From: Chitinophagaceae bacterium
GTDB lineage: Bacteria; Bacteroidota; Bacteroidia; Chitinophagales; Chitinophagaceae
Length of the DNA stretch: 64,000 bases
Direction: 5' to 3'
Assembly: GCA_035628135.1 (NCBI GenBank)
Contig: DASPKM010000004.1
Span: 362,596 to 426,595 of the forward strand
The notes below the pieces were generated by a model, which had not been told where the DNA came from, ran no database searches, and was given only the letters and a program-made list of their open reading frames with translations. The position numbers and the translations under genes are program-made. Each line of letters starts with the position of its first letter. Within the stretch, counting starts at the first letter, position 1. Shown here piece by piece: positions 1 to 64,000 of the stretch.

Positions 1-215
1 ATGTACACCGTATTGGCCGTACCGGAAGGGCGGGCGCTAATGGCGTGGCTATTTCTTTCTGCGATGGCCGCGAAGAAATGGACAACCTGAAAAGCATCAA
101 TAAACTGATAGGGTTAAAGATACCCGCAGTTGCGCATCGTTTTGAAAGAACTATGGCATAATCTGGTCATTTCATCTTATATATCCCTCAATGGACTATG
201 CATTGAGGGATTTTT

Positions 216-554
216 TTATTCCATGACGGCCACTTCGGGCTGAGGAATATGCCTGATGGTAAGCTGATATTTAGTGTTCAGCGCAAAATAAAATTCATTG
301 GTCCGGGTGAATTCGCACACCGCTTCGTCTTCCAACAATACGGCCGCCAGGCTGGATGCCAGCGGTAACTCAACTATCACATTCTGCAATTTCCCTCCCT
401 TTAAGTTAAACGAGAACTTATAGCCCGACTTCCTCTTTACGCCTGCTCTTTCAAAATCAGGCGCATTCAAAGTAAGTATTTGTTCAGCAACCAGCGCACG
501 TTTCATGACAATTCGGATAATAGGTAAATACTTAGACCAGACGTTTCTGTACAT
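216..554 (-). CDS. hypothetical protein (about 96-112 aa; alternative start at 506)
   Basis: ORF in the six-frame track. No motif recognised. Upstream of the secreted-protein gene on the same strand. Confidence 0.3.
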   Translation of the reverse strand: MYRNVWSKYLPIIRIVMKRALVAEQILTLNAPDFERAGVKRKSGYKFSFNLKGGKLQNVIVELPLASSLAAVLLEDEAVCEFTRTNEFYFALNTKYQLTIRHIPQPEVAVME

Positions 555-678
555 ATAGCTGTTTTATTCAAATTCGATAATAATATATAAAGGTCGCTAA
601 TCGCGGCCAATAAGTGCAGAAATCTTTAAAACAGGGCAAACCAACATCGAAATGAAGTTCCCGTTTTAGAACTGCTAT

Positions 679-2421
679 TTATTGTCTGATCATCGCATCT
701 TCATTAAAGCTCATTAGCAGCCTGGAAGGGCTTGGCCTCTTGAGATCGTATTCTGCTCCTAAAAAAGCAATCTTTATTTTTCTTCCATCGGTGTACTTAA
801 ACATTATCGAATAATTCCTGACCTCATACGTACCCGAGCCGGGGGTAAGTCCGGGGTTTATGCAGTCGATATATTCATGATATAACACCTTTATTGCGCC
901 GTTATCAGTGAACTTTCCATCAGTTGTAAAAGTGATAGAGGGGATTTGTCCATTCAATTCGCTAAGGGCATACGTGCCGCTAAAGGTTGCACCATCCACA
1001 GATGGCAATGAATAAAATGCATGGTCTGTTTGGTTGGGCGTGATGATCAGCTTATCCTTTTCCATCCTCAGCGGAATATCTCCGTAAGGCATCTTTAAAA
1101 CTCCTCTTCCATTGCTGAACGTATAGGTACCCCAATCCCTCCGGTAGAGTTCGGCCGGAACCCGGCTATCAAATCCATCCAACCCTTCGGTAGGGAATTT
1201 GGGGCCAAAATAGGCCTGTCCATTAGAAAAGAACATGGGTGAAAAAACTTTATACCTCACCCCAAGCCGTTCGCCCTGGGTGGCGGGGCCAACCGATAAA
1301 GAAATACCCTGCCATACCCCAACAATACCACTGCCTTTGGTAATACCTGGCTGCAAGGCCGGTTGCCGTCCGTCTTTAAACTGTAGCGTGAATAAGAATT
1401 TTTCAATCGCGTAACCGTAAGCCCGGCGGTCAGTGGAATAATACCTGGAAAGCTTACAATTAGGCCTTGATTTCAGCACGGCTATCCGCTCGAAGCGGTT
1501 ATTTACTTTTATAACAAACAGGTCAAGTCCCAGTTCCGTCTTATAAGGTGTTCCATTCTCCACCTGCACGCCGCCTTTTGCCTGCATGTATTCCCATCCG
1601 TTGAATGATATTTTAGGTTCTGTTTTTTGGTAATTCGCTCCGCCGGCATAATACATCTTGGTTGCGTTGTACATGAGCGCCGCCTCATCATAGCTCTGCT
1701 TCACCGCTTGTTCCAGGGTGCCGGAAAAAATCAGGGGCTCCATTATTTGCATGGCCAAATGTTCTCCCGCAGGCAGGTCCAGGGGTTTAAATACAATGCC
1801 GTCCACGAATACCTGGTGGCTCCATCCAGCAGGCGCAGTATAGGCCATTAAGCGAAATTGCCCTTTAACTCCATTGGTTTGCGATAGCGCCCTGTCGTTA
1901 CTGCTGTTATCAGCGTGCAATTTTGCCGTTTTATCCAACTTCATGTTTTCAATCAAGGCGTCTACCTGGGCGGTATAGGATTGTTCATTCAGGCTGGTTC
2001 TTATACTGAATGTTTTCCCAAAACCACTGAAAACAGTTAAAATGATGTACACGTCTACGCCATCCATTTTTACCAGGGATGCGCCTACAACGGCTTTCCA
2101 TCCATCGGGAGTGGATTGTGTTTCTGTCTTCGGATCGGGCTCACCCTTGAACGGGACCACTACCAACTCGTTCCAGTCCTTTCTAAAATCTTTTTGCGGG
2201 TCGCCTGTGCTTGCAGTACTTGCATAAATGGCAATAACGCAAAAGCTTCCGCTGGAAGCATTCACATTGCTGTAGGTTATTACCCCGTTTCTCAGATCTT
2301 TTTTGAAACCCTTCGGGGGTGTATAAGTTATAATATCAAACGTTTCTGTTTGTGATATACAATTACTGCTGATAAGCATGAGCAGCAATAATTTTACAGT
2401 GCAGGCAATGAACTTATGCAT
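679..2421 (-). CDS. secreted hypothetical protein; paralog of 7172..8563
   Basis: N-terminal signal peptide MHKFIACTVKLLLLMLISSNCISQ. The first ~150 aa and the C-terminal motif align clearly with the product of 7172..8563 (e.g. TFDIITYTPPKGFKK / TYKFDIASFIPPKGWQR; SGFGKTFSIRTSL / SGFGKVMTIMVNL). Confidence 0.65.
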   Translation of the reverse strand: MHKFIACTVKLLLLMLISSNCISQTETFDIITYTPPKGFKKDLRNGVITYSNVNASSGSFCVIAIYASTASTGDPQKDFRKDWNELVVVPFKGEPDPKTETQSTPDGWKAVVGASLVKMDGVDVYIILTVFSGFGKTFSIRTSLNEQSYTAQVDALIENMKLDKTAKLHADNSSNDRALSQTNGVKGQFRLMAYTAPAGWSHQVFVDGIVFKPLDLPAGEHLAMQIMEPLIFSGTLEQAVKQSYDEAALMYNATKMYYAGGANYQKTEPKISFNGWEYMQAKGGVQVENGTPYKTELGLDLFVIKVNNRFERIAVLKSRPNCKLSRYYSTDRRAYGYAIEKFLFTLQFKDGRQPALQPGITKGSGIVGVWQGISLSVGPATQGERLGVRYKVFSPMFFSNGQAYFGPKFPTEGLDGFDSRVPAELYRRDWGTYTFSNGRGVLKMPYGDIPLRMEKDKLIITPNQTDHAFYSLPSVDGATFSGTYALSELNGQIPSITFTTDGKFTDNGAIKVLYHEYIDCINPGLTPGSGTYEVRNYSIMFKYTDGRKIKIAFLGAEYDLKRPSPSRLLMSFNEDAMIRQ

Positions 2422-2614
2422 AAAAGATGTTTAATTCTTATGAATAGTGATCTGGTATAATGGGGGCCAAATGTGGAAGAATGCCATTGACGTCGATCAC
2501 CGGAACCAGTGGGTTCTCTCAATTTCGGCAATAATATTCGAAACCGGGTATTTAAATTGTCTTACCCCTGGATAATCAGGTAGAAAAGCGAAGAACATCA
2601 CAGTCCGGCGGATT

Positions 2615-3337
2615 TTAAAACAAATGCCCGCCCAGCCGCTTCAGCACCTGTGACCTGTATAAACTGCCAATGGGCAATTCATGGTCCATTACCGTTACCT
2701 GGGTTTGTGAAAACTGTTTGATCCTTGCAACCGGCACTATAAAGCTCCTGTGTATCCTGATAAAATGCTGTGGAGATAATTTTTCTTCCATCTGGCTGAT
2801 GCTGAGCAGCGTAATAAAATTGCCATTGGAAGTAACAACCTTTATATGGTTGCGAAGGCTTTCGATATAAATTACTTCATCCACCAACACCTTTATGAAC
2901 TTCCGGTCGCTCTTGATGTAAAAGAAAGGCGGCTCGTCGGTTGGCGGCTCGGACGCTTGCAGGCCTGCGGACGACGGTATTGTTTTTTCAAGCCTGTACA
3001 CCTTGCCGATTGCTTTTAAAAACCGGTCGAACGAAACCGGCTTCAGCAGGTAATCAACCACATCGAGGTTGAAGCCTTCCAATGCAAATTCGCGGTGTGC
3101 CGTGGTAACGATAACATGCGGTTGCTTAGGGAGCATTTGCAGCATGCTTAGACCGGTCATCTTCGGCATTTGAATGTCCAGGAACAGCAGGTCGATATCG
3201 TTGTTCTGCATAGCCGAGAACGCGTCCATCGCATTGTAATAAACGCCCGCCACCTGCAGGTGTCCGATCCTGCTGATGTGATTTTCAATGACCTTAACGG
3301 CCATTTCTTCATCATCGACTATCAGGCACTTCATCAT
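2615..3337 (-). CDS. two-component response regulator, LytTR family
   Basis: N-terminal receiver domain (LIVDDE...DLLFLDIQMP) and C-terminal LytTR DNA-binding domain (FIRIHRSFIVPVARI). Confidence 0.9.
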   Translation of the reverse strand: MMKCLIVDDEEMAVKVIENHISRIGHLQVAGVYYNAMDAFSAMQNNDIDLLFLDIQMPKMTGLSMLQMLPKQPHVIVTTAHREFALEGFNLDVVDYLLKPVSFDRFLKAIGKVYRLEKTIPSSAGLQASEPPTDEPPFFYIKSDRKFIKVLVDEVIYIESLRNHIKVVTSNGNFITLLSISQMEEKLSPQHFIRIHRSFIVPVARIKQFSQTQVTVMDHELPIGSLYRSQVLKRLGGHLF

Positions 3338-4388
3338 ACAAGCTCAGGTTTAATATAGACAGGTAAGTATCCTGTTGCTTTATCTCCAGCTTATGTCGGC
3401 CGGGATAGGTCATTTCGAGCCTTTTCCGCACGTTTGCCAATCCAATCCCGCTTTGTGTTTTAAAAATATTGCCGTTGATCTCCTTATCATTTTCCAGGTT
3501 GTTCTCTACCGTAAAGTTCAATACATCTTTACTAACCCATAAGTTCACGCAGATCCAGGGGTCTTTATCGTTCTTCGCGGCGCCATGCTTGAAAGCATTT
3601 TCAACAAAGGGCATCAATAACAATGGAGCGATGGTCTTCCCATTGGTATCGCCACCTTTTTCGAAACACACGTCTAACCGTGACCCATACCTGATCTTTT
3701 CCAGCTCGATATAATTTTCGAGATGGGCGATCTCCTTTTCTAGTGAAATCTCGTTCCTGTCGCACTCGTACAGCATGTAGCTCATCATGTCCGATAACCG
3801 CGTTATTACTTCAGGCGCCTTCGGATGGTTGGTGAGCACCATGCCGTACAAATTATTCAACGTATTGAAAAGAAAGTGAGGGTGCAATTGATTTTTTAAC
3901 AGCTTTAACTCTGCTTCCGACCGCTGCTGCGCCAGTTGCAGCGTCATTTTTTCCTGGTAAGTGCTCCGCTGCAATAGTTTTAGTATAATGGGCAATGAAG
4001 AGATGTAGACCAGGTCCAGAGCTTTATAGAAGAGCTTTGAGTTGAAGACGCCTGCCTGGGCCTCCGCGCTATTCGGCATTATAAAAAAACAATACAGCGC
4101 CCATATCAGGGTGCCGCCGGCCATGGCCAGGCCAAGGAACAATGCAAGAAAAATGCTGTACTTCTTTTTGATCAGCCAATTGGGCACGAGATTATAGATC
4201 ACAAAATAGGTGAAGGGCAACTTGATGAGCATGATCTGCAATTCAATTCCCGCGTGATACAGGAAGCTGTCGTTATTATACGTGCTGTTGATAATGGCAT
4301 AAAATACCAGCCAGGCCAGCCAGTACAAAATATGCCGCAGGAGGCGCTCCCACGACCAGCTTGTATACCGTTTTTCGAACTGAAACAT
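3312..4388 (-). CDS. sensor histidine kinase (LytS/YehU-type; His_kinase region plus GHKL ATPase)
   Basis: HPHFLFNTLNNLYGMV motif typical of LytS-like kinases, N-terminal transmembrane helices and a C-terminal ATPase. Overlaps the RR gene by about 26 nt, consistent with an operon. The track ORF extends to 4532, but the first 48 aa are not membrane-like, so the start was set at the internal ATG at 4388 (uncertain). Confidence 0.8.
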   Translation of the reverse strand: MFQFEKRYTSWSWERLLRHILYWLAWLVFYAIINSTYNNDSFLYHAGIELQIMLIKLPFTYFVIYNLVPNWLIKKKYSIFLALFLGLAMAGGTLIWALYCFFIMPNSAEAQAGVFNSKLFYKALDLVYISSLPIILKLLQRSTYQEKMTLQLAQQRSEAELKLLKNQLHPHFLFNTLNNLYGMVLTNHPKAPEVITRLSDMMSYMLYECDRNEISLEKEIAHLENYIELEKIRYGSRLDVCFEKGGDTNGKTIAPLLLMPFVENAFKHGAAKNDKDPWICVNLWVSKDVLNFTVENNLENDKEINGNIFKTQSGIGLANVRKRLEMTYPGRHKLEIKQQDTYLSILNLSLYDEVPDSR

Positions 4389-4610
4389 GCAGAAAATTAT
4401 AGATTTTACTGCTGAATACGGGATAAAAAGGACGAAAGGCCGCTGAATTGATACAAATGACCTCCAAATATTGCAAAGCCCTGTTTTTTCATGCCATATG
4501 CGATATGTGACAACAAAACCCTCATCGGGCATTATTAAGAACTGACCTCCTGTTAGCGGTTATAATTTACACGTGTTCACGAAAGCATAACCATCAAAAA
4601 CTAATTAAGT

Positions 4611-5132
4611 ATGACACGCAAACATGTAAGCAGTTTACTGATCGCCATTGCAGCGAACATGATCGGGTACACATTTGCCCAGCAGGGCCAGCAGACGCTT
4701 CCCGAGAATGAGATGGCGTATTCTCCGGTGCCGGCCAGGCCGGCGGCGCCTGCCGTTCGTTTAAACGAAGTGCCCACAAAAGCGGTTCGCAGCTTTGCCC
4801 GGGAGTTTTCAAACGCAGACGCAAAATGGTATCGCACACCGGATGGCTTCGTGGTGTATTTTGTTCATAAGAACATCCGCACAAAGATGTTTTATGATAG
4901 GAAAGGCAATTATGGCTGCACAGTCCGCAACTATGATGAAACAGCGTTACCACGCGAAATACGGCACCAGGTAAAAAGCAATTACTACGACTACCAAATT
5001 TATCACGTGGTAGAGGTTGCTGCGCAGGGCCAGACCGCGTATATCATCAAGATGGAGAGCAAAACTTCGTGGATGGATGTTAAAGTGCTGAATAATGAAA
5101 TGGAGATTTTGCACGAATACTTCAAACGATAA
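4611..5132 (+). CDS. secreted PepSY-like (beta-lactamase-inhibitor-like) protein
   Basis: Signal peptide followed by two PepSY_like-type repeats (REIRHQVKSNYYDYQIYHVVEV..., WYRTPDGFVVYF...). Family assignment made by eye. Confidence 0.55.
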   Translation: MTRKHVSSLLIAIAANMIGYTFAQQGQQTLPENEMAYSPVPARPAAPAVRLNEVPTKAVRSFAREFSNADAKWYRTPDGFVVYFVHKNIRTKMFYDRKGNYGCTVRNYDETALPREIRHQVKSNYYDYQIYHVVEVAAQGQTAYIIKMESKTSWMDVKVLNNEMEILHEYFKR

Positions 5133-5224
5133 TTTTCCAGGATAAGCTGAACGTGCTTACCACTTTGCCTCATGGTATTACCCCTGGCATTGTATTCGCT
5201 GCTTGTGATGTAAAAACCATCATC

Positions 5225-5413
5225 ATGGCAAATAAGAAAAGCAACCGGGGTGATCAGCAGCAGAGTCCGAGAGGGGATGCTGAAAATCAAAAGAACACCC
5301 GGCAAACAGGCAATCAGGACAAAGAGGGATCGCAGTCGACCCAGGGCAATAATCAATCGCGGCAAGGCGATGGCGGGAACCGTGGAAAACGTGGCAACCG
5401 CGGATTAAACTAA
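5225..5413 (+). CDS. small hydrophilic intrinsically disordered protein (N/Q/G/R/K-rich)
   Basis: 62-aa ORF beginning MANKKSNRGDQQQ with low-complexity basic/polar composition. Start placed at the internal ATG at 5225 rather than the track start at 5153. Confidence 0.4.
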   Translation: MANKKSNRGDQQQSPRGDAENQKNTRQTGNQDKEGSQSTQGNNQSRQGDGGNRGKRGNRGLN

Positions 5414-5434
5414 CAAGTATCAAAATTCATTGTT

Positions 5435-5623
5435 ATGGCACGCAACAGCGATCACGGAAGCAAAGAAGCGAACCAGGGCAACCGCGACCAGGACCAGAAT
5501 GACAAACGCAGCGGACAGGAAACAATGGGAAAACGCGGTCAGCGGCTCGACAAAAAAGAAGAAGAAAGGTATCGCAGCAACGAACAGCCAAAGGGCCGGG
5601 GCAGGCATGGCGGCAACAGGTAG
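5435..5623 (+). CDS. small hydrophilic intrinsically disordered protein (compositional twin of 5225..5413)
   Basis: 62-aa ORF with the same composition (NQGNRDQDQNDKRSGQ...GRGRHGGNR). Tandem arrangement with the upstream gene. Confidence 0.4.
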   Translation: MARNSDHGSKEANQGNRDQDQNDKRSGQETMGKRGQRLDKKEEERYRSNEQPKGRGRHGGNR

Positions 5624-5662
5624 TGCCGGCGCTGCCCCGCCTTTCAAAGACCGTATAATAGT

Positions 5663-6112
5663 TTAGTATCTACGGAACTCGTACCGGTAATCGTAACCGA
5701 ACCTGTTCATATATCCTACCAGGTGGTTGCCGCTCAGTTCTATGGAATAGAATTCCCATTCTATCACCCGGCTATCATAGTAATCATATAATCGCAATTC
5801 CATCGAGGTCCTTGCGCCCGTGCGGTAATTTCCATAGTAGTCATGGTACCCGTCGGACCGGTCTATCAATCTCCACGAGCCATCCATCTGGCCATAATTA
5901 TCGGAATACCTGGCCGTTCCGTTGTTGCCGAAATAAAATTCTCCATACTCGTACTCGGAGTAGATCGGCTCACTGCCGTAGGGACCATACCGTTCCACCG
6001 ATACCAGTTCCCAATTGCCCACGATATTGGCCTGTGTGTCCGGTATCCATTTGGTACAGGATGAAAGCATTAGCGCGGGAACAAGCAGCAATAGGTAAAA
6101 TTTGGACTTCAT
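5663..6112 (-). CDS. Tyr-rich lipoprotein, hypothetical
   Basis: Signal peptide with lipobox (LMLSSC) followed by a Tyr/Gly/Asp-rich mature region. Confidence 0.55.
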   Translation of the reverse strand: MKSKFYLLLLVPALMLSSCTKWIPDTQANIVGNWELVSVERYGPYGSEPIYSEYEYGEFYFGNNGTARYSDNYGQMDGSWRLIDRSDGYHDYYGNYRTGARTSMELRLYDYYDSRVIEWEFYSIELSGNHLVGYMNRFGYDYRYEFRRY

Positions 6113-6322
6113 ATACTCATTTTGCTGTGTAAGAACAAAAAGCCAGCCTCATGTTTAATGGTGAACAGCCCCCACCCCGCTTTTACCTAAAGTTTAACCC
6201 AAGTCATAATAATTTTAAAATTGATGCCTGAATAAGCAAGCTGATTATTAAGAATACCTTAGCAAACACAACAAAATAATTCCGCACTGTCGGGGGTTCT
6301 ACAACTACTAAGACAAAAAGCA

Positions 6323-7165
6323 ATGAAAAGAACCCCTATTCTGATCGTGATTGCGCTGGCAATCTTTTCCTCCGCTTTTGCGAGCAAGAACCCCACTCCC
6401 GAGGTAAGCAAATCGCTGGTGTTCCCGGTATCGGGCAAGAAAAGTAATATCGGCAGCTTTTGGGGCGATGTGCGTGATGGTGGGAGGCGTAAGCACCAGG
6501 GCATCGATATTTTTGCGAGGAAAGGCACCCCTGTATTAGCGATTGCCGATGGCATTATCGTGTCCAAGGGCAATACGCCCCGTGGCGGTAAAACGCTCTG
6601 GCTGCAGCCGGTGGGATATCCCTGGACGGTTTACTATGCGCATTTGGATCAACAGAAGGTCAAGGAGGGACAATTTGTTAAAAAAGGCGAAGTGCTGGGC
6701 ACCGTGGGCAATACAGGCAATGCCCGCTATACGCCGGCGCACCTGCATTTCGGCATTTATACCTGGATTGGCGCGGTAAATCCGCTGCCGTATGTAAAAT
6801 ACTCACCCAGGATAGTATCGCCCCTGGCCAAACCGGCCGCCAAACAAGCGCCACTGGTAAAAGTCAGCAAGCCTAAACCAATAAAGCAAAAGCCGAATGT
6901 TGCTACCGTTGCGGCGTTTCCACGGAAATATGTTATGAAGACCATTTCCATTTCCGCCGATCCTGGCGCGCAATATTATGTAACCACGCGGTCCAATGTG
7001 GTGCGTGTTCATAATGGCAAAGTGCAGGTGGTTGGAAAATGGAACAAGGCCAACAGCAATAAATATCCTTACAGGATTACCCTGGCCAATAACAAGAAGG
7101 TATTTGTAAAACCATCGGGTAAACTAATAACGGCCGAAGGCGTAGAGATTGGCAAAGTGAGCTAG
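6323..7165 (+). CDS. M23 family metallopeptidase with C-terminal basic/SH3-like extension
   Basis: Signal peptide plus M23 motifs HQGIDIF...D and HLHFGIY (HxxxD / HxH). Confidence 0.85.
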   Translation: MKRTPILIVIALAIFSSAFASKNPTPEVSKSLVFPVSGKKSNIGSFWGDVRDGGRRKHQGIDIFARKGTPVLAIADGIIVSKGNTPRGGKTLWLQPVGYPWTVYYAHLDQQKVKEGQFVKKGEVLGTVGNTGNARYTPAHLHFGIYTWIGAVNPLPYVKYSPRIVSPLAKPAAKQAPLVKVSKPKPIKQKPNVATVAAFPRKYVMKTISISADPGAQYYVTTRSNVVRVHNGKVQVVGKWNKANSNKYPYRITLANNKKVFVKPSGKLITAEGVEIGKVS

Positions 7166-7171
7166 CAGCCA

Positions 7172-8563
7172 CTATCGTGGAGATTGTTTTTCATAACACA
7201 CTTCAAACTCCTTTCCATCGGCCACGCTTACCTGCAGCATATATAGCCTGTCCTTCCACCCGGTGCCGCCATGATTTACTTTTTCGAAGCGGAACCGCAC
7301 CTGGTCGGCGGTTTGACTGCCGTATTTCTTAAAAATAATCTGGTTGCCGCGGATGGAGTATGTGCCATCGCCCTTCCAGGCAGATGTTTTTATTTGGAGG
7401 TAATCATTGTACCCTTCCGTTACTTTCGAAGTAGTGCCGTATGCGCCGATGAATTGATAATTGCCGTTGGCCGCAAATATGTATTCTGTTAAGGCCATGC
7501 CGCCGATTGCCATCCAACCGCCGATAATGCGTTTGGAAGCATCTTCTGTATTTTTCGGCGGCAACTGGTTCTTTACGGTAAAGCTGTTGAAGAACCTTCT
7601 CCAATTTTCATAATAGTGATGGCAATAGCAAGACAGCAGCCTGTTATGTCGCCCCGTTACAATGGCTACCTGTTTTCCCATGCTGATCACCCATACGGCG
7701 CCGTCTTCATAATCGTAATAATACCCGTCCGGACGCATTTTGTGCATATCGCCCTCCATCATGCAATATTCCAGGCCCTGGGTCGTGTAACCCTTTAGGA
7801 TCCGGTATTGCTTCTCGCCTGTGTTCCTGAATTTCCAACCGGGATACATCTGGTTGAAGAGGCTTCTGGCGTCTGTTTCCAAATTGCCTGAAGATGGTTG
7901 CGGGGGAAAGATCGTAATGAGACAACCTTCGCCGGCCGGGGATTGGGACAACAATGTGTATTGATTTGTTTTGGACACGGTCCATTTATCAGGCATAATA
8001 AAGCTGTAATTGCTCCAGTTGAAAGCACCGCCAGGCGATGGTTTGGCATCGTTGCCTGTTGCGGCGGTGGCTTTACTGTCCAACTCAAATGAGTTCATGA
8101 ATTTTTCTACCTCCGCTACATAGTCCTGTCCCGCCAGGTTCACCATAATGGTCATCACCTTGCCAAAACCCGATATAACGGATAGGATGCAGGTATAAGT
8201 AATTCCTTGTTGGGTTAAATTGGCCATGCCTGAAACCACGGTCCAACCATCAGGTGTTTTTTCGGTGGTGACCATGGGCTTTACGGAAGTGTTGAGCGGT
8301 TGTGCGATGCGTGCCTTCCATTCATCGTTGAAATTATTTTGCGGATTGTTGCTGCTTGCACGGCTGGGAAACACCATTATCTGGCAGAAAGAGGTGAGGT
8401 TGTTTTGCGTGCGGTAATCGTGCAACAGCAACACGCCATTGGAATCGACGCGCTGCCAGCCTTTCGGGGGAATAAAACTGGCAATATCGAACTTATATGT
8501 TTGCGCGGCGACCGGCGCCACAATGATCATTAGTATAGCGAGGAGAAAGCATTTCGGTTTCAT
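7172..8563 (-). CDS. secreted hypothetical protein; paralog of 679..2421
   Basis: The track ORF runs to 8878, but the signal peptide MKPKCFLLAILMIIVAPVAAQ starts at the internal ATG at 8563. The N-terminal domain is homologous to the 679..2421 product. Confidence 0.65.
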   Translation of the reverse strand: MKPKCFLLAILMIIVAPVAAQTYKFDIASFIPPKGWQRVDSNGVLLLHDYRTQNNLTSFCQIMVFPSRASSNNPQNNFNDEWKARIAQPLNTSVKPMVTTEKTPDGWTVVSGMANLTQQGITYTCILSVISGFGKVMTIMVNLAGQDYVAEVEKFMNSFELDSKATAATGNDAKPSPGGAFNWSNYSFIMPDKWTVSKTNQYTLLSQSPAGEGCLITIFPPQPSSGNLETDARSLFNQMYPGWKFRNTGEKQYRILKGYTTQGLEYCMMEGDMHKMRPDGYYYDYEDGAVWVISMGKQVAIVTGRHNRLLSCYCHHYYENWRRFFNSFTVKNQLPPKNTEDASKRIIGGWMAIGGMALTEYIFAANGNYQFIGAYGTTSKVTEGYNDYLQIKTSAWKGDGTYSIRGNQIIFKKYGSQTADQVRFRFEKVNHGGTGWKDRLYMLQVSVADGKEFEVCYEKQSPR

Positions 8564-8653
8564 CAGAAAGAATTTAACAGACTGGCATCCTGATTCACAC
8601 AATAAAAATAGAACATATCGGCAGCTGCCTTCATCACCCGTTCGGGTGATGCT

Positions 8654-11101
8654 TTGTACGAAGGACACTGGCATATTTATGAGCCCGGTTTGAAGAATTT
8701 TGTGTACATTTCTCGATACCAAAGCAACCAAAACCAAAAACCTGTCCCTGAACCTATGCCTATCTTCGCCCCTCCTTTCGACCACCCCAAAAAACAAGTC
8801 CAGGATGCCATTGCGCAAAAGGACTACTATACCGCCCTGTTCACAATCCATGATTGGCTGGCTGAATATCCTGATCACGAAGAGGCGGTGCAGTTTTGCA
8901 CAGACATTCTGAAGCGTAAAGAGATTTCATTGGCCGATCCTGCATTGCAGGGGAAATTGAAAACCGCGGATGCGGATCAATTGTCGGGCCTGGGCATGGC
9001 TTTTCAAAAGGCAGACAGAACACGGGACGCGATATGGCTTTACGAACTGGCATTGCAGAAAGATCCTGATTCGCAGGAAGTGCTCGAACAATTGGCTGAT
9101 TTGTATGCCGAACAGCCCGGGGACCGGGACAAGGCCATCAACCATTACCTGCAATGCATCAATATCGAAAAGGCGAAACCCGATCCCGATCCCGTGTATT
9201 TGTCACGCATTTATACCGCCATAAGCTATACTTATGTCGAGAAGATCGATCCCGAGAATGCAGAAATGTATGCCAAACTCGGCCTGGAGCACAACGTTGA
9301 TAATTATCCGTGCTATTACAACCTGGCCCTTGCATTGCAGATGCAGGAAAAACACCAGGAGGCCAACGATACATTGAATACTGCATGGAACTATGCTACC
9401 AACGACTCAGAAAAAGGCGATACCCAGTTCATGCTCGGCGAAGTGGCCGACCAGTTGCACAAGCCGCACAAGGCTCGTGATTATTTTGTAGAAGCCCTGC
9501 GATATGACGATAAAATGGTATATGCTTATCACAACCTGGTAACAGTGTCCCGCTCAACAAGCGAATTCGGCAGGGCTGTTTACTATGCCGGCAAGGCGCT
9601 GGAACTGTATGAAGAAGCATATCTCGATAATCGGTTCGAAGATGAAAAGGGCAAATGTTATTACTACGCCGAAATGCTGCGCGATTACAAGCCTGGCAAA
9701 ACAGAAAAGGATTTCGCGAAATGGGAAGAGTTGCTGCGTGAATACCACCGCGCGCATCCCGAAGACCCTGATGGTACGGGAGAACTGTTCAAAATGTTCT
9801 TTGCAAAGAAAAAAGCCATCGAGAACGGAGAAATATTTGCCGATAACTGGCACGGCGAATGGGTAAATCACCTGGAGGACGCACAAAGCAATGTAGTGGA
9901 ATGGTATGAGCGTGCAGTGCAGGCCTTCACGGATTATATCGCCAAGAACAAAAGGCCCTACCAGTTAACCTACCATCACGTTCAACTGGGATACATTTAC
10001 CTCCTGTTCGAAATATACGACAAGGCAAAAGAAAGTTTCGAAGCCGCATTGAAGATAAATCCGCAGCACGCCAAAGCAATGGAAGGCATGGGCGTTGCTC
10101 ATTTTAAGGCGGGCGAGTATCCTAAGGCGTTAGAATATTTCAAGAAAGCGGTGAACCTGCATCCCGGTTCATTGAACCTGGAATGCAACCTGGCAGACAG
10201 CTACCGGATGGCCGGGCAAACAGAAGAGGCCGAGCGCATTTATCAAAGAGTGCTGGCGCGCTGCCCAAAGTACCTGGACGCCCTCGCGGGCCTGGGCGAA
10301 TGCAACAAATCATGGGGCGATAAAGAAGTGGAAGCGGGCAATACCGCCGACTCCGAAGAATATTTTCAAAAAGCAAGGTCTTATTTCCAGCAGGTATTGG
10401 AACTAAGGAATGCGGCTAATTCCAGCAAGCAGCTTACCCGGCAGGAATTGAATGCGCTGTATTATTCGCTCGGCTATTCCAAAGTGCGGCTGTACGAAGC
10501 CAGCAAGGGTATAAACTTCGGGTTGCTGCTAGGCGCCAAGAAAAACCTGAACAGCGTGACCAAAAGCGCACCTGAATACGTGAAGTCGCAAAAAGCCGTA
10601 CGCCTCATCAACCAAAAGATATTTTCCTATAGCTCGGTGTTGAACTTTGCGCCGGCCATTATATTTCTGGTTTCATTCCTGTTGTTGCTGGCAACGCAAT
10701 ACTTCATGTTTAAAAAAGAAGACAAGGTGTACCAGCTGAACCGCGACTCTATACTTGCTTTGGCAAAGAAAAACTCGGACAGTACTATCCTGCTCAAATC
10801 CATATCTCCGTTTTTGATGCAGGAATTTGTGGACCTAAAAGAAATAAAATCAAAGCTCGCTCCTTCAGTACAGCCGGCATTTTTAAATATGATGGATATG
10901 AAATCAGTGACGGAAAAACCCGTTGGTAAAGTAATAGACCTTGATTCCGTTTCTTACATTTCGCTTACGTTCGGAACACTGTTGTTCATGATCATCGGGC
11001 TGTTCCTGCCTTACATTGCAAAGATCAAGGTAGGCGCCATCGAAATGGAAAAGAACGCGATGGAAACAGTAAAGGCCACCAGCACCATCATCAAAAAATA
11101 A
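8654..11101 (+). CDS. TPR-repeat protein with two C-terminal transmembrane helices
   Basis: Multiple TPR-like helical repeats (AKAMEGMGVAHFKAGEYPKALEYFKKAVNLHP...) and two hydrophobic segments near the C-terminus. Start codon uncertain. Confidence 0.7.
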   Translation: MYEGHWHIYEPGLKNFVYISRYQSNQNQKPVPEPMPIFAPPFDHPKKQVQDAIAQKDYYTALFTIHDWLAEYPDHEEAVQFCTDILKRKEISLADPALQGKLKTADADQLSGLGMAFQKADRTRDAIWLYELALQKDPDSQEVLEQLADLYAEQPGDRDKAINHYLQCINIEKAKPDPDPVYLSRIYTAISYTYVEKIDPENAEMYAKLGLEHNVDNYPCYYNLALALQMQEKHQEANDTLNTAWNYATNDSEKGDTQFMLGEVADQLHKPHKARDYFVEALRYDDKMVYAYHNLVTVSRSTSEFGRAVYYAGKALELYEEAYLDNRFEDEKGKCYYYAEMLRDYKPGKTEKDFAKWEELLREYHRAHPEDPDGTGELFKMFFAKKKAIENGEIFADNWHGEWVNHLEDAQSNVVEWYERAVQAFTDYIAKNKRPYQLTYHHVQLGYIYLLFEIYDKAKESFEAALKINPQHAKAMEGMGVAHFKAGEYPKALEYFKKAVNLHPGSLNLECNLADSYRMAGQTEEAERIYQRVLARCPKYLDALAGLGECNKSWGDKEVEAGNTADSEEYFQKARSYFQQVLELRNAANSSKQLTRQELNALYYSLGYSKVRLYEASKGINFGLLLGAKKNLNSVTKSAPEYVKSQKAVRLINQKIFSYSSVLNFAPAIIFLVSFLLLLATQYFMFKKEDKVYQLNRDSILALAKKNSDSTILLKSISPFLMQEFVDLKEIKSKLAPSVQPAFLNMMDMKSVTEKPVGKVIDLDSVSYISLTFGTLLFMIIGLFLPYIAKIKVGAIEMEKNAMETVKATSTIIKK

Positions 11102-11122
11102 CAACTGCTTTATCGGAAAACG

Positions 11123-11150
11123 AAAGGCCGCTTGCGCGGCCTTTTTTATT
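11123..11150. terminator. bidirectional rho-independent terminator
   Basis: Hairpin AAAGGCCGC-TTGC-GCGGCCTTT followed by a T-run, lying between the convergent genes ending at 11101 and 11146. Confidence 0.6.
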
Positions 11151-12045
11151 TCGAAGGTATTGTTGTTACATTTTCACTGATGAACTTCACCAGGTCGTTG
11201 GCAAACCTTTCCGGCTGCTCCCAATGCAAGGCATGGCCCGTTTCTTCGTATATAATAAGCCGTGAGTTCCAGATGGTCTGCGACATCAACTGCTGGCCGG
11301 CCCTGGAACAGATGCCGTCCTTATCGCCCCAAAGGATCAGCACCGGTTTTTGAATGCCAGCAATTTCCTTGCGGAAGTCAACGCTGAGAAACCCTTCGGC
11401 AACCTGCTTCCATACGTGCGCAGGCATCTTCAGGCTTTCTCTGACCGCTATTTTATGAAAAGCAGGATCTACGGGTTTAAACACGGTGCTGCTTTGAAAC
11501 CCATCGGCAAATTCAGGGCTGATAGGATCACGCAATTTCTTGACCTCTTCATGAAACTCAGGCATGCCAGGATTATTGTTCATGGCAATATCGGAACTGA
11601 TCACTACCAAGGCCCTGGTAAGCTTTGGATAGGTGATCGCAAATTGCTGCGCGATGACGCCGCCCATGGAGTGACCTACGATCACAACCTGTCCGAGGTT
11701 CTTCTTTTTAATAAAATCAGCAATGTCGGCTGCAAAGTCCTTCGGGTGATAGTTGCCTCCCGGCTTATCTGAATCACCATGGCCTCGCTGCGACAGTGCA
11801 AACACGTGCATACGTTCGGGCAAGAACGGCAAAGTGGTTTCGAATGAATGCCAGGAGTCGGTGTACCCATGCAGCAGGATCACGGGAATGCCATTGGCAT
11901 TTCCTTTTTCCGCATATTGAAGACTAACACCGGTGCTCAATTGAATGGATTGCACCTTTCCCTTAAAAGGCGTGTAAGGGGCTTGTGCAAACAAACTGCC
12001 TGTAACTGCCAGGCATAGAATAACTGAAAATAATAATCGTGTCAT
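11146..12045 (-). CDS. secreted alpha/beta hydrolase
   Basis: Signal peptide MTRLLFSVILCLAVTGSLFA (internal start at 12045), HGYTDSW oxyanion region and a GHSMGG nucleophile elbow. Confidence 0.8.
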   Translation of the reverse strand: MTRLLFSVILCLAVTGSLFAQAPYTPFKGKVQSIQLSTGVSLQYAEKGNANGIPVILLHGYTDSWHSFETTLPFLPERMHVFALSQRGHGDSDKPGGNYHPKDFAADIADFIKKKNLGQVVIVGHSMGGVIAQQFAITYPKLTRALVVISSDIAMNNNPGMPEFHEEVKKLRDPISPEFADGFQSSTVFKPVDPAFHKIAVRESLKMPAHVWKQVAEGFLSVDFRKEIAGIQKPVLILWGDKDGICSRAGQQLMSQTIWNSRLIIYEETGHALHWEQPERFANDLVKFISENVTTIPSK

Positions 12046-12194
12046 GGCTATAAGTTTTAGGCCGCAAATATGTGCGCAACCGCCGGGCCTTCCTATCACC
12101 AAAGAAGCTGCCGCATTCCCCAAAACCGGGGAGTGGAGGCTGGCATTCATGCCGGCAATCTTATATCTTTGTCGATACCCACTAACAACACGTA

Positions 12195-13010
12195 ATGAAC
12201 TACCAGGTTTATACCCCTGTTGCCGAACTGCAGGAATTTGTAAAATGCTTCTGGACTTTGGAAGATCAAGCGGTTCCCGAGCCCATACGCCAGCGGGTAT
12301 TGCCGGACGGTTGCATGGAAATGATCTTTCACTACGGTGATCTGTACAAGCAATATTTCGAAGACGGCAGTTTCATTGTTCAGCCAAGAAGCTTTGTTTT
12401 CGGTCAAATCACCAAATACCTGGAGATTGCGCCTACCGGTGTAAGTGGTATTAATTCAGCCAGGTTCCTCCCCGATGGCTTATTGCCTTTCTTAAACCGG
12501 CCCGTATCGGAGCTGGAAAACAAGGCCGTGAGCCTGGAAGACCTGTTCAACGAACATGGAAAAAAACTCGAGCAGGAAGTGCTGCAGGCCGCCGATAACC
12601 AGCAACGCATTAAGATCATTGAGGCTTTTTTATTATCGAGGCTTACGGATCCTTCCACGATCGACAACATTACCAAGGATTGCGTAAGCGTGATCATTCA
12701 ATCGAGAGGCCAGGTAGGCGTAGTGGAGCTGGCGGGAAAATTAAAGATCAACCGCCGTAACATGGAAAGAAAGTTCATGTCGGTCATTGGCATGAGCCCC
12801 AAGCAGCTTTCACGCGTGGTGCGGCTGCAAGCCACTCTAAAAATGCTGGAACAAAGACAATTCACCAGTCTTACTTCGCTTGCGTATGAGAATGGGTATT
12901 ACGACCAGGCCCATTTTATAAGAGATTTTAAAGAGTTTACCGGCATCAGCCCTAAATTATTTTTTGCAGACAACCTGAAGCTTTCCACACTGTTCATTGC
13001 CGCGGAATAG
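12195..13010 (+). CDS. AraC family transcriptional regulator
   Basis: C-terminal AraC HTH (ENGYYDQAHFIRDFKEFTGISP). Divergent from the hydrolase gene. Confidence 0.9.
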   Translation: MNYQVYTPVAELQEFVKCFWTLEDQAVPEPIRQRVLPDGCMEMIFHYGDLYKQYFEDGSFIVQPRSFVFGQITKYLEIAPTGVSGINSARFLPDGLLPFLNRPVSELENKAVSLEDLFNEHGKKLEQEVLQAADNQQRIKIIEAFLLSRLTDPSTIDNITKDCVSVIIQSRGQVGVVELAGKLKINRRNMERKFMSVIGMSPKQLSRVVRLQATLKMLEQRQFTSLTSLAYENGYYDQAHFIRDFKEFTGISPKLFFADNLKLSTLFIAAE

Positions 13011-13076
13011 CTGTCGCATTTTTACAATTTTTGCTTGGTGCGGCCCAGTATTATTGTACCAACAAAATATTCCATT

Positions 13077-13445
13077 ATGCAAAACATGATCAATTGGTTC
13101 GAGATCCCTGCAAAGGATATCAGCCGTGCGAAAAATTTCTACAATGTAATTTTAGGCGTCCAGCTCAACGAGGTGGATATGTTCGGAACAAAGATGGCCT
13201 TCTTTCCTACCGATGGTTCCAATGTATCGGGCGCTATTGTGCAGGGCGATGATTATGCTCCATCTCCGGGCGGCTCGCTGTTGTACCTGAATGGTGGCGC
13301 CGACCTTGAAAACGTATTATCGAAAGTGGAAGGCGCGGGCGGAAAAGTGGTTGTACCCAAAACGCAGATCAGCCCGGAGATGGGACATTTTGCAATGTTC
13401 CTGGATACCGAAGGCAATAAGATGGCCCTGCATTCCATGAATTAA
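13077..13445 (+). CDS. VOC/glyoxalase-bleomycin resistance family protein
   Basis: About 120-aa paired beta-alpha-beta-beta-beta fold signature (WFEIPAKDISRAKNFY...GNKMALH). Start placed at the internal ATG at 13077. Confidence 0.75.
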   Translation: MQNMINWFEIPAKDISRAKNFYNVILGVQLNEVDMFGTKMAFFPTDGSNVSGAIVQGDDYAPSPGGSLLYLNGGADLENVLSKVEGAGGKVVVPKTQISPEMGHFAMFLDTEGNKMALHSMN

Positions 13446-13457
13446 AATCATCTATAC

Positions 13458-13991
13458 ATGAAAAAATATCAGCGATACTACCTGCTCACTGCGCTCATTG
13501 TGCTTGCGGTGGGCATCGGCGGCTGCAATAACCAGCAAAACAATGCGGCAACCACAACTGACAGTAGCGGTGCCACCGTCCCAACAACATCCGGGGAGGT
13601 AATATTTGATAAGCTGGTGGGCACCTGGCAAAACACCGGTGACAAAAGCTTTGAGCGATGGACCAGGAACAGCGACGGCACTTACCGAACCGTAGTGTTC
13701 AAGGTGAACGGTAGCGATACCAGTTATACCGAAGAGAACTCAGTATACCAGGAAAATGGTAAATGGGTGTCCGAGAATAAAGTGAGCGGGCAAAATGATG
13801 GCAAGTCTGTAAAGTTTACGCAATCGGCCATGACCACCAACACCATACAGTTGAGCAACCCGGCGCACGATTTTCCCACCGACATTCACTATACCGTTGT
13901 GGATGCCAATACGGTGAATGCATACATCGTAGGTCCTAACAGCAAAGGCGGGAAGGATACCATCCCATTTAATTACACGAGAGTGCGGTAG
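13458..13991 (+). CDS. lipoprotein, hypothetical
   Basis: Signal peptide with lipobox (GIGGC) and a Thr/Asn-rich linker. Confidence 0.55.
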   Translation: MKKYQRYYLLTALIVLAVGIGGCNNQQNNAATTTDSSGATVPTTSGEVIFDKLVGTWQNTGDKSFERWTRNSDGTYRTVVFKVNGSDTSYTEENSVYQENGKWVSENKVSGQNDGKSVKFTQSAMTTNTIQLSNPAHDFPTDIHYTVVDANTVNAYIVGPNSKGGKDTIPFNYTRVR

Positions 13992-14009
13992 CTAACGTAA
14001 ATGGTCATG

Positions 14010-15194
14010 CTATTTAAAAGGGTCTGAATATTTTGGGTCGGTTACCAGGCTCTGATCGGTAAGCGTTTTTAAGAATGCCACGATGGCCGCTTTGTCTGCC
14101 GCGGTTATGAATTGGTAACCTCCATTAGGTATCTGGACACCGCGATTGGGATGATTTTTTGCGCCGTTCTGGTAATGGTCCATTACCTGTTCCAGCGTGC
14201 TGAATCTTCCATCGTGCATATAGGGCGCGGTGAGCGCAATGTTTCTTAGCGTGGGCATCTTAAAGGTGCCCATGTCTTTTGCCAGCCCGGTCTTCTCTCC
14301 TATTCCATTGTCGGCATAGTTTAGGTCAAGCGCATTGTTGGCGCCAAACCCGGTATTGACGCCGGAATTTTCAACAATGATGAAAGTAGGTTCCAGGCGC
14401 GACGCCACATTGGTAAGATCACTGTGGCATTCCGTGCAATTGAGTTGGGTCATCAGTTGTTTGCCGCGCAATTCTTCCGTGCTGAAGTTTGCAAAATTAT
14501 TGCCCAGTCCCTGGTCGTATTTTGAATTGAAGGTAACGATCGAGCGCATGAATTGCGAAAGCGCTTTTGCGATGCGGTCGTCGGTGATATCTTCTGTTCC
14601 AAATGCATTCTTAAATAACGCTGGATAATAAGCCTTGCCTTTAAGCTTTGTTTCGAGTACGGACAACGATGGCATACCCATTTCGATATGGTCTGTAATG
14701 GGCATCAGCGATTGTTCTTCCAATGTGGCGGCGCGCAGGTCCCAGAACATTTTCTGCGCTTTAAAATACCGCACGTTCACGATCGCCATGGCATTGCGCC
14801 TGGTAACGCCACCATCGAAACCTTTTGAAACGTTCAAGCCATCGGTGAATGCCTTGTCCTGGTGATGGCAGGACGCACAGGCGATGGTATTATTAACTGA
14901 AAGCGATTTGTCGTAAAACAACACTCTTCCCAGGGTGGCGCCATGGTTGGTAATAGGATTATTGCCCGGTGTGTTGTCAACATCAGGATGCGCGTTGATG
15001 TAATTCCTGATGTGTGTGGGCATGGTGGCGCCGGCAGCGTAATCAAAAGGAGTTGGCGGCAGCTTTGGAGCGCCGGGTACGGGGCCTGGTACCGGAACAG
15101 GATCATCCCCGTTTATAGGTTCCTGGCAGCTAAATTGAATTAGCAGGATAAGACAAACGAAAAGCGTAATGGCTATGCTGTTTCTGCGGTTCAT
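14010..15194 (-). CDS. di-haem cytochrome c peroxidase (CCP/MauG family)
   Basis: Two CxxCH haem motifs (CASCH, CTECH) and the conserved PYMHDG region. Signal peptide present. Confidence 0.85.
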   Translation of the reverse strand: MNRRNSIAITLFVCLILLIQFSCQEPINGDDPVPVPGPVPGAPKLPPTPFDYAAGATMPTHIRNYINAHPDVDNTPGNNPITNHGATLGRVLFYDKSLSVNNTIACASCHHQDKAFTDGLNVSKGFDGGVTRRNAMAIVNVRYFKAQKMFWDLRAATLEEQSLMPITDHIEMGMPSLSVLETKLKGKAYYPALFKNAFGTEDITDDRIAKALSQFMRSIVTFNSKYDQGLGNNFANFSTEELRGKQLMTQLNCTECHSDLTNVASRLEPTFIIVENSGVNTGFGANNALDLNYADNGIGEKTGLAKDMGTFKMPTLRNIALTAPYMHDGRFSTLEQVMDHYQNGAKNHPNRGVQIPNGGYQFITAADKAAIVAFLKTLTDQSLVTDPKYSDPFK

Positions 15195-15325
15195 ACATGA
15201 GGAATTTAGGTCAATTGGTCAACGAATACACTTTATGTACGACATATACTGTAGATAAAAGAAATGCGTTGGGTAAAGCGGTTGCTTTTTACTTTTCTTT
15301 GTAAGACCATCCCAAAACCAATCAT

Positions 15326-15811
15326 ATGCGCTTTTCACAAAAAGCTACTGCCATTGCCGCTCTTATGGTAATGGCCTCTTGCGACATTACCGTAGAACAT
15401 TCAGACGCCCCTGCCTCCGGGGCCGCCGCTGAAATAAGCATGACCCGCGAACAGTTCTGGGCGGCCGCCAGGGCAGGAAATGTAGACAGCATGCTTGCCT
15501 TTCACCTCGACACTGCCACGTATAAATTATATGAGAACGGTGGAATGTACGATTATGCGGCCCAGGCAGATGGACACAAGGCCATGAAGGACCTTGGAGT
15601 GAACAGGATAGAATTCAATGTGCGTGTAATGGATACTGTTGTATTCAATAGGAGCCATGCAATGGAAACCTGGGATGGCACAACGGTTACGTGGCTTAAC
15701 TCAGGCCAGAAGGACACTTCGGGAAGGTTTTTTGTTACCATTTTGTATACGCGTACGCCTGAAGGCTGGAAGTTCAGTTATTTACATTCTTCAAGCAAGC
15801 CAAGTAACTAA
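15326..15811 (+). CDS. SnoaL-like/DUF4440-type lipoprotein
   Basis: Lipobox (MASC) and NTF2-like fold signature. Family assigned by eye. Confidence 0.5.
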   Translation: MRFSQKATAIAALMVMASCDITVEHSDAPASGAAAEISMTREQFWAAARAGNVDSMLAFHLDTATYKLYENGGMYDYAAQADGHKAMKDLGVNRIEFNVRVMDTVVFNRSHAMETWDGTTVTWLNSGQKDTSGRFFVTILYTRTPEGWKFSYLHSSSKPSN

Positions 15812-15854
15812 ATCTGTTGTTTTTGCATTAATTTTCCGGCCGCCATTACACCCA

Positions 15855-15942
15855 GGAGAGATGCCAGAGCGGCTGAATGGGACGGTCTCGAAAACCGTTG
15901 TCCGGCTTGTCCGGACCGAGGGTTCGAATCCCTCTCTCTCCG
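15855..15942 (+). tRNA. tRNA-Ser(CGA)
   Basis: Cloverleaf with 7-bp acceptor GGAGAGA/TCTCTCC, anticodon arm ACGGT-CTCGAAA-ACCGT (anticodon CGA), long variable arm and T-arm GAGGG-TTCGAAT-CCCTC. Close to E. coli serU by eye. No encoded CCA. Confidence 0.85.
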
Positions 15943-15980
15943 CTTTTTGATGGTTTTGTTCACTTTTTCACGCTTTCTGT
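15943..15980 (+). repeat. R0: repeat tail directly following the tRNA-Ser 3' end (TTTTTGATGGTTTTGTTCACTTTTTCACGCTTTCTGT)
   Basis: Together with the tRNA 3' end this is the prototype of the downstream direct repeats. Confidence 0.6.
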
Positions 15981-16063
15981 ATTTTGGCAGACAGCCACTC
16001 ACTAATCTGTAATTCATACTTCTTCAGGAAATTCCTGATTTTCAACAAATCTGTTTCAAATAA

Positions 16064-16140
16064 ATTCGAATCCGTCCCATCACTTCGCCTTCGTTCGCCG
16101 AAGCTTTAACGTAGGCGAACTTGGCTCACAACAAGAGCTT
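16064..16140 (+). repeat. R1: tRNA-3'-end-like core (TTCGAATCCGTCCCATCACTTCGCC) with a B-type hairpin tail
   Basis: Core similar to the other copies. The tail carries the inverted repeat GTTCGCC...GGCGAAC. Confidence 0.55.
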
Positions 16141-16222
16141 TATTCCTCGGCCAGCAAATTTCGGCAGACGAAGTCCACTTAATAGATGGGAGAGCCCCGG
16201 ACCTCAATAGCTCATAAGGGGA

Positions 16223-16747
16223 TTATGATAGAAGCCATAATACTGCACTTAAAAATATACTGGCAAAAATTAGACCCAAATAGAAAACTGAAACTTCTTT
16301 GAATTTCATAGTCATCTTTTGAGAAACAAATTTTTTATATTCCAAATCCTTTCTGTATTGAAACCCTGTGGGATCTAGTACTTTAAAATTTGTAAACTTA
16401 TTACTTGCACAGTCAGTCGCAAATTCTTCGCTATTGAGATACTCAGCAATTTTTATTTGTCGATAAATTGACCTTCGCTGAAGCGTTCTAAAAAAGGAAT
16501 CCATATACCAAAAAAGCAGTGGAATAATTGAAGTCATTAGGATTATCGATGCACGTAACTCTTGCAAATCTTTACCCAAGGCTATAGAAATAACTCCCGC
16601 CCAAATCAAAATACTCCAATTTTTGCTTACCCTAGCAAAGTTGTCCATTCTGTCGATTATAGCATTAATGGTATTTAGTTCCCAAGTGATCAAGTCGACA
16701 TTATGCTCGAATGGATTGATATTATTATTCATTTGATTCATTCGCAA
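16223..16747 (-). CDS. cassette 1: hypothetical membrane protein (3 predicted TM helices)
   Basis: AT-rich ORF. Hydrophobic segments WSILIWAGVISIALG, IILMTSIIPLLFWYM and VFYLGLIFASIFLSAVLWLL. Confidence 0.5.
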   Translation of the reverse strand: MRMNQMNNNINPFEHNVDLITWELNTINAIIDRMDNFARVSKNWSILIWAGVISIALGKDLQELRASIILMTSIIPLLFWYMDSFFRTLQRRSIYRQIKIAEYLNSEEFATDCASNKFTNFKVLDPTGFQYRKDLEYKKFVSQKMTMKFKEVSVFYLGLIFASIFLSAVLWLLS

Positions 16748-16915
16748 TGTAACTAATCGACAATTAATCGGATTTACAAATCGTGAATAGGCAAAACGAA
16801 GGTATCAATTTATCAATGTGGTTTTTATTTATTTCTGAGCTTGGTTTAAATTGACAGTTATAGAAGATGCTACACTTGTTAGAATGCCACTGATTGTCAA
16901 TAAGTCTTTAACCAA

Positions 16916-16983
16916 AAAGTTCGAACTCCGTCCCCTCCACCCCGCTTTTTTGATGGTTTTGTTCGCTTTTTTACGCTTTCTGT
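16916..16983 (+). repeat. R2: AAAGTTCGAACTCCGTCCCCTCCACCCCGC plus A-type tail TTTTTTGATGGTTTTGTTCGCTTTTTTACGCTTTCTGT
   Basis: Near-identical to R0, R3 and R4. Confidence 0.65.
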
Positions 16984-17021
16984 TTGCGACGATAATCAGC
17001 TTCAATTCTGGCTAATCAGTA

Positions 17022-17600
17022 TCATTTCTGATAGTTCAATAATGTGTCGTTTCTATAATGTTCTTTTCTGATAGTATCGCCCGTTTCTGAGAAGTACAGC
17101 CAAATACTGTCCTTTACCCATTTGTCTGTTTCAGGGAAAGGAGAACCTTCACTTACGGTGTCATTGCTTTTATAAAACTCAATCTTTCTGAGTTTTGTGG
17201 TCCCGGTGAAATTATAGTAAGCTTCCTGGTAGCGATGATTGTTTACATTGAATTCATAGGTAGAAGACCTTGCATTACCCTGGCTAATCCGGGCAGCTAC
17301 TGTAAAAATAATTAGTGGAAGCAAGGGAGTTGCGGTCACCATCCCAATTTTGTCGGCAGTTGTTCTAACTTTAATGATTTTAGTCCGCCATAGAATAAAC
17401 TGTACGATTGGAAAGAGAACAAAAAGAAATATATACGCAAAGCCTATTCCTAATGATATACTTGGGTCTTGTTTTGCTTGTCCATATAAGTATAGCACAG
17501 TTCCATAGAAGACGATATTGAAAAGTAAAAGTGGAATATTCATGAGGAGTAATTGGTATCCCGAAATATAACGTAAGACGCGCTCTAAAAATACGCACAT
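17022..17600 (-). CDS. cassette 2: hypothetical membrane protein (3 TM) with a soluble C-terminal domain
   Basis: AT-rich ORF with three hydrophobic helices, then a hydrophilic ~80-aa tail. Confidence 0.5.
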   Translation of the reverse strand: MCVFLERVLRYISGYQLLLMNIPLLLFNIVFYGTVLYLYGQAKQDPSISLGIGFAYIFLFVLFPIVQFILWRTKIIKVRTTADKIGMVTATPLLPLIIFTVAARISQGNARSSTYEFNVNNHRYQEAYYNFTGTTKLRKIEFYKSNDTVSEGSPFPETDKWVKDSIWLYFSETGDTIRKEHYRNDTLLNYQK

Positions 17601-17640
17601 ATTGGTATAAAGGCCTTAACAATCAGCAAATCTTTCACCA

Positions 17641-17709
17641 AAAGTTCGAACTCTGTCTCCTCCACCCCGCTTGTTTGTTGATTTTGTTCACTTTTTGACG
17701 CTTTCTGTC
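17641..17709 (+). repeat. R3: AAAGTTCGAACTCTGTCTCCTCCACCCCGC plus A-type tail
   Basis: Direct repeat copy. Confidence 0.65.
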
Positions 17710-18010
17710 CTCTTGATCTACATTGATCAACTAATGTATAATTCTCGATGATAGCGATCGCATACTATGGGATGCACAGAACCCATGCATCACCAAGGAG
17801 GCTTAGATGATTTATGATTATGCGGGCAGGTTTTGTAGAAACTACTAACACAAATTACATTTTACAAATTCTTAAAACCGTAACTTCTTATAGAATGAAC
17901 AGGCTTGGGAAAAAGAATTAGGGTAGGGCGATAAACGGATTTGGATCGGTATAAAAGCTTTCATACACTCCAAAGCTACTGCACACGATTTGGCTGGTTT
18001 CGAAATGGTA

Positions 18011-18472
18011 TTAAAAAGAAAATCCGCCATTTTGGCGGATCGCTAAGAATGCTGAGTATTTCTTCCCCTTTTCATAAGGATGCCATTGGTCTCCAACCTG
18101 GCCCCAGAGGAAAAAATAATTTTCTATTTCTTCAAGATGCTTATTGATATTCATCTGATACCACCGGTGTTTTACTGCCGTATTACCTTTCACGAATATG
18201 GAAACATTCCAGTTAATGACTGTGAAAGTCCTGATAATGTTTCCGAGCGTATGTAAAACCTTTTCGGCGTCCCCATTATAGCTCAGCTTCGAATCATCAA
18301 TTTTTTGGGTTTTTTCGTCCCAGTCGCCAAATCCAAAATTATAAGTATCGTCAAATTGGTAGGTAAACTGTGCGGCCTTCGGAATCGTGCCTTTTGGGCC
18401 GGTGCTGACAAATTCAAAGAGAGTCACACTGGCTGAAACATTTTTTTTTGTATCATAACATTCGCCAACCAT
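18011..18472 (-). CDS. cassette 3: hypothetical soluble protein (contains an A9 tract at codons 8-10)
   Basis: AT-rich ORF with no recognisable domain. Confidence 0.45.
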   Translation of the reverse strand: MVGECYDTKKNVSASVTLFEFVSTGPKGTIPKAAQFTYQFDDTYNFGFGDWDEKTQKIDDSKLSYNGDAEKVLHTLGNIIRTFTVINWNVSIFVKGNTAVKHRWYQMNINKHLEEIENYFFLWGQVGDQWHPYEKGKKYSAFLAIRQNGGFSF

Positions 18473-18778
18473 AATAGATATTTATAATACTCCCTCAAAT
18501 TATGTTCCATTAATATCCTGGCAACTCGTTTACCTCGTCCCAGCCCTGCCATTTGATAGGCCTTCAGAGCATTCCCCACCTATTATAGAGTGGACAGATA
18601 CACTGCAAACCACAAGGGACTGAGATCACATTCAATAATTCGTTAGATCGGTTTATTTTTGGATTCAACACTCCCAAGGCTGCAGCTCTTAGCGGCTGCC
18701 AATACAGAAAGGTTGTAGGCTGTATAATTAATGCAACAAAGTGAAGAAGACACTGATTTTCAGTAGATCCCTTAAGCG

Positions 18779-18845
18779 AAAGTTCGAACTCTGTCCCCTA
18801 CACCCCGCTTTTTTGATGGTTTTCTTGGTCTTAATCACTTTCTGC
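18779..18845 (+). repeat. R4: AAAGTTCGAACTCTGTCCCCTACACCCCGC plus A-type tail
   Basis: Direct repeat copy. Confidence 0.65.
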
Positions 18846-18867
18846 CGCATTTGCCTTAGGCGACTAG

Positions 18868-19170
18868 TCATCTCGAGATATTGGTGCATATACCAAAAAT
18901 TGAATTCCGAGTCACCCATCCATTGATGCGGCCAACATTATTGCCAATTTGATACCTTTCTCCTTGAATTGCTTTTATAAGATGTAAATAATGGGTGCCA
19001 TTTACTTTGCACAACACTATATCATCTTTACGTAGTTGTCGATCGCGCAAGGGTTCAACCGTCACCAACTCGCCAGATTCTATTTTTCCTTTCATTGAAT
19101 TCCCTCTTGGACGGAATTGCACCGTTTCGCCTGCCTTCAACTTTTCAATATAATGTGCAGCCCAGCTCAT
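18868..19170 (-). CDS. cassette 4a: S24 (LexA/UmuD-like) peptidase-fold protein, about 100 aa
   Basis: GNSMKGKIESGELVTV and DIVLCKVNGTHYLHLIKA resemble the S24 Ser/Lys dyad region. Start placed at the internal ATG at 19170. Confidence 0.4.
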   Translation of the reverse strand: MSWAAHYIEKLKAGETVQFRPRGNSMKGKIESGELVTVEPLRDRQLRKDDIVLCKVNGTHYLHLIKAIQGERYQIGNNVGRINGWVTRNSIFGICTNISR

Positions 19171-19285
19171 TTTATTTATTCCCCAGGGTTTTTGTGAGCA
19201 TAACCCCAACAAATGTCTATGTTAAATTACAAACGGAACCTAAACATAACGATCGCGTTTTTACCACTTAAAGCGAAAACCCTTC

Positions 19286-19783
19286 TTAGCCATTTCTTTG
19301 TTTCATGTAGTTTAATAAGTCAAGGATATGCTGTTGTGTATGACTTTTGAAAATCAATTCAAAGTACCGAAGCCCATCAGCCACACTATTGTTTTCAATT
19401 CGCCACTTAATTTCTAGCAAGTCTCCAATAATGTCAGTTAAGTCATCAACTGCGTCGCCAATGCCACACTCTTTCAAATTGTAAATATCCTCGAAGTCCA
19501 GTGGAGTCTTGTAGAATCCAAAGTCTTTGAAGTTCGTTTCGACATTAGATCGGACGTTCGTCAAGTTCGATTTATCAAAGTCTGGATAGTCGGTATCATC
19601 AAACTGGTAGCTGATGTCAAAATAAAGGCTGTAAATTTTAACCAGACTGTGCTCCAACATTTTATCTCGGTTGGGCACACATAAACTTGGTTGTAGTCCA
19701 AATTTTACAATTTCCTGTATTGTCTCTAGTAGCTTCGTCATTTTCGTGTGGACTGATAACGCACTAACTCTAAAATAGCGCAA
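19286..19783 (-). CDS. cassette 4b: hypothetical acidic protein
   Basis: AT-rich ORF with no recognised domain. Alternative start at 19741. Confidence 0.45.
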   Translation of the reverse strand: MRYFRVSALSVHTKMTKLLETIQEIVKFGLQPSLCVPNRDKMLEHSLVKIYSLYFDISYQFDDTDYPDFDKSNLTNVRSNVETNFKDFGFYKTPLDFEDIYNLKECGIGDAVDDLTDIIGDLLEIKWRIENNSVADGLRYFELIFKSHTQQHILDLLNYMKQRNG

Positions 19784-19912
19784 ATAATAATAAATATTGC
19801 GATTCTGAATATGCGCAATTAAATTAAGATATAATAAACGCAGTAGATTGGCTTGGAAGGGGTTTTATAGGTGCCGTATAAATCCACTAATGATCTGCAA
19901 ATCGTTCAAAAC

Positions 19913-19972
19913 GAAGTTCGATATCTGTCCCTTGTAGCCCACTTTGTTTCAAAGTTTTACACACTTTCTGTC
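19913..19972 (+). repeat. R5: degenerate copy (GAAGTTCGATATCTGTCCCTTGTAGCCCAC plus TTTGTTTCAAAGTTTTACACACTTTCTGTC)
   Basis: Direct repeat copy, more diverged than the others. Confidence 0.5.
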
Positions 19973-20076
19973 TTTGGCTAACAGGGTTTGCAAGAATTTT
20001 ATAGACGAAGTGCTTTCGTTATTTGTTTAACCAACGCTGCAGTTTCTGCAATGCAGGGTCGGAACGTAACAAGCCT

Positions 20077-20703
20077 TTAGCCTGGGAACCTGGTATCAGC
20101 TATGATCCTCTTTAGCTGTTCAATATGCCTTATGCGATGGGCGACAAGGATCAACCCTAATTGATGACAATCTCTGATGGTACGGACCCCCTTGCCATCC
20201 ATTCTAAAAACAAAATACCGCCTTAGATCCTTAGAAGCATTTACGGTGAAAAATTCCTTTACCAGATCATTGGTTTCAGAAAAAATGCGTACACAGGCAT
20301 CCTTACTGCAGTACCGGTTCCTCGGTAAATTAGTTCCCCTTGCTTTGCCCTTTTCCGGTTGCGTCGCATATGCAAGCGCTTTCTCATCGCCTCCTTTTGT
20401 GGAGTCCGCATAACTTGCAGGAAAAACCGGCTGGGCCAGTGAAAACCACAATTCCCGTACATAACCTTCATCAATAAGCCCCAGGTGTTCAACAATATCA
20501 TTTGCTGACCATGTATTCGTATCAATCCGATAAAAGAATTGCGACTCCTTCAAGGTATTGACAACTCTCAACAACTCGTTATGTGTTGAATCAAGCAGCC
20601 TTAACATCTTTTTGTTGTCGGCATCTGTATAATGCCGCTTTGCCGGTTGGGCCCCCAACATAAAAGAACAGCTAAGAAAGAGAAAAAGTATAAGATATTT
20701 CAT
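20077..20703 (-). CDS. cassette 5: secreted DinB/YfiT-like (DinB_2) family protein
   Basis: Signal peptide MKYLILFLFLSCSFMLGAQP (internal start at 20703). His-containing helical bundle signature HLGLIDEGY...HRIRHIEQL. Confidence 0.6.
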   Translation of the reverse strand: MKYLILFLFLSCSFMLGAQPAKRHYTDADNKKMLRLLDSTHNELLRVVNTLKESQFFYRIDTNTWSANDIVEHLGLIDEGYVRELWFSLAQPVFPASYADSTKGGDEKALAYATQPEKGKARGTNLPRNRYCSKDACVRIFSETNDLVKEFFTVNASKDLRRYFVFRMDGKGVRTIRDCHQLGLILVAHRIRHIEQLKRIIADTRFPG

Positions 20704-20857
20704 TGTATTCACGGTTAATGTAACTAACGGCGCCGAACCTTTAATCTTCATCCAATGCACTAACCAAGGTAATAAAAATATCAATTCCCTTCTGCACTCA
20801 CAGATAACCAGTACCTATAAACAAACTGCTTTATTCTCAGTAAATCCTTCAAAAGGA

Positions 20858-20930
20858 AATTCGAACTCCGTCCCCTCCGCCCCGCTTTCACTCCCAGAAG
20901 ATTTAGCGTAGGCATGCTTTGCCTGGGCAA
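20858..20930 (+). repeat. R6: AAATTCGAACTCCGTCCCCTCCGCCCCGC plus B-type hairpin tail
   Basis: Core as in R2. The tail carries the inverted repeat CCCAG...GCATGC...CTGGG and resembles the R1 tail (TTAGCGTAGGC / TTAACGTAGGCGAAC). Confidence 0.55.
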
Positions 20931-20934
20931 CTTG

Positions 20935-21942
20935 TTAGTTTAGGACGAGCTCCATAATCTGGTGTCGCGCCTTTTTCGATTCAGGCAAATTCAGGAACAC
21001 CCAGGCATGTGCCATTCCTTCATATTCGTAATAGTTTATCTCCACGTTTTTGATACCGGCGAGATGTTTTAGTTTTCTTGCGTCTGAAACCAGTATATCT
21101 TTTGTTCCTGTAAAAACAGATATTTTTCCCAGGTTGTCAAGACACCCATTGATTGGGCTAAGCAAATAATGGGCAGGATCCGTATCTCCTGCATATAACC
21201 TTCCCATCTCCCTGAGTCCTTTTATTCCGAGGAAAGGTTCTATTCCATTTACGTGTTCAATCTCCGGATTGCCAAGCGTGATATCCAGCCATGGTGAAAT
21301 CAGGATGATCCGGGAAGGTTGTGGGAGATGTTCATGCTGTAATTTTTGCGCAAGTGCCAGTGCAAAGCCGCCACCCGATGAATCCCCCATAAAGACCATT
21401 CCGGCACGATCAACTTCAGAAGCCAGTTGCCGGTAAAGCTTATCCACCATATCAAATGAATCTTTGTAGGTATGATGCGGTGCAAATGGAAAATCGGGTG
21501 CAGTAACGATGCAGCCTGTTTTATTTACAAGCTCCGACAGGAACTTCCAGTGAAAGGTGAGGAAACTGCTGGCATAAGCCCCTCCATGCAGGTATAAGAC
21601 ATGCGTGCCGCTGGCCTTCCTGTTCTTTGAACTGAGCTCAAAAACGTTGCGGTTATTTAATGTAGATTTACGGATATGGCAATTCCGTCTCGCCACGGCA
21701 GAAGGTTCGGGGCTATTGAAGAAACTGAATTGACCAGATGCGAATTGCCTCCTGAGAAATTCCCTTCTGTTTACCAGCCCCAGCAGACGATTAAATAATT
21801 TGCTTTGTATACTTGGCACGGAATAAATTTGATATAGAGAATTGTGAAGAACAGCTAAAGGTACGCCAATAAAAACACTAATAGAAAATGGGATAATGCC
21901 TGTATAAACAAGGCATGCTTGTATCAGCAATGGATTTTTCAT
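20935..21942 (-). CDS. alpha/beta hydrolase (esterase/lipase, HSL-like)
   Basis: HGGAY oxyanion motif and a GDSSGG nucleophile elbow. Confidence 0.8.
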   Translation of the reverse strand: MKNPLLIQACLVYTGIIPFSISVFIGVPLAVLHNSLYQIYSVPSIQSKLFNRLLGLVNRREFLRRQFASGQFSFFNSPEPSAVARRNCHIRKSTLNNRNVFELSSKNRKASGTHVLYLHGGAYASSFLTFHWKFLSELVNKTGCIVTAPDFPFAPHHTYKDSFDMVDKLYRQLASEVDRAGMVFMGDSSGGGFALALAQKLQHEHLPQPSRIILISPWLDITLGNPEIEHVNGIEPFLGIKGLREMGRLYAGDTDPAHYLLSPINGCLDNLGKISVFTGTKDILVSDARKLKHLAGIKNVEINYYEYEGMAHAWVFLNLPESKKARHQIMELVLN

Positions 21943-23224
21943 GGCAGATAAAAACCAGGATATAAATGACTTCTGGCTGCGACTTGATAATGCCGCGAAA
22001 ATCTATCCTGCAATAAGGGATAAAGAACTGACGTCTGTTTTCAGGATATCAGTACAATTAAAGGAGAGAATAAAAGCAAAACAATTGCTGCAAGCGGTCC
22101 ATTCCCTCGAAGAAAGATTTCCGTATTATAAAGTAAAGCTGAAAGCCGGCTTTTTCTGGTACTATCTCGAACCCGCTGACCTGCCAATCCCAGTAATACC
22201 CGACAAGGAAATTCCGTGCAGGTCGTTTGGCAAACAGGAACTAATGTTCAGGGTGCTGGCAAAAGAAAGCAGTATCAGTGTTGAATTTTCACATATCCTT
22301 ACCGATGGGACCGGGGCCCTTGAATTTTTAAAATCGCTGCTTCTGGTTTATTTTGAAAAATGTCAACGCAATGTCCCAGCCACTGTTTCCCGTCATATTC
22401 CGGGAGAAACGCCGCAACCGGAAGAATACGAAGACGCCTATAAAAGATATTTTAAAAAAATTGCCGCCCGCCCCCCGAAAATCGCAAAAGCCTTTCACGT
22501 GCCATTTCGTTTGCGGGAGGTGCCTCGTTTCTCTGTATTGACAGTTGTCCTGCCGCTTGATGAAATGCTGAAGAAGGCAAAGGAATATGAAGTGAGCCTG
22601 ACAGAATATCTTACTGCGGTATATCTCCATTCCCTGCAGCAGGTTTATAATCAGCAATCATCGTTCCGGAAACATACGGCTAACAAGATACTGCGCATTG
22701 AAGTACCCGTAAATCTTCGCAGGCTATTCCCTTCGCGCACTATGCGGAATTTTTCACTGTATGTGATGCCGGGCATTGACCTGCGGCTGGGCCACTATAC
22801 CTTTGACGAGATCATAAAGTTTGTTTATCACCAGGTAAGGCTCGAAACCGATAAGAAACTTATCAGTAAAATGATCTCCCGTAATGTGAGTGGAGAAAAA
22901 AATCCGGCCGTAAAGAGCCTGCCGCTGTTTATCAAATCATTTTTTCTGTCGAAACTGTATGCAATTGGTACAAGGCAATACAGCGGCGTAGTAACCAATA
23001 TGGGGAAAATAGATATGGGTCCCGAAATAAACAATGTGATAAATAAATTTGTATTTATTCCGCCGCCGCCCAATAAAATATTGAGAGTAAACTGCGCTGT
23101 AGTGGGATTCGACGGTAAATTGGTACTGACCTTTGGAAACATTACCGTCAGTAAAGAAGTCGAAAGACAATTCCTGGTATTCCTGGCAGCACAGGGCGTA
23201 CCGGTAAAAATCATGAAGCAATAG
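21941..23224 (+). CDS. HxxxD-type acyltransferase (condensation/PapA5/alcohol-acetyltransferase-like)
   Basis: SHILTDGTG motif about 120 aa from the N-terminus, with the length typical of this superfamily. Its start overlaps the divergent hydrolase start (CATG). Confidence 0.55.
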   Translation: MADKNQDINDFWLRLDNAAKIYPAIRDKELTSVFRISVQLKERIKAKQLLQAVHSLEERFPYYKVKLKAGFFWYYLEPADLPIPVIPDKEIPCRSFGKQELMFRVLAKESSISVEFSHILTDGTGALEFLKSLLLVYFEKCQRNVPATVSRHIPGETPQPEEYEDAYKRYFKKIAARPPKIAKAFHVPFRLREVPRFSVLTVVLPLDEMLKKAKEYEVSLTEYLTAVYLHSLQQVYNQQSSFRKHTANKILRIEVPVNLRRLFPSRTMRNFSLYVMPGIDLRLGHYTFDEIIKFVYHQVRLETDKKLISKMISRNVSGEKNPAVKSLPLFIKSFFLSKLYAIGTRQYSGVVTNMGKIDMGPEINNVINKFVFIPPPPNKILRVNCAVVGFDGKLVLTFGNITVSKEVERQFLVFLAAQGVPVKIMKQ

Positions 23225-23239
23225 CAATATTGAACAATT

Positions 23240-23944
23240 ATGATCATTTGTAAAAATTGCGGTGTAGAACTGGAAGAGGGAATAGCAAATTGCCCTTTAT
23301 GCGGTCAATCAGCAGGCAGCGATGATACCAGTTTGTCGCAAATCCCTGTTCCAGAACAGAAATCTGTTTATGGACGGGAAATGACCCAGCCCCAGAAACA
23401 ATTCACCTGGGAAATAGTTTCTCTTATCCTTCTTTCCGGCGCCATTGCAACTTTTATTGTCGATTTTATTATCAGTCGCCGGATTACCTGGTCAGAGTTG
23501 CCTATGGCCATGAGCCTTACTATTTTTTCTTACATTTCATTATTTGCATTCTGGAGGCAACGGTTGGTTGTTCAAATGACCGGCGGGCTCATGCTATCTT
23601 CTTTATGTCTTGTTGTTCTTGATCTATTGATCGGTGGTATTCACTGGTCAACGCGCCTGGCGATACCGTTGCTTACGGCAACTACCATTGTATTAATGAT
23701 ATTGATCTTTGTTGTCCGTAATTCAAAGTACAAAGGGATCAACCTGATTGCCTGGATTTTTTTGGGTGCGGCAATTCTGTGCCTTTGTATTGATGGCGTT
23801 TTGTCTATTTATAAAACAGGTTCTTTTCACCTGTCATGGAGTATTATTGCAATAAGCTGTATCGTACCTGTTGTTTTAGTGCTTCTTTTTGCGCATTTCC
23901 GGTTGAAGAAAGGGCGGAGCTTAGAGAAAACCTTTCATGTTTGA
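23240..23944 (+). CDS. zinc-ribbon plus multi-pass membrane protein
   Basis: N-terminal CxxC...CxxC, followed by about five hydrophobic helices. Confidence 0.6.
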   Translation: MIICKNCGVELEEGIANCPLCGQSAGSDDTSLSQIPVPEQKSVYGREMTQPQKQFTWEIVSLILLSGAIATFIVDFIISRRITWSELPMAMSLTIFSYISLFAFWRQRLVVQMTGGLMLSSLCLVVLDLLIGGIHWSTRLAIPLLTATTIVLMILIFVVRNSKYKGINLIAWIFLGAAILCLCIDGVLSIYKTGSFHLSWSIIAISCIVPVVLVLLFAHFRLKKGRSLEKTFHV

Positions 23945-23950
23945 ATGTTT

Positions 23951-25141
23951 TTACACAAGCTGAAATTGCTTCTTACCAAAGGATTTCCCATTTATCTGAA
24001 TTTCTATTTCGTGCCGCCCGCGAAAAAGCTTCCGGGTAGTCATATGTTCGCGCAGCACATGTCGTTTTGTGAGCACAATACTTTCTCCTTTGGAAAGCGA
24101 TAGGTTCTTTAGCTTGAAGACCTTCTTGCTGTTGACTTTACCTGATTTATTTGGAAAGTACAGTATATAGTCGGCAATGATGTGCGCGTCTTCCTGCGCT
24201 TGTATTGTAAAAGAAAATTCCAATGTGTTATTCATCTTGACCTTTGCTGGTATCCTGAAGTTTAAGGCACGTATAGCTGCCTTACGCGAAACGCCCAACA
24301 GATCCATTGCTTTGGGGTTTCCATTTTTAATGAGTGTCCGCAAGCCATGGCGGACAATATAGTCCATTTCTTTCGGCGTTTGCTTTGCTGATCGTTTCCA
24401 TCGCATGAGCGTATCAATTGCCAAACCCGGGTCAATTTTTGAAATGTCGTTTATGTGATTTGCAACGGAACGGACAACGAACCTTGTTGAATCGAAAAAA
24501 AGATTGTCAAGTATCGGAATCGGAGCGGTTATAGGGATGTTTACTTTCTGCGACCACGGAAGCTTTGGACGCGTTCCTTCACTGCATAACCTACGGACAT
24601 GGTAATGCGCGTCTCTGCTCCATTTTAACAATGTCCTCAACGTTTCTTCGGGAAATGCGTTAATGAAATACCGGATAGCGTCCTCCGCCGAAAAACGCAT
24701 AGTCAGCTCGTAAAGTGCGTTAAGAGAAAGCGCCAGGTCATCTTGATTGCAGCCGTAGCGCGCAATATATTCCCCATACGGCGCATAGATGAAGTCACCG
24801 AAATCGTTGTCGGAGAGTTCAGGATTGTTTGGCGCGGGAAGCGATTGAAGTATCACATTCACTCCCTGCCCATAATCGCCGGGCAAGTATTGCTTCAAAC
24901 ATTGTGCAATCCAGTAAATCCTCGCCTTGAGTTCGAGTTCGGGAAATTTGGCGACAACTTCACGAATAAACCGGGTTTTTTGGAACGGAGGATATACGCG
25001 ATGTATTTCTCCTGCAATTTGCTCAACTTTTGCTGCATTGAACAGGAGATCTTTGAGTAAAACTTTCTCTGCCATGTAGTCAACTTTGTCTTTTGCAGGT
25101 TTGAACGCAGTGGTTACTCGGCATCTTTTAATTTTATCCAT
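23951..25141 (-). CDS. DNA alkylation repair protein (AlkC/AlkD HEAT-like repeat family) with C-terminal extra domain
   Basis: HEAT-like repeat signature of the DNA_alkylation family (WSRDAHYHVRRLCSEGTRPKLPW) plus a ~100-aa beta-rich C-terminal domain, as in AlkC. Confidence 0.65.
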   Translation of the reverse strand: MDKIKRCRVTTAFKPAKDKVDYMAEKVLLKDLLFNAAKVEQIAGEIHRVYPPFQKTRFIREVVAKFPELELKARIYWIAQCLKQYLPGDYGQGVNVILQSLPAPNNPELSDNDFGDFIYAPYGEYIARYGCNQDDLALSLNALYELTMRFSAEDAIRYFINAFPEETLRTLLKWSRDAHYHVRRLCSEGTRPKLPWSQKVNIPITAPIPILDNLFFDSTRFVVRSVANHINDISKIDPGLAIDTLMRWKRSAKQTPKEMDYIVRHGLRTLIKNGNPKAMDLLGVSRKAAIRALNFRIPAKVKMNNTLEFSFTIQAQEDAHIIADYILYFPNKSGKVNSKKVFKLKNLSLSKGESIVLTKRHVLREHMTTRKLFRGRHEIEIQINGKSFGKKQFQLV

Positions 25142-25581
25142 TCCTGGATGACAGATTCAAGAGCCTTCTTTTTGTTCTCAATATCCTTCATGTCTGTAAA
25201 TCTCGCTACCCGCCCGGTAGTGCCATCGCCTTCCAGTAAGCCTGATTTATTAGGCAGCGAAGCGCCGTAGTGGAACATAAGGCTAACGTGCTGTTTTGCA
25301 TTAAGGAAATAAGACGCGATGTTGCCTTTGTAAATAAATGTAGGTACACTCCATTTGATATCTTCGCTTATCTTATCGCTGCTGTTCATGATTATCTCCC
25401 GCACACGTTGTATTTCGGCATGCATGGGATGATTTTTCTTTTTTAGAAATTCATCCACTTTTGGATTGTTCCCGGGTTTTGCAGTGGAGACGGTAGCCTT
25501 TTTGGCTGCCTTTTTAGCCGGTGCAGCAGGTTTCCTGGTAGATTGCTTTTTAGAAGGCGTCGCTGCCTTTTTTGTGGCCAT
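25114..25581 (-). CDS. DUF1801 (YdhG-like) protein with Lys/Ala-rich histone-H1-like N-terminal tail
   Basis: Tail MATKKAATPSKKQSTRKPAAPAKKAAKKA followed by a DUF1801-like core (IASYFLNAKQHVSLMFHYG). Confidence 0.55.
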   Translation of the reverse strand: MATKKAATPSKKQSTRKPAAPAKKAAKKATVSTAKPGNNPKVDEFLKKKNHPMHAEIQRVREIIMNSSDKISEDIKWSVPTFIYKGNIASYFLNAKQHVSLMFHYGASLPNKSGLLEGDGTTGRVARFTDMKDIENKKKALESVIQEWIKLKDAE

Positions 25582-25779
25582 ATAAAATAATTGTGGGGTT
25601 AAATTTACTAAATACTGCTAACCCTGGTCTTGACCCAAGCAACTTTTGACAATTTGCTTTAAATGGTATCATTACGATGAACAATAAACCGGCTCTCTTT
25701 AAGAAAAATTTCTATTTCTTGCGACTTTCTGCACAACCCGCTGCTCTAATTAAAAAGCTTTAACCACAGACGACAAAGC

Positions 25780-26301
25780 ATGAACAGAAGCCCGGAAGAA
25801 TTTATCGACCTTTTAAAGCCAGTGTACAATAATGCGCTGCAATACTGTCTTGCCCTTACTAAAAATGGAACGGAAGCGAAAGACTTGTTGCAGGAATCAC
25901 TGCTAAAGGGCATCCAGGGTTTTAGATCGCTCCGGGAAGAAGCTAAGTTCAAATCATGGCTCTTTAAGATCATCACCCGTGAATTCTATGCCCTGTCGCG
26001 GAAATCTGTTAGCAGGAAGCATCTCCTAAACGGGCTTAAGGCTGAAACTACGGAGTTCCCAAATGTGTTCAGCAATGAAATATCAGACCTCAAACAAAAA
26101 GCGCTGCTGCACGCCATGAAACTACTAAACGAAAAGGAAAGAGCAGCCATTCTATTGTTCGAAGTGGGCGGATTTTCATTGGAAGAAGTACGACAAATAC
26201 AGGGCGAGCATTCCCTATCAGCCATAAAATCCAGGCTCAGCAGAACGAGGAGCAAGTTAAAGGAACTCATCCTGAGCCTGCAAAATGAAAAACAATTATA
26301 A
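25780..26301 (+). CDS. RNA polymerase sigma-70 factor, ECF subfamily
   Basis: Region 2 (LLQESLLKGIQGF) and region 4 HTH (ERAAILLFEVGGFSLEEVRQI). Confidence 0.9.
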   Translation: MNRSPEEFIDLLKPVYNNALQYCLALTKNGTEAKDLLQESLLKGIQGFRSLREEAKFKSWLFKIITREFYALSRKSVSRKHLLNGLKAETTEFPNVFSNEISDLKQKALLHAMKLLNEKERAAILLFEVGGFSLEEVRQIQGEHSLSAIKSRLSRTRSKLKELILSLQNEKQL

Positions 26302-27502
26302 AAATGAGATTATGCCAGGCACACCACCCTTTCACGATTCGAATGACGAACTCAACTCGCATTGGAAATCCATAAAAGACGCTGACTTCAGCGCCTCATT
26401 TCCCGAAACGGCCCAATGGATCCGGGAAAATGCAAAAAGCGGGCGTTTTGGACGCAACAGAACGCGCAGCCGTATTAAATGGACCGTGGCTGCTTTTATT
26501 CCTTTGCTGTTTATCATTTCGTGCACCTATAAAGTTGACCGGTTGGAAAAGTTTGGCGACCTCATAAATTTCAGTTTGCACAAGGGTAACCATACATCCT
26601 TTCAACAATTGGCTTCGTTACAAAAACGATTTGGCTTTTCCAGCTACCAATTGTTTCAACCCGGCTTACCTCACCTGGCTTCCTTTATTTCGCTGGTGAG
26701 AAACGATGCCGGCGTTATTGAAAAAGAACTTTCTGCCGTGAGCGGTGTAAGCAGGTTAAAGGTATCGCGGATAAACTATTCTGTCAGGGAATCGTTGTTT
26801 TCCACTTTTGTACATACGAGGTTGAAAATGGGTGCTTCGCCCAAGCCCGAAAAGGAAGTAATAAAAAAAGCCGTGCAGAACGAATTAAAAACACAAGGCT
26901 TCGCACATGTGGATATAGATATTGCAATTGATGAAAAAGAACCCTTAGTGGTAAAGTATAATTTACCCGAAGACACGGAGTCTGATACGGCGGTAACGAT
27001 CATTTATGTACCTGACAGCGCCCCCCGGTTTGTCCCGCGCTCAAACACGATGTCGAGGCAGGCCAGGCAATTGAAAAATTTTGAATGGATATTAGGCACG
27101 TGGAAAGTGTTGCATAAAGACGTAGAAACCTGGCATCACTGGGTGGGCATGAGCGATACAGTCCTAAAATGCTACGTTCTCGAAAAACCGGGCAAACAGG
27201 TAAACCTGACAGTAGGCTTTTACCTCAAGAACAGCCATACGAATGAAATCGAGCTGCATTTGAAAAGTGAACAATGGACGTTTGTAACACGATCAAATAC
27301 GCCGTGGCAATTCAGCAACGACTCGGAGGGCCCACGCAGCGACGTGACCTGGGCACTAAAGGATAACAATACCTGGCAAATCATGTTCTCCGGCCAGGGG
27401 AATAAAGAGTTCATCAACTTATCGCGGCAGCCCAACCAGGAAATGGAAGACCTGGTACGATCGATGATCAAAAACCATCCTGACAAGGGCACAAAGTATT
27501 AA
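26285..27502 (+). CDS. putative anti-sigma factor (single-pass membrane protein)
   Basis: Overlaps the 3' end of the ECF sigma gene. Cytoplasmic N-terminus, one TM (WTVAAFIPLLFIISC) and a large extracytoplasmic domain. Confidence 0.5.
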   Translation: MKNNYKNEIMPGTPPFHDSNDELNSHWKSIKDADFSASFPETAQWIRENAKSGRFGRNRTRSRIKWTVAAFIPLLFIISCTYKVDRLEKFGDLINFSLHKGNHTSFQQLASLQKRFGFSSYQLFQPGLPHLASFISLVRNDAGVIEKELSAVSGVSRLKVSRINYSVRESLFSTFVHTRLKMGASPKPEKEVIKKAVQNELKTQGFAHVDIDIAIDEKEPLVVKYNLPEDTESDTAVTIIYVPDSAPRFVPRSNTMSRQARQLKNFEWILGTWKVLHKDVETWHHWVGMSDTVLKCYVLEKPGKQVNLTVGFYLKNSHTNEIELHLKSEQWTFVTRSNTPWQFSNDSEGPRSDVTWALKDNNTWQIMFSGQGNKEFINLSRQPNQEMEDLVRSMIKNHPDKGTKY

Positions 27503-27506
27503 ACAA

Positions 27507-27537
27507 AAGTTCCCGGCACATGCCGGAACTTTTTTAT
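27507..27537 (+). terminator. rho-independent terminator
   Basis: GTTCCCGGCA-CA-TGCCGGAAC hairpin plus T6, immediately after the stop at 27502. Confidence 0.65.
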
Positions 27538-27884
27538 CAAGTGGATTGCAATACCGGCACTTCATTGAATTCAATCAGGTTGTCTGCCAACGCTCCGGTA
27601 ATCGGCATGCCGGTGGGTCCTTCCATAAATAGCCATTGGCCTTCAAGTATTGATCTCGGGGAATGTATTCACCCTTGCTGTTGCGCCGCATGTCAATGGC
27701 GCCATATACCAGCTAAAGCTTTTTCATCAATAGCAATAGCTTGTTCAATGCTCTTTGGAAGTTCGTGCCGTTCAATAACCACCCGTTCGATATCCTGTTA
27801 GTGGTATTTTGAAAAGAAAAATCCCAAACTTCTTCACTTACGTGGAGAAGATCTGGGATTGTGATATACTGAAACCCTGCTTAC

Positions 27885-28625
27885 TTATTTTCCGTCGTCT
27901 GTCAAAGTTCCGTTCTGGATAAACCTGATCTGCACTTTTGTATCATCAGTTGCGCCGGGAACGCCAGACAGCAATATTGTGTACACCCTTCCCTGGGCAA
28001 CGTCTATCGTCCTGCTGGCATCGATGGCTGCGCCATTCTTTGCGGCAACGGTCAACTGGCCGGGAGCAACCGCTTTAAATTCACTAACACCTGCATAAGT
28101 TGCAGTTTCATTTACTACGGTATTGCCACCTGCGGAAATGGTAACGAGCGGTGTATTTACCGAATCGGTAATGGCATTTACATAACGTATGTATGCCTGG
28201 CCCGATGCAGCGGACAAGCTATCGATGTTATCCTGCACCACTACGTTGCGGTAGCTGTTGTTGGCTCCTACTACGAATACCGAATAGTACTTGTCGTCTT
28301 TAAATTCATAATCAACGCTGGCCAGCGGCTTGCTTGCAGGATAATCAAAACTTTGAACGGGCCTGTTGCCTATGTATATATTCTGATATCCCCCGGTATA
28401 ACTGGTGTAGCTCAGCGGCGTACGCGTGAGCAGGTTGCCTGAAAGCGTAACCACCACCGACCGCTGGTCGGGCGCCAGGTTAACGGCCATCAACCCCGCA
28501 GCGGGAACGTCAACATTGTTATCGTTGTTCTTGGTACATGCTGCAAACAATACTGCTGCCGCCACTATCGCTATACCGGCAAACAAATTCCGGCGGAAGC
28601 TCAAAGAGACCTTCTTCATATTCAT
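27885..28625 (-). CDS. DUF4397-like lipoprotein
   Basis: Lipobox (FAAC) and the repeated beta-rich pattern typical of DUF4397. Assigned by eye. Confidence 0.55.
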   Translation of the reverse strand: MNMKKVSLSFRRNLFAGIAIVAAAVLFAACTKNNDNNVDVPAAGLMAVNLAPDQRSVVVTLSGNLLTRTPLSYTSYTGGYQNIYIGNRPVQSFDYPASKPLASVDYEFKDDKYYSVFVVGANNSYRNVVVQDNIDSLSAASGQAYIRYVNAITDSVNTPLVTISAGGNTVVNETATYAGVSEFKAVAPGQLTVAAKNGAAIDASRTIDVAQGRVYTILLSGVPGATDDTKVQIRFIQNGTLTDDGK

Positions 28626-28878
28626 CTATATTTTTTTGATTTAAAAAAACTGGTTAAGCACGCAGGAAGAAATGGTTATGATATGCCCCGGTTGGATTTA
28701 GGAGGCACCAAAGTTATTTAAACAACCTTTGCTGTTTTTATAATGAAATGATAAAGCATCGTTAAGCAAACTCTAAAAAGCCATTCATGATTTCATGCGC
28801 ACCGGGGCGAATGGCCCGTATTTCAGGCGGGATATCACAATTCCTTTTTTTATTGTACGATTGGGCTTACTTTAAATC

Positions 28879-29862
28879 ATGATACAGCCGCTTGAAGCAA
28901 AACAGGACCTTGCAGTAAGCCTTTCCAATGGCGTGCGCTCCACCGCAGGCAAGGTGTGGGATGTACTGACGGCAAGCAGGGATGGGAACCTGCAGCGCGT
29001 ACAGCAATTGGTGAATGAATGCGCGGAGCTGGCCTATGCACAATACAATTATACGCCTCCCATTCATTTTGCAGTAAGAGAGGGACATGCAGAACTGGTG
29101 CAATACCTGCTTGGTCTCGGCGCACTGGACCCATCTTATATCACGTATCCTTTCAAGGAAACGCTTCTTACAGTTGCGCAGGACAGGGGCTATCGCGCTA
29201 TAGCAGGCATGTTGCAGCAATATCTCAGCGACCCCTCGCTCTGTAAATTCAAAGGTGATAATGGCGAGATACACTACAATCAAACGCCGGTACAACAAGC
29301 CTTTCAAAAAGCAGTAGACAAAGGCGACATCTGCACAACAGCGGCATTGCTACTCGATCATGCCGACCTGCTGCAAACCGATAATTATTTCTGGGGTGAA
29401 GGCATACTCATGATGCCGGCCAAAGACCCGAATCCTGAAATGGTGAAATTATTGCTTGACCATGGCGCCAAAGTTCCAGGCGTATCAAAATGGGGACGGT
29501 TTTATTATTTCAAGCACTACCCTATGGCTGTATTCCTGATGCAGCACGGCATGAATCCAAATCACATGAACTGGCATCATGTAACGTTATTGCACGATAT
29601 GGCACAGGAAGGCGACTTGCAAAAAGCCCGGCTACTGTTGCAGCATGGCGCTGATGTGGACCCGTTAGAAGAAGAATACTGTTCTACGCCACTCGGAATG
29701 GCGGCGAGGTGGGGACATGTTGAAATGGTTGAACTTTTATTGCAGCAAGGCGCGGACGTGCACACAGCGGGCGTTGACTGGGCTACACCGTTACAATGGG
29801 CAAAGCGAAAAGGACATGAACGCATCGAAGCGATGCTGCGTGAAGCCGGCGCCGAACATTGA
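28879..29862 (+). CDS. ankyrin-repeat protein
   Basis: Several ANK repeats (TPPIHFAVREGHAELVQYLLGLGA; TPLGMAARWGHVEMVELLLQQGADV). Confidence 0.85.
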   Translation: MIQPLEAKQDLAVSLSNGVRSTAGKVWDVLTASRDGNLQRVQQLVNECAELAYAQYNYTPPIHFAVREGHAELVQYLLGLGALDPSYITYPFKETLLTVAQDRGYRAIAGMLQQYLSDPSLCKFKGDNGEIHYNQTPVQQAFQKAVDKGDICTTAALLLDHADLLQTDNYFWGEGILMMPAKDPNPEMVKLLLDHGAKVPGVSKWGRFYYFKHYPMAVFLMQHGMNPNHMNWHHVTLLHDMAQEGDLQKARLLLQHGADVDPLEEEYCSTPLGMAARWGHVEMVELLLQQGADVHTAGVDWATPLQWAKRKGHERIEAMLREAGAEH

Positions 29863-30073
29863 TTGCAATCAAACGTCAACGCCGTAAAAAAACTTTTAGA
29901 AAAATTTGGAAACATCAAAAAAATATTTCCATCTTTGCATTCGCAAATCAACAACATGCATCGCAGACCTATAAATACAATGATTGACCGGTTTAGTTCC
30001 GAGAAGGGCTATACCAACGGTGGGGCATGTTATGCTACAGAATGAGTCATAAAAACTATTCCGATATAACAGA

Positions 30074-30103
30074 CCCCGCACAAAATTGCGGGGTTTTTAA
30101 TTT
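30074..30103 (+). terminator. rho-independent terminator
   Basis: CCCCGCACAAAATTGCGGGG hairpin followed by TTTTTAATTT. Confidence 0.6.
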
Positions 30104-30110
30104 GGAACAT

Positions 30111-30266
30111 ATGCTGAAACAGTCACTACATAAACGAATTAAACAATTGACGGAAAGATCGATAGCATCCGAACGGGAGTATTGTGCCAAAAGGAATAGC
30201 AACGGTAATCCTGTTGATACGGAGCGAGATATTATCCATATACGGCCGAGGTATATCCAGACATGA
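30111..30266 (+). CDS. possible small protein (51 aa) bracketed by two terminators
   Basis: ATG at 30111 directly after the terminator. The ORF ends 25 nt before a second terminator. No homolog recognised. Confidence 0.25.
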   Translation: MLKQSLHKRIKQLTERSIASEREYCAKRNSNGNPVDTERDIIHIRPRYIQT

Positions 30267-30290
30267 CCTGCGCACGCAGGTAAATGTGGC

Positions 30291-30325
30291 AAGAAGCCCG
30301 GTCGATATGCGGCCGGGCTTTTTGT
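30291..30325 (+). terminator. rho-independent terminator
   Basis: GCCCGG-TCGATATGCGG-CCGGGC hairpin plus T5, just upstream of the tRNA cluster. Confidence 0.6.
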
Positions 30326-30333
30326 TGCCTTTT

Positions 30334-30409
30334 GGCCTGTTCGTCTAATGGTACAGGATACCACACTTTCGATGTGGGGATACGGGTTCGATTCCCGTAC
30401 AGGCTACCA
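30334..30409 (+). tRNA. tRNA-Glu(TTC)
   Basis: Acceptor GGCCTGT/ACAGGCT, anticodon arm CCACA-CTTTCGA-TGTGG, T-arm ACGGG-TTCGATT-CCCGT, encoded CCA. Confidence 0.8.
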
Positions 30410-30481
30410 GGTTCGTTGGTGTAATGGCTAACATAGCAGATTGTCGATCTGTTGACACGGGTTCGAATCCCGTACGAACCG
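30410..30481 (+). tRNA. tRNA-Asp(GTC)
   Basis: Acceptor GGTTCGT/ACGAACC, anticodon arm GCAGA-TTGTCGA-TCTGT, T-arm ACGGG-TTCGAAT-CCCGT. Confidence 0.8.
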
Positions 30482-30486
30482 CGCAC

Positions 30487-30558
30487 TGGTTTATAGTTCA
30501 ATGGACAGAACACCGCGCTACGAACGCGGAGATGAAAGTTCGATTCTTTCTAAACCAA
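30487..30558 (+). tRNA. tRNA-Arg(ACG)
   Basis: Acceptor TGGTTTA/TAAACCA (U1-A72), anticodon arm CCGCG-CTACGAA-CGCGG, T-arm GAAAG-TTCGATT-CTTTC. Confidence 0.7.
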
Positions 30559-30592
30559 CACCGCCAGCATTTGAAGGGATTGATATTCAGCA

Positions 30593-30664
30593 GATGATTT
30601 AGCTCAATGGTAGAGCAGCACCCTGATACGGTGCAGGTTGATAGTTCGAATCTATCAGTCATCA
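30593..30664 (+). tRNA. tRNA-Ile(GAT)
   Basis: Acceptor GATGATT/AGTCATC, anticodon arm GCACC-CTGATAC-GGTGC, T-arm GATAG-TTCGAAT-CTATC. Confidence 0.7.
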
Positions 30665-30665
30665 C

Positions 30666-30741
30666 TGGCTCGTAGCTCAATTGGCAGAGCTCCAGGTTTT
30701 TACCCTGGAGGTTGTGAGTTCGATCCTCACCGGGCCAACCA
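30666..30741 (+). tRNA. tRNA-Lys(TTT)
   Basis: Acceptor TGGCTCG/CGGGCCA, anticodon arm CCAGG-TTTTTAC-CCTGG, T-arm GTGAG-TTCGATC-CTCAC, encoded CCA. Confidence 0.75.
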
Positions 30742-30742
30742 T

Positions 30743-30815
30743 GGATGAATAGCTCAACTGGCAGAGCAACGGCTTGTTAAGCCGGAGGTTGAAAGTTCGA
30801 TTCTTTCTTCATCCG
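30743..30815 (+). tRNA. tRNA-Asn(GTT)
   Basis: Acceptor GGATGAA/TTCATCC, anticodon loop TTGTTAA, T-arm GAAAG-TTCGATT-CTTTC. Confidence 0.8.
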
Positions 30816-30949
30816 CCGTAGCATGACATTGACAATGTCATCACAAGAGCTTCCTCTTTTAAGGAAGGAACATGCCGTTGCATTCAAACCAGGCCTGTGC
30901 TTCAAAAAAGCATGGCAGTGCAGGAGTAGTAACTCCCTGTATGCTGTTG

Positions 30950-31140
30950 CTGCAGCGGATGTGTCAGCAACACTGCGTGTCGGGGGTTCGATTCCCCTTC
31001 ACATCACCATTTAACGGGTGTGATAGCTCAGTGGTTAGAGCAGCAGACAAATCGCGGGTTCGAATCCCGCACGGACTGTGAATCCGTTAGCTCAGGCGGT
31101 AGAGCACTACGCTCATAACGTAGAGGAAAAAGGGAGTCCA
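30950..31140 (+). pseudogene. tRNA-derived fragments / tRNA-like structured RNA (three incomplete cloverleaf modules)
   Basis: (i) 30958..31009: an acceptor plus T-arm minihelix ending in ACCA. (ii) 31016..31079: G(-1)-type acceptor and D-arm followed directly by a T-arm, with no anticodon arm, then a His-like anticodon hairpin ACGGA-CTGTGAA-TCCGT. (iii) 31081..31126: D-arm plus CAU anticodon arm (CTACG-CTCATAA-CGTAG) with no T-arm. No complete cloverleaf can be drawn. Confidence 0.35.
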
Positions 31141-31445
31141 CCACTCCTGTAACAAAGGTGACCATTATAAAAAGCCGGGTTGTTTGCCCGCGGTACTACC
31201 GCAGTCCGGTAAACACCTGCATGCAGGCTTCTCGGCAGTATGGCTTGCATTACTTCACAGGAGCAGCAATTGCCGATGAAGCCGGTGATCCCACATACAG
31301 GGGTAACCGGCAGAAGTCAAGGACGCTCCGATGAACTGATGCGAAAAAATACTGGCACTGCCTGCTTCCGTGGATACGGGATGGTGAACAATGCGGCTTT
31401 TTAATTTTTAAAACTTATAACAACCAATAACAACAGGAGGTAAAC

Positions 31446-32555
31446 ATGAAACGCGTATTGATCAACGCCTACCAGGTAGGCCTGGTATTCAGGCGCGGAA
31501 TGTACAAGCGCATGCTGAAGGAAGGCAAATACTGGTTATGGGCTTCCGATACCGTGTACGTGTACGACGTAACCAAGCCTTTTTATGCACCCGTTGAACT
31601 GAACATCCTGTTGCAGGATGCAGAGCTGGCCGATGCATTGCAGGTGATCGAAGTAAAAGACAACGAGATCGCGCTGCAATACGAAAATGGTTTGCTGAAA
31701 CAGGTACTGAACCCCGGACGGTACACTTTCTGGAAAAGTGTAATCCGCTATGATTTCATTCGCGCCGACATCAGCAAGATCGAGATCACTGAAAACATCG
31801 ACCGGTCTGTATTAATGAACAAACTGGTAGCTCCATACGTACGCTCTGTAACTGTAGAGAGCTACGAGAAAGCAGTTTTGTTCGTGGACGGCAAATATGT
31901 AAAGGTGCTGGAAAGCGGTGTGTACTACTGGTGGAAGAACAACATTGCCATCAACGTGGGCCGGGTAGATGGGCGGCAACAGCAATTAGAGATCAATGGA
32001 CAGGAAATCCTGACCAAAGACAAAGCTGCATTGCGCATCAATGCCTGGGCACAGTACAAGGTAACCGATATTGAAAAAGCGGTATTGGCCAACAAGGAAT
32101 ACGACAAGCAATTGTACGTAAACTTCCAGGTTGCATTGCGTGCTTACATCGGTACTTACACCCTGGATGAGTTGCTGGAGAAAAAAGAGACCATTGCTCC
32201 CGTGGTATTGCAAAACGTGCAGGAAAGCGCGGAAGCATTGGGCGTGGCAGTATATGGATTCGGTATCCGCGACATCATCCTGCCAGGTGACGTGAAGGAG
32301 ATCATGAACCAGGTGTTGATTGCCGAGAAAAAAGCTCAGGCAAACATCATCATGCGCCGTGAGGAAACTGCCAGCACACGCAGCCTGCTGAACACCGCCA
32401 AGCTGATGGAGGACAACGCAATGCTGTTCAAGTTGAAAGAAATGGAATACGTGGAGAAGATCGCAGACAAGATCAACAGCATCAGCGTAAGTGGCAACGG
32501 CATGCTGATCGAACAGTTGAAGCAGATCTTTGTGAAAAGTTCCGCACCCGGTTGA
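31446..32555 (+). CDS. SPFH/band-7 (slipin/flotillin-like) domain protein without an obvious TM anchor
   Basis: SPFH core and the coiled-coil tail VLIAEKKAQANIIMRREETA. Preceded by an AGGAGG SD-like motif. Confidence 0.75.
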   Translation: MKRVLINAYQVGLVFRRGMYKRMLKEGKYWLWASDTVYVYDVTKPFYAPVELNILLQDAELADALQVIEVKDNEIALQYENGLLKQVLNPGRYTFWKSVIRYDFIRADISKIEITENIDRSVLMNKLVAPYVRSVTVESYEKAVLFVDGKYVKVLESGVYYWWKNNIAINVGRVDGRQQQLEINGQEILTKDKAALRINAWAQYKVTDIEKAVLANKEYDKQLYVNFQVALRAYIGTYTLDELLEKKETIAPVVLQNVQESAEALGVAVYGFGIRDIILPGDVKEIMNQVLIAEKKAQANIIMRREETASTRSLLNTAKLMEDNAMLFKLKEMEYVEKIADKINSISVSGNGMLIEQLKQIFVKSSAPG

Positions 32556-32624
32556 TAGCTGACATCCGGTACTGTAATGGTGCCGGATGTTTTTATATCT
32601 TCATGTGCCTTGTAAACAACTACC

Positions 32625-33119
32625 ATGAAGGCCAAAACATTTACATTTTCGGGAACGGTCCACAACATCGAAAGCAATATGCCGGGCATACTTAACCCGA
32701 ATGTGTTGGTTCCTGAAGACATTGTGGACAGCCTGCACGCATTGGCAGGAAAAGAAAAGGGACCTGTGCAGGTGAAATGCGGGTTAAAGAAAAAATGGTA
32801 CAAGGCCAATATAGTAAAATACAAGGGCGCGTGGCGATTATACCTTCATGGGATCATGCGCAATGAAACCGGCATCGAAGTAGGCGATACCGTTCGTGTT
32901 ACATTGGTATACGATCCTGAAGCGCGCATGCCGCCAATGCCAAAGGCTTTTAAAGACGCGCTTGCCGCCAATAAACCGGCCAAAAAAATATGGCTGATGC
33001 AATCCAAATCGCGCAGAAAAGAGGTGCTCAATTATCTTAATTCCCTGAAGACGCAGGAATCAGTAGCGCGCAATGTGCAGAAGCTGATTGTGCAATTCCT
33101 GGAGAAACGAAAGCAATAA
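32625..33119 (+). CDS. DUF1905 plus YdeI/OmpD-associated family protein
   Basis: N-terminal DUF1905-like beta domain and C-terminal YdeI-like helical region (KEVLNYLNSLKTQESVARNVQKLI). Confidence 0.65.
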   Translation: MKAKTFTFSGTVHNIESNMPGILNPNVLVPEDIVDSLHALAGKEKGPVQVKCGLKKKWYKANIVKYKGAWRLYLHGIMRNETGIEVGDTVRVTLVYDPEARMPPMPKAFKDALAANKPAKKIWLMQSKSRRKEVLNYLNSLKTQESVARNVQKLIVQFLEKRKQ

Positions 33120-33215
33120 AAGCTCCATGATGAAGCGGCTGTTTGGACCAGCGGCATAAATTCTGCATATCACAGCTTACCGGCGAGGCTTGAAGCATTA
33201 AATGCTTTTTTATGA

Positions 33216-35486
33216 TTGTATATTGGAAAATGTATGGGACTTAAAGTGCACAGGGTGATATCGAGGCGCTTGCCTGAGCCGGGCTTAATGCCCGAGGACA
33301 CGCCGGAACTGCATGCGCTTGCACAGTATGTAAGGGCTGGCCGGTGCATTTTGTTCGTAGGCGCGGGACTGCCTTCAGGAGCGGGCCTTCCAACCTGGGT
33401 GGAATTGATGGAAAGGCTGGTGAAAAAGATCACCTGCTACGGTATTAATGAAGGCGTGGTACCCAATTATATCTCCCTCCCTGTTAGTGAAGAAGATGCC
33501 TGGAAAGACCCTGTGGTGGTTGCTGTACAAAAGGAACTAGGTAAAAAAACATTCGATCAATTGCTCAAGCAGATCCGTCGCACCACTGCCCTTACCTCGG
33601 AACCAGAGATCATCTTACTCGCATTGGAAATTGTGGGCCGCACTTCCATAGAACGCGCAGAGTTGATGCGGCTGCTGCAACAAAAGCGCTTTCCGGAGCT
33701 GGCCGAGTTTTGCCGCAACAGGTTGGGTAATGAACGGTTCAACCAGGAAATACGCAAGGCCCTGGTACCAAAATCCGGGTTGCCCGCGGCATTCCGCCAT
33801 ATTGTGCGCACGCCATTCGCGTGCATTGTAACCACTAATTTCGATACGTTGATCGAGCGAGCCTACGAACAATTCGGGCAAACGGGTATTCCACGCGCAC
33901 CCACGGGCGTTGAGCTTACACAGCTTGGCACGCTGCTGATAGATGATTCGTTTTTTGTATTGAAAGCGCATGGCGACGCGCTGCGTCCTGAAACGATGAT
34001 ATTTTCAGCGAACGATTACCGCCGCCTCATTCATGCCACGCCCGCATTCCAGGCATTCTTCAACAGCATGCTAATGACGCATGCATTGCTGTTTGTAGGT
34101 TATTCATTGAACGATGCCAACTTTCGCCTGTTATTGGACCAGCAGTTTACGATGTTCAACGGGCAGGTGCCGCCGCGCTATGCATTGCTAAGCGGTGTTG
34201 GCGCCGCGGAAGAAGATATTCTGTGGCAAACCGCCCGGCTACAGGTGCTCTCCTATCCCGATGGAAAGCACGAGCACGTAGAAAGATTTTTAGGAAGGCT
34301 TGCAAGGGTCACGAAACAACCAGGCGCCATCATTCCTTCGAAACCGGCGACGCCTTCGCCCAAAACAGGCATCATCAATACAGACGAAGCATCTACACTG
34401 TTCAACACCAGCATCCGCGATGGAAGGTTGTTGGTTGAACTCGTACGGCCTGCCAATTCTAAAACGCAGCCCACCACATGGGCCATGCAGGTAAGCCAAA
34501 AGGATTTTGAGGACTTTAAGTCATCGATCAAAGACGTGGTAAAAGCACACACGCAATATCACTCGGCCATGCCCGAAATAAATGCCATCAAAGAACATTT
34601 TTTGAAATTGTTTCCTGCGGAGCTGTTTCGAAAGCTGGCGGCATTGAAACCGGGCTCGCCCATTCGTTTTGTTTGCAGGCATGGAACGCACCGCATACCC
34701 TGGGAATGGTTGCCGGCGGCCAAAACACCGCTATGCCTGAGACATTCGGTTTCACGATGCCCCATCACATTAAGCGATACGGCGCGGGGCTACCGCATAC
34801 TCAACAAAAGGGTTCGCGCACTTATCATTGGCGACGCGGGCAGCGGCCAGCCGCCCCAACTCTGGCCCCTGGACGAGGCAGAACGCGAAGCGACAGAAAT
34901 AGTAAAGCGGCTGCGGAATAAATTATCTCCTAAAGGGGTTACGCATTTGTCGAGGAAAACCGCCACCAGGAACCGCATCCTGCGCGAATTGCGGGAAGGA
35001 GATTATGATATCATCCATTTTGCAGGACATGCATGGTTCACCAACCGTGAATCTTATCTATGGGCCTGGGACAATGTAATGCTGGGTTCTGAGCTAACGC
35101 CCATGCTTAGCCGCAGGCCTCCGTCGTTGCTGGTAATGAGCACGCATTTCACCAGCTTCGTGCCGCTGGGGATTAATGAAGACCTGATGGCGAAGCTGGC
35201 CGGCAAAACCACAGCGCTGCACGAAATAGAAGCTCAGCATTCGCTCGACTTTGCCGAAAACGCCATGCGTTGCGGCGTAGCTACTTTCGTGGGCTCATTC
35301 GGCGAGCCTCCGGAAAAGGACACGGCCGACACCATGATCGCTTTTTATGAAGGGTTGCTGGCAGGCGATTCCGTGGCCGGCTCGCTGCTGAAAGCAAGGA
35401 AGCGCCGTGTCCAGAAAGGATTCACGAGCAGCCTCCTTGTAACAGCCACAGGTTATGGCGATCTGCGGCTGGTGAATAAAAAATGA
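33216..35486 (+). CDS. SIR2-like (SIR2_2) NADase-type domain fused to a CHAT-like caspase-fold domain; candidate antiphage defence protein
   Basis: N-terminal SIR2_2 motifs: ILFVGAGLPSGAGLPTW, IVTTNFDTLIE, VLKAHGD, LLFVGYSLND. C-terminal CHAT-like motifs: ALIIGDAGSG, DIIHFAGHAWF, LLVMSTHF (His in place of the catalytic Cys), and the tail VATFVGSFG...MIAFYEGLLAGDSVAGSLLKARKR. Confidence 0.75.
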   Translation: MYIGKCMGLKVHRVISRRLPEPGLMPEDTPELHALAQYVRAGRCILFVGAGLPSGAGLPTWVELMERLVKKITCYGINEGVVPNYISLPVSEEDAWKDPVVVAVQKELGKKTFDQLLKQIRRTTALTSEPEIILLALEIVGRTSIERAELMRLLQQKRFPELAEFCRNRLGNERFNQEIRKALVPKSGLPAAFRHIVRTPFACIVTTNFDTLIERAYEQFGQTGIPRAPTGVELTQLGTLLIDDSFFVLKAHGDALRPETMIFSANDYRRLIHATPAFQAFFNSMLMTHALLFVGYSLNDANFRLLLDQQFTMFNGQVPPRYALLSGVGAAEEDILWQTARLQVLSYPDGKHEHVERFLGRLARVTKQPGAIIPSKPATPSPKTGIINTDEASTLFNTSIRDGRLLVELVRPANSKTQPTTWAMQVSQKDFEDFKSSIKDVVKAHTQYHSAMPEINAIKEHFLKLFPAELFRKLAALKPGSPIRFVCRHGTHRIPWEWLPAAKTPLCLRHSVSRCPITLSDTARGYRILNKRVRALIIGDAGSGQPPQLWPLDEAEREATEIVKRLRNKLSPKGVTHLSRKTATRNRILRELREGDYDIIHFAGHAWFTNRESYLWAWDNVMLGSELTPMLSRRPPSLLVMSTHFTSFVPLGINEDLMAKLAGKTTALHEIEAQHSLDFAENAMRCGVATFVGSFGEPPEKDTADTMIAFYEGLLAGDSVAGSLLKARKRRVQKGFTSSLLVTATGYGDLRLVNKK

Positions 35487-35490
35487 CTTG

Positions 35491-38130
35491 CTATAATTTC
35501 ACCATTTTCACACGCTCCTTCATTCCCGTTGTGCTGGCTTCCACGAAATACATGCCCGCAGTTGCCTGGGCAAATCTTCTGTTGAAACTATTCTGTATAA
35601 TGGCCGGGGTCCCACGCACAGAGAACAACTCCGTGCCATCCACGCTGAACAATTTCAAGGTAACAATGGCGGTATGGTTCACATTGTTGAACTCCAGTTT
35701 CACCTGGCTCCTCGAAGGATTGGGATAGGCCTGGAAGGTCATCCTGGTCTCGTAGGGTTCTTCCACGTTTACAAATACATCGCTGCCACGTGTCCTTAAA
35801 TTACCCGGCGATGTGCGGGTGTTGACTGAAGTTGGCGCGGTATAAGTAACGTTCACCCATACTTTTTGCCCGAGATCTGCAGTAGTGGAATTCTTTATTT
35901 TGATAGTGTACCAGCCGGTAGACGCAGCAACATAACTGCCTGTTAAGGGTGAACTGCTGGAAGACGTGCCGGTAACATTCGATACGTTGGTGCCGCTGGT
36001 ATTGTACAATGCGATATTCTGAGTGCGTCCATTTACTTCAGGATATAGTTTGTAGGTAATGGTCTTGCCCGCATCGGCATAAATTCTTCCAACGGTACGT
36101 TGCGCGGTAGAATTGTTCGGTAATCTTCCCCCCTGTTGCAATGATTGTGCATGACTATCGCCCAGGTCGTCCGCCATTTCCCACTCCTGCACGGTAGTGG
36201 TGCTGCGGCCTGGCGAATAGGTAGCGAGATAGTTATACATATCCGCAACGGTGGTAAACGTTACGCCCGCAGGTTTCGGCGCCCAGATGGAATATCCATG
36301 GCCCCTTGCACCCGCAATGGTATGACCTACGGGAGCAGTCTTGATAAGTACCCTGCCATCGTTGTACACGTGCGTGGGCGTTACGCCATGCGCGCCGGAA
36401 TAATCGTAGAGGTCGGTGTTATTCCAGGACGGATCTCCCACGCTCACCCAAACTTCTTCATCCTGGGAGTTGTTGGAAGCAGTATTGAATTTATCGGTAA
36501 TGCCGATGATGGCCTTGCCCTTTCTTTCCAGCACCAGGTGATCGCCGCTTCCTCCTTTCTGGTAATAAGGCGCCTGTCCGCCGGTAAGCGATGTGGGAAC
36601 GGCATAATCACCATTCTTGAATTGCAGCTTCTGATGCGCGAGAATGATGTTCACGATGTCCTCGCGTACGGGCAGATCGGTAGTGCTGGTCGGTAAATGC
36701 GAATAGCGTTTACCGGTAGTGCCGATGTCGAAGAGGTCTTCGAAAAAAACAGTGGGATTGCCGTCCATGGCAAATACAATGGCATAAGCTGCATACAGCC
36801 TCGGCTCCCGCGGATCGATGTGCTGGCCATTGCCACCCAATTCTTCCCCGGTATTCCAGCCGGTTGCATCGCCCAATGGTTTCAGGAAATTACCACTGGC
36901 GTCTACCTTGGGCCGGTAAGTATCGTGACTATTTACAAAAGGACAGGTGCGATGCACGCGTTGCGTAGCATAGTTGTAATATCTTTTGTTCTGCTGCTCG
37001 CCCGGGAGATTTTGCATATTATAGCTGCCAGTGCTCAGCACCATGCTGTACAAGCCTCCGTTGGGACCGTATCCCCTAAGGCTGAAATCGAAAGTGCCGG
37101 TATGCTCTTCGGTGCCGCTGCGCACATTGGTTACATAGTTATCGAGGTCTGTTTTGTTGCCGATCCATTCCCCGATGCATAGCATGGCCTCGCCACCCTG
37201 GGCAAATGATGGCAATGTATATTTCGTATTGTAAATAAGGTCTTCCTGCACATAAATAGGAAAATGCTTTACTGCATCCCAGCGCCAGCCGTCCACACCG
37301 GTTTGCTTTTTGAACCACATGATCCAATCACGCGAATGGTTGCGCATGTGATTGGAGCTTTGCGCGGGATTTACATAAGCGCGGGTAACACTGCCGATGG
37401 TCGCCGAACCCGATGTAGGTATATTGGAGCTTTGCCCGTAGGCCGAGCTCTCAAAAGAAATATCCGGGCCGAAATGCGGCGTGCATATATCACCGGTAGT
37501 ACAGTTGTTGTTGAGGTTGGGATAAAAATTGGGATAGTTCTTGGGCCACCGGCCGTTGCGCGTCCAGTAATCATTTTGCGAATCATCAATGAAGGGCGTG
37601 CTGTACGACACGTACCGGAAGTTTTTATATCCATTGGCATTGACCATTGAATAACTGGTCTCCGGGTCCTGTCCACCGGTGCCCGTGTTACTGCCCGCTC
37701 CGTCCACGTGGTTCAACACGATGTCCTGTATGGCCTCGATGCCATTGGCGTGCAGCACCGCGATCATGCGCAGCAATTCATCTTTATTGCCCATACGCGT
37801 ACGGACAGTCAGCGAATCGGCCCCGCCCTTCTGGTATTTATCACCCAGGTCGTAATGATCGAAAGGACTGTAGCCTACAGAGCCTGTAAAGCTGTTCTTA
37901 TAAGAGGGCGGGATCCAAACGGCGTCGATGCCCATGGCCTTCAGGCGCGGCGTCAATTCGGTCAGGTAGTTCGACCAGCGGTTGGGAAAATTGTCATTCC
38001 TGAAATTCCACCAGAATCCCTGGAGCACTACTTTTTTTACGCGGGTGGATTGTGAGTAGAGGTTAGTGATGGAAAGGCTGCACAGCAGCAAGAGGAGCCA
38101 AAGGGCCCTCAGACGAAGTCTTACGGTCAT
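35491..38130 (-). CDS. secreted GH13 alpha-amylase family glycosidase with T9SS C-terminal sorting domain
   Basis: GH13 conserved regions I (DIVLNHV), II (GWRWDAVKH) and IV (FVNSHD). Signal peptide. C-terminal roughly 80-aa Por/T9SS sorting domain (TLKLFSVDGTELFSVRG...). Confidence 0.9.
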   Translation of the reverse strand: MTVRLRLRALWLLLLLCSLSITNLYSQSTRVKKVVLQGFWWNFRNDNFPNRWSNYLTELTPRLKAMGIDAVWIPPSYKNSFTGSVGYSPFDHYDLGDKYQKGGADSLTVRTRMGNKDELLRMIAVLHANGIEAIQDIVLNHVDGAGSNTGTGGQDPETSYSMVNANGYKNFRYVSYSTPFIDDSQNDYWTRNGRWPKNYPNFYPNLNNNCTTGDICTPHFGPDISFESSAYGQSSNIPTSGSATIGSVTRAYVNPAQSSNHMRNHSRDWIMWFKKQTGVDGWRWDAVKHFPIYVQEDLIYNTKYTLPSFAQGGEAMLCIGEWIGNKTDLDNYVTNVRSGTEEHTGTFDFSLRGYGPNGGLYSMVLSTGSYNMQNLPGEQQNKRYYNYATQRVHRTCPFVNSHDTYRPKVDASGNFLKPLGDATGWNTGEELGGNGQHIDPREPRLYAAYAIVFAMDGNPTVFFEDLFDIGTTGKRYSHLPTSTTDLPVREDIVNIILAHQKLQFKNGDYAVPTSLTGGQAPYYQKGGSGDHLVLERKGKAIIGITDKFNTASNNSQDEEVWVSVGDPSWNNTDLYDYSGAHGVTPTHVYNDGRVLIKTAPVGHTIAGARGHGYSIWAPKPAGVTFTTVADMYNYLATYSPGRSTTTVQEWEMADDLGDSHAQSLQQGGRLPNNSTAQRTVGRIYADAGKTITYKLYPEVNGRTQNIALYNTSGTNVSNVTGTSSSSSPLTGSYVAASTGWYTIKIKNSTTADLGQKVWVNVTYTAPTSVNTRTSPGNLRTRGSDVFVNVEEPYETRMTFQAYPNPSRSQVKLEFNNVNHTAIVTLKLFSVDGTELFSVRGTPAIIQNSFNRRFAQATAGMYFVEASTTGMKERVKMVKL

Positions 38131-38304
38131 ACGACAAGGCAGTTTAATGGTTAAGAATTATGCGAATCGTTCGAATGTGTATAAAATACACATTGTACCT
38201 AAATGTAAGACTTTTTTAGAAACTGCCAATAAAAAAGCGCCGGGTTCCCAGGAAGTGAACCGGCGCTTTAGGCCAATATTTTGGGGGATGCAGGGAATAA
38301 TTTG

Positions 38305-38775
38305 TTATGATCGTTTCCGGGCGTTTTTCATATTCAGCTCATACGTGGCAATCCATTCCTTAGGAGTGATCTTGCTGGCCAGCTCCCCTACCAGCTTATA
38401 AGGAATATCATCCATTTTCTTAAAACGTATACAGCTTTTGCCCATGTCCAACTTGGTTTTGCACTGCTTCGCGTATTCCTTCGTAAACCAGTCGTGCAGT
38501 TTTTTATCAGCATACACTCCCATGTGGTATAAGGCAATAAAATTTTTCTGCGAAGCAAGCCCCATAAATGGCAATGGCTGGCTGGGGTCGCAGTGGTAAC
38601 CTTCGGGATACATGGAATGTGGCACGGCCCAGCCCATCATTCCATAACCCATGGATTCTGAAAAGCCTTTAGGCAGGTTTTTCTTAATCACCTTCCTGAG
38701 TTCACTCATGGCGGCCTTCCGGTCTGGGGGCAAGCTCTCGATATACTCGTCGGGGGTAGCAGCTTTGGATTGCAT
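38305..38775 (-). CDS. DUF1801 (YdhG-like) domain protein
   Basis: Family signature recognised by eye (GYGMMGWAVPHSMYPEGYH...FIALYHMG). Confidence 0.65.
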   Translation of the reverse strand: MQSKAATPDEYIESLPPDRKAAMSELRKVIKKNLPKGFSESMGYGMMGWAVPHSMYPEGYHCDPSQPLPFMGLASQKNFIALYHMGVYADKKLHDWFTKEYAKQCKTKLDMGKSCIRFKKMDDIPYKLVGELASKITPKEWIATYELNMKNARKRS

Positions 38776-38868
38776 ACAACTTTATAGTTTGTGGTGGTTG
38801 TTTAGCCTCTAAGTTAATGCGTAACTTTCAACCATAACACAACCACACCTACAAATCATAAACTATAC

Positions 38869-40224
38869 ATGAACCGCAAAGATTTCATTAAAAATGCCGG
38901 GCTGGCCGCGGCTTCGCTGGCTATCTTGCCTTCACAGGGCAACGCGCTCGGCCGCAGCCAGGACAAGGTGCGGGTGGCCATTATTGGCGTGGGCCTGCGC
39001 GGGCAAAATCACCTGGACTTGTTATTGCGCAGGCAGGACGTAGAAGTGGCGGCCATCTGCGATATCGATGAACGCATGCTCACGGCTTCGAAGGACATCA
39101 TTCAAAAAAGCGGGAAAAAAATGCCCGGCATATTTACCGGCGGCCTGTATGCCTGGAAAAAAATGCTGGAACAGAAAGGACTGGACGCAGTAGTGATAGC
39201 CACCCCATGGGAATGGCACAAGGAAATGATCATCGGTTCACTGGAGGCAGGATTGAAATACGTAGGCACCGAAGTAATGCTCGGCATTACATTGCAGGAC
39301 CACTGGGATGTGGTACGCGCCGCCGAAAAACACCAGGCGCATGTAATGATGCTGGAAAATGTGTGCTACCGCAGGGATGTGATGGCCGTATTGAACATGG
39401 CGCGGCAAGGGCTGTTCGGGGAGCTTATCCATTTGCAGGGCGGCTACCAGCACGACCTGCGGGAAGTGAAGTTCAACGACGGCGTGCACGCCTACGGGCA
39501 TGGCTGCGAGTTCGGCGACAAGGCATGGACCGAAGCGCGCTGGAGAACGCATCATTCGGTGTACCGTAACGGCGACCTATACCCGACACATGGCATTGGT
39601 CCCATTGCGCATTATATCAATATCAACCGGGGCAACCGCTTTATCAATCTTTGTTCATTTTCATCTAAGGCAAGAGGCTTGCACGATCACATCGTCAGGC
39701 GCTGCGGGCCTTCGCATCCCAATGCCAGTGTGCAATTCAAACTGGGCGATGTGGTAACCACCTCCATTACCTGTGCCAATGGGGAAACGATTTTACTGCA
39801 ACACGATACGAACCTGCCAAGGCCCTATTCATTGGGCTTTCGCGTGCAGGGCACCAATGGATTGTGGATGGACGTGAATAAGAGCATGTACATCGAAGGT
39901 AAATCGCCCAAAGCACACCAATGGGATAATGCAAAGGAATGGCTGGACAAATACGATCATCCTTTATGGGTGCGTTGGAGCAGGGAAACGCAGGGCGCAG
40001 GTCACGGAGGCATGGACTTCTTCGTGATACATTCTTTCATTGAATCCATCAAGCGTAAGCTGCCTACTCCAATGGACGTGTACGACGCGGCCGCGTGGAG
40101 TGCCATCACGCCTTTGAGTGAACAATCTATCGAGCTTGGGAACGAAACAGTGGAATTTCCTGATTTTACCGGCGGGCAATGGATGTACAGAAAGCCGGTA
40201 TTTGCCCTGAATGATGAATACTAA
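38869..40224 (+). CDS. Gfo/Idh/MocA family NAD-dependent oxidoreductase (GH109-like) with Tat-like signal
   Basis: N-terminal NRKDFIKNAGLAAASLA Tat-like signal, Rossmann motif IIGVGLRGQNH, and the size and architecture of GH109. Confidence 0.85.
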   Translation: MNRKDFIKNAGLAAASLAILPSQGNALGRSQDKVRVAIIGVGLRGQNHLDLLLRRQDVEVAAICDIDERMLTASKDIIQKSGKKMPGIFTGGLYAWKKMLEQKGLDAVVIATPWEWHKEMIIGSLEAGLKYVGTEVMLGITLQDHWDVVRAAEKHQAHVMMLENVCYRRDVMAVLNMARQGLFGELIHLQGGYQHDLREVKFNDGVHAYGHGCEFGDKAWTEARWRTHHSVYRNGDLYPTHGIGPIAHYININRGNRFINLCSFSSKARGLHDHIVRRCGPSHPNASVQFKLGDVVTTSITCANGETILLQHDTNLPRPYSLGFRVQGTNGLWMDVNKSMYIEGKSPKAHQWDNAKEWLDKYDHPLWVRWSRETQGAGHGGMDFFVIHSFIESIKRKLPTPMDVYDAAAWSAITPLSEQSIELGNETVEFPDFTGGQWMYRKPVFALNDEY

Positions 40225-40253
40225 GGTTGGGGGGTTGATGTGGCAGCTATCGA

Positions 40254-41192
40254 TTATGTTATCGATGTTATTTTGAAGCGCTCGGGGCTAAGCATGGGTT
40301 GTGGTATCACCTGCCGGATATGATCTTTTAAATGTTCCAGCAATTTTTTGCGCGGGAAGTTTTTTCCTGTCGCCAGGCTTATTTCCCGCACCGGCTTTGG
40401 CTTTGCGAACTCCCGGAGGTTTTTCTTTTGTCCCGGCTTGAGCATTTGCGTTGCGAGATAAGGCACTATTGTAATGCCATCGCTTTTATCTACAAGGTTT
40501 ATCAGGGTTTCGATGCTGCCTGCCTGGTAGTGCAGCCCGTTAGCGGCAGTATCCCCATTCTTCAATTCACAAAGGTTGAATACCTGGTTGCGCAGGCAAT
40601 GGCCTTCCTCGAGCAACCAAAGACTGTCGGGATAAATTTCTTTGGGCAACAAATATTTTTTCCGGGAAAGCTTTTCGTGTTTGGAGGCATAGGCAAAGAA
40701 CTCTTCGTAGAACAGCGGGTGTTCCGTGATCATGCTTTCGTTCAAGGGCGTGGCGAGTATGCCGATATCGACTTCGCCGGTCTTTAATTTAAGAATGATC
40801 TCATCCGTTACCAGTTCCTTAATATACACGTCCAGGGCCGGGAACCGCCGTGTAAATGATTTCAGGAATAAGGGTAAAAGGTAAGGCGCCAGGGTTGGGA
40901 TGATGCCCAGGTGCAGTTCACCAGAGATCTCACCGCTCAGGTCCTTTGCATACGCTTTCAGGCTATTGGCTTCCGCCAATACTTTCCTGGCGCGCGTTAT
41001 GACCTGCTCGCCTTCCCTCGTTGGCTTCACCGGCTGGCGGCTGCGATCGAAGATTTGGACACCAAGTTCCTGTTCCAATTTCTTGACCATCATGCTTAGC
41101 GTCGCCTGTGTAACAAAGCATTTCCCGGCAGCGGTGGAAAACTGCCGGTAATTGTCTACCGCAATTATATATTCCAACTGGGCAAAATTCAT
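40254..41192 (-). CDS. oxyR: LysR-family transcriptional regulator, OxyR-like peroxide sensor
   Basis: N-terminal HTH close to Bacteroidetes OxyR (LEYIIAVDNYRQFSTAAGKCFVTQATLSMMVKKLEQELGVQIFDRS). A redox Cys pair with OxyR spacing (EGHCLRNQVFNLC). Confidence 0.75.
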   Translation of the reverse strand: MNFAQLEYIIAVDNYRQFSTAAGKCFVTQATLSMMVKKLEQELGVQIFDRSRQPVKPTREGEQVITRARKVLAEANSLKAYAKDLSGEISGELHLGIIPTLAPYLLPLFLKSFTRRFPALDVYIKELVTDEIILKLKTGEVDIGILATPLNESMITEHPLFYEEFFAYASKHEKLSRKKYLLPKEIYPDSLWLLEEGHCLRNQVFNLCELKNGDTAANGLHYQAGSIETLINLVDKSDGITIVPYLATQMLKPGQKKNLREFAKPKPVREISLATGKNFPRKKLLEHLKDHIRQVIPQPMLSPERFKITSIT

Positions 41193-41465
41193 GTATAGAT
41201 AAAATCTATTCGAAGATAGATAATATCAGTTTGATTTATGCTTGCTAATTGCCCAATTTTGTGGCCTATCCCGCAGCAGGCAGGCTTTTTTAACAGATAA
41301 GAACTTATTTAACATTGCGGGGCCATGAGCGGCATCAGCGGTCCTAAAAAGACGAAATTATTAACCAGCAGCTAGTCATTTCTTCCGTGTGGATTTAAGT
41401 TAGGACCCGCTGTTGCCTTAGGCCACGGCATCTATCCGCAGCAATGATCGAACAAGTTTAACTTA

Positions 41466-42815
41466 TTATGGATTAATGATCTCGTTTTGCGGAGAGCGGA
41501 ACGATATCTCACGAAGGTTATTGAAAATGTCCTCCGGAATTGCTTCGATGCTATAATCAAAATACTTTTCATACATCTTATCGCTCCATACCAGGTCGTC
41601 GAACCATTTTGGGTCGGGATGTTTGGCCTTGGCCTGGAATACTTTGTAAGTCATTTCCGGCAAGCGGTGCTGTAAATACCGTATGGCATAACTTCCATCC
41701 TCCTCGTCCAGCACTTCCACTTTTCCACTGGTGATAGACATCACAGGTCCGCGGGCTGTGCGTGCCAATCCACAAACACTTTGGATAGCGCCCCGGTAAA
41801 TATTCAGCGCATCAATTAACGACTCTGCGAAGTAATGCTGTGCTCCTGTATCGCGCGGCAGGAACATATAATACGGTACACAACCCAGCCGCACCTGCTC
41901 AGACCAAAGCTGGGCCCAGGTAGCCGCGTCATTGTTGATGTTCCTAAGCAAAGGCGCTTGCGTCCTGATCTCCGCGCCTGTTTGCCGCACATTATATACA
42001 GCCTGGTGCAAAATATCAGGCTTTAATTCAGCAGGATGATTGAAATGCGCCATAAAAGCCAGGTGTCTCCCGGAAGCTACCACCCGCCGGAAGATCTTCA
42101 GCATTTCATCGGCTTCAGGATCGGTTACATATTTGTGCGGCCAGTACGATAAGGATTTACTGCCAATGCGGATGGTTTGCACGCTCTTTACTTCCAGCAA
42201 TGAATCGATGTACATTGCAAATATGCGGGGGCTCATCACCATTGGATCGCCACCGGTTATCAGCACGTCCGTAACCTGCGGATTCTTTTTCAGGTATTGA
42301 ATGAGCGGTGACAGCTCCTTGGCCTGCATCTTCAATTCAGGATCGTTCACGAACTGCGGCCAGCGAAAACAAAACGTGCAATACGCATGACAGGTTTGGC
42401 TGTGACTTGGAAAGAATAACAGCGTGGTGCGGTATTTATGCTGAATACCTTCTATACGCTGCCCCTCATCATCGAAAGGAATGTTGAGATAGGTTTGGCC
42501 TGCGGGATGCGGGTTGAGCGTAAGGCGGATCTGCTTCACCAGCTCGGGATGGTCCTCACGCTGCAACCTCCTGCTCCATTGTATTTTGTCGAAATGCTCA
42601 TCCGTCAACATTCCCTTCTGCGGAAAGTTCAGCCGGAAGACAGGATCGTCGGGAACATTTTTCCAATCTATGAGGTTGTTCAGTACATAGTTATTTGTCT
42701 TGAATGGGTATATCTCGCTTACAACCTTTATCTCTTCTACCTGTTTTTCACTCAGCAGTTTTATCTGCGGAATCAATTCCAGGTCCTTTATGGTAAATGA
42801 CTTGAACTTTAGCAT
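41466..42815 (-). CDS. radical SAM KamA-family (lysine/amino-acid 2,3-aminomutase-like) enzyme
   Basis: CHAYCTFC (CxxxCxxC) cluster motif and ITGGDPM motif. 449 aa, typical KamA size. Confidence 0.8.
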   Translation of the reverse strand: MLKFKSFTIKDLELIPQIKLLSEKQVEEIKVVSEIYPFKTNNYVLNNLIDWKNVPDDPVFRLNFPQKGMLTDEHFDKIQWSRRLQREDHPELVKQIRLTLNPHPAGQTYLNIPFDDEGQRIEGIQHKYRTTLLFFPSHSQTCHAYCTFCFRWPQFVNDPELKMQAKELSPLIQYLKKNPQVTDVLITGGDPMVMSPRIFAMYIDSLLEVKSVQTIRIGSKSLSYWPHKYVTDPEADEMLKIFRRVVASGRHLAFMAHFNHPAELKPDILHQAVYNVRQTGAEIRTQAPLLRNINNDAATWAQLWSEQVRLGCVPYYMFLPRDTGAQHYFAESLIDALNIYRGAIQSVCGLARTARGPVMSITSGKVEVLDEEDGSYAIRYLQHRLPEMTYKVFQAKAKHPDPKWFDDLVWSDKMYEKYFDYSIEAIPEDIFNNLREISFRSPQNEIINP

Positions 42816-42847
42816 GGTTAATGATTAAGTGATGAGTAATGGGTAAG

Positions 42848-43813
42848 CTATGCCATGCAGACCACGATCTTGCGCGGGCCTGTAAATGGCAGCCTGCCGT
42901 GGAGCGACACCATGTTCTCCACTATCAACAAATCACCGGCTTCCCAAGGCACCGGTATCAGCACTTCGTCGAGCACGCGCACGATTTCCTCGACATATTC
43001 TTTTTGTATCGGTGATCCATCGCCGTAAGTAGAATGCATAGGAAGCGCTTTCTCGTCGCCGCCGGCCATCATCAGCAGGGTTTCATATACTTCGTCGCCA
43101 TAAATGCGCGGGTAGAATTGGTCCACCTGGTTGAACCAAAGGCGGTCTCCGGTAATAGGATGTTTGCGGATGGCGGGCCTGGTCTGCGTTAAGCGAACAT
43201 CGCCGTTGCGCTGCCACTCCACCTTGATGCCATTGGTGGCGCAGTAAGCTTCCATGGTCTTTTTATCTTTTGTTTCGAATGCGTCTTGCCAGGAAGGACC
43301 GAATCCCTGCCCTGAATGCAGGTTGCGGATGTAGGTGATGCCCTTTCTTTCAAACTCGTCCACCAATGCCGGATTAAGCTTATCGAGCATCAGCCGGCAA
43401 TCGCCTACCGTGGTTTGTCCGCCGGTAGCTGCTGGCGTAATGCAACAGAAGTATAACCTGGAAGGCCAGATATTGGAATAAGAATACTCCGTATGCAGCC
43501 TTATAATGGCGTTGGCATCGTACTCCGAAGCATTGTACACGTTAGAAGTGTGCTTGCCGCGGGGAGAATTGCCATCCAGGAAATTCGGGGCATTGGGGCA
43601 AAGGAATTTGCCAAGGCTATCAAATTTTTCTACGGTGTCGGAGTGGATGCCCTTGATGAAGAGCGCTCCTACTTTCAGCAACTCTTCGTCGACAAAACTC
43701 CTGTTTTCCGTGTACCAGGAAGTAAAAGCATCGATATCGCTTCCTTCTTCAAATTGAATCACCATTGGTAGTTTCTCTTCACCAACGGTAACGGCGGCGG
43801 TGGCTAATTGCAT
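42848..43813 (-). CDS. TauD/TfdA-family Fe(II)/2-oxoglutarate dioxygenase (SyrP-like amino-acid beta-hydroxylase)
   Basis: HTE...H facial triad region (RLHTEYSY; SLHGR). Architecture and size match SyrP-type enzymes of NRPS clusters. Confidence 0.75.
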   Translation of the reverse strand: MQLATAAVTVGEEKLPMVIQFEEGSDIDAFTSWYTENRSFVDEELLKVGALFIKGIHSDTVEKFDSLGKFLCPNAPNFLDGNSPRGKHTSNVYNASEYDANAIIRLHTEYSYSNIWPSRLYFCCITPAATGGQTTVGDCRLMLDKLNPALVDEFERKGITYIRNLHSGQGFGPSWQDAFETKDKKTMEAYCATNGIKVEWQRNGDVRLTQTRPAIRKHPITGDRLWFNQVDQFYPRIYGDEVYETLLMMAGGDEKALPMHSTYGDGSPIQKEYVEEIVRVLDEVLIPVPWEAGDLLIVENMVSLHGRLPFTGPRKIVVCMA

Positions 43814-43901
43814 AGTTAATTGTTTTGGTGTGAATAAATGATATAAGGTAAAAGGAAGAAAAGAGATAGATAGTCAATAGGTCATTAAGTCAATGAGTCA
43901 A

Positions 43902-45539
43902 TTAGGGCATTGAGTCAATGACCAGATGACTTAATGATTCATTGACCAATTGGGGTTGGTATAACAATTCTCTTTCTCCATACAATCGTTCGGCGGTTAT
44001 ATTGCGTGAACGGCATTCCTGTATGAGTTTGTTGGATGCAACGATGGGATGGGCATCTTCACGGTAGCGCACACTGCTGATGAATTCAACCCAAGGTTCT
44101 AACCCCATGGCATACACGTACAGTTCTTTGGGTTGAAAAGTATCTACAAGGGCCTTGCCCCTGTCGTAGTTCGATCCTGCAAGCCGGCGCGATAGTTCTT
44201 TGTCGCGTTGTATCGTTTCATTCATCAATGGGCCATACACCCAGGTAAAGGGCGCGCCATCGCATTCCATGCCCAGGAAGATCACGTCAACCGGGTCGAT
44301 GAGCTGAACGATGCGGTCGTACAGCCGCGGTTCGATATTACAGGAATCAGCAAGGAACAGGAAGGACACTGCATCGAACTTTACGTTGTAGCAGATCTTC
44401 GATTGTATGTTCAGGTCCCCGTGCTCGCCCAGGAAAGGAAGGCCCGTGATCCTGCAATTGTTGAATGTAATGGTATCCATCTCCCCTATTTCCATCACAT
44501 TGTTGAACCCCATGGTGTTGAACAATAACTTCAGATTGGGATCCTGCAGGGTGCCAAAGCCATTGCGCGGGATGATGATCTTCTTTGCCTTGTGCCGAAG
44601 GCTAAGCATGGTTTCCAGCAGGATATGGTCTTGGTGGTTGTGCGTGATGAGGATGTAATCAATTTCATCGGGCAGGTCGCAATAAGAAAAACGTTCCAGC
44701 TCAGCCTGGTAACCATAATAACTGATCACAGGATCTACCAATATGGACACATCCCTTGTTTCCACCAATATGCAGGCGTGCCCGAAGTAGCGTATGCGCA
44801 CATTGTCGCCCGTATATTTTTCGTATGGGACCGGCGCTTCTTCGGTGAAGAACGACCTGAACACAGCTTCATCTTTTTCCTGTACGTTCAGCGCTTTTTT
44901 AATGCGCTGGTAATCGCCGGGCGCCGAACGCATGGCATGCAGCTCGTCTATCAGGCGGCTCCTGAAAGGTATTTTCAACTCAATAGCGTCTTCTTCAGGC
45001 AAACGTGGCGTGCTTAACACGAATGGGCGCTCGTCGTTCATGGTCACCCACATGGCAATGCTCTGTGCGCCTTCGTCGTAAAACTCGCTTTTGTACACCA
45101 GTTGTTCAAAGAATCGGAACGAGGGATGGCCGTTCAGGTCATACGTTAATTCTATGAGCCCTTTGAGCATGTCGGGCACTTGTGCGTATAAGGGTTCCAG
45201 TGAGTGGCCGTCCGCATTTTTGAGCAGGTTGTCCACCGCTTTAATGGCGTCGGCCAGCTCCAGCATATGCTTGCGCTGTTCCATGGTTTCCGCTATCAGC
45301 GCTTTTACTTCGGCTGTACGTACGGTAGCATAGTTCATGAAAGGGCCGCCGAGCATTTTTGGGTTCCTGGCCGCGGCAAAATGTACCTGCGGCGCCTGCA
45401 CATAGGAGTTCATGATCTTTAGATGCCGCGACAGGATATTCAAGGCATGCGTGGGCGGAAAAATCAGGTGCGTCCATGCATACCATTTGTCTACCAGTGG
45501 CTCCAATACCACATTGGGTTTAAGATACAGGTTTTGCAT
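43902..45539 (-). CDS. CmlA-like non-haem diiron beta-hydroxylase (N-terminal domain plus C-terminal MBL fold)
   Basis: C-terminal metallo-beta-lactamase motif ILITHNHQDH, a ~250-aa N-terminal domain, and a position immediately downstream of the NRPS. Confidence 0.6.
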   Translation of the reverse strand: MQNLYLKPNVVLEPLVDKWYAWTHLIFPPTHALNILSRHLKIMNSYVQAPQVHFAAARNPKMLGGPFMNYATVRTAEVKALIAETMEQRKHMLELADAIKAVDNLLKNADGHSLEPLYAQVPDMLKGLIELTYDLNGHPSFRFFEQLVYKSEFYDEGAQSIAMWVTMNDERPFVLSTPRLPEEDAIELKIPFRSRLIDELHAMRSAPGDYQRIKKALNVQEKDEAVFRSFFTEEAPVPYEKYTGDNVRIRYFGHACILVETRDVSILVDPVISYYGYQAELERFSYCDLPDEIDYILITHNHQDHILLETMLSLRHKAKKIIIPRNGFGTLQDPNLKLLFNTMGFNNVMEIGEMDTITFNNCRITGLPFLGEHGDLNIQSKICYNVKFDAVSFLFLADSCNIEPRLYDRIVQLIDPVDVIFLGMECDGAPFTWVYGPLMNETIQRDKELSRRLAGSNYDRGKALVDTFQPKELYVYAMGLEPWVEFISSVRYREDAHPIVASNKLIQECRSRNITAERLYGERELLYQPQLVNESLSHLVIDSMP

Positions 45540-45568
45540 TGTGATGAATTGTAAGTTTTGATTTGAAC

Positions 45569-48500
45569 TTATTTACCAGGTGCGCAGAGCTTCGACAAAT
45601 GTTCTGATATGATCAGCATATTTTTCGGAAGTGCGAGTACATCATAATGATTGCCGAGCACGTAGAAGTGCGAGAACTTATTCGTGGTGAACTTCTTCCA
45701 TTTCTTCATGTTCACGAAGTCGTCGTCCACATTATCCCTTGCTTTCAATGCCATTATCTCTCCATTAATCGGGCCGCTCATTACGTAGTTGTTGCGCAAG
45801 CTGATGTTATGCAGCCATAGCTCCTTAATACGGACTACGTCCTCATCGCTGAAGCCTACGGTACGCAGTTGGCCGGCGGACCATTCAAAGTCTTCATTTA
45901 ATGCCTTGGCTACTTCTTCGGTGTCTTCTTTGCGTGCTTTCTTTGCCTTCCGTGTCCTGATACTGCTATCGAGCACGACCAGTTTCACGCGGTGGCCGTT
46001 GCGCTCCAGCAGTTTGGCGGTTTCATACGCCATCAATGCCGCAAAGGAGAACCCGAACAGGACTATTTCTTCTTCCTTATCGTGAATGGCGAGGATCTCG
46101 TCCATGTAATGCTTCACTTTCGCGTCCACATGCTCTGCAAATGGCGCGTCTGCGTCAAAGCCTTGGTCTTGCAAGCCATAGCAGTTGAACTGGTTGTCCA
46201 GCTCTGCGGCGAGGCCCATGTACATGATGGACGATCCGATCAGCGCCGGTACGAAGTAAATATTTTGCCGGCCCGGCCTGATGTTGTTGAGATGGATGAC
46301 CGTTCCCTTCATGTAATTGCCGTATGCTATCACTTTAGCCAGCGATTCAACGGTGGGACCATTCAATACATCCTTGAGCGTAAGTTTGGAACCGAACGCT
46401 TTATTGATGAAAGACATCATCTGCACTGCTTTCAGGGAGTGTCCACCCAGCTCAAAGAAATTATCTTCCACTCCTACTTTCTCCCGTTCGAGTACATCCA
46501 TCCAGATAGCGGCTAGTTTTTCTTCCATTGCATTGCGCGGAGCTATGTATTGTTTGTCTGATCTCTTATCAGGCTCAGGCAGCGCTTTCTTATCGATCTT
46601 GCCATTGGGTGTAAGCGGCATTTTTTCCAGTTGCACGAACCAGGACGGCATCATGAAGTCCGGCAGCTTGCTGCGCATATAATTCCTGATGGTATTGACT
46701 GGTATCACGGTATCGGCGGTGTAGTACGCTACCAGGAATTTATCGTCCTTCTTCTCCTTGCATACTATGACGCCTTGCTGAATGCCTGTTGTTTCCCGCA
46801 GCACCTTCTCTACCTCACCGGGCTCTATGCGGTAACCGCGGATCTTCACCTGGTCGTCGTTGCGGCCGAAGTAGCGGATGCGGCCGTCGCCAACCCAGCA
46901 GCAGATATCACCTGTGTTGTAAAGCCGTTCGCCCTCAGCGAAAGGATTTTGCACGAAGCGTTCCGCGGTAAGGTCTTCGCGGTTGATATAACCTCTTGCA
47001 AGACCTGCACCGCCGATGTACAAAGTGCCTGGAATTCCTTGGCCCACAAGCTGCATGTGCTCGTCAAGAATATATGCCTGCGTATTGCGCAGCGGTTTAC
47101 CGATGAGCACCACTTCGTCTGCGGATTGCAGCTGCACCTGTGTTGCATAGACGGTGACTTCTGTAGGACCGTACATATTCCACACCTTTCCGGTGCATTG
47201 CAGCAAGTGTTCAGCCAATGCCTGTGGAATGGATTCTCCGCCTGAAATGATCCGCAGGTCCTTGCTTCCCTCCCACGCGGTAGATGCCAGCATGTTCCAG
47301 AGCCCCGGCGTGGCCTGCATAATGGTTGGTCGTGTGGAGCCGATCAGTGCACTGAGTTGCCGCACATCCCTGATCGCATCGTTGGATGCCAGTACCAGTT
47401 GTGCACCGGTAACCAACGGAAGCAATATCTCCACTACCGACATATCGAAGGCGTGCGTGGTAACTGCCAGCAGCACATCGCTTGCGGTGATGGAGATTTC
47501 ATCGCCAACACCGTTCAGCATATTCACTACGGAATGGTGCTCTATCATTACGCCTTTGGGCTCGCCGGTGGAACCGGAGGTATAGATAACATAGGCGAGA
47601 TGATTGGGCTGTGCACTGTTGACCGGATTATCTGTCGAATAATTGCCGAGCGTTGGTGGATTGTCGCTGTCGAGCACCAATTTGGCCGCACTGTTTTGCA
47701 ACATGTATTGCACACGGTCTGAAGGATAGTTCATATCTATGGGCAGGTAAGCCGCCCCTGACTTGAATACGCCCAGGATGGCGATCACCAGCCATTCATC
47801 GCGTTCCATACGGAGGCCTACCAGTTCCTCGGGGACTACCGAATGTTCTTCTATAAGATAATGCGCCAATTGATTGGCTTTTTCATTCAGCTCCTTGTAC
47901 GTAAGCTTTGCATCACCGGATATGACCGCGATGGCGTCGGGAGTTTGTGCTGCCTGCGCTTCGAAACGTTGAACCGCGGTGTTAACGGGCGCTTCATCCA
48001 CCTGTACATCTTTGTTTGGCTGGAGCAACTTTTCCTTTTCCTGCTCATCGATGTATTGATAGGTGTGCAATGGCTGGGCTGGATCGCTCAATACGGCATC
48101 CAGCAGGGCTTGCAGGTGGTTGCCCATCCTTTCGATACGCTCTGTGTTGAAGATATCGGTATTGTATTCCAGTCCCAGGCTAAGTCCCCTGGTTGTTTCG
48201 GCGAAGAAGAAGGATACGTCGAACTTACTGATAGGCATGTTCAGCGAAGCATCGTCGTTAGACACATCTATGCCTCCCATTACTTCTGTATCGTTCTCAT
48301 TACCTTCTACGTTGTTGGTGAGCGTTACCATCACGTCGAACAGGGCTGAACGGCTCATGTCACGCGCAAGATCGAGGTCTTCTACCAGGCGGTCGAACGG
48401 GTATACCTGGTGCCGGTATGCGTCTAACGCGGTGTCTTTCACTTGTTGGAGCAGTTGTATGAAGCTGTCATGCTGATCGAATTGCGTGCGAAGCGCCAGT

Positions 48501-51500
48501 GTATTCACATAAAATCCTATTTGGAACTCAAGGTCCGGGTGTTCTCTTCCTGCAACCGGCGAACCGACGATCATGTCTTGCTGACCGGTATAACGGTATA
48601 ACAGCAACTTCACCATTGCCAGCACGCCCATGAACAAAGTAGCGTCCTGGTCGCGCACCAACGCCAGCAGTTTATCACGATGCTCGGCAGAGAAGTTTAC
48701 ATACAGCACGTTGCCGTTGTATGTTTTAACAGGCGGGCGCGGACGGTCGCCAGGTATCGATAATACCGGCAGTTCTCCTGATAATTTATCCAACCAGTAT
48801 TGCTGATGTGTTGCCAGGTTTTCGCCCTCCAGTTCCTGCAGTTGCCAGGCAGCATAGTCCTTGTACTGTATGGTGAGGTCAGGCAGGTTGGGTTCTTTGC
48901 CTTTGTGGTACGCATCGTACAATGCCAGCACGTCCTGTATCAACACATTGTTCGACCAGCCGTCGGATATGATGTGGTGTACGTTTAGCAGGAAGTGGTA
49001 CTCGTTGTCTTTTACATGCAGCAGCTTCACGCGCAGCAACGGCCCATGTTGCAGATCGAATGGTTGAACAGCAGCTGCCTGCATTTCGGCTTGCGCAATT
49101 TGAAGCGATTCGCTTTCATTGCGGAGGTCTATATATTCTACTGCGCATTTGCTTTCTGCGGCGGGCAGTATGCGTTGGCGAGGCTCACCATTTACAACCT
49201 CAAATACCGTGCGCAGGCTTTCATGCCTTTGCACCAACGTGTCGAAGGCTTTCTCCAATGCTTCGCGGTCGAGATCACCCACGAATGTGTACGTGATGGG
49301 AATGTTGTAAGCTACCGCCACTTCTTCGAATTGATTGAGCACCCACAGGCGGCGCTGCGAATGTGAAATGGGGTAAGTTTCCTGTTCCGGTACTCTTTCT
49401 ATCGGCTTGTAAGCTTCGCGGCGCGAGTTGGTTACGAGAAGGGCCAGCTCTGATAATACGCCGTGCGTGAACAATTCATTCAACTCCAGCCTGACCGACA
49501 GGTCTTTATAGATGCGTGTCATCACCTGCACGGCTTTCAATGAATGCCCGCCGAGGTCAAAGAAATTATCGGCCATGCCTACCTGTGCAATGCCCAGCAC
49601 TTCCTGCCAGATGGCGACGAGTTGTTTTTCTATCGCGGTACGCGGAGGAATGTATTCTACAACAGGCCTTCCATCTGCCTGAGGCAAGGCTTTTTTATCA
49701 ACCTTTCCATTTGGCGTTAGCGGAATACTTTCTATTTGCACCAACCACGCGGGTATCATGTAATCCGGCAATTGCTGGCGGAGGTATTCTTTCAATGCAG
49801 CTGGTTCAACCGCCTCTTCCGCGGTGTAATACCCTACCAGGAACTTGTCATCCCGCTTTGACTGCATAACCACCACCGCTTGCGCGATAGCATGATGTGC
49901 GGTCATCACGTTTTCTATTTCACCTAATTCAATGCGGTAGCCGCGCATCTTTACCTGTTGATCTATACGGCCCATGTATTCGATGTTGCCATCGGGCAGC
50001 CAACGTCCAAGGTCGCCGGTTTTGTACATTTTCGCTCCTTCACCGGCAAATGGGTTCGGGATGAATCGTTCCTGTGTCAATGATTCCTGGTTCAGGTAGC
50101 CGCGTGCGATGCCTGTGCCGGCTATGCAAATTTCACCTGGCACCCCCGCTGGTTGCAATTGCTTCTCAGGACCAAGAATATAGACTCTTGTGTTGTCGAT
50201 CGGCGATCCTATTGGCGGAATAATATCCCTTTTGTTTTCTGCCAATACGTAGTGTGTAGCGACCACGGTGTTTTCTGTAGGCCCATAATTATTGACAATC
50301 CTATAGCAAAGCCCGGAGGTATCTAAGGACAACAGCTTGTCTCCACCGGTTAGCAGGTAGCGTAATGACAGGTCTATATTCCTGGATGCTTTCACAAACT
50401 CAGGCACCAACGCAGTGGCAATAAAGCAATGTGTTGCTTCAATGGTGATCAGTTCCTGCAATATGTGTTTAGCCGATACGCGCTTTTCATCGTCCATAAT
50501 ATAAACGCTTGCGCCAGCGGCCAGGTGCGGCCACACCTCGAATCCAAAAGCATCGAAACCAATACCCGAAATACTAATGACTTTACTCGAATCAGACACT
50601 TCACTAACCCGTTTTTGCCATTCAATGAGATTTACAAAACCTCTGTGTTCGATCATTACGCCTTTGGGTCTGCCAGTTGAACCGGAAGTATAGATAATGT
50701 AAGCGAGCTGTTCCGGTTGAATGTGCAGTTGTGTAAATGTGCAAACCTGCAGATGGTCTGCAATTGATTCATCGTCCAACAAAATAATATCGGCATTAGT
50801 GCCCACGAGCTTCTCTGCAATGGACTTCGTACTGATTATTATCGACGCGTGGACATCTTCCAGCATGTAGCGAATGCGGTCCACGGGATAGCCCGGATCG
50901 ATTGGAACGTAGGCAGCGCCTGCTTTTAAAACAGCCAGCATGGCAACAATTACTTGTGCGGACCGGCCCATGCATATGGGAACCGGTGTTTCGGGTGTTA
51001 TTCCCTTGGCTATTAAATACCCGGCCAACCGGTTTGCCGCTTCTTCCAGCTCTTCATAAGTCAGTCGTTGGTCGCCTGAGGCCAATGCCAGGTTGCCGGG
51101 AGTTTTTGCGGCCTGCTCATTCAATAAGTCGACAATGGTCTTTTCCTTCGGATATTCCACCATTGTGTTATTGTAATCATGCAGGAGCTGGTTTACTTCA
51201 TCGGCCGACAGATACTCATAAGCATGCAATGGTTTCGTTGGCTCGTCCAAAGCTGCTTCGAGCAAGCGTTCCATGTGACGGCACATTCTTTCTATGCTGC
51301 TTTCGTTGAATATATCTGTATTGTATTCGATGGAAAACAGCATGCCGTCAGGCCGCTCTGCAAAGTTGAAAGTAAGATCGAACTTGCTGTTGGGCAGGTT
51401 GAACGAATCATCGTTTGATACATCCACATCGGCCATCACTTCAGTGTCGTTCTTACTGGCTTCCGCATAGTTGGTAACCGTTACCATTACGTCAAACAGC

Positions 51501-54500
51501 GCGGAGCGGCTCAGGTCACGAGGCAGTTTAAGGTCTTCTACCAGCCGGTCGAACGGATATACCTGGTGCTGGTAGCCGCCCAATGATGTTTCCTTTATCT
51601 TTTGCAGCAATTGAATAAAACTGTCTTGCGCATCGAACCGGGTACGTAATGCCAGTGTATTTACATAAAATCCTATCTGGAATTCAAGATCAGGATGTTC
51701 CCTTCCTGCAACGGGTGTTCCTATAATAATATCCTGCTGCCCGGTGTAGCGGTACAATAACAGTTTTACGGCGGCCAATGCTCCCATGAAAAGTGTGGCG
51801 TCGTGCTCACGCACCAGTGCTAATAATTTCTCGCGATGCGCCGCGGAGAGTTTTATTCCAAATTCATTTCCGCTATACGTTTTCACGGGTGGACGTGGAC
51901 GGTCTCCTGCCAGCTCGAGTATGGGAAGTTCTCCTGACAATTTATTCAACCAATATTGCTGATGTCCGGCCAGTGCCTCTCCTTCCAATTCCTGTAGCTG
52001 CCAAGCGGCATAATCTTTATACTGGATGGTCAATGGAACGAGGTCCGGTTCCTTTCCGGTATGGTATGCTTCGTACAATGCGAGTGTGTCCTGTATCATT
52101 ACGTTGTTTGACCATCCATCGGACACGATGTGATGAACGTTTAACAGGAAATGGTATTCGTTGTCCTGTACGTGCAGCAGCGTTACACGCAACAGTGGCC
52201 CGTGCAGCAGGTCGAATGTTTCGACTGCGGCAGACTGCATTTCATCCCGTGCTGCTTTCTTAGGATCTTCCTCGTCGCGAAGGTCTTTATAGGTTACCGC
52301 AAACCTGGTTTCTTCAACGCTGAGTATCCGCTGGCGGGGTTCGCCATTGACTATTTCAAATACGGTGCGCAGGCTTTCGTGACGGGCCACCAATGCATGG
52401 AAAGCCCTTTCCAATGCGTCGCGGTCCAGTTCTCCTACGAACTTATAGCTAATTGGAATGTTATAAGCCGCATTCACTTCTTCGAACTGGTTAATTACCC
52501 ACAGGCGACGTTGTGAATGTGATACGGGATAGGTCTCTTGCTCTTCAACGCGCTCAATAGGCTTGTATGCTTCACGACGCGAGTTGGTTACCAGCACAGC
52601 CAGGTCTGCAAGCACGGCGTGGGTAAACAGCTCGTTCAGTTCGAGCTTCACTGAAAGGTCTTTGTAAATGCGCGTCATCACCTGCACTGCTTTCAACGAG
52701 TGGCCTCCAAGGTCGAAGAAATTATCAGCCATGCTTACCTGTTCGCGGTCGAGTATTTCCTGCCAGATAGCGACGAGCTGTTTTTCAATGGTGGAGCGGG
52801 GTGGAATGTATTCAACAAGCGGCCTGCCATCTGCCTGCGGCAAGGCTTTCCTGTCTACTTTACCATTAGGTGTCAGCGGAATGTTTTCCAATTGCAATAA
52901 CCAGGCAGGTACCATATAGTCGGGCAGCTGTTGCCTTAAAAATTCTCTCAGTTCCACGGCGTTCAGTGCAACATCCGCCGTATAATAGCACACCAGGAAT
53001 CTATCGTTGTGCGTTGTGCGCAAGATGACTACAGCCTTTCTTATGCCGGGATAGGTAGCCAGCACGTTTTCTATTTCTCCCAATTCAATGCGATAGCCCC
53101 GTATTTTCACCTGTTCGTCTATACGGCCCATGAATTCAATATTGCCATCCGGCAGCCAACGGCCAAGGTCTCCGGTCCTGTATATCTTGGAACCGTCATT
53201 GGCATACGGGTTGCTTGCAAATCTTTCCTGCGTCAATGCTTCGCGGTTAAAGTATCCGCGTGCAAGGCCGGCGCCTGCTATATAAATTTCACCGGGTACA
53301 CCAACAGGTTGCAATTGTTTTTCACTACCTAATATATAAACGCTGGTATTGTCTATCGGTTTTCCGATAGGCGGCATAACGTCTTTGTTGACCTCGGCCA
53401 AAGTATAGATAGTAGTAACAATCGTATTTTCAGCAGGGCCATAGTTATCTACGATTTTGTATGCGAGGCCTTGAATATCCAATGATAAAAGCTTGTCACC
53501 ACCGGTGAACACATAACGCAACGACATTTCTACATTCCTGGATGCTTTTACAAAATCGGGCACCAGGGCCGTGGGCATGTAGCTATGCGTTATTTCGTCA
53601 TTCGTCAACTGTTGTAACAATAGTTGTGGTACAACACGCGTATGATCGTCTACAATATGAATGCTGGCGCCCGCTGAAAGGTAAGGCCAGGTCTCAACTC
53701 CAAAAGCATCGAAGCCCACACCTGCCATGGTGGTAGCACGACTGGAAGCAGATACGCCGAACACCCGCTTGTGCCATTCTATCAGATTCGCCAGGTTGCG
53801 GTGCTCAATCATGACCCCTTTGGGCTTGCCTGTAGACCCGGACGTGTAAATGATGTAAGCAAGGTTGTGCGAGTGCGGACGTAAAGGTGTGGTGGTTTGG
53901 AAATGCAGAGATGGCAGCTCATCATCTATTAGAATGGCACTGATGCCTTCACTATTAATTTTATCCAGGACGGGTTTTGTCGTGATGAAAATGGTAGCGC
54001 CGGTGTCTTCCAGCATGTAGCGGATGCGGTCGGCGGGATACTCCGGATCGACAGGAACATAAGCCCCGCCTGCCTTCATGATGCCGAGCATGGCTACGAT
54101 AAGGTCGATAGAACGGTGGATACATACCGGTACGGGCATTTCGGGTGTGATCCCTTTTTGCAAAAGATGGCGGGCAAGGTCAGTTGCCTTCTCGTTCAGC
54201 TGTTCATACGTCAGTTGCCGTTCTCCATGCGACAGCGCCAGATTGGCTGGCGCATTTGCAACCTGTTGTTCAAAAAGATCAATGATGGTCCTGTCCTGCG
54301 GGTAGTCAACAGTGGTATTGTTGAAGTCCTGCAGCAACTGCTTCTGCTCTTCCTGAGACAAATATTCATACGCATGCAGCGGCTTGGCTGGCTCGGCAAA
54401 AATTGCATCGAGCAAGCGCTGTACATGGCCGCCCATCTGTTCAATACGCTCATCGGTGTATATGTCCGTGTTGTATTCAATGCACAGCAATATTCCATCA

Positions 54501-57500
54501 GCGTGTTCCGTAAAGTTGAATGTGAGATCGAATTTGCTTATGGGCAAGGTTACCGAGTCGTCGTTGGAAACATCTACTTCCGACATAGCTTCGGTATCGT
54601 TCTTGCTGCCTGCCACATGGTTTGTAAATGTCACCATCACATCAAATAAGGGCGAGCGGCTCATGTCTCGTGGCAGATTGAGGTCTTCTACCAACCGGTC
54701 GAATGGATAAACCTGGTGCTCGAATCCGCCCAACGAGGTTTCCTTCACGCGCTGCAGCAATTGCCTGAAATTGTCGTTGGCATCGAGTTGAGTGCGCAAC
54801 GCAAGGGTATTCACATAGAAGCCTATCTGGAATTCCAAATCGGGGTGTTCCCTACCCGCCACCGGCGATCCAACGATAATATCTTGCTGGCCGGTATAAC
54901 GGTACAGCAACAGTTTTACAAGCGCCACCGAGCCCATAAACAATGTTGCGTCCTGCTCGCGCACCATTGCCAGGAATTGTTCCCGGTACTGTGCGGGAAG
55001 CTTGACTCCCCATTCCTTTCCGTTGTAGGTCTTTACTGCCGGCCTCGGCTTGTCTCCCGCCAGTTGAAGCACCGGCAGTTCACCTGATAATTTATCCAGC
55101 CAGTATTGTTGGTGTGCGACAAGGTTATCCCCGCTCAGCTCCTGCAATTGCCAGGCTGCATAATCCTTGTATTGAATGATCAGTGGTGGAAGATTAGCTT
55201 CCTTGTTATTATGGTATGCCTCATACAATGCCAATACGTCCTGTATCAGCACGTTGTTCGACCATCCGTCAGAAACAATATGGTGAATATTTAGCAGGAA
55301 CTTGTATTCATCGTCTTGTATATGCAGCAGTTTTACGCGTAACAGCGGACCGTGTTGCAAATCGAATGGCTCAACGGCGGCAGATTGCATTACAGCTTGT
55401 GCGGCCTTCTTAGGATCCTCTTCGTTGCGCAGGTCTGCATACTCTACTGCAAAGCCGCTTTGTTCATAAGTAAGTATGCGCTGGCGTGGCTCGCCATCCA
55501 CCATTTCAAATACGGTGCGCAAACTCTCGTGCCTTTGTACCAGCGTTTCAAACGCAAGCGTCAGTGCATTTGTGTCCAACTCTCCCGTAAATGAATAGGT
55601 CATGGGAATGTTGTATGCGGCTGCCACTTCCTCGAATTGGTTCAATACCCACAACCGGCGCTGAGAATGCGAAACGGCATAAGTGTCCTGCTCTTCCACC
55701 CGCTCAATGGGTTTGTATGCTTCGCGGCGCGAGTTCGTGACCAATGCGGCCAGGTCCGCGAGTACGGGATGCGTAAACAGATCATTCAGTCCAAGCTTCA
55801 CCGACAGTTCCTTGTAAATCTTCGTCATCACCTGAACCGCCTTGAGGGAATGCCCGCCCATATCGAAGAAATGATCGGCCATGCCTACGCGTTCACAATT
55901 CAACACCTCCTGCCAGATAGCAGCAAGTTGCTTTTCTATTGTAGTGCGTGGCGGAATATATTCTACAACGGGTCTTCCATCTGCCTGCGGCAAAGCTTTC
56001 TTGTCAACCTTTCCGTTAGGTGTCAACGGCATGCTTTCAATCTGGAGCAGCCATGCAGGGACCATATAATCGGGCAGGCGTTGCTTCAGGTATTCTTTCA
56101 CTGCTACGGCATCTATAGTTTCATCTGCAGTAAAATATCCCGCCAGGAACTTATCTTCCTGCGTTGTGCGTACAACCACTACTGCCTGGTTAATGCCGGG
56201 GAAGGCCGTCAGCATGTTTTCGATTTCACCAGGCTCGATGCGGTAGCCGCGGATCTTCACCTGCTCATCCATCCTTCCGAGGTACTCAATGTTGCCATCG
56301 GTAAGCCAACGGCCAAGGTCGCCGGTCCTGTATAGCTTAGCGCCTGGTTCATCGCTGAACGGATCATCGATGAACTTTTCTGCTGTAAGCTCTTCACGGT
56401 TCAGGTAACCGCGCGACAAGCCCGCGCCACCTACACATATTTCGCCCGGATTGCCGATAGCAACCAGCTTACGATGTTTATCGAGAATATAAACCTTGCG
56501 GTTGTTCAAAGGACACCCAATGGGAATGGAACGTCGTACTTCCTCGCCTTGTATCGCATAGATCAAAGAGAAGGTCGTGTTTTCGGTAGGCCCGTACCCA
56601 TTGATGATATTGATGGAAGGATAACTTTCTTTCAGTTTGCCGATGTGCCGTTCTGAAAGTTTCTCTCCTCCTACCAGGATGGTTTGCAATCCTTCAAATA
56701 CCGTAATATCGGAATCCACAACCTGGTTGAACCAGCTGGAGGTGAACCACATTTTGCTGACCCGCCGGTTAGTAATTTCATCCTTCAGCAATGCGGTGTC
56801 CAATAGTTTTTCCTCCGCACACATTACCAGTCGGCCACCGTTCAATAGCATGCTCCAATATTCAAATGTGGTAGCGTCGAAGGAAGCTGATCCTGTAGAT
56901 AGCAATATATCATCCACGTCAGATGAAACATGCTCCGTTCCTTTCACCAGGCTCACGACATTACCATGCGTTACCATCACACCCTTTGGAGTGCCGGTAG
57001 AACCGGAAGTGTACATGATGTAGGCAAGGCTGGCGGGATGAACATGTCCAAAGGGCTCCTTCCGGAGCAAACGGACAGACAGTAATTCGTCACTCAATAA
57101 AATAACATCAACGTTGTCACCTGATATTTTATCAACGATTGATTGGCTGCTGATGATCATTGACGCGCCGGTATCCTGCAGCATATAACGGATGCGGTCC
57201 GCCGGATACTTTGGATCGATGGGAACATAGGCACATCCTGCTTTGAGTATGCCCAATATGGCAATGATCAGTTCCGGCGAACGGTCGATACAAACGGGCA
57301 CGGGCATTTCAGCTGTCGCCCCTTTTGTAAGCAGGTGCGCGGCAACACGGTCCGCCTTATAATTCAACTCCTGATACGTCAATTGCTTGTCTTCAAATTC
57401 CAATGCTATGCCTGAAGGTGTAATGGCCGCCTGCTCTTCGAAGAGATCGACGATGCTCTTATCAGCGGGATATTCTGCCGCTGTACTGTTATAGGTTTGA

Positions 57501-60500
57501 AGCAGCAGCTCAGTTTCTTCCTGCGCCAGGTATGCATAATCGCTGACCGGCTTGCCGGGTTCTTCCAAAGCCGCGCCCAGCAAGCTATCCAGGTGCTGGC
57601 ACATGCGCTCGATACGCTCATCGTTGTATATGTCCGTATTGTATTCTATGCACAGCATAATACCGTCCGGCCTTTCACCGAAGTGGAAAGTGAGGTCGAA
57701 CTTGCTGATGGGAACTATCAACTCTGTGTCGGAAATTTCAACGCCATCCAGTACCGGCACTGGTTTTTCGCTGGTGTCTTCGTCGCTGCGGTTTTGCAGG
57801 GCCACCATTACATCAAACACCGCAGAGCGGCTCACATCGCGCGCAAGGTCCAGGTCTTCCACCAAACGATCGAACGGATATACCTGGTGGTTATATGCTT
57901 CCAGTGCGGTTTGTTTCACCTGCTGCAGCAATTCCCTGAAGCCAAGGTTGCCATCAAGCTGAGTGCGCAGCACCAATGTATTTACATAAAAACCAATTTG
58001 TCCTTCCAGGTCCGGATGTTCTCTTCCTGCTACCGGCGAACCGATGATGATGTCGGTCTGCCCGGTGTAGCGATATAACAACAACTTCACTGCAGCTACC
58101 AGGCCCATGAAGAGCGTAGCGTCCTGTTCGCGGTTGAGCGCAAGCAGTTTTTTCTGGCGCTCGGTCGGCAACCAATGATAGCGCTGCTTTCCATTGTGTG
58201 TTTTCACAGGCGGACGCGGACGGTCACCCGGCAGTTCCAGCACCGGCAACTCACCAGAAAGCTTATTCAGCCAGTATTGCTGGTGGGCGGCAAGGCTTTC
58301 GCCGCTTAATTCCTGCAGCTGCCAAACAGCATAATCCTTGTATTGGATTGGCAATGGGGCCAGCATGTTGTCCTTTCCTGCGCGGTGCGCATCGTACAAT
58401 GCCAACACTTCGCCTATCAATACGTTGATCGACCATTCGTCTGAAATAATGTGGTGGATGTTGCAGAGGAATAAATGCTCATCGTCTTTTATCCGCAACA
58501 ATTTTACTCTCAGCAAAGGTCCGCGTTGCAGATCGAATGGTTCTAATGAAGATGCCTGTATCTCATTTTGTGCGGCCAGCTCGGCGTCTTCCTCATTGCG
58601 TAAATCCTTATGATCGACTGCAAAGCCGCTTTGTTCGAATGGCAGTATCCGTTGGCGTGCTTCGCCATCCACCAATTCGAATACGGTGCGCAGGCTTTCA
58701 TGCCGTTGTACCAATTCATGGAAGGCCCACGACAATGCCGCTCCGTCCATTGTTCCCCTGAAGCGATAGCTTAGCGGAATGATGTATGCAAGCGACATTT
58801 CTTCGAACTGGTTCAATACCCACAAACGGCGTTGCGCATGCGAAATAGGATAAGTATCCTGTTCGGGCGCTTTATCTATAGGCTTGTAGGCTTGCCGGCG
58901 CGAATTGGTTACCAATAATGCCAGGTCAGACAATACTGAGTGCGTGAACAACTCTTTCAGCTCGAGCTTCACGGAAAGTTCCTTGTATATCCTCGACATT
59001 ACCTGCACCGCCTTGAGCGAATGGCCTCCGAGATCGAAGAAATTATCGGCCATGCCTACCTGCTGGCGGTTCAGCACTTCTTCCCAAATGGCAACCAGTT
59101 TCTTTTCGATGGTAGTGCGCGGCGGAATGTATTCTCTTGCGGGGCTTCCATCGGCCTGCGGCAATGCCTTCTTATCCACTTTACCGTTCGGGGTAAGCGG
59201 AATATTCTCTACCTGCACAAACCAGGCAGGGATCATATAATCTGGTAATTGCTGCTGCAGGTAGCTCTTCAGCGTGGGAGCATCCAATGTTTCATCCGAG
59301 GTAAAATAGCCCACCAGGAATTTATCGTCTTGTTTGGAGCGTGCGATCACCACCGCCTGCTTAATGGCAGGATGCGAAGCCAATGCACGTTCCACTTCAC
59401 CGGGCTCGATGCGGTAACCGCGGATCTTCACCTGCTCATCTATCCTGCCAAGGTATTCGATGGTGCCATCGGGCAGCCAGCGGCCGAGGTCACCCGTTTT
59501 GTACAGCTTGCTGCCGTCGTTTGTAAATGGATTGTCGATGAATTTTTGTTCTGTGAGCTCGGGACGGTTCAGGTAACCACGGGCCACCTGCGCGCCGCCA
59601 ACACATATTTCTCCCTTATTGCCGGACGTTACCAGCTTATGCGCTTTATCTACGATATATACCGTTCCATTGGTCACCGGCCTTCCTATCGGTAATGAGT
59701 AACTGTTATCTGCCAGTTCCCTGACATGGTGCTGTATCGCCGTTACCGTGATCTCGGTAGGACCATACTTATTATAAAATGCAACCCGATCCATCCATTT
59801 TGCAGCAAGTTCTTTTTTACACAGGTCGCCGCCGGCCACTACCCTTCTTAGGGCGCCCGCATTTTCTCCTTTCAGGTTCTCGAGGAATCCCGGGGTGGCG
59901 TGAAGGTGTGTAATGGATTGGTCGAGCACGAATTGCTCAAACGCATCGATATCGTATTGCAATCCCTGCGGGAACATTACCAACGATGCCCCGTTAAGCA
60001 ATGCAAGGAATATCTGTTCAACCGAAGCATCAAAACAGTAGTTGGAGAACTGCAATATCTTTTCATCACTGGTCATGCCAAAGAAATTGGTTTGGCCTTT
60101 TATGAAGTTCACCACGTTCCGGTGCTCTATCATTACGCCTTTCGGCTTGCCGGTAGACCCGGAAGTATAAATAATATAGGCAAGGTGGTTAGGTTGAATG
60201 TCCGGGTTGATGAATGTGTTGGCGCGCCCGTTGAATAATTCCTCGTCCAGTACAATGGTTTCGATGCCCGTTGTGGGTATTTTATCAACGACGGCTGGCG
60301 TGGTAATGATCATCGAAGCGCCGGTGTCTTCCAGCATGTAGCGGATACGATCGGCTGGATAATCAGGATCGATGGGAACATAAGCGCAGCCTGCTTTGAG
60401 AACACCCAGTATGGCAACGATCATTTCTATCGAACGGTCTATACAGATGGGGATGAGCATTTCCGTAACCGCTCCTTTGGCACTTAAATAATGCGCCAAG

Positions 60501-63500
60501 CGGTCTGCTTTTCCATTCAATTCAGCATAAGTGAGCCGCTCGTCTTTAAATATTATCGCAAAGTTATCGGGCGTATTTGCAACCTGTTGTTCGAACAGGC
60601 TTACGAGTGTATCATCCTGCGCACATTCTACGGTAGTAGCATTGTATTCCCGCAGGAGTTGGTCCACTTCTTCGTCGGCCAGGTACTCATACTCGTCCAA
60701 TGCCTTGTCAGGATCATCGGAAATGGCACCCAGCAAGCGGTCCAGGTGATAACACATTTTTTCGATCCGGGCTTCATTGAATATGTCCGTATTATACTCT
60801 ATTGAAAGCTGCAAACCATCCGGCCGTTCGCCGAAATGGAAGGTAAGGTCGAACTTGCTGATGGGGACTACCAGCGCGCTGTCTGATATCTCAACGCCAT
60901 CCAATGCGGGAGTATCGCTCTTGCCTTCTTCGTCGAGGTTTTCCAATGAAACCATTACATCGAATATGGCCGATCGGCTCATGTCGCGCGAAAGGTCGAG
61001 GTCTTCCACGAGCCTGTCGAATGGATATACCTGGTGATTATATGCCTCCAGCGCGGTTTGTTTCACTTCCTGCAACAATCCCCTGAAGCCTGCGCCGGCA
61101 TTAAATTGCGTGCGCAGCACCAGCGTGTTCACATAAAACCCTATCTGGTCTTCCAGGTCAGGATGTTCCCTACCGGCAACTGGCGAGCCAACAATAATAT
61201 CCTGCTGACCTGTGTAACGGTACAACAGCAGTTTAACGATCGCCACCAATCCCATGAAGAGCGTGGCATCCTGTTCGCGGTTCAGTGCGGAGAATTTTTC
61301 GAGACGGGCCGTGGGCAGCCAGCGATAACACTGTTTACCATTGTACGTTTTAACGGGCGGCCGCGGCCTGTCCCCTGCCAGCTCTATCACGGGCAGTTCT
61401 CCTGACAGCTTATTCAGCCAGTATTGCTGGTGGGTAGCAAGGCTTTCGCCACTCAGTTCCTGCAATTGCCAGGCGGCATAGTCCTTATACTGTATGCGCA
61501 ATGGTGGCAGCACATCTGCCTTGCCGCTGCGGTATGCATCGTACAATGCCAGTACTTCTCTTACCAATACATTGATAGACCACTCGTCGGATATAATATG
61601 ATGAATGTTGAAAAGGAACAAATGCTCATCGTCCTTTATTCTTAGCAGCTTAACCTTGAGCAGGGGGCCCCGTTCCAAATCGAATGGTTCAGCGGATGAT
61701 AGCTGTATCTCGGTTTGCGCTGCCAATTCCGGATCTTCCTCGTTACGCAAATCCTTGTGATCAACCGCAAAACCGCTTTGCTCAAACGTGAGTATCCTTT
61801 GCCGTGCCTCTCCATCCACCAACTCGAATACGGTGCGCAGGCTTTCATGCCGCTCTACCAACGCGTGGAACGCCCAGGCCAACGCTTCGCCATCCAGCAT
61901 GCCTTTGAACCGGTAGCTCATTGGAATGATATACGCCAGTGCAACTTCTTCGAACTGGTTCAGCACCCACAAACGGCGTTGCGCATGCGAAATTGGATAA
62001 GTATCCTGCTCTTCCACCCGCTCGATTTGCTTGTATGCCTGCCTGCGCGAATTGGCCACCAGTGCCGCAAGGTCCGACAGAATAGCATGTGTAAACAGGT
62101 CCTTCAATTCCAGCTTTACCGACATGTCCTTGTAAATCCTCGACATTACCTGCACGGCCTTAAGGCTGTGCCCGCCCATTTCAAAGAAATTATCGGCCAT
62201 GCCAACCTGCTCGCGGTTCAATACCGATTGCCATATGCCCGCAAGCTTTTTCTCTATGGAATTGCGGGGTGCTATGTATTCTTTTACAGATCTGCCTTGT
62301 GGATCGGGCAAGGCCTTCTTATCGATCTTTCCATTGGGAGTGAGCGGAATGCTTTCCAGCGGGATCAGCCAGGACGGGACCATGTGCGCCGGCAACTGGC
62401 CCGAAAGCCATGAACGTACTTCCTCGGGGTCGAGTGTTGTGGAAGGAACATAATAACCCACCAGGGATTTTTCGTTTTGCCAATTGTATGCTGTAACCAC
62501 GGCCTGCGTAATATTCTCGTGCGAGGTGAGCGCTTGTTCCACTTCGCCCAGTTCGATCCGATAGCCACGGATCTTTACCTGGTGGTCGTAGCGGCCCGTA
62601 AATACCACTCTTCCGTCGGGCAGCCAATAGCCAGTGTCACCGGTCCTGTATAACCGGCCGTCGCCAAATGGGTTTGCAATAAATTTTTCTGCTGTAAGTT
62701 CTTCGCGGTTATGGTATCCTCTTGCCAGGCCTGCGCCCCCAATGCAAATTTCTCCGCGCACGCCAATTCCCTGCAATTGCATTTTCTCGTCTACGATGTA
62801 CACTGTGCGGTTTGCAATAGGCTTGCCGACTATGTTCGTATTCGCCAATGAATCCACCTTATTGTATGTAGTGCAAATGGTAGATTCCGCGGGACCGTAA
62901 GTATTATAAACAGGAACTTTTTCAATGAGCTTATCGATATAGCTTGCTTTCAATTCATCGCCGCCGCTCAGGATCACGCGTAAAGAAGAAAGTCCATCCT
63001 GTAATTGATTGAGCCCGTTGATCACCAATGGGGTCGTACTGATAATGGTCACCTGCTCCTCGTCGATGATCGATGCGAGGGCTTCTATATCCCTTCCACC
63101 TTCTTTGGCTATTACCAGTTTGGCGCCTGTTGAAAGCGGCGCAAATACTTCTTCCACCATGGTATCAAATGCAACCGAACACTGCTGCACAACGGCATCT
63201 TCGTGGGTAATGTTGAAGTAGTTAACAACGGTTTGGATGTAATCTGCTATGGAAGCGTGTTCAATCAGCACGCCCTTGGGTTTGCCGGTAGAACCGGACG
63301 TATAGATCACTTGCGCCAGTTGGTGTGGTGCAGGCAGAGACAATGGATCATGCGTTTCACATGCATCGACAGCAGGCTGTGCTTCCTGCAATAACACCGC
63401 ATTTTCAAAGCCACGCTTATCAGTCAGCAATAGTTTAACCGAAGCGTCCTGTAATAAATAATTGATCCTTTCTTCGGGATAATCAGGATCTATAGACAGG

Positions 63501-64000
63501 AAAGCCGCGCCTGATTTGAGTATGGCCAATAAAGTAATTACGGTTTGTTCGGACCGGTCTACGAGCGAACCTACCAATTCACCAGGTTGTACATCGAAAG
63601 TAGTGCGCAGGTAGTGCGCAAGCCGGTTGGCCCGTTCATTTAATTCCCGGTAGGTGATCCTGTAATCTCCGGCAACCAGTGCAATGGCATTTGGATAGTT
63701 TGCAACGCTCTGCGCGAACATGTCCACCACGGTACGTGGTTCATAATGGAAGGCGGTATTGTTGAACTCCTGTTGAATGAGCAATTGCTCATCCACGGTA
63801 AGGTACTGCAACTGCTGCAGCGATTGTGCAGGTTGTTCTATTATGGTTGACAACAACTGCTGCAAGTACTTTGCAATGCGTTCGATGCGCTCACGGTCAT
63901 AGATGTCCATGTTGTATTCAATCGACATCATCATGCCGTCGGCCGCTTCACGGAAGAAGAAAGTGAGGTCAAACATGCTTACGGGAATGGCCAGTGCATT
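45569..64000 (-). CDS. non-ribosomal peptide synthetase, 3' part (at least 6 C-A-PCP modules plus terminal thioesterase); the gene continues past the window end
   Basis: 6135-aa in-window ORF with no in-frame stop up to position 64000. Six PCP motifs FF(E/D)(L/M)GGHSLKAV, six A-domain cores (YTSGSTGxPKGV), C-domain HHI(I/V)SD(E/G)WS motifs, and a C-terminal GFSFAALMAYETAKLL (GxSxG) thioesterase. Confidence 0.95.
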   Translation of the reverse strand, partial: NALAIPVSMFDLTFFFREAADGMMMSIEYNMDIYDRERIERIAKYLQQLLSTIIEQPAQSLQQLQYLTVDEQLLIQQEFNNTAFHYEPRTVVDMFAQSVANYPNAIALVAGDYRITYRELNERANRLAHYLRTTFDVQPGELVGSLVDRSEQTVITLLAILKSGAAFLSIDPDYPEERINYLLQDASVKLLLTDKRGFENAVLLQEAQPAVDACETHDPLSLPAPHQLAQVIYTSGSTGKPKGVLIEHASIADYIQTVVNYFNITHEDAVVQQCSVAFDTMVEEVFAPLSTGAKLVIAKEGGRDIEALASIIDEEQVTIISTTPLVINGLNQLQDGLSSLRVILSGGDELKASYIDKLIEKVPVYNTYGPAESTICTTYNKVDSLANTNIVGKPIANRTVYIVDEKMQLQGIGVRGEICIGGAGLARGYHNREELTAEKFIANPFGDGRLYRTGDTGYWLPDGRVVFTGRYDHQVKIRGYRIELGEVEQALTSHENITQAVVTAYNWQNEKSLVGYYVPSTTLDPEEVRSWLSGQLPAHMVPSWLIPLESIPLTPNGKIDKKALPDPQGRSVKEYIAPRNSIEKKLAGIWQSVLNREQVGMADNFFEMGGHSLKAVQVMSRIYKDMSVKLELKDLFTHAILSDLAALVANSRRQAYKQIERVEEQDTYPISHAQRRLWVLNQFEEVALAYIIPMSYRFKGMLDGEALAWAFHALVERHESLRTVFELVDGEARQRILTFEQSGFAVDHKDLRNEEDPELAAQTEIQLSSAEPFDLERGPLLKVKLLRIKDDEHLFLFNIHHIISDEWSINVLVREVLALYDAYRSGKADVLPPLRIQYKDYAAWQLQELSGESLATHQQYWLNKLSGELPVIELAGDRPRPPVKTYNGKQCYRWLPTARLEKFSALNREQDATLFMGLVAIVKLLLYRYTGQQDIIVGSPVAGREHPDLEDQIGFYVNTLVLRTQFNAGAGFRGLLQEVKQTALEAYNHQVYPFDRLVEDLDLSRDMSRSAIFDVMVSLENLDEEGKSDTPALDGVEISDSALVVPISKFDLTFHFGERPDGLQLSIEYNTDIFNEARIEKMCYHLDRLLGAISDDPDKALDEYEYLADEEVDQLLREYNATTVECAQDDTLVSLFEQQVANTPDNFAIIFKDERLTYAELNGKADRLAHYLSAKGAVTEMLIPICIDRSIEMIVAILGVLKAGCAYVPIDPDYPADRIRYMLEDTGASMIITTPAVVDKIPTTGIETIVLDEELFNGRANTFINPDIQPNHLAYIIYTSGSTGKPKGVMIEHRNVVNFIKGQTNFFGMTSDEKILQFSNYCFDASVEQIFLALLNGASLVMFPQGLQYDIDAFEQFVLDQSITHLHATPGFLENLKGENAGALRRVVAGGDLCKKELAAKWMDRVAFYNKYGPTEITVTAIQHHVRELADNSYSLPIGRPVTNGTVYIVDKAHKLVTSGNKGEICVGGAQVARGYLNRPELTEQKFIDNPFTNDGSKLYKTGDLGRWLPDGTIEYLGRIDEQVKIRGYRIEPGEVERALASHPAIKQAVVIARSKQDDKFLVGYFTSDETLDAPTLKSYLQQQLPDYMIPAWFVQVENIPLTPNGKVDKKALPQADGSPAREYIPPRTTIEKKLVAIWEEVLNRQQVGMADNFFDLGGHSLKAVQVMSRIYKELSVKLELKELFTHSVLSDLALLVTNSRRQAYKPIDKAPEQDTYPISHAQRRLWVLNQFEEMSLAYIIPLSYRFRGTMDGAALSWAFHELVQRHESLRTVFELVDGEARQRILPFEQSGFAVDHKDLRNEEDAELAAQNEIQASSLEPFDLQRGPLLRVKLLRIKDDEHLFLCNIHHIISDEWSINVLIGEVLALYDAHRAGKDNMLAPLPIQYKDYAVWQLQELSGESLAAHQQYWLNKLSGELPVLELPGDRPRPPVKTHNGKQRYHWLPTERQKKLLALNREQDATLFMGLVAAVKLLLYRYTGQTDIIIGSPVAGREHPDLEGQIGFYVNTLVLRTQLDGNLGFRELLQQVKQTALEAYNHQVYPFDRLVEDLDLARDVSRSAVFDVMVALQNRSDEDTSEKPVPVLDGVEISDTELIVPISKFDLTFHFGERPDGIMLCIEYNTDIYNDERIERMCQHLDSLLGAALEEPGKPVSDYAYLAQEETELLLQTYNSTAAEYPADKSIVDLFEEQAAITPSGIALEFEDKQLTYQELNYKADRVAAHLLTKGATAEMPVPVCIDRSPELIIAILGILKAGCAYVPIDPKYPADRIRYMLQDTGASMIISSQSIVDKISGDNVDVILLSDELLSVRLLRKEPFGHVHPASLAYIMYTSGSTGTPKGVMVTHGNVVSLVKGTEHVSSDVDDILLSTGSASFDATTFEYWSMLLNGGRLVMCAEEKLLDTALLKDEITNRRVSKMWFTSSWFNQVVDSDITVFEGLQTILVGGEKLSERHIGKLKESYPSINIINGYGPTENTTFSLIYAIQGEEVRRSIPIGCPLNNRKVYILDKHRKLVAIGNPGEICVGGAGLSRGYLNREELTAEKFIDDPFSDEPGAKLYRTGDLGRWLTDGNIEYLGRMDEQVKIRGYRIEPGEIENMLTAFPGINQAVVVVRTTQEDKFLAGYFTADETIDAVAVKEYLKQRLPDYMVPAWLLQIESMPLTPNGKVDKKALPQADGRPVVEYIPPRTTIEKQLAAIWQEVLNCERVGMADHFFDMGGHSLKAVQVMTKIYKELSVKLGLNDLFTHPVLADLAALVTNSRREAYKPIERVEEQDTYAVSHSQRRLWVLNQFEEVAAAYNIPMTYSFTGELDTNALTLAFETLVQRHESLRTVFEMVDGEPRQRILTYEQSGFAVEYADLRNEEDPKKAAQAVMQSAAVEPFDLQHGPLLRVKLLHIQDDEYKFLLNIHHIVSDGWSNNVLIQDVLALYEAYHNNKEANLPPLIIQYKDYAAWQLQELSGDNLVAHQQYWLDKLSGELPVLQLAGDKPRPAVKTYNGKEWGVKLPAQYREQFLAMVREQDATLFMGSVALVKLLLYRYTGQQDIIVGSPVAGREHPDLEFQIGFYVNTLALRTQLDANDNFRQLLQRVKETSLGGFEHQVYPFDRLVEDLNLPRDMSRSPLFDVMVTFTNHVAGSKNDTEAMSEVDVSNDDSVTLPISKFDLTFNFTEHADGILLCIEYNTDIYTDERIEQMGGHVQRLLDAIFAEPAKPLHAYEYLSQEEQKQLLQDFNNTTVDYPQDRTIIDLFEQQVANAPANLALSHGERQLTYEQLNEKATDLARHLLQKGITPEMPVPVCIHRSIDLIVAMLGIMKAGGAYVPVDPEYPADRIRYMLEDTGATIFITTKPVLDKINSEGISAILIDDELPSLHFQTTTPLRPHSHNLAYIIYTSGSTGKPKGVMIEHRNLANLIEWHKRVFGVSASSRATTMAGVGFDAFGVETWPYLSAGASIHIVDDHTRVVPQLLLQQLTNDEITHSYMPTALVPDFVKASRNVEMSLRYVFTGGDKLLSLDIQGLAYKIVDNYGPAENTIVTTIYTLAEVNKDVMPPIGKPIDNTSVYILGSEKQLQPVGVPGEIYIAGAGLARGYFNREALTQERFASNPYANDGSKIYRTGDLGRWLPDGNIEFMGRIDEQVKIRGYRIELGEIENVLATYPGIRKAVVILRTTHNDRFLVCYYTADVALNAVELREFLRQQLPDYMVPAWLLQLENIPLTPNGKVDRKALPQADGRPLVEYIPPRSTIEKQLVAIWQEILDREQVSMADNFFDLGGHSLKAVQVMTRIYKDLSVKLELNELFTHAVLADLAVLVTNSRREAYKPIERVEEQETYPVSHSQRRLWVINQFEEVNAAYNIPISYKFVGELDRDALERAFHALVARHESLRTVFEIVNGEPRQRILSVEETRFAVTYKDLRDEEDPKKAARDEMQSAAVETFDLLHGPLLRVTLLHVQDNEYHFLLNVHHIVSDGWSNNVMIQDTLALYEAYHTGKEPDLVPLTIQYKDYAAWQLQELEGEALAGHQQYWLNKLSGELPILELAGDRPRPPVKTYSGNEFGIKLSAAHREKLLALVREHDATLFMGALAAVKLLLYRYTGQQDIIIGTPVAGREHPDLEFQIGFYVNTLALRTRFDAQDSFIQLLQKIKETSLGGYQHQVYPFDRLVEDLKLPRDLSRSALFDVMVTVTNYAEASKNDTEVMADVDVSNDDSFNLPNSKFDLTFNFAERPDGMLFSIEYNTDIFNESSIERMCRHMERLLEAALDEPTKPLHAYEYLSADEVNQLLHDYNNTMVEYPKEKTIVDLLNEQAAKTPGNLALASGDQRLTYEELEEAANRLAGYLIAKGITPETPVPICMGRSAQVIVAMLAVLKAGAAYVPIDPGYPVDRIRYMLEDVHASIIISTKSIAEKLVGTNADIILLDDESIADHLQVCTFTQLHIQPEQLAYIIYTSGSTGRPKGVMIEHRGFVNLIEWQKRVSEVSDSSKVISISGIGFDAFGFEVWPHLAAGASVYIMDDEKRVSAKHILQELITIEATHCFIATALVPEFVKASRNIDLSLRYLLTGGDKLLSLDTSGLCYRIVNNYGPTENTVVATHYVLAENKRDIIPPIGSPIDNTRVYILGPEKQLQPAGVPGEICIAGTGIARGYLNQESLTQERFIPNPFAGEGAKMYKTGDLGRWLPDGNIEYMGRIDQQVKMRGYRIELGEIENVMTAHHAIAQAVVVMQSKRDDKFLVGYYTAEEAVEPAALKEYLRQQLPDYMIPAWLVQIESIPLTPNGKVDKKALPQADGRPVVEYIPPRTAIEKQLVAIWQEVLGIAQVGMADNFFDLGGHSLKAVQVMTRIYKDLSVRLELNELFTHGVLSELALLVTNSRREAYKPIERVPEQETYPISHSQRRLWVLNQFEEVAVAYNIPITYTFVGDLDREALEKAFDTLVQRHESLRTVFEVVNGEPRQRILPAAESKCAVEYIDLRNESESLQIAQAEMQAAAVQPFDLQHGPLLRVKLLHVKDNEYHFLLNVHHIISDGWSNNVLIQDVLALYDAYHKGKEPNLPDLTIQYKDYAAWQLQELEGENLATHQQYWLDKLSGELPVLSIPGDRPRPPVKTYNGNVLYVNFSAEHRDKLLALVRDQDATLFMGVLAMVKLLLYRYTGQQDMIVGSPVAGREHPDLEFQIGFYVNTLALRTQFDQHDSFIQLLQQVKDTALDAYRHQVYPFDRLVEDLDLARDMSRSALFDVMVTLTNNVEGNENDTEVMGGIDVSNDDASLNMPISKFDVSFFFAETTRGLSLGLEYNTDIFNTERIERMGNHLQALLDAVLSDPAQPLHTYQYIDEQEKEKLLQPNKDVQVDEAPVNTAVQRFEAQAAQTPDAIAVISGDAKLTYKELNEKANQLAHYLIEEHSVVPEELVGLRMERDEWLVIAILGVFKSGAAYLPIDMNYPSDRVQYMLQNSAAKLVLDSDNPPTLGNYSTDNPVNSAQPNHLAYVIYTSGSTGEPKGVMIEHHSVVNMLNGVGDEISITASDVLLAVTTHAFDMSVVEILLPLVTGAQLVLASNDAIRDVRQLSALIGSTRPTIMQATPGLWNMLASTAWEGSKDLRIISGGESIPQALAEHLLQCTGKVWNMYGPTEVTVYATQVQLQSADEVVLIGKPLRNTQAYILDEHMQLVGQGIPGTLYIGGAGLARGYINREDLTAERFVQNPFAEGERLYNTGDICCWVGDGRIRYFGRNDDQVKIRGYRIEPGEVEKVLRETTGIQQGVIVCKEKKDDKFLVAYYTADTVIPVNTIRNYMRSKLPDFMMPSWFVQLEKMPLTPNGKIDKKALPEPDKRSDKQYIAPRNAMEEKLAAIWMDVLEREKVGVEDNFFELGGHSLKAVQMMSFINKAFGSKLTLKDVLNGPTVESLAKVIAYGNYMKGTVIHLNNIRPGRQNIYFVPALIGSSIMYMGLAAELDNQFNCYGLQDQGFDADAPFAEHVDAKVKHYMDEILAIHDKEEEIVLFGFSFAALMAYETAKLLERNGHRVKLVVLDSSIRTRKAKKARKEDTEEVAKALNEDFEWSAGQLRTVGFSDEDVVRIKELWLHNISLRNNYVMSGPINGEIMALKARDNVDDDFVNMKKWKKFTTNKFSHFYVLGNHYDVLALPKNMLIISEHLSKLCAPGK
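45572..46330 (-). other. NRPS thioesterase (TE) domain
   Basis: Last ~255 aa, with a GxSxG nucleophile elbow (GFSFAA) after PCP6. Confidence 0.7.
46330..49440 (-). other. NRPS module 6 (C6 about 48110..49440; A6 about 46540..48110; PCP6 about 46330..46540)
   Basis: PCP GGHSL codons at 46433..46447, A-domain core YTSGSTGEPKGV at about 47560..47600, C-domain HHIISDG at about 48962..48985. Boundaries approximate (within about 100 nt). Confidence 0.6.
49441..52590 (-). other. NRPS module 5 (C-A-PCP)
   Basis: PCP GGHSL codons at 49538..49552. Boundaries estimated from the ~3.15-kb module periodicity. Confidence 0.55.
52591..55740 (-). other. NRPS module 4 (C-A-PCP)
   Basis: PCP GGHSL codons at 52694..52708. 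Confidence 0.55.
55741..58910 (-). other. NRPS module 3 (C-A-PCP)
   Basis: PCP GGHSL codons at 55844..55858. Confidence 0.55.
58911..62060 (-). other. NRPS module 2 (C-A-PCP)
   Basis: PCP GGHSL codons at 59015..59029. Confidence 0.55.
62061..64000 (-). other. NRPS module 1 (truncated C, A1, PCP1)
   Basis: PCP GGHSL codons at about 62168..62182. Only the last ~60 aa of the C domain lie inside the window. Confidence 0.55.

What the first reader, a model, noticed from the sequence alone, without database searches (positions are those of the whole stretch)
41466..64000. NRPS biosynthetic gene cluster: NRPS of at least six modules with terminal TE, CmlA-like diiron beta-hydroxylase, SyrP/TauD-like hydroxylase and KamA-like aminomutase
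Four co-directional minus-strand genes separated by only 30 to 90 nt form an apparent operon. The first is a giant NRPS whose in-window part is (C)-A-PCP followed by five complete C-A-PCP modules and a TE; its N-terminus lies beyond position 64000. All C domains are LCL-type (HHIISDEWS/HHIVSDGWS) and no E or MT domains are seen. The second is an MBL-fold protein with the CmlA architecture (HxHxDH), as in beta-hydroxylases acting on PCP-tethered amino acids. The third is a TauD/TfdA dioxygenase of the SyrP type, which makes beta-hydroxy-Asp in syringomycin. The fourth is a KamA-family radical SAM 2,3-aminomutase. The predicted product is a peptide of six or more residues, released by the TE, probably cyclic or a depsipeptide. 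It would carry one or two beta-hydroxylated residues and possibly a beta-amino acid. Chitinophagaceae are known producers of beta-hydroxy-amino-acid-rich lipodepsipeptides, but the N-terminal part (starter C domain or loading module) is out of view. I cannot assign this to a known compound family.
Basis: partly seen in the sequence, partly recalled or inferred. Interest (0 to 1): 0.6.

Follow-up and report, generated by a model that had tools for sequence, protein, structure and literature searches.

The report
Orphan NRPS operon with aminomutase cassette
This is a real but uncharacterised gene cluster for a non-ribosomal peptide from an uncultured Bacteroidota bacterium; its one unusual part is a conserved set of three tailoring genes that includes a divergent radical-SAM aminomutase, which probably supplies a beta-amino acid other than beta-lysine.

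Summary
Four co-directional minus-strand genes with gaps of 29, 88 and 32 nt encode a giant NRPS, a CmlA-type diiron hydroxylase, a TauD-type Fe/2-oxoglutarate oxygenase and a KamA-like radical-SAM protein. The in-window NRPS reads C-tail, A-T, five C-A-T modules, then TE, with no E or MT domains.

The longest public contig ends inside the NRPS gene, so the gene is at least 7408 aa with at least 7 A domains. Its start is unknown.

The new finding is that the order NRPS, (CmlA), TauD, KamA recurs in eight other Bacteroidota loci. These include Chitinophaga pendula, C. agri, C. filiformis, Flavobacterium aestivum and Sphingobacterium lactis. The tailoring genes are 55-65% identical across loci, while the NRPS ends are only 37-43% identical.

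The KamA-like protein is not an orthologue of lysine 2,3-aminomutase. It scores below every curated cut-off. Arg321 aligns with the lysine-binding Asp293. It is about 50% identical to genes in ammonia-oxidising archaea and Sideroxydans that sit in osmoadaptation neighbourhoods. Nitrosopumilus maritimus accumulates beta-glutamate, so a glutamate-type aminomutase is my best guess.

The SyrP/beta-hydroxy-Asp reading is not supported, because no visible A domain has an Asp or Asn code. I found no characterised counterpart. This is an orphan NRPS cluster with an undescribed tailoring cassette, of moderate interest.

The parts
45569..64000 (-). NRPS gene. The 3' 18.4 kb lies in the window. It encodes 6143 aa of a product of at least 7408 aa.
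   Evidence: The frame is open to base 64000. Pfam finds C, A, PP and TE domains only. The 7408-aa product on the source contig abuts the contig end.
62051..64000 (-). In-window module 1: C-domain tail (63815-64000), A domain with code DTESLGTICK (Lys-like), and T domain.
   Evidence: Motifs. Code. It shares 6 of 10 positions with the published Lys code DTEDVGTVVK.
58904..62008 (-). Module 2: C (HHIISDEWS), A with code DAEHVGKVTK (unassigned), T.
   Evidence: A similar code, DAEHIGEVTK, occurs in the C. pendula cluster.
55733..58861 (-). Module 3: C (HHIISDEWS), A with code DAFWLGGTFK (Val-type), T.
   Evidence: The Val assignment rests on my memory of the canonical code DAFWIGGTFK.
52583..55690 (-). 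Module 4: C (HHIVSDGWS), A with code DAVYFGNIVK (hydrophobic residue, Leu/Ile-like), T.
49427..52540 (-). Module 5: C (HHIVSDGWS), A with code DAFFLGNVVK (Leu-type), T.
   Evidence: It matches 9 of 10 positions of the canonical Leu code DAWFLGNVVK, which is itself seen in F. aestivum.
46322..49384 (-). Module 6: C (HHIISDGWS), A with code DMVQIGMVYK (Gly-like small pocket), T.
   Evidence: The same or a near-identical code occurs in 5 of 7 related clusters.
45572..46258 (-). Terminal thioesterase domain. The nucleophile motif is GFSFA.
   Evidence: PF00975 at 8e-16. Motif.
43902..45539 (-). CmlA-family non-haem diiron beta-hydroxylase, 545 aa. HNHQDH lies at window 44625-44642.
   Evidence: PF18456 at 2.3e-91. 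PDB 8A90 at 1.2e-140 and CmlA 4JO0 at 4.3e-121, both full length.
42848..43813 (-). TauD/TfdA-family Fe(II)/2-oxoglutarate oxygenase, 321 aa. HTE lies at residues 107-109 and LHGR at 304-307.
   Evidence: PF02668 at 1.9e-35. Orthologues are 56-62% identical and lie next to the KamA-like gene in every locus looked up.
41466..42815 (-). Divergent KamA-family radical-SAM/PLP enzyme, 449 aa. Features: C142/C146/C149, R151, R284, R321-D322, and G364-K365.
   Evidence: TIGR00238 at 125.7 bits, below the 199.2 cut-off. Profile against 2A5H at 6.8e-27. AF2 model with pLDDT 83.7, whose best fold match is 2A5H at E 1e-16 and TM 0.60-0.66. Invariant residues.
40254..41192 (-). OxyR-like LysR regulator, 273 nt downstream of the operon. 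Probably not part of the cluster.
   Evidence: Pfam HTH_1 plus LysR_substrate. NCBIfam OxyR at 216 bits, below its 329 cut-off. Absent at this position in the related loci.

Best explanation
This is the 3' part of an orphan NRPS biosynthetic operon from an uncultured Bacteroidota bacterium.

Shown:
- One giant synthetase has at least seven A domains by length. Six are visible, in strictly collinear C-A-T modules without E or MT domains, ending in a type I TE.
- Three tailoring genes follow in the same operon.
- These three genes form a cassette that recurs behind otherwise different Bacteroidota NRPSs.

Inferred from the A-domain codes:
- The visible part assembles ...-Lys-like-X-Val-(Leu/Ile-like)-Leu-(Gly-like), all L-configured. 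The TE releases the peptide, possibly by cyclisation.

Inferred from family membership:
- The CmlA-type diiron enzyme beta-hydroxylates a carrier-protein-bound hydrophobic residue, such as one of the Val or Leu-type residues.
- The KamA-like enzyme uses a [4Fe-4S] cluster, SAM and PLP to shift the amino group of a free alpha-amino acid from C2 to C3.

Inferred from residues and from relatives:
- Its substrate is not lysine and is most likely an acidic amino acid, glutamate, giving beta-glutamate.

Speculative:
- The strictly co-occurring TauD-type oxygenase acts on the same building block, for example by hydroxylating the methylene next to the shifted amine. The result would be a hydroxylated beta-amino acid that one of the unassigned A domains (DAEHVGKVTK, or the unseen upstream one) loads.
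For: Architecture: Pfam and motif analysis.

Operon: gaps of 29, 88 and 32 nt.

The cassette is conserved. The order NRPS-(CmlA)-TauD-KamA is seen in:
- a Bacteroidota MAG, L001
- C. pendula, C. agri and F. aestivum
- S. lactis
- two metagenome contigs, L173 and L175
- C. filiformis

Across these loci TauD is 56-62% identical, KamA 58-62% and CmlA 55-65%. The last NRPS module plus TE is only 37-43% identical. In an NJ tree the TauD-linked KamA sequences form one clade of 41 representatives.

CmlA: full-length matches to CmlA structures, and an HxHxDH motif.

KamA-like cofactor sites and fold:
- CX3CX2C is present.
- R151 aligns with LAM R134.
- The GK motif lies where LAM K337 is expected.
- LAM is the top fold match by a wide margin.

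Not lysine-type:
- All equivalog scores are 96-110 bits against cut-offs of 369-650.
- In a gapless stretch between the PYY and (H/Y)F anchors, LAM Asp293 aligns with the invariant Arg321.
- A further family-specific invariant Arg, R284, is present.

Lead towards an acidic substrate:
- Relatives at about 50% identity occur in hundreds of ammonia-oxidising archaea, next to an MscS channel and a glutamine synthetase.
- In Sideroxydans the relative sits between a sucrose-phosphate synthase/phosphatase, a PfkB kinase, two MscS channels and a Na+/H+ exchanger.
- N. maritimus holds 730 mM beta-glutamate (PMC8269262).
Against: - No substrate was tested.
- Arg321 is followed by an invariant Asp322, so a one-residue register shift would put an Asp at the Asp293 site.
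- My mapping of LAM Asp330 and Lys337 rests on a hand alignment and on my memory of the LAM C-terminus.
- The BGC clade and the archaeal clade differ at residues next to the key sites: LP versus V[VA] before Arg321, and GPVMS versus GPSMS. Their substrates may therefore differ.
- A1 and A2 have Glu at code position 239, which is typical of basic substrates. This would fit beta-lysine.
- All six visible A domains keep Asp235, so none looks like a dedicated beta-amino-acid domain.
- The protein scores only 104.9 bits against the curated glutamate 2,3-aminomutase model, whose cut-off is 650.
- In some relatives the partner gene is a class III aminotransferase instead of TauD. I cannot explain this.
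- In L174 the cassette has no NRPS within 10 kb.
- The A-code assignments for Val, Leu and Gly rest on codes recalled from memory.
Confidence: 0.6

Rival explanations
1. The KamA-like enzyme is an ordinary lysine 2,3-aminomutase. It supplies beta-lysine to the Lys-like A domain, as VioP and VioO do in viomycin. TauD and CmlA are independent beta-hydroxylases of other residues.
For: Several sources label homologues 'L-lysine 2,3-aminomutase'. The A1 code DTESLGTICK resembles the published Lys code DTEDVGTVVK. A1 and A2 both carry Glu239. The invariant Asp322 lies next to the Asp293-equivalent position.
Against: The AblA and EpmB equivalog scores are 110 and 97 bits, against cut-offs of 525 and 369. 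Asp293 aligns with Arg321, and the Asp330 position is a variable V/I/S/C. Close relatives in archaea and Sideroxydans have no adjacent AblB-type acetyltransferase, and N. maritimus accumulates beta-glutamate. The strict pairing with TauD is left unexplained.
Confidence: 0.2
2. The three tailoring enzymes work one after another on a single residue. They make one heavily modified building block, and the cassette is a self-contained 'unusual amino acid' module that is passed between NRPS clusters.
For: CmlA, TauD and KamA occur together in the window, F. aestivum, L175, C. filiformis and C. agri. They also occur together in L174 without any NRPS within 10 kb, alongside a second TauD/CsiD-type gene and a MacB-type permease. 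The tailoring genes are more conserved than the NRPSs.
Against: CmlA is missing from C. pendula, S. lactis, L173 and the visible part of L001, while TauD-KamA stays. CmlA-type enzymes act on carrier-bound residues, whereas KamA-type enzymes act on free amino acids (established knowledge of both families).
Confidence: 0.12
3. The KamA-like protein is not an aminomutase. It performs some other radical-SAM/PLP chemistry, or it has a role unrelated to the peptide, for example making an osmolyte as in its archaeal relatives, and is merely co-transcribed.
For: It falls below the family cut-off for TIGR00238 and for Pfam Radical_SAM. No member of this subfamily has been characterised in anything I could search.
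Against: Its position at the 3' end of NRPS operons is conserved in eight other loci from different genera. Its fold is LAM-like over the full length. The cluster cysteines, the carboxylate-binding Arg and the GK motif are all conserved. Every characterised KamA-family enzyme is a 2,3-aminomutase (established knowledge).
Confidence: 0.08

Closest known systems
Chitinopeptin biosynthetic gene clusters of Chitinophaga eiseniae and C. flava (Brinkmann et al. 2022, PMC9248904)
   Same: They are Bacteroidota NRPS clusters for peptides rich in beta-hydroxy amino acids. They include a CmlA-like metallo-beta-lactamase-fold hydroxylase gene and a terminal TE.
   Different: Chitinopeptin lines have 14-16 modules, in-line E domains, an N-methyltransferase and sbnA/sbnB for Dap. 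They have a starter C domain or a PKS module, and three beta-hydroxy-Asp residues. The window has none of these in its visible part. It has a TauD plus KamA pair that is not listed among the genes that paper describes for its clusters ('aminomutase' occurs 0 times in the text).
CmlA, the diiron beta-hydroxylase of chloramphenicol biosynthesis (PDB 4JO0, 5KIK), and the related 'non-heme diiron monooxygenase' PDB 8A90
   Same: The architecture is the same over the full length: a CmlA_N domain plus an MBL fold with HxHxDH. E-values are 1e-121 to 1e-140.
   Different: The substrate here cannot be p-aminophenylalanine, because the visible A domains point to aliphatic residues. I could not establish which carrier domain it docks on.
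Lysine 2,3-aminomutase KamA of Clostridium subterminale (PDB 2A5H)
   Same: It is the only solved structure with significant sequence similarity and the best fold match. The CX3CX2C motif, the Arg that binds the alpha-carboxylate and the predicted PLP lysine are shared.
   Different: Identity is only 17-19% in the structural alignment. The protein scores below the TIGR00238 cut-off. Arg321 aligns with LAM Asp293, one of the two lysine-binding aspartates, and Val358, a variable position, with Asp330 (the roles of these LAM residues are from my knowledge of Lepore et al. 2005).
Glutamate 2,3-aminomutases: the Clostridioides difficile type (Ruzicka and Frey 2007; NCBIfam TIGR04368) and the methanogen type (Tunckanat et al. 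2022, cited)
   Same: They have the same predicted chemistry and the same logic of replacing the lysine-binding Asp with a basic residue. They are likewise linked to beta-glutamate as an osmolyte in archaea.
   Different: The protein scores 104.9 bits against TIGR04368, whose cut-off is 650, so it is not a member of that family. From memory, the methanogen enzyme has an N-terminal extension of about 160 aa. This protein lacks one. I could not read that paper.
Viomycin and capreomycin clusters (VioP/CmnP lysine 2,3-aminomutase with a beta-lysine-activating A domain), from my own knowledge
   Same: They are a precedent for a KamA-family enzyme encoded in an NRPS cluster to supply a beta-amino acid.
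   Different: Those enzymes are genuine lysine aminomutases. They are not paired with a TauD-type gene as a fixed two-gene unit, and they occur in actinomycetes.

Membership tests
Multimodular (type A, collinear) NRPS | Repeated C-A-T modules with Pfam Condensation, AMP-binding and PP-binding domains | tested here: met
   One search gives 7 Condensation stretches across the two overlapping halves scanned, 6 AMP-binding and 6 PP-binding. Spacing is a regular 1036-1055 aa.
Multimodular (type A, collinear) NRPS | Catalytic motifs: HHxxxDG in C, the A3/A8/A10 cores in A, and the GGxS phosphopantetheine site in T | tested here: met
   Two C domains have HHxxxDE instead of DG, but both His and the Asp are kept.
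Multimodular (type A, collinear) NRPS | Chain release by a C-terminal thioesterase with a Ser nucleophile | tested here: met
   PF00975 at 8.1e-16. The motif is GFSFA rather than GxSxG, and the Ser is present.
Multimodular (type A, collinear) NRPS | A loading module or starter C domain that defines the N-terminus | not testable with these tools
   The window and the longest public contig both end inside the gene. Three attempts to reach the upstream sequence failed.
CmlA-family diiron beta-hydroxylases | CmlA_N domain fused to an MBL fold with the HxHxDH metal motif, alignable over the full length to CmlA | tested here: met
   PF18456 at 305.7 bits against a cut-off of 25. 4JO0 residues 7-532 align with query residues 6-525. 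HNHQDH lies at 300-305.
CmlA-family diiron beta-hydroxylases | Acts on an aminoacyl thioester bound to a carrier protein | not testable with these tools
   This needs biochemistry. It is only inferred from the family.
TauD/TfdA Fe(II)/2-oxoglutarate oxygenases | Pfam TauD above the gathering score, with an HxD/E...H triad and an Arg after the distal His | tested here: met
   123.5 bits against a cut-off of 27. H107-x-E109 and L-H305-G-R are conserved in five orthologues. I assigned the triad by motif only.
   None of the six visible A domains has a DLTK-type Asp or Asn code. The unseen upstream module(s) could still have one. Asn codes do occur in three related clusters.
KamA family (TIGR00238) radical-SAM 2,3-aminomutases | Score above the curated family cut-off | tested here: not met
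   125.7 bits against a cut-off of 199.2. The E-value of 1.9e-36 still shows homology.
KamA family (TIGR00238) radical-SAM 2,3-aminomutases | CX3CX2C cluster motif, PLP-binding Lys, and the LAM fold | tested here: met
   C142/C146/C149. The invariant G364-K365 lies at the position expected for LAM K337 (hand alignment). Foldseek top hit is 2A5H at E 1e-16 and TM 0.60-0.66, with the next hit at 5e-05.
Lysine 2,3-aminomutase (AblA/KamA/EpmB equivalogs) | Equivalog score, and the two Asp residues that bind the lysine epsilon-amine (Asp293 and Asp330 in 2A5H) | tested here: not met
   TIGR03820 at 109.6 bits against 525.4, and TIGR03821 at 97.4 against 369.3. Asp293 aligns with Arg321. The Asp330 position is V/I/S/C.
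Glutamate 2,3-aminomutase (TIGR04368) | Equivalog score above the cut-off | tested here: not met
   104.9 bits against a cut-off of 650. A glutamate substrate therefore remains a functional guess and is not a family assignment.
Chitinopeptin gene cluster family | 14-16 modules with in-line E domains, an N-MT domain, sbnA/sbnB, and Asp-activating modules | tested here: not met
   The window has no E or MT domains, no sbnA/B within 41 kb downstream, and no Asp codes.

The most novel reading that the evidence does not exclude
The TauD-KamA pair is a previously undescribed two-enzyme unit that makes a hydroxylated beta-amino acid from glutamate, for example 3-amino-2-hydroxyglutarate or beta-glutamate itself, for incorporation into Bacteroidota non-ribosomal peptides. 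The KamA subfamily it belongs to would also be the still unassigned beta-glutamate synthase of ammonia-oxidising archaea. That would make it a third, independent lineage of glutamate 2,3-aminomutases.
Probability: 0.25. Interest if true: 0.7.

Novelty: new variant of a known kind. Interest (0 to 1): 0.45.

Why it matters
Orphan NRPS clusters are common, and this one on its own is ordinary. Two things are worth following up.

1. A fixed TauD plus KamA-like (often plus CmlA) cassette travels between different Bacteroidota NRPS lines. It therefore marks a family of peptides that share one unusual building block. Several carriers are cultured: C. filiformis, C. pendula, C. agri, F. aestivum and S. 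lactis. The chemistry can be tested directly in them.

2. The same KamA subfamily is nearly universal in marine ammonia-oxidising archaea, where it sits beside mechanosensitive channels. These organisms hold beta-glutamate at near-molar levels. In the literature I could search, no gene has been assigned to making it. A single enzyme assay could settle both questions.

Tried and rejected
1. Recovering the NRPS N-terminus failed.
- The protein search with the first 1200 in-window residues returned only proteins of 2100 aa or less, at 46% identity or less, and not the parent protein.
- An exact 49-mer from the window edge was absent from the JGI metagenomes.
- A protein-guided scan of the metagenomes gave nothing above 39% identity.
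- The ENA contig itself ends inside the gene.

2. I searched full-text literature for the six unassigned Stachelhaus codes and their prefixes. There were no relevant hits, apart from the Lys code DTEDVGTVVK.

3. I searched the literature for a named glutamate aminomutase in ammonia oxidisers, and for a KamA gene in a Bacteroidota NRPS cluster. Nothing turned up. The key paper on methanogens (Tunckanat 2022) is not held. A search for the Asp293/Asp330 residue names found only an unrelated paper.

4. The promoter and terminator scan of the operon found fewer promoter-like sites than the shuffles and about as many terminator-like sites. It is not suited to Bacteroidota.

5. The TauD homologue search returned only generic 'TauD/TfdA family dioxygenase' names. 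PDB neighbours of TauD are a plant clavaminate-synthase-like protein and a sulfoquinovose dioxygenase, which say nothing about function.

6. A phmmer search of the KamA C-terminal third against the PDB gave no usable alignment for mapping Lys337.

7. I rejected chance adjacency of the KamA-like gene, because the order is conserved in eight other loci. I rejected membership of the chitinopeptin family. I rejected a role for the rest of the window in the cluster: positions 1-41 kb hold unrelated regulators, hydrolases, a SIR2-CHAT protein and similar genes.
Full report
**What is in the sequence**

Four ORFs lie head to tail on the minus strand: 45569 to beyond 64000, 43902-45539, 42848-43813 and 41466-42815. 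The gaps between them are 29, 88 and 32 nt. A 273-nt gap then separates them from an OxyR-like LysR gene.

The ORF tool lists the first gene as starting at an ATG at 63976. The frame is in fact open to base 64000. The residues before that Met (NALAIPVS) continue the C-terminal motif seen in every other C domain of the protein.

Pfam finds only Condensation, AMP-binding, AMP-binding_C, PP-binding and one Thioesterase domain. Core motifs give six A3/A8/A10 sets, six GGHSL carrier sites, five HHxxxD[GE] motifs and one TE serine, with a period of 1036-1055 aa. That period leaves no room for epimerisation or methyltransferase domains. There is no second HH[LIVM]xxxxGD motif of the dual E/C type. 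The C1 motifs read SH[AS]QRRLWV[LI], which to my knowledge is the LCL pattern.

**Size of the synthetase**

The CmlA-like protein is found, identical in sequence, on five public contigs. The longest is ENA ERZ27257312 k141_1658920, 431,005 bp, where the NRPS product is recorded as 7408 aa.

The locus is record 397111-418748, reversed, and the NRPS stop is at locus position 9971. A product of 7408 codons plus a stop therefore begins at record position 431,004, one base from the contig end. The product also carries the '?' flag used for genes that touch a contig end.

So 7408 aa is a lower bound. There are 1265 aa beyond the window. At the observed period this is enough for the rest of the cut C domain, one more A-T pair, and about 200 aa of a further C domain. 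This is an inference from length only.

The start of the assembly line is unknown. I could not retrieve it.

**A-domain codes**

I aligned each A domain to the GrsA-PheA fragment. I supplied that sequence from memory, and it returns the canonical code DAWTIAAICK, which validates the numbering. The ten-residue codes are:

| A domain | Code |
|---|---|
| A1 | DTESLGTICK |
| A2 | DAEHVGKVTK |
| A3 | DAFWLGGTFK |
| A4 | DAVYFGNIVK |
| A5 | DAFFLGNVVK |
| A6 | DMVQIGMVYK |

- A1 shares 6 of 10 positions with DTEDVGTVVK, a code published as Lys (bioRxiv 10.1101/121228).
- A3 is one residue from the Val code DAFWIGGTFK. A5 is one residue from the Leu code DAWFLGNVVK. A6 is a conservative variant of the Gly code DILQLGLIWK. 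These three reference codes are from memory.
- A2 and A4 are unassigned. A4 looks aliphatic.
- No code is of the Asp or Asn type.

**The hydroxylases**

The 545-aa protein has a CmlA_N domain (2.3e-91) and an MBL fold with HNHQDH. It aligns end to end with CmlA (4JO0, 4.3e-121) and with the 'non-heme diiron monooxygenase' 8A90 (1.2e-140). This is a secure family assignment. Hydroxylation of a carrier-bound hydrophobic residue is the expected role, but that is inferred.

The 321-aa protein is a clear TauD/TfdA member at 123.5 bits. Its motifs are H107-x-E109 and H305-G-R. Its PDB neighbours and the names of its database homologues say nothing about its substrate. The SyrP/beta-hydroxy-Asp reading lacks its partner, because no visible module activates Asp or Asn.

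**The KamA-like protein**

It has the CX3CX2C motif (C142, C146, C149). It matches TIGR00238 at 1.9e-36, but its 125.7 bits are below the 199.2 cut-off. It scores about equally, at 96-110 bits, against the curated models for lysine, glutamate and arginine 2,3-aminomutases and for EpmB. Those cut-offs are 369-650. It is therefore a separate deep branch of the family.

A profile built from 19 members aligns to lysine 2,3-aminomutase 2A5H at 6.8e-27. An AlphaFold model has a mean pLDDT of 83.7. It finds 2A5H as by far the best fold match, at E 1e-16 and TM 0.60-0.66, with the next hit at 5e-05.

In the profile alignment the stretch from PYY to (H/Y)F has no gaps. This places the invariant Arg321 opposite LAM Asp293, and R151 opposite LAM R134. 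By hand, using the equal 15-residue spacing between SG and GK, K365 falls on the PLP lysine K337 and the variable residue 358 on Asp330. This step relies on my memory of the LAM C-terminus.

From my knowledge of Lepore et al. 2005 and Ruzicka and Frey 2007, Asp293 and Asp330 hold the lysine epsilon-amine. They are replaced by Lys and Asn in the clostridial glutamate 2,3-aminomutase. An invariant Arg at that site, together with a second family-specific invariant Arg (R284), points to an anionic side chain.

One caveat applies. Asp322 is also invariant, and a one-residue register shift cannot be excluded without coordinates.

**Relatives outside NRPS clusters**

A scan of one genome per species found at least 587 relatives. 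The best 80 are about 50% identical, and most are from Nitrosopumilus and other ammonia-oxidising archaea.

In those loci the gene is flanked by a divergently transcribed MscS-type channel (65 of 80 loci) and followed by a glutamine synthetase (46 loci).

The MscS association recurs in unrelated bacteria. In Sideroxydans the gene sits between a sucrose-phosphate synthase/phosphatase fusion, a PfkB kinase, an MscS channel, a Na+/H+ exchanger and a second MscS channel. That is an osmoadaptation neighbourhood.

N. maritimus contains 730 mM beta-glutamate, its most abundant identified metabolite (PMC8269262). I found no paper that assigns a gene to this. The methanogen glutamate 2,3-aminomutase of Tunckanat et al. 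2022 is cited, but I could not read it.

The parsimonious reading is that this subfamily makes beta-glutamate. It is an inference.

**The cassette**

Every relative above about 57% identity that I looked up lies directly after a TauD orthologue. All but one (L174) lie at the 3' end of an NRPS operon.

| Locus | Gene order |
|---|---|
| C. pendula (L085) | NRPS 7219 aa - TauD - KamA |
| C. agri (L087) | NRPS - TauD - KamA - type II TE - CmlA |
| F. aestivum (L088) | NRPS 5101 aa - CmlA - TauD - KamA |
| S. lactis (L169) | NRPS - TauD - KamA |
| Metagenome contig L173 | NRPS 3797 + 2954 aa - TauD - KamA |
| Metagenome contig L175 | NRPS 5106 aa - CmlA - TauD - KamA |
| C. filiformis (L176) | NRPS 5080 aa - CmlA - TauD - KamA |
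| Bacteroidota MAG (L001) | NRPS - TauD - KamA |
| L174 | TauD/CsiD - CmlA - TauD - KamA - MacB, no NRPS within 10 kb |

TauD, KamA and CmlA are 56-62%, 58-62% and 55-65% identical to the window copies. The last NRPS module plus TE is only 37-43% identical.

The visible modules also differ between clusters:
- C. filiformis: Asn - Gly-like - Asn
- C. pendula: Ser-like - DAEHIGEVTK - Ser-like
- C. agri: DAKQVALILK - Asn - Asn
- L173: DAKQVALILK - Asn - Gly-like
- F. aestivum and L175: Gly-like - Leu

In an NJ tree of the 120 best hits, the TauD-linked proteins form one clade of 41 representatives. More basal members, at 51-55% identity, are paired with a class III aminotransferase instead of TauD. 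The archaeal and other bacterial proteins form the sister group.

The tailoring genes thus behave as a unit that has been combined with different synthetases. This rules out chance adjacency. It also suggests that TauD and the KamA-like enzyme work on the same building block. Which A domain loads that building block cannot be decided from the C-terminal halves I could see.

**Surroundings**

Nothing else in the window looks biosynthetic. Downstream of the operon lie:
- an OxyR-like regulator
- a GH109-type oxidoreductase
- two DUF1801 proteins
- a T9SS-sorted amylase-like protein
- a SIR2-CHAT protein
- ankyrin, SPFH and ECF-sigma genes
- two-component regulators and hydrolases

No transporter, MbtH, PPTase or acyl-ligase gene is in view. 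If present, they lie upstream of the NRPS, beyond the contig end. The T9SS domain and the homologue taxonomy indicate Bacteroidota. A family-level assignment was not possible.

**Comparison with known systems**

The only characterised Chitinophaga NRPS family I could examine is the chitinopeptin family. It differs in module number, E and MT domains, Dap supply and Asp content. A full-text search for aminomutase together with NRPS and Bacteroid* returned nothing relevant. No MIBiG comparison could be run.

**Verdict**

Two specific readings need correction:
- the SyrP-type Asp hydroxylase reading
- the implied lysine-type aminomutase

The cluster is an ordinary kind of object with one undescribed feature, the conserved TauD-KamA(-CmlA) cassette built around a new KamA subfamily. 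I rate it as a new variant of a known kind, with moderate interest (0.45).

Noticed in passing
window 63976-64000: The ORF lister reports the NRPS as a complete 6135-aa ORF starting at the ATG at 63976. No stop codon lies upstream in frame, and the reading frame continues to the window edge. The listed start is an artefact of the window boundary.
   Followed up: yes
L081 (ENA ERZ27257312 k141_1658920), record positions about 408778-431004: The '7408-aa' NRPS product on the 431,005-bp source contig starts one base from the contig end. Even the longest public assembly truncates the gene.
   Followed up: yes
L002-L080 (for example L003 10001-11236) and L074 6587-14525: The KamA subfamily is present in hundreds of ammonia-oxidising archaea, next to an MscS channel and a glutamine synthetase. 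In Sideroxydans it sits inside a block of sucrose-phosphate synthase, PfkB kinase, MscS channels and a Na+/H+ exchanger. It is a candidate for the unassigned beta-glutamate synthase of Nitrosopumilus.
   Followed up: partly
window 60653-62008 and 57506-58861; L087, L088, L173, L175, L176; L085: The C domains of in-window modules 2 and 3 carry HHIISDEWS, with Glu in place of the usual Gly of HHxxxDG. The same DEWS variant is found in the related clusters, and C. pendula has HHIAFDAWS. I saw no consistent link to a particular donor or acceptor A-domain code.
   Followed up: partly
L170 9262-11740, L171 8528-11338, L172 10001-12669: More basal members of the KamA subfamily, at 51-55% identity, are paired with a class III aminotransferase instead of TauD. 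Two of the three lie inside other biosynthetic clusters. One cluster has a CmlA-like gene, a LanC-like gene and a sulfotransferase. The other, in Puia, has an NRPS, a TonB receptor and a penicillin-amidase-like gene. I have no explanation for this alternative partner.
   Followed up: partly
L174 6326-13779: In an 8.9-Mb genome the order TauD/CsiD-like, CmlA-like, TauD, KamA-like and a MacB-type permease occurs without any NRPS gene within 10 kb on either side. Housekeeping genes lie upstream and multihaem cytochrome genes downstream.
   Followed up: no
L087 residues about 245-589 of the visible NRPS; L173 131-8995 (first A domain): A divergent A domain with code DAKQVALILK recurs in two cassette-bearing clusters. 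It scores 199-230 bits where its neighbours score above 300, and its A3 core does not match the SG[ST][TS]GxPK pattern I used. It is a candidate for an unusual substrate, and nothing like it is visible in the window.
   Followed up: no
window 33216-35486: A 756-aa protein combines a SIR2_2 domain with a CHAT protease domain. This architecture is reminiscent of anti-phage defence effectors. It lies on the strand opposite to the neighbouring T9SS amylase-like gene.
   Followed up: no
window 16000-20000: A low-GC stretch (0.37-0.39, against 0.45-0.52 elsewhere) holds several small minus-strand ORFs. Most have no Pfam match, and one is a DUF6934 protein. It may be a foreign or mobile insert.
   Followed up: no
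window 25114-25581 and 38305-38775: Two DUF1801 paralogues lie 13 kb apart. An ECF sigma factor gene (25780-26301) overlaps the start of a 405-aa ORF (26285-27502) that has no Pfam match and could be an anti-sigma factor.
   Followed up: no
L085 19506-21299 and L086 (C. pendula): About 8 kb downstream of the C. pendula cassette lies a PvcA (DIT1_PvcA) plus TauD pair, followed by a flavin monooxygenase. This is the signature of an isonitrile pathway and is unrelated to the finding. The same NRPS gene is called as 7219 aa in one C. pendula assembly and as 5943 aa in the other.
   Followed up: no
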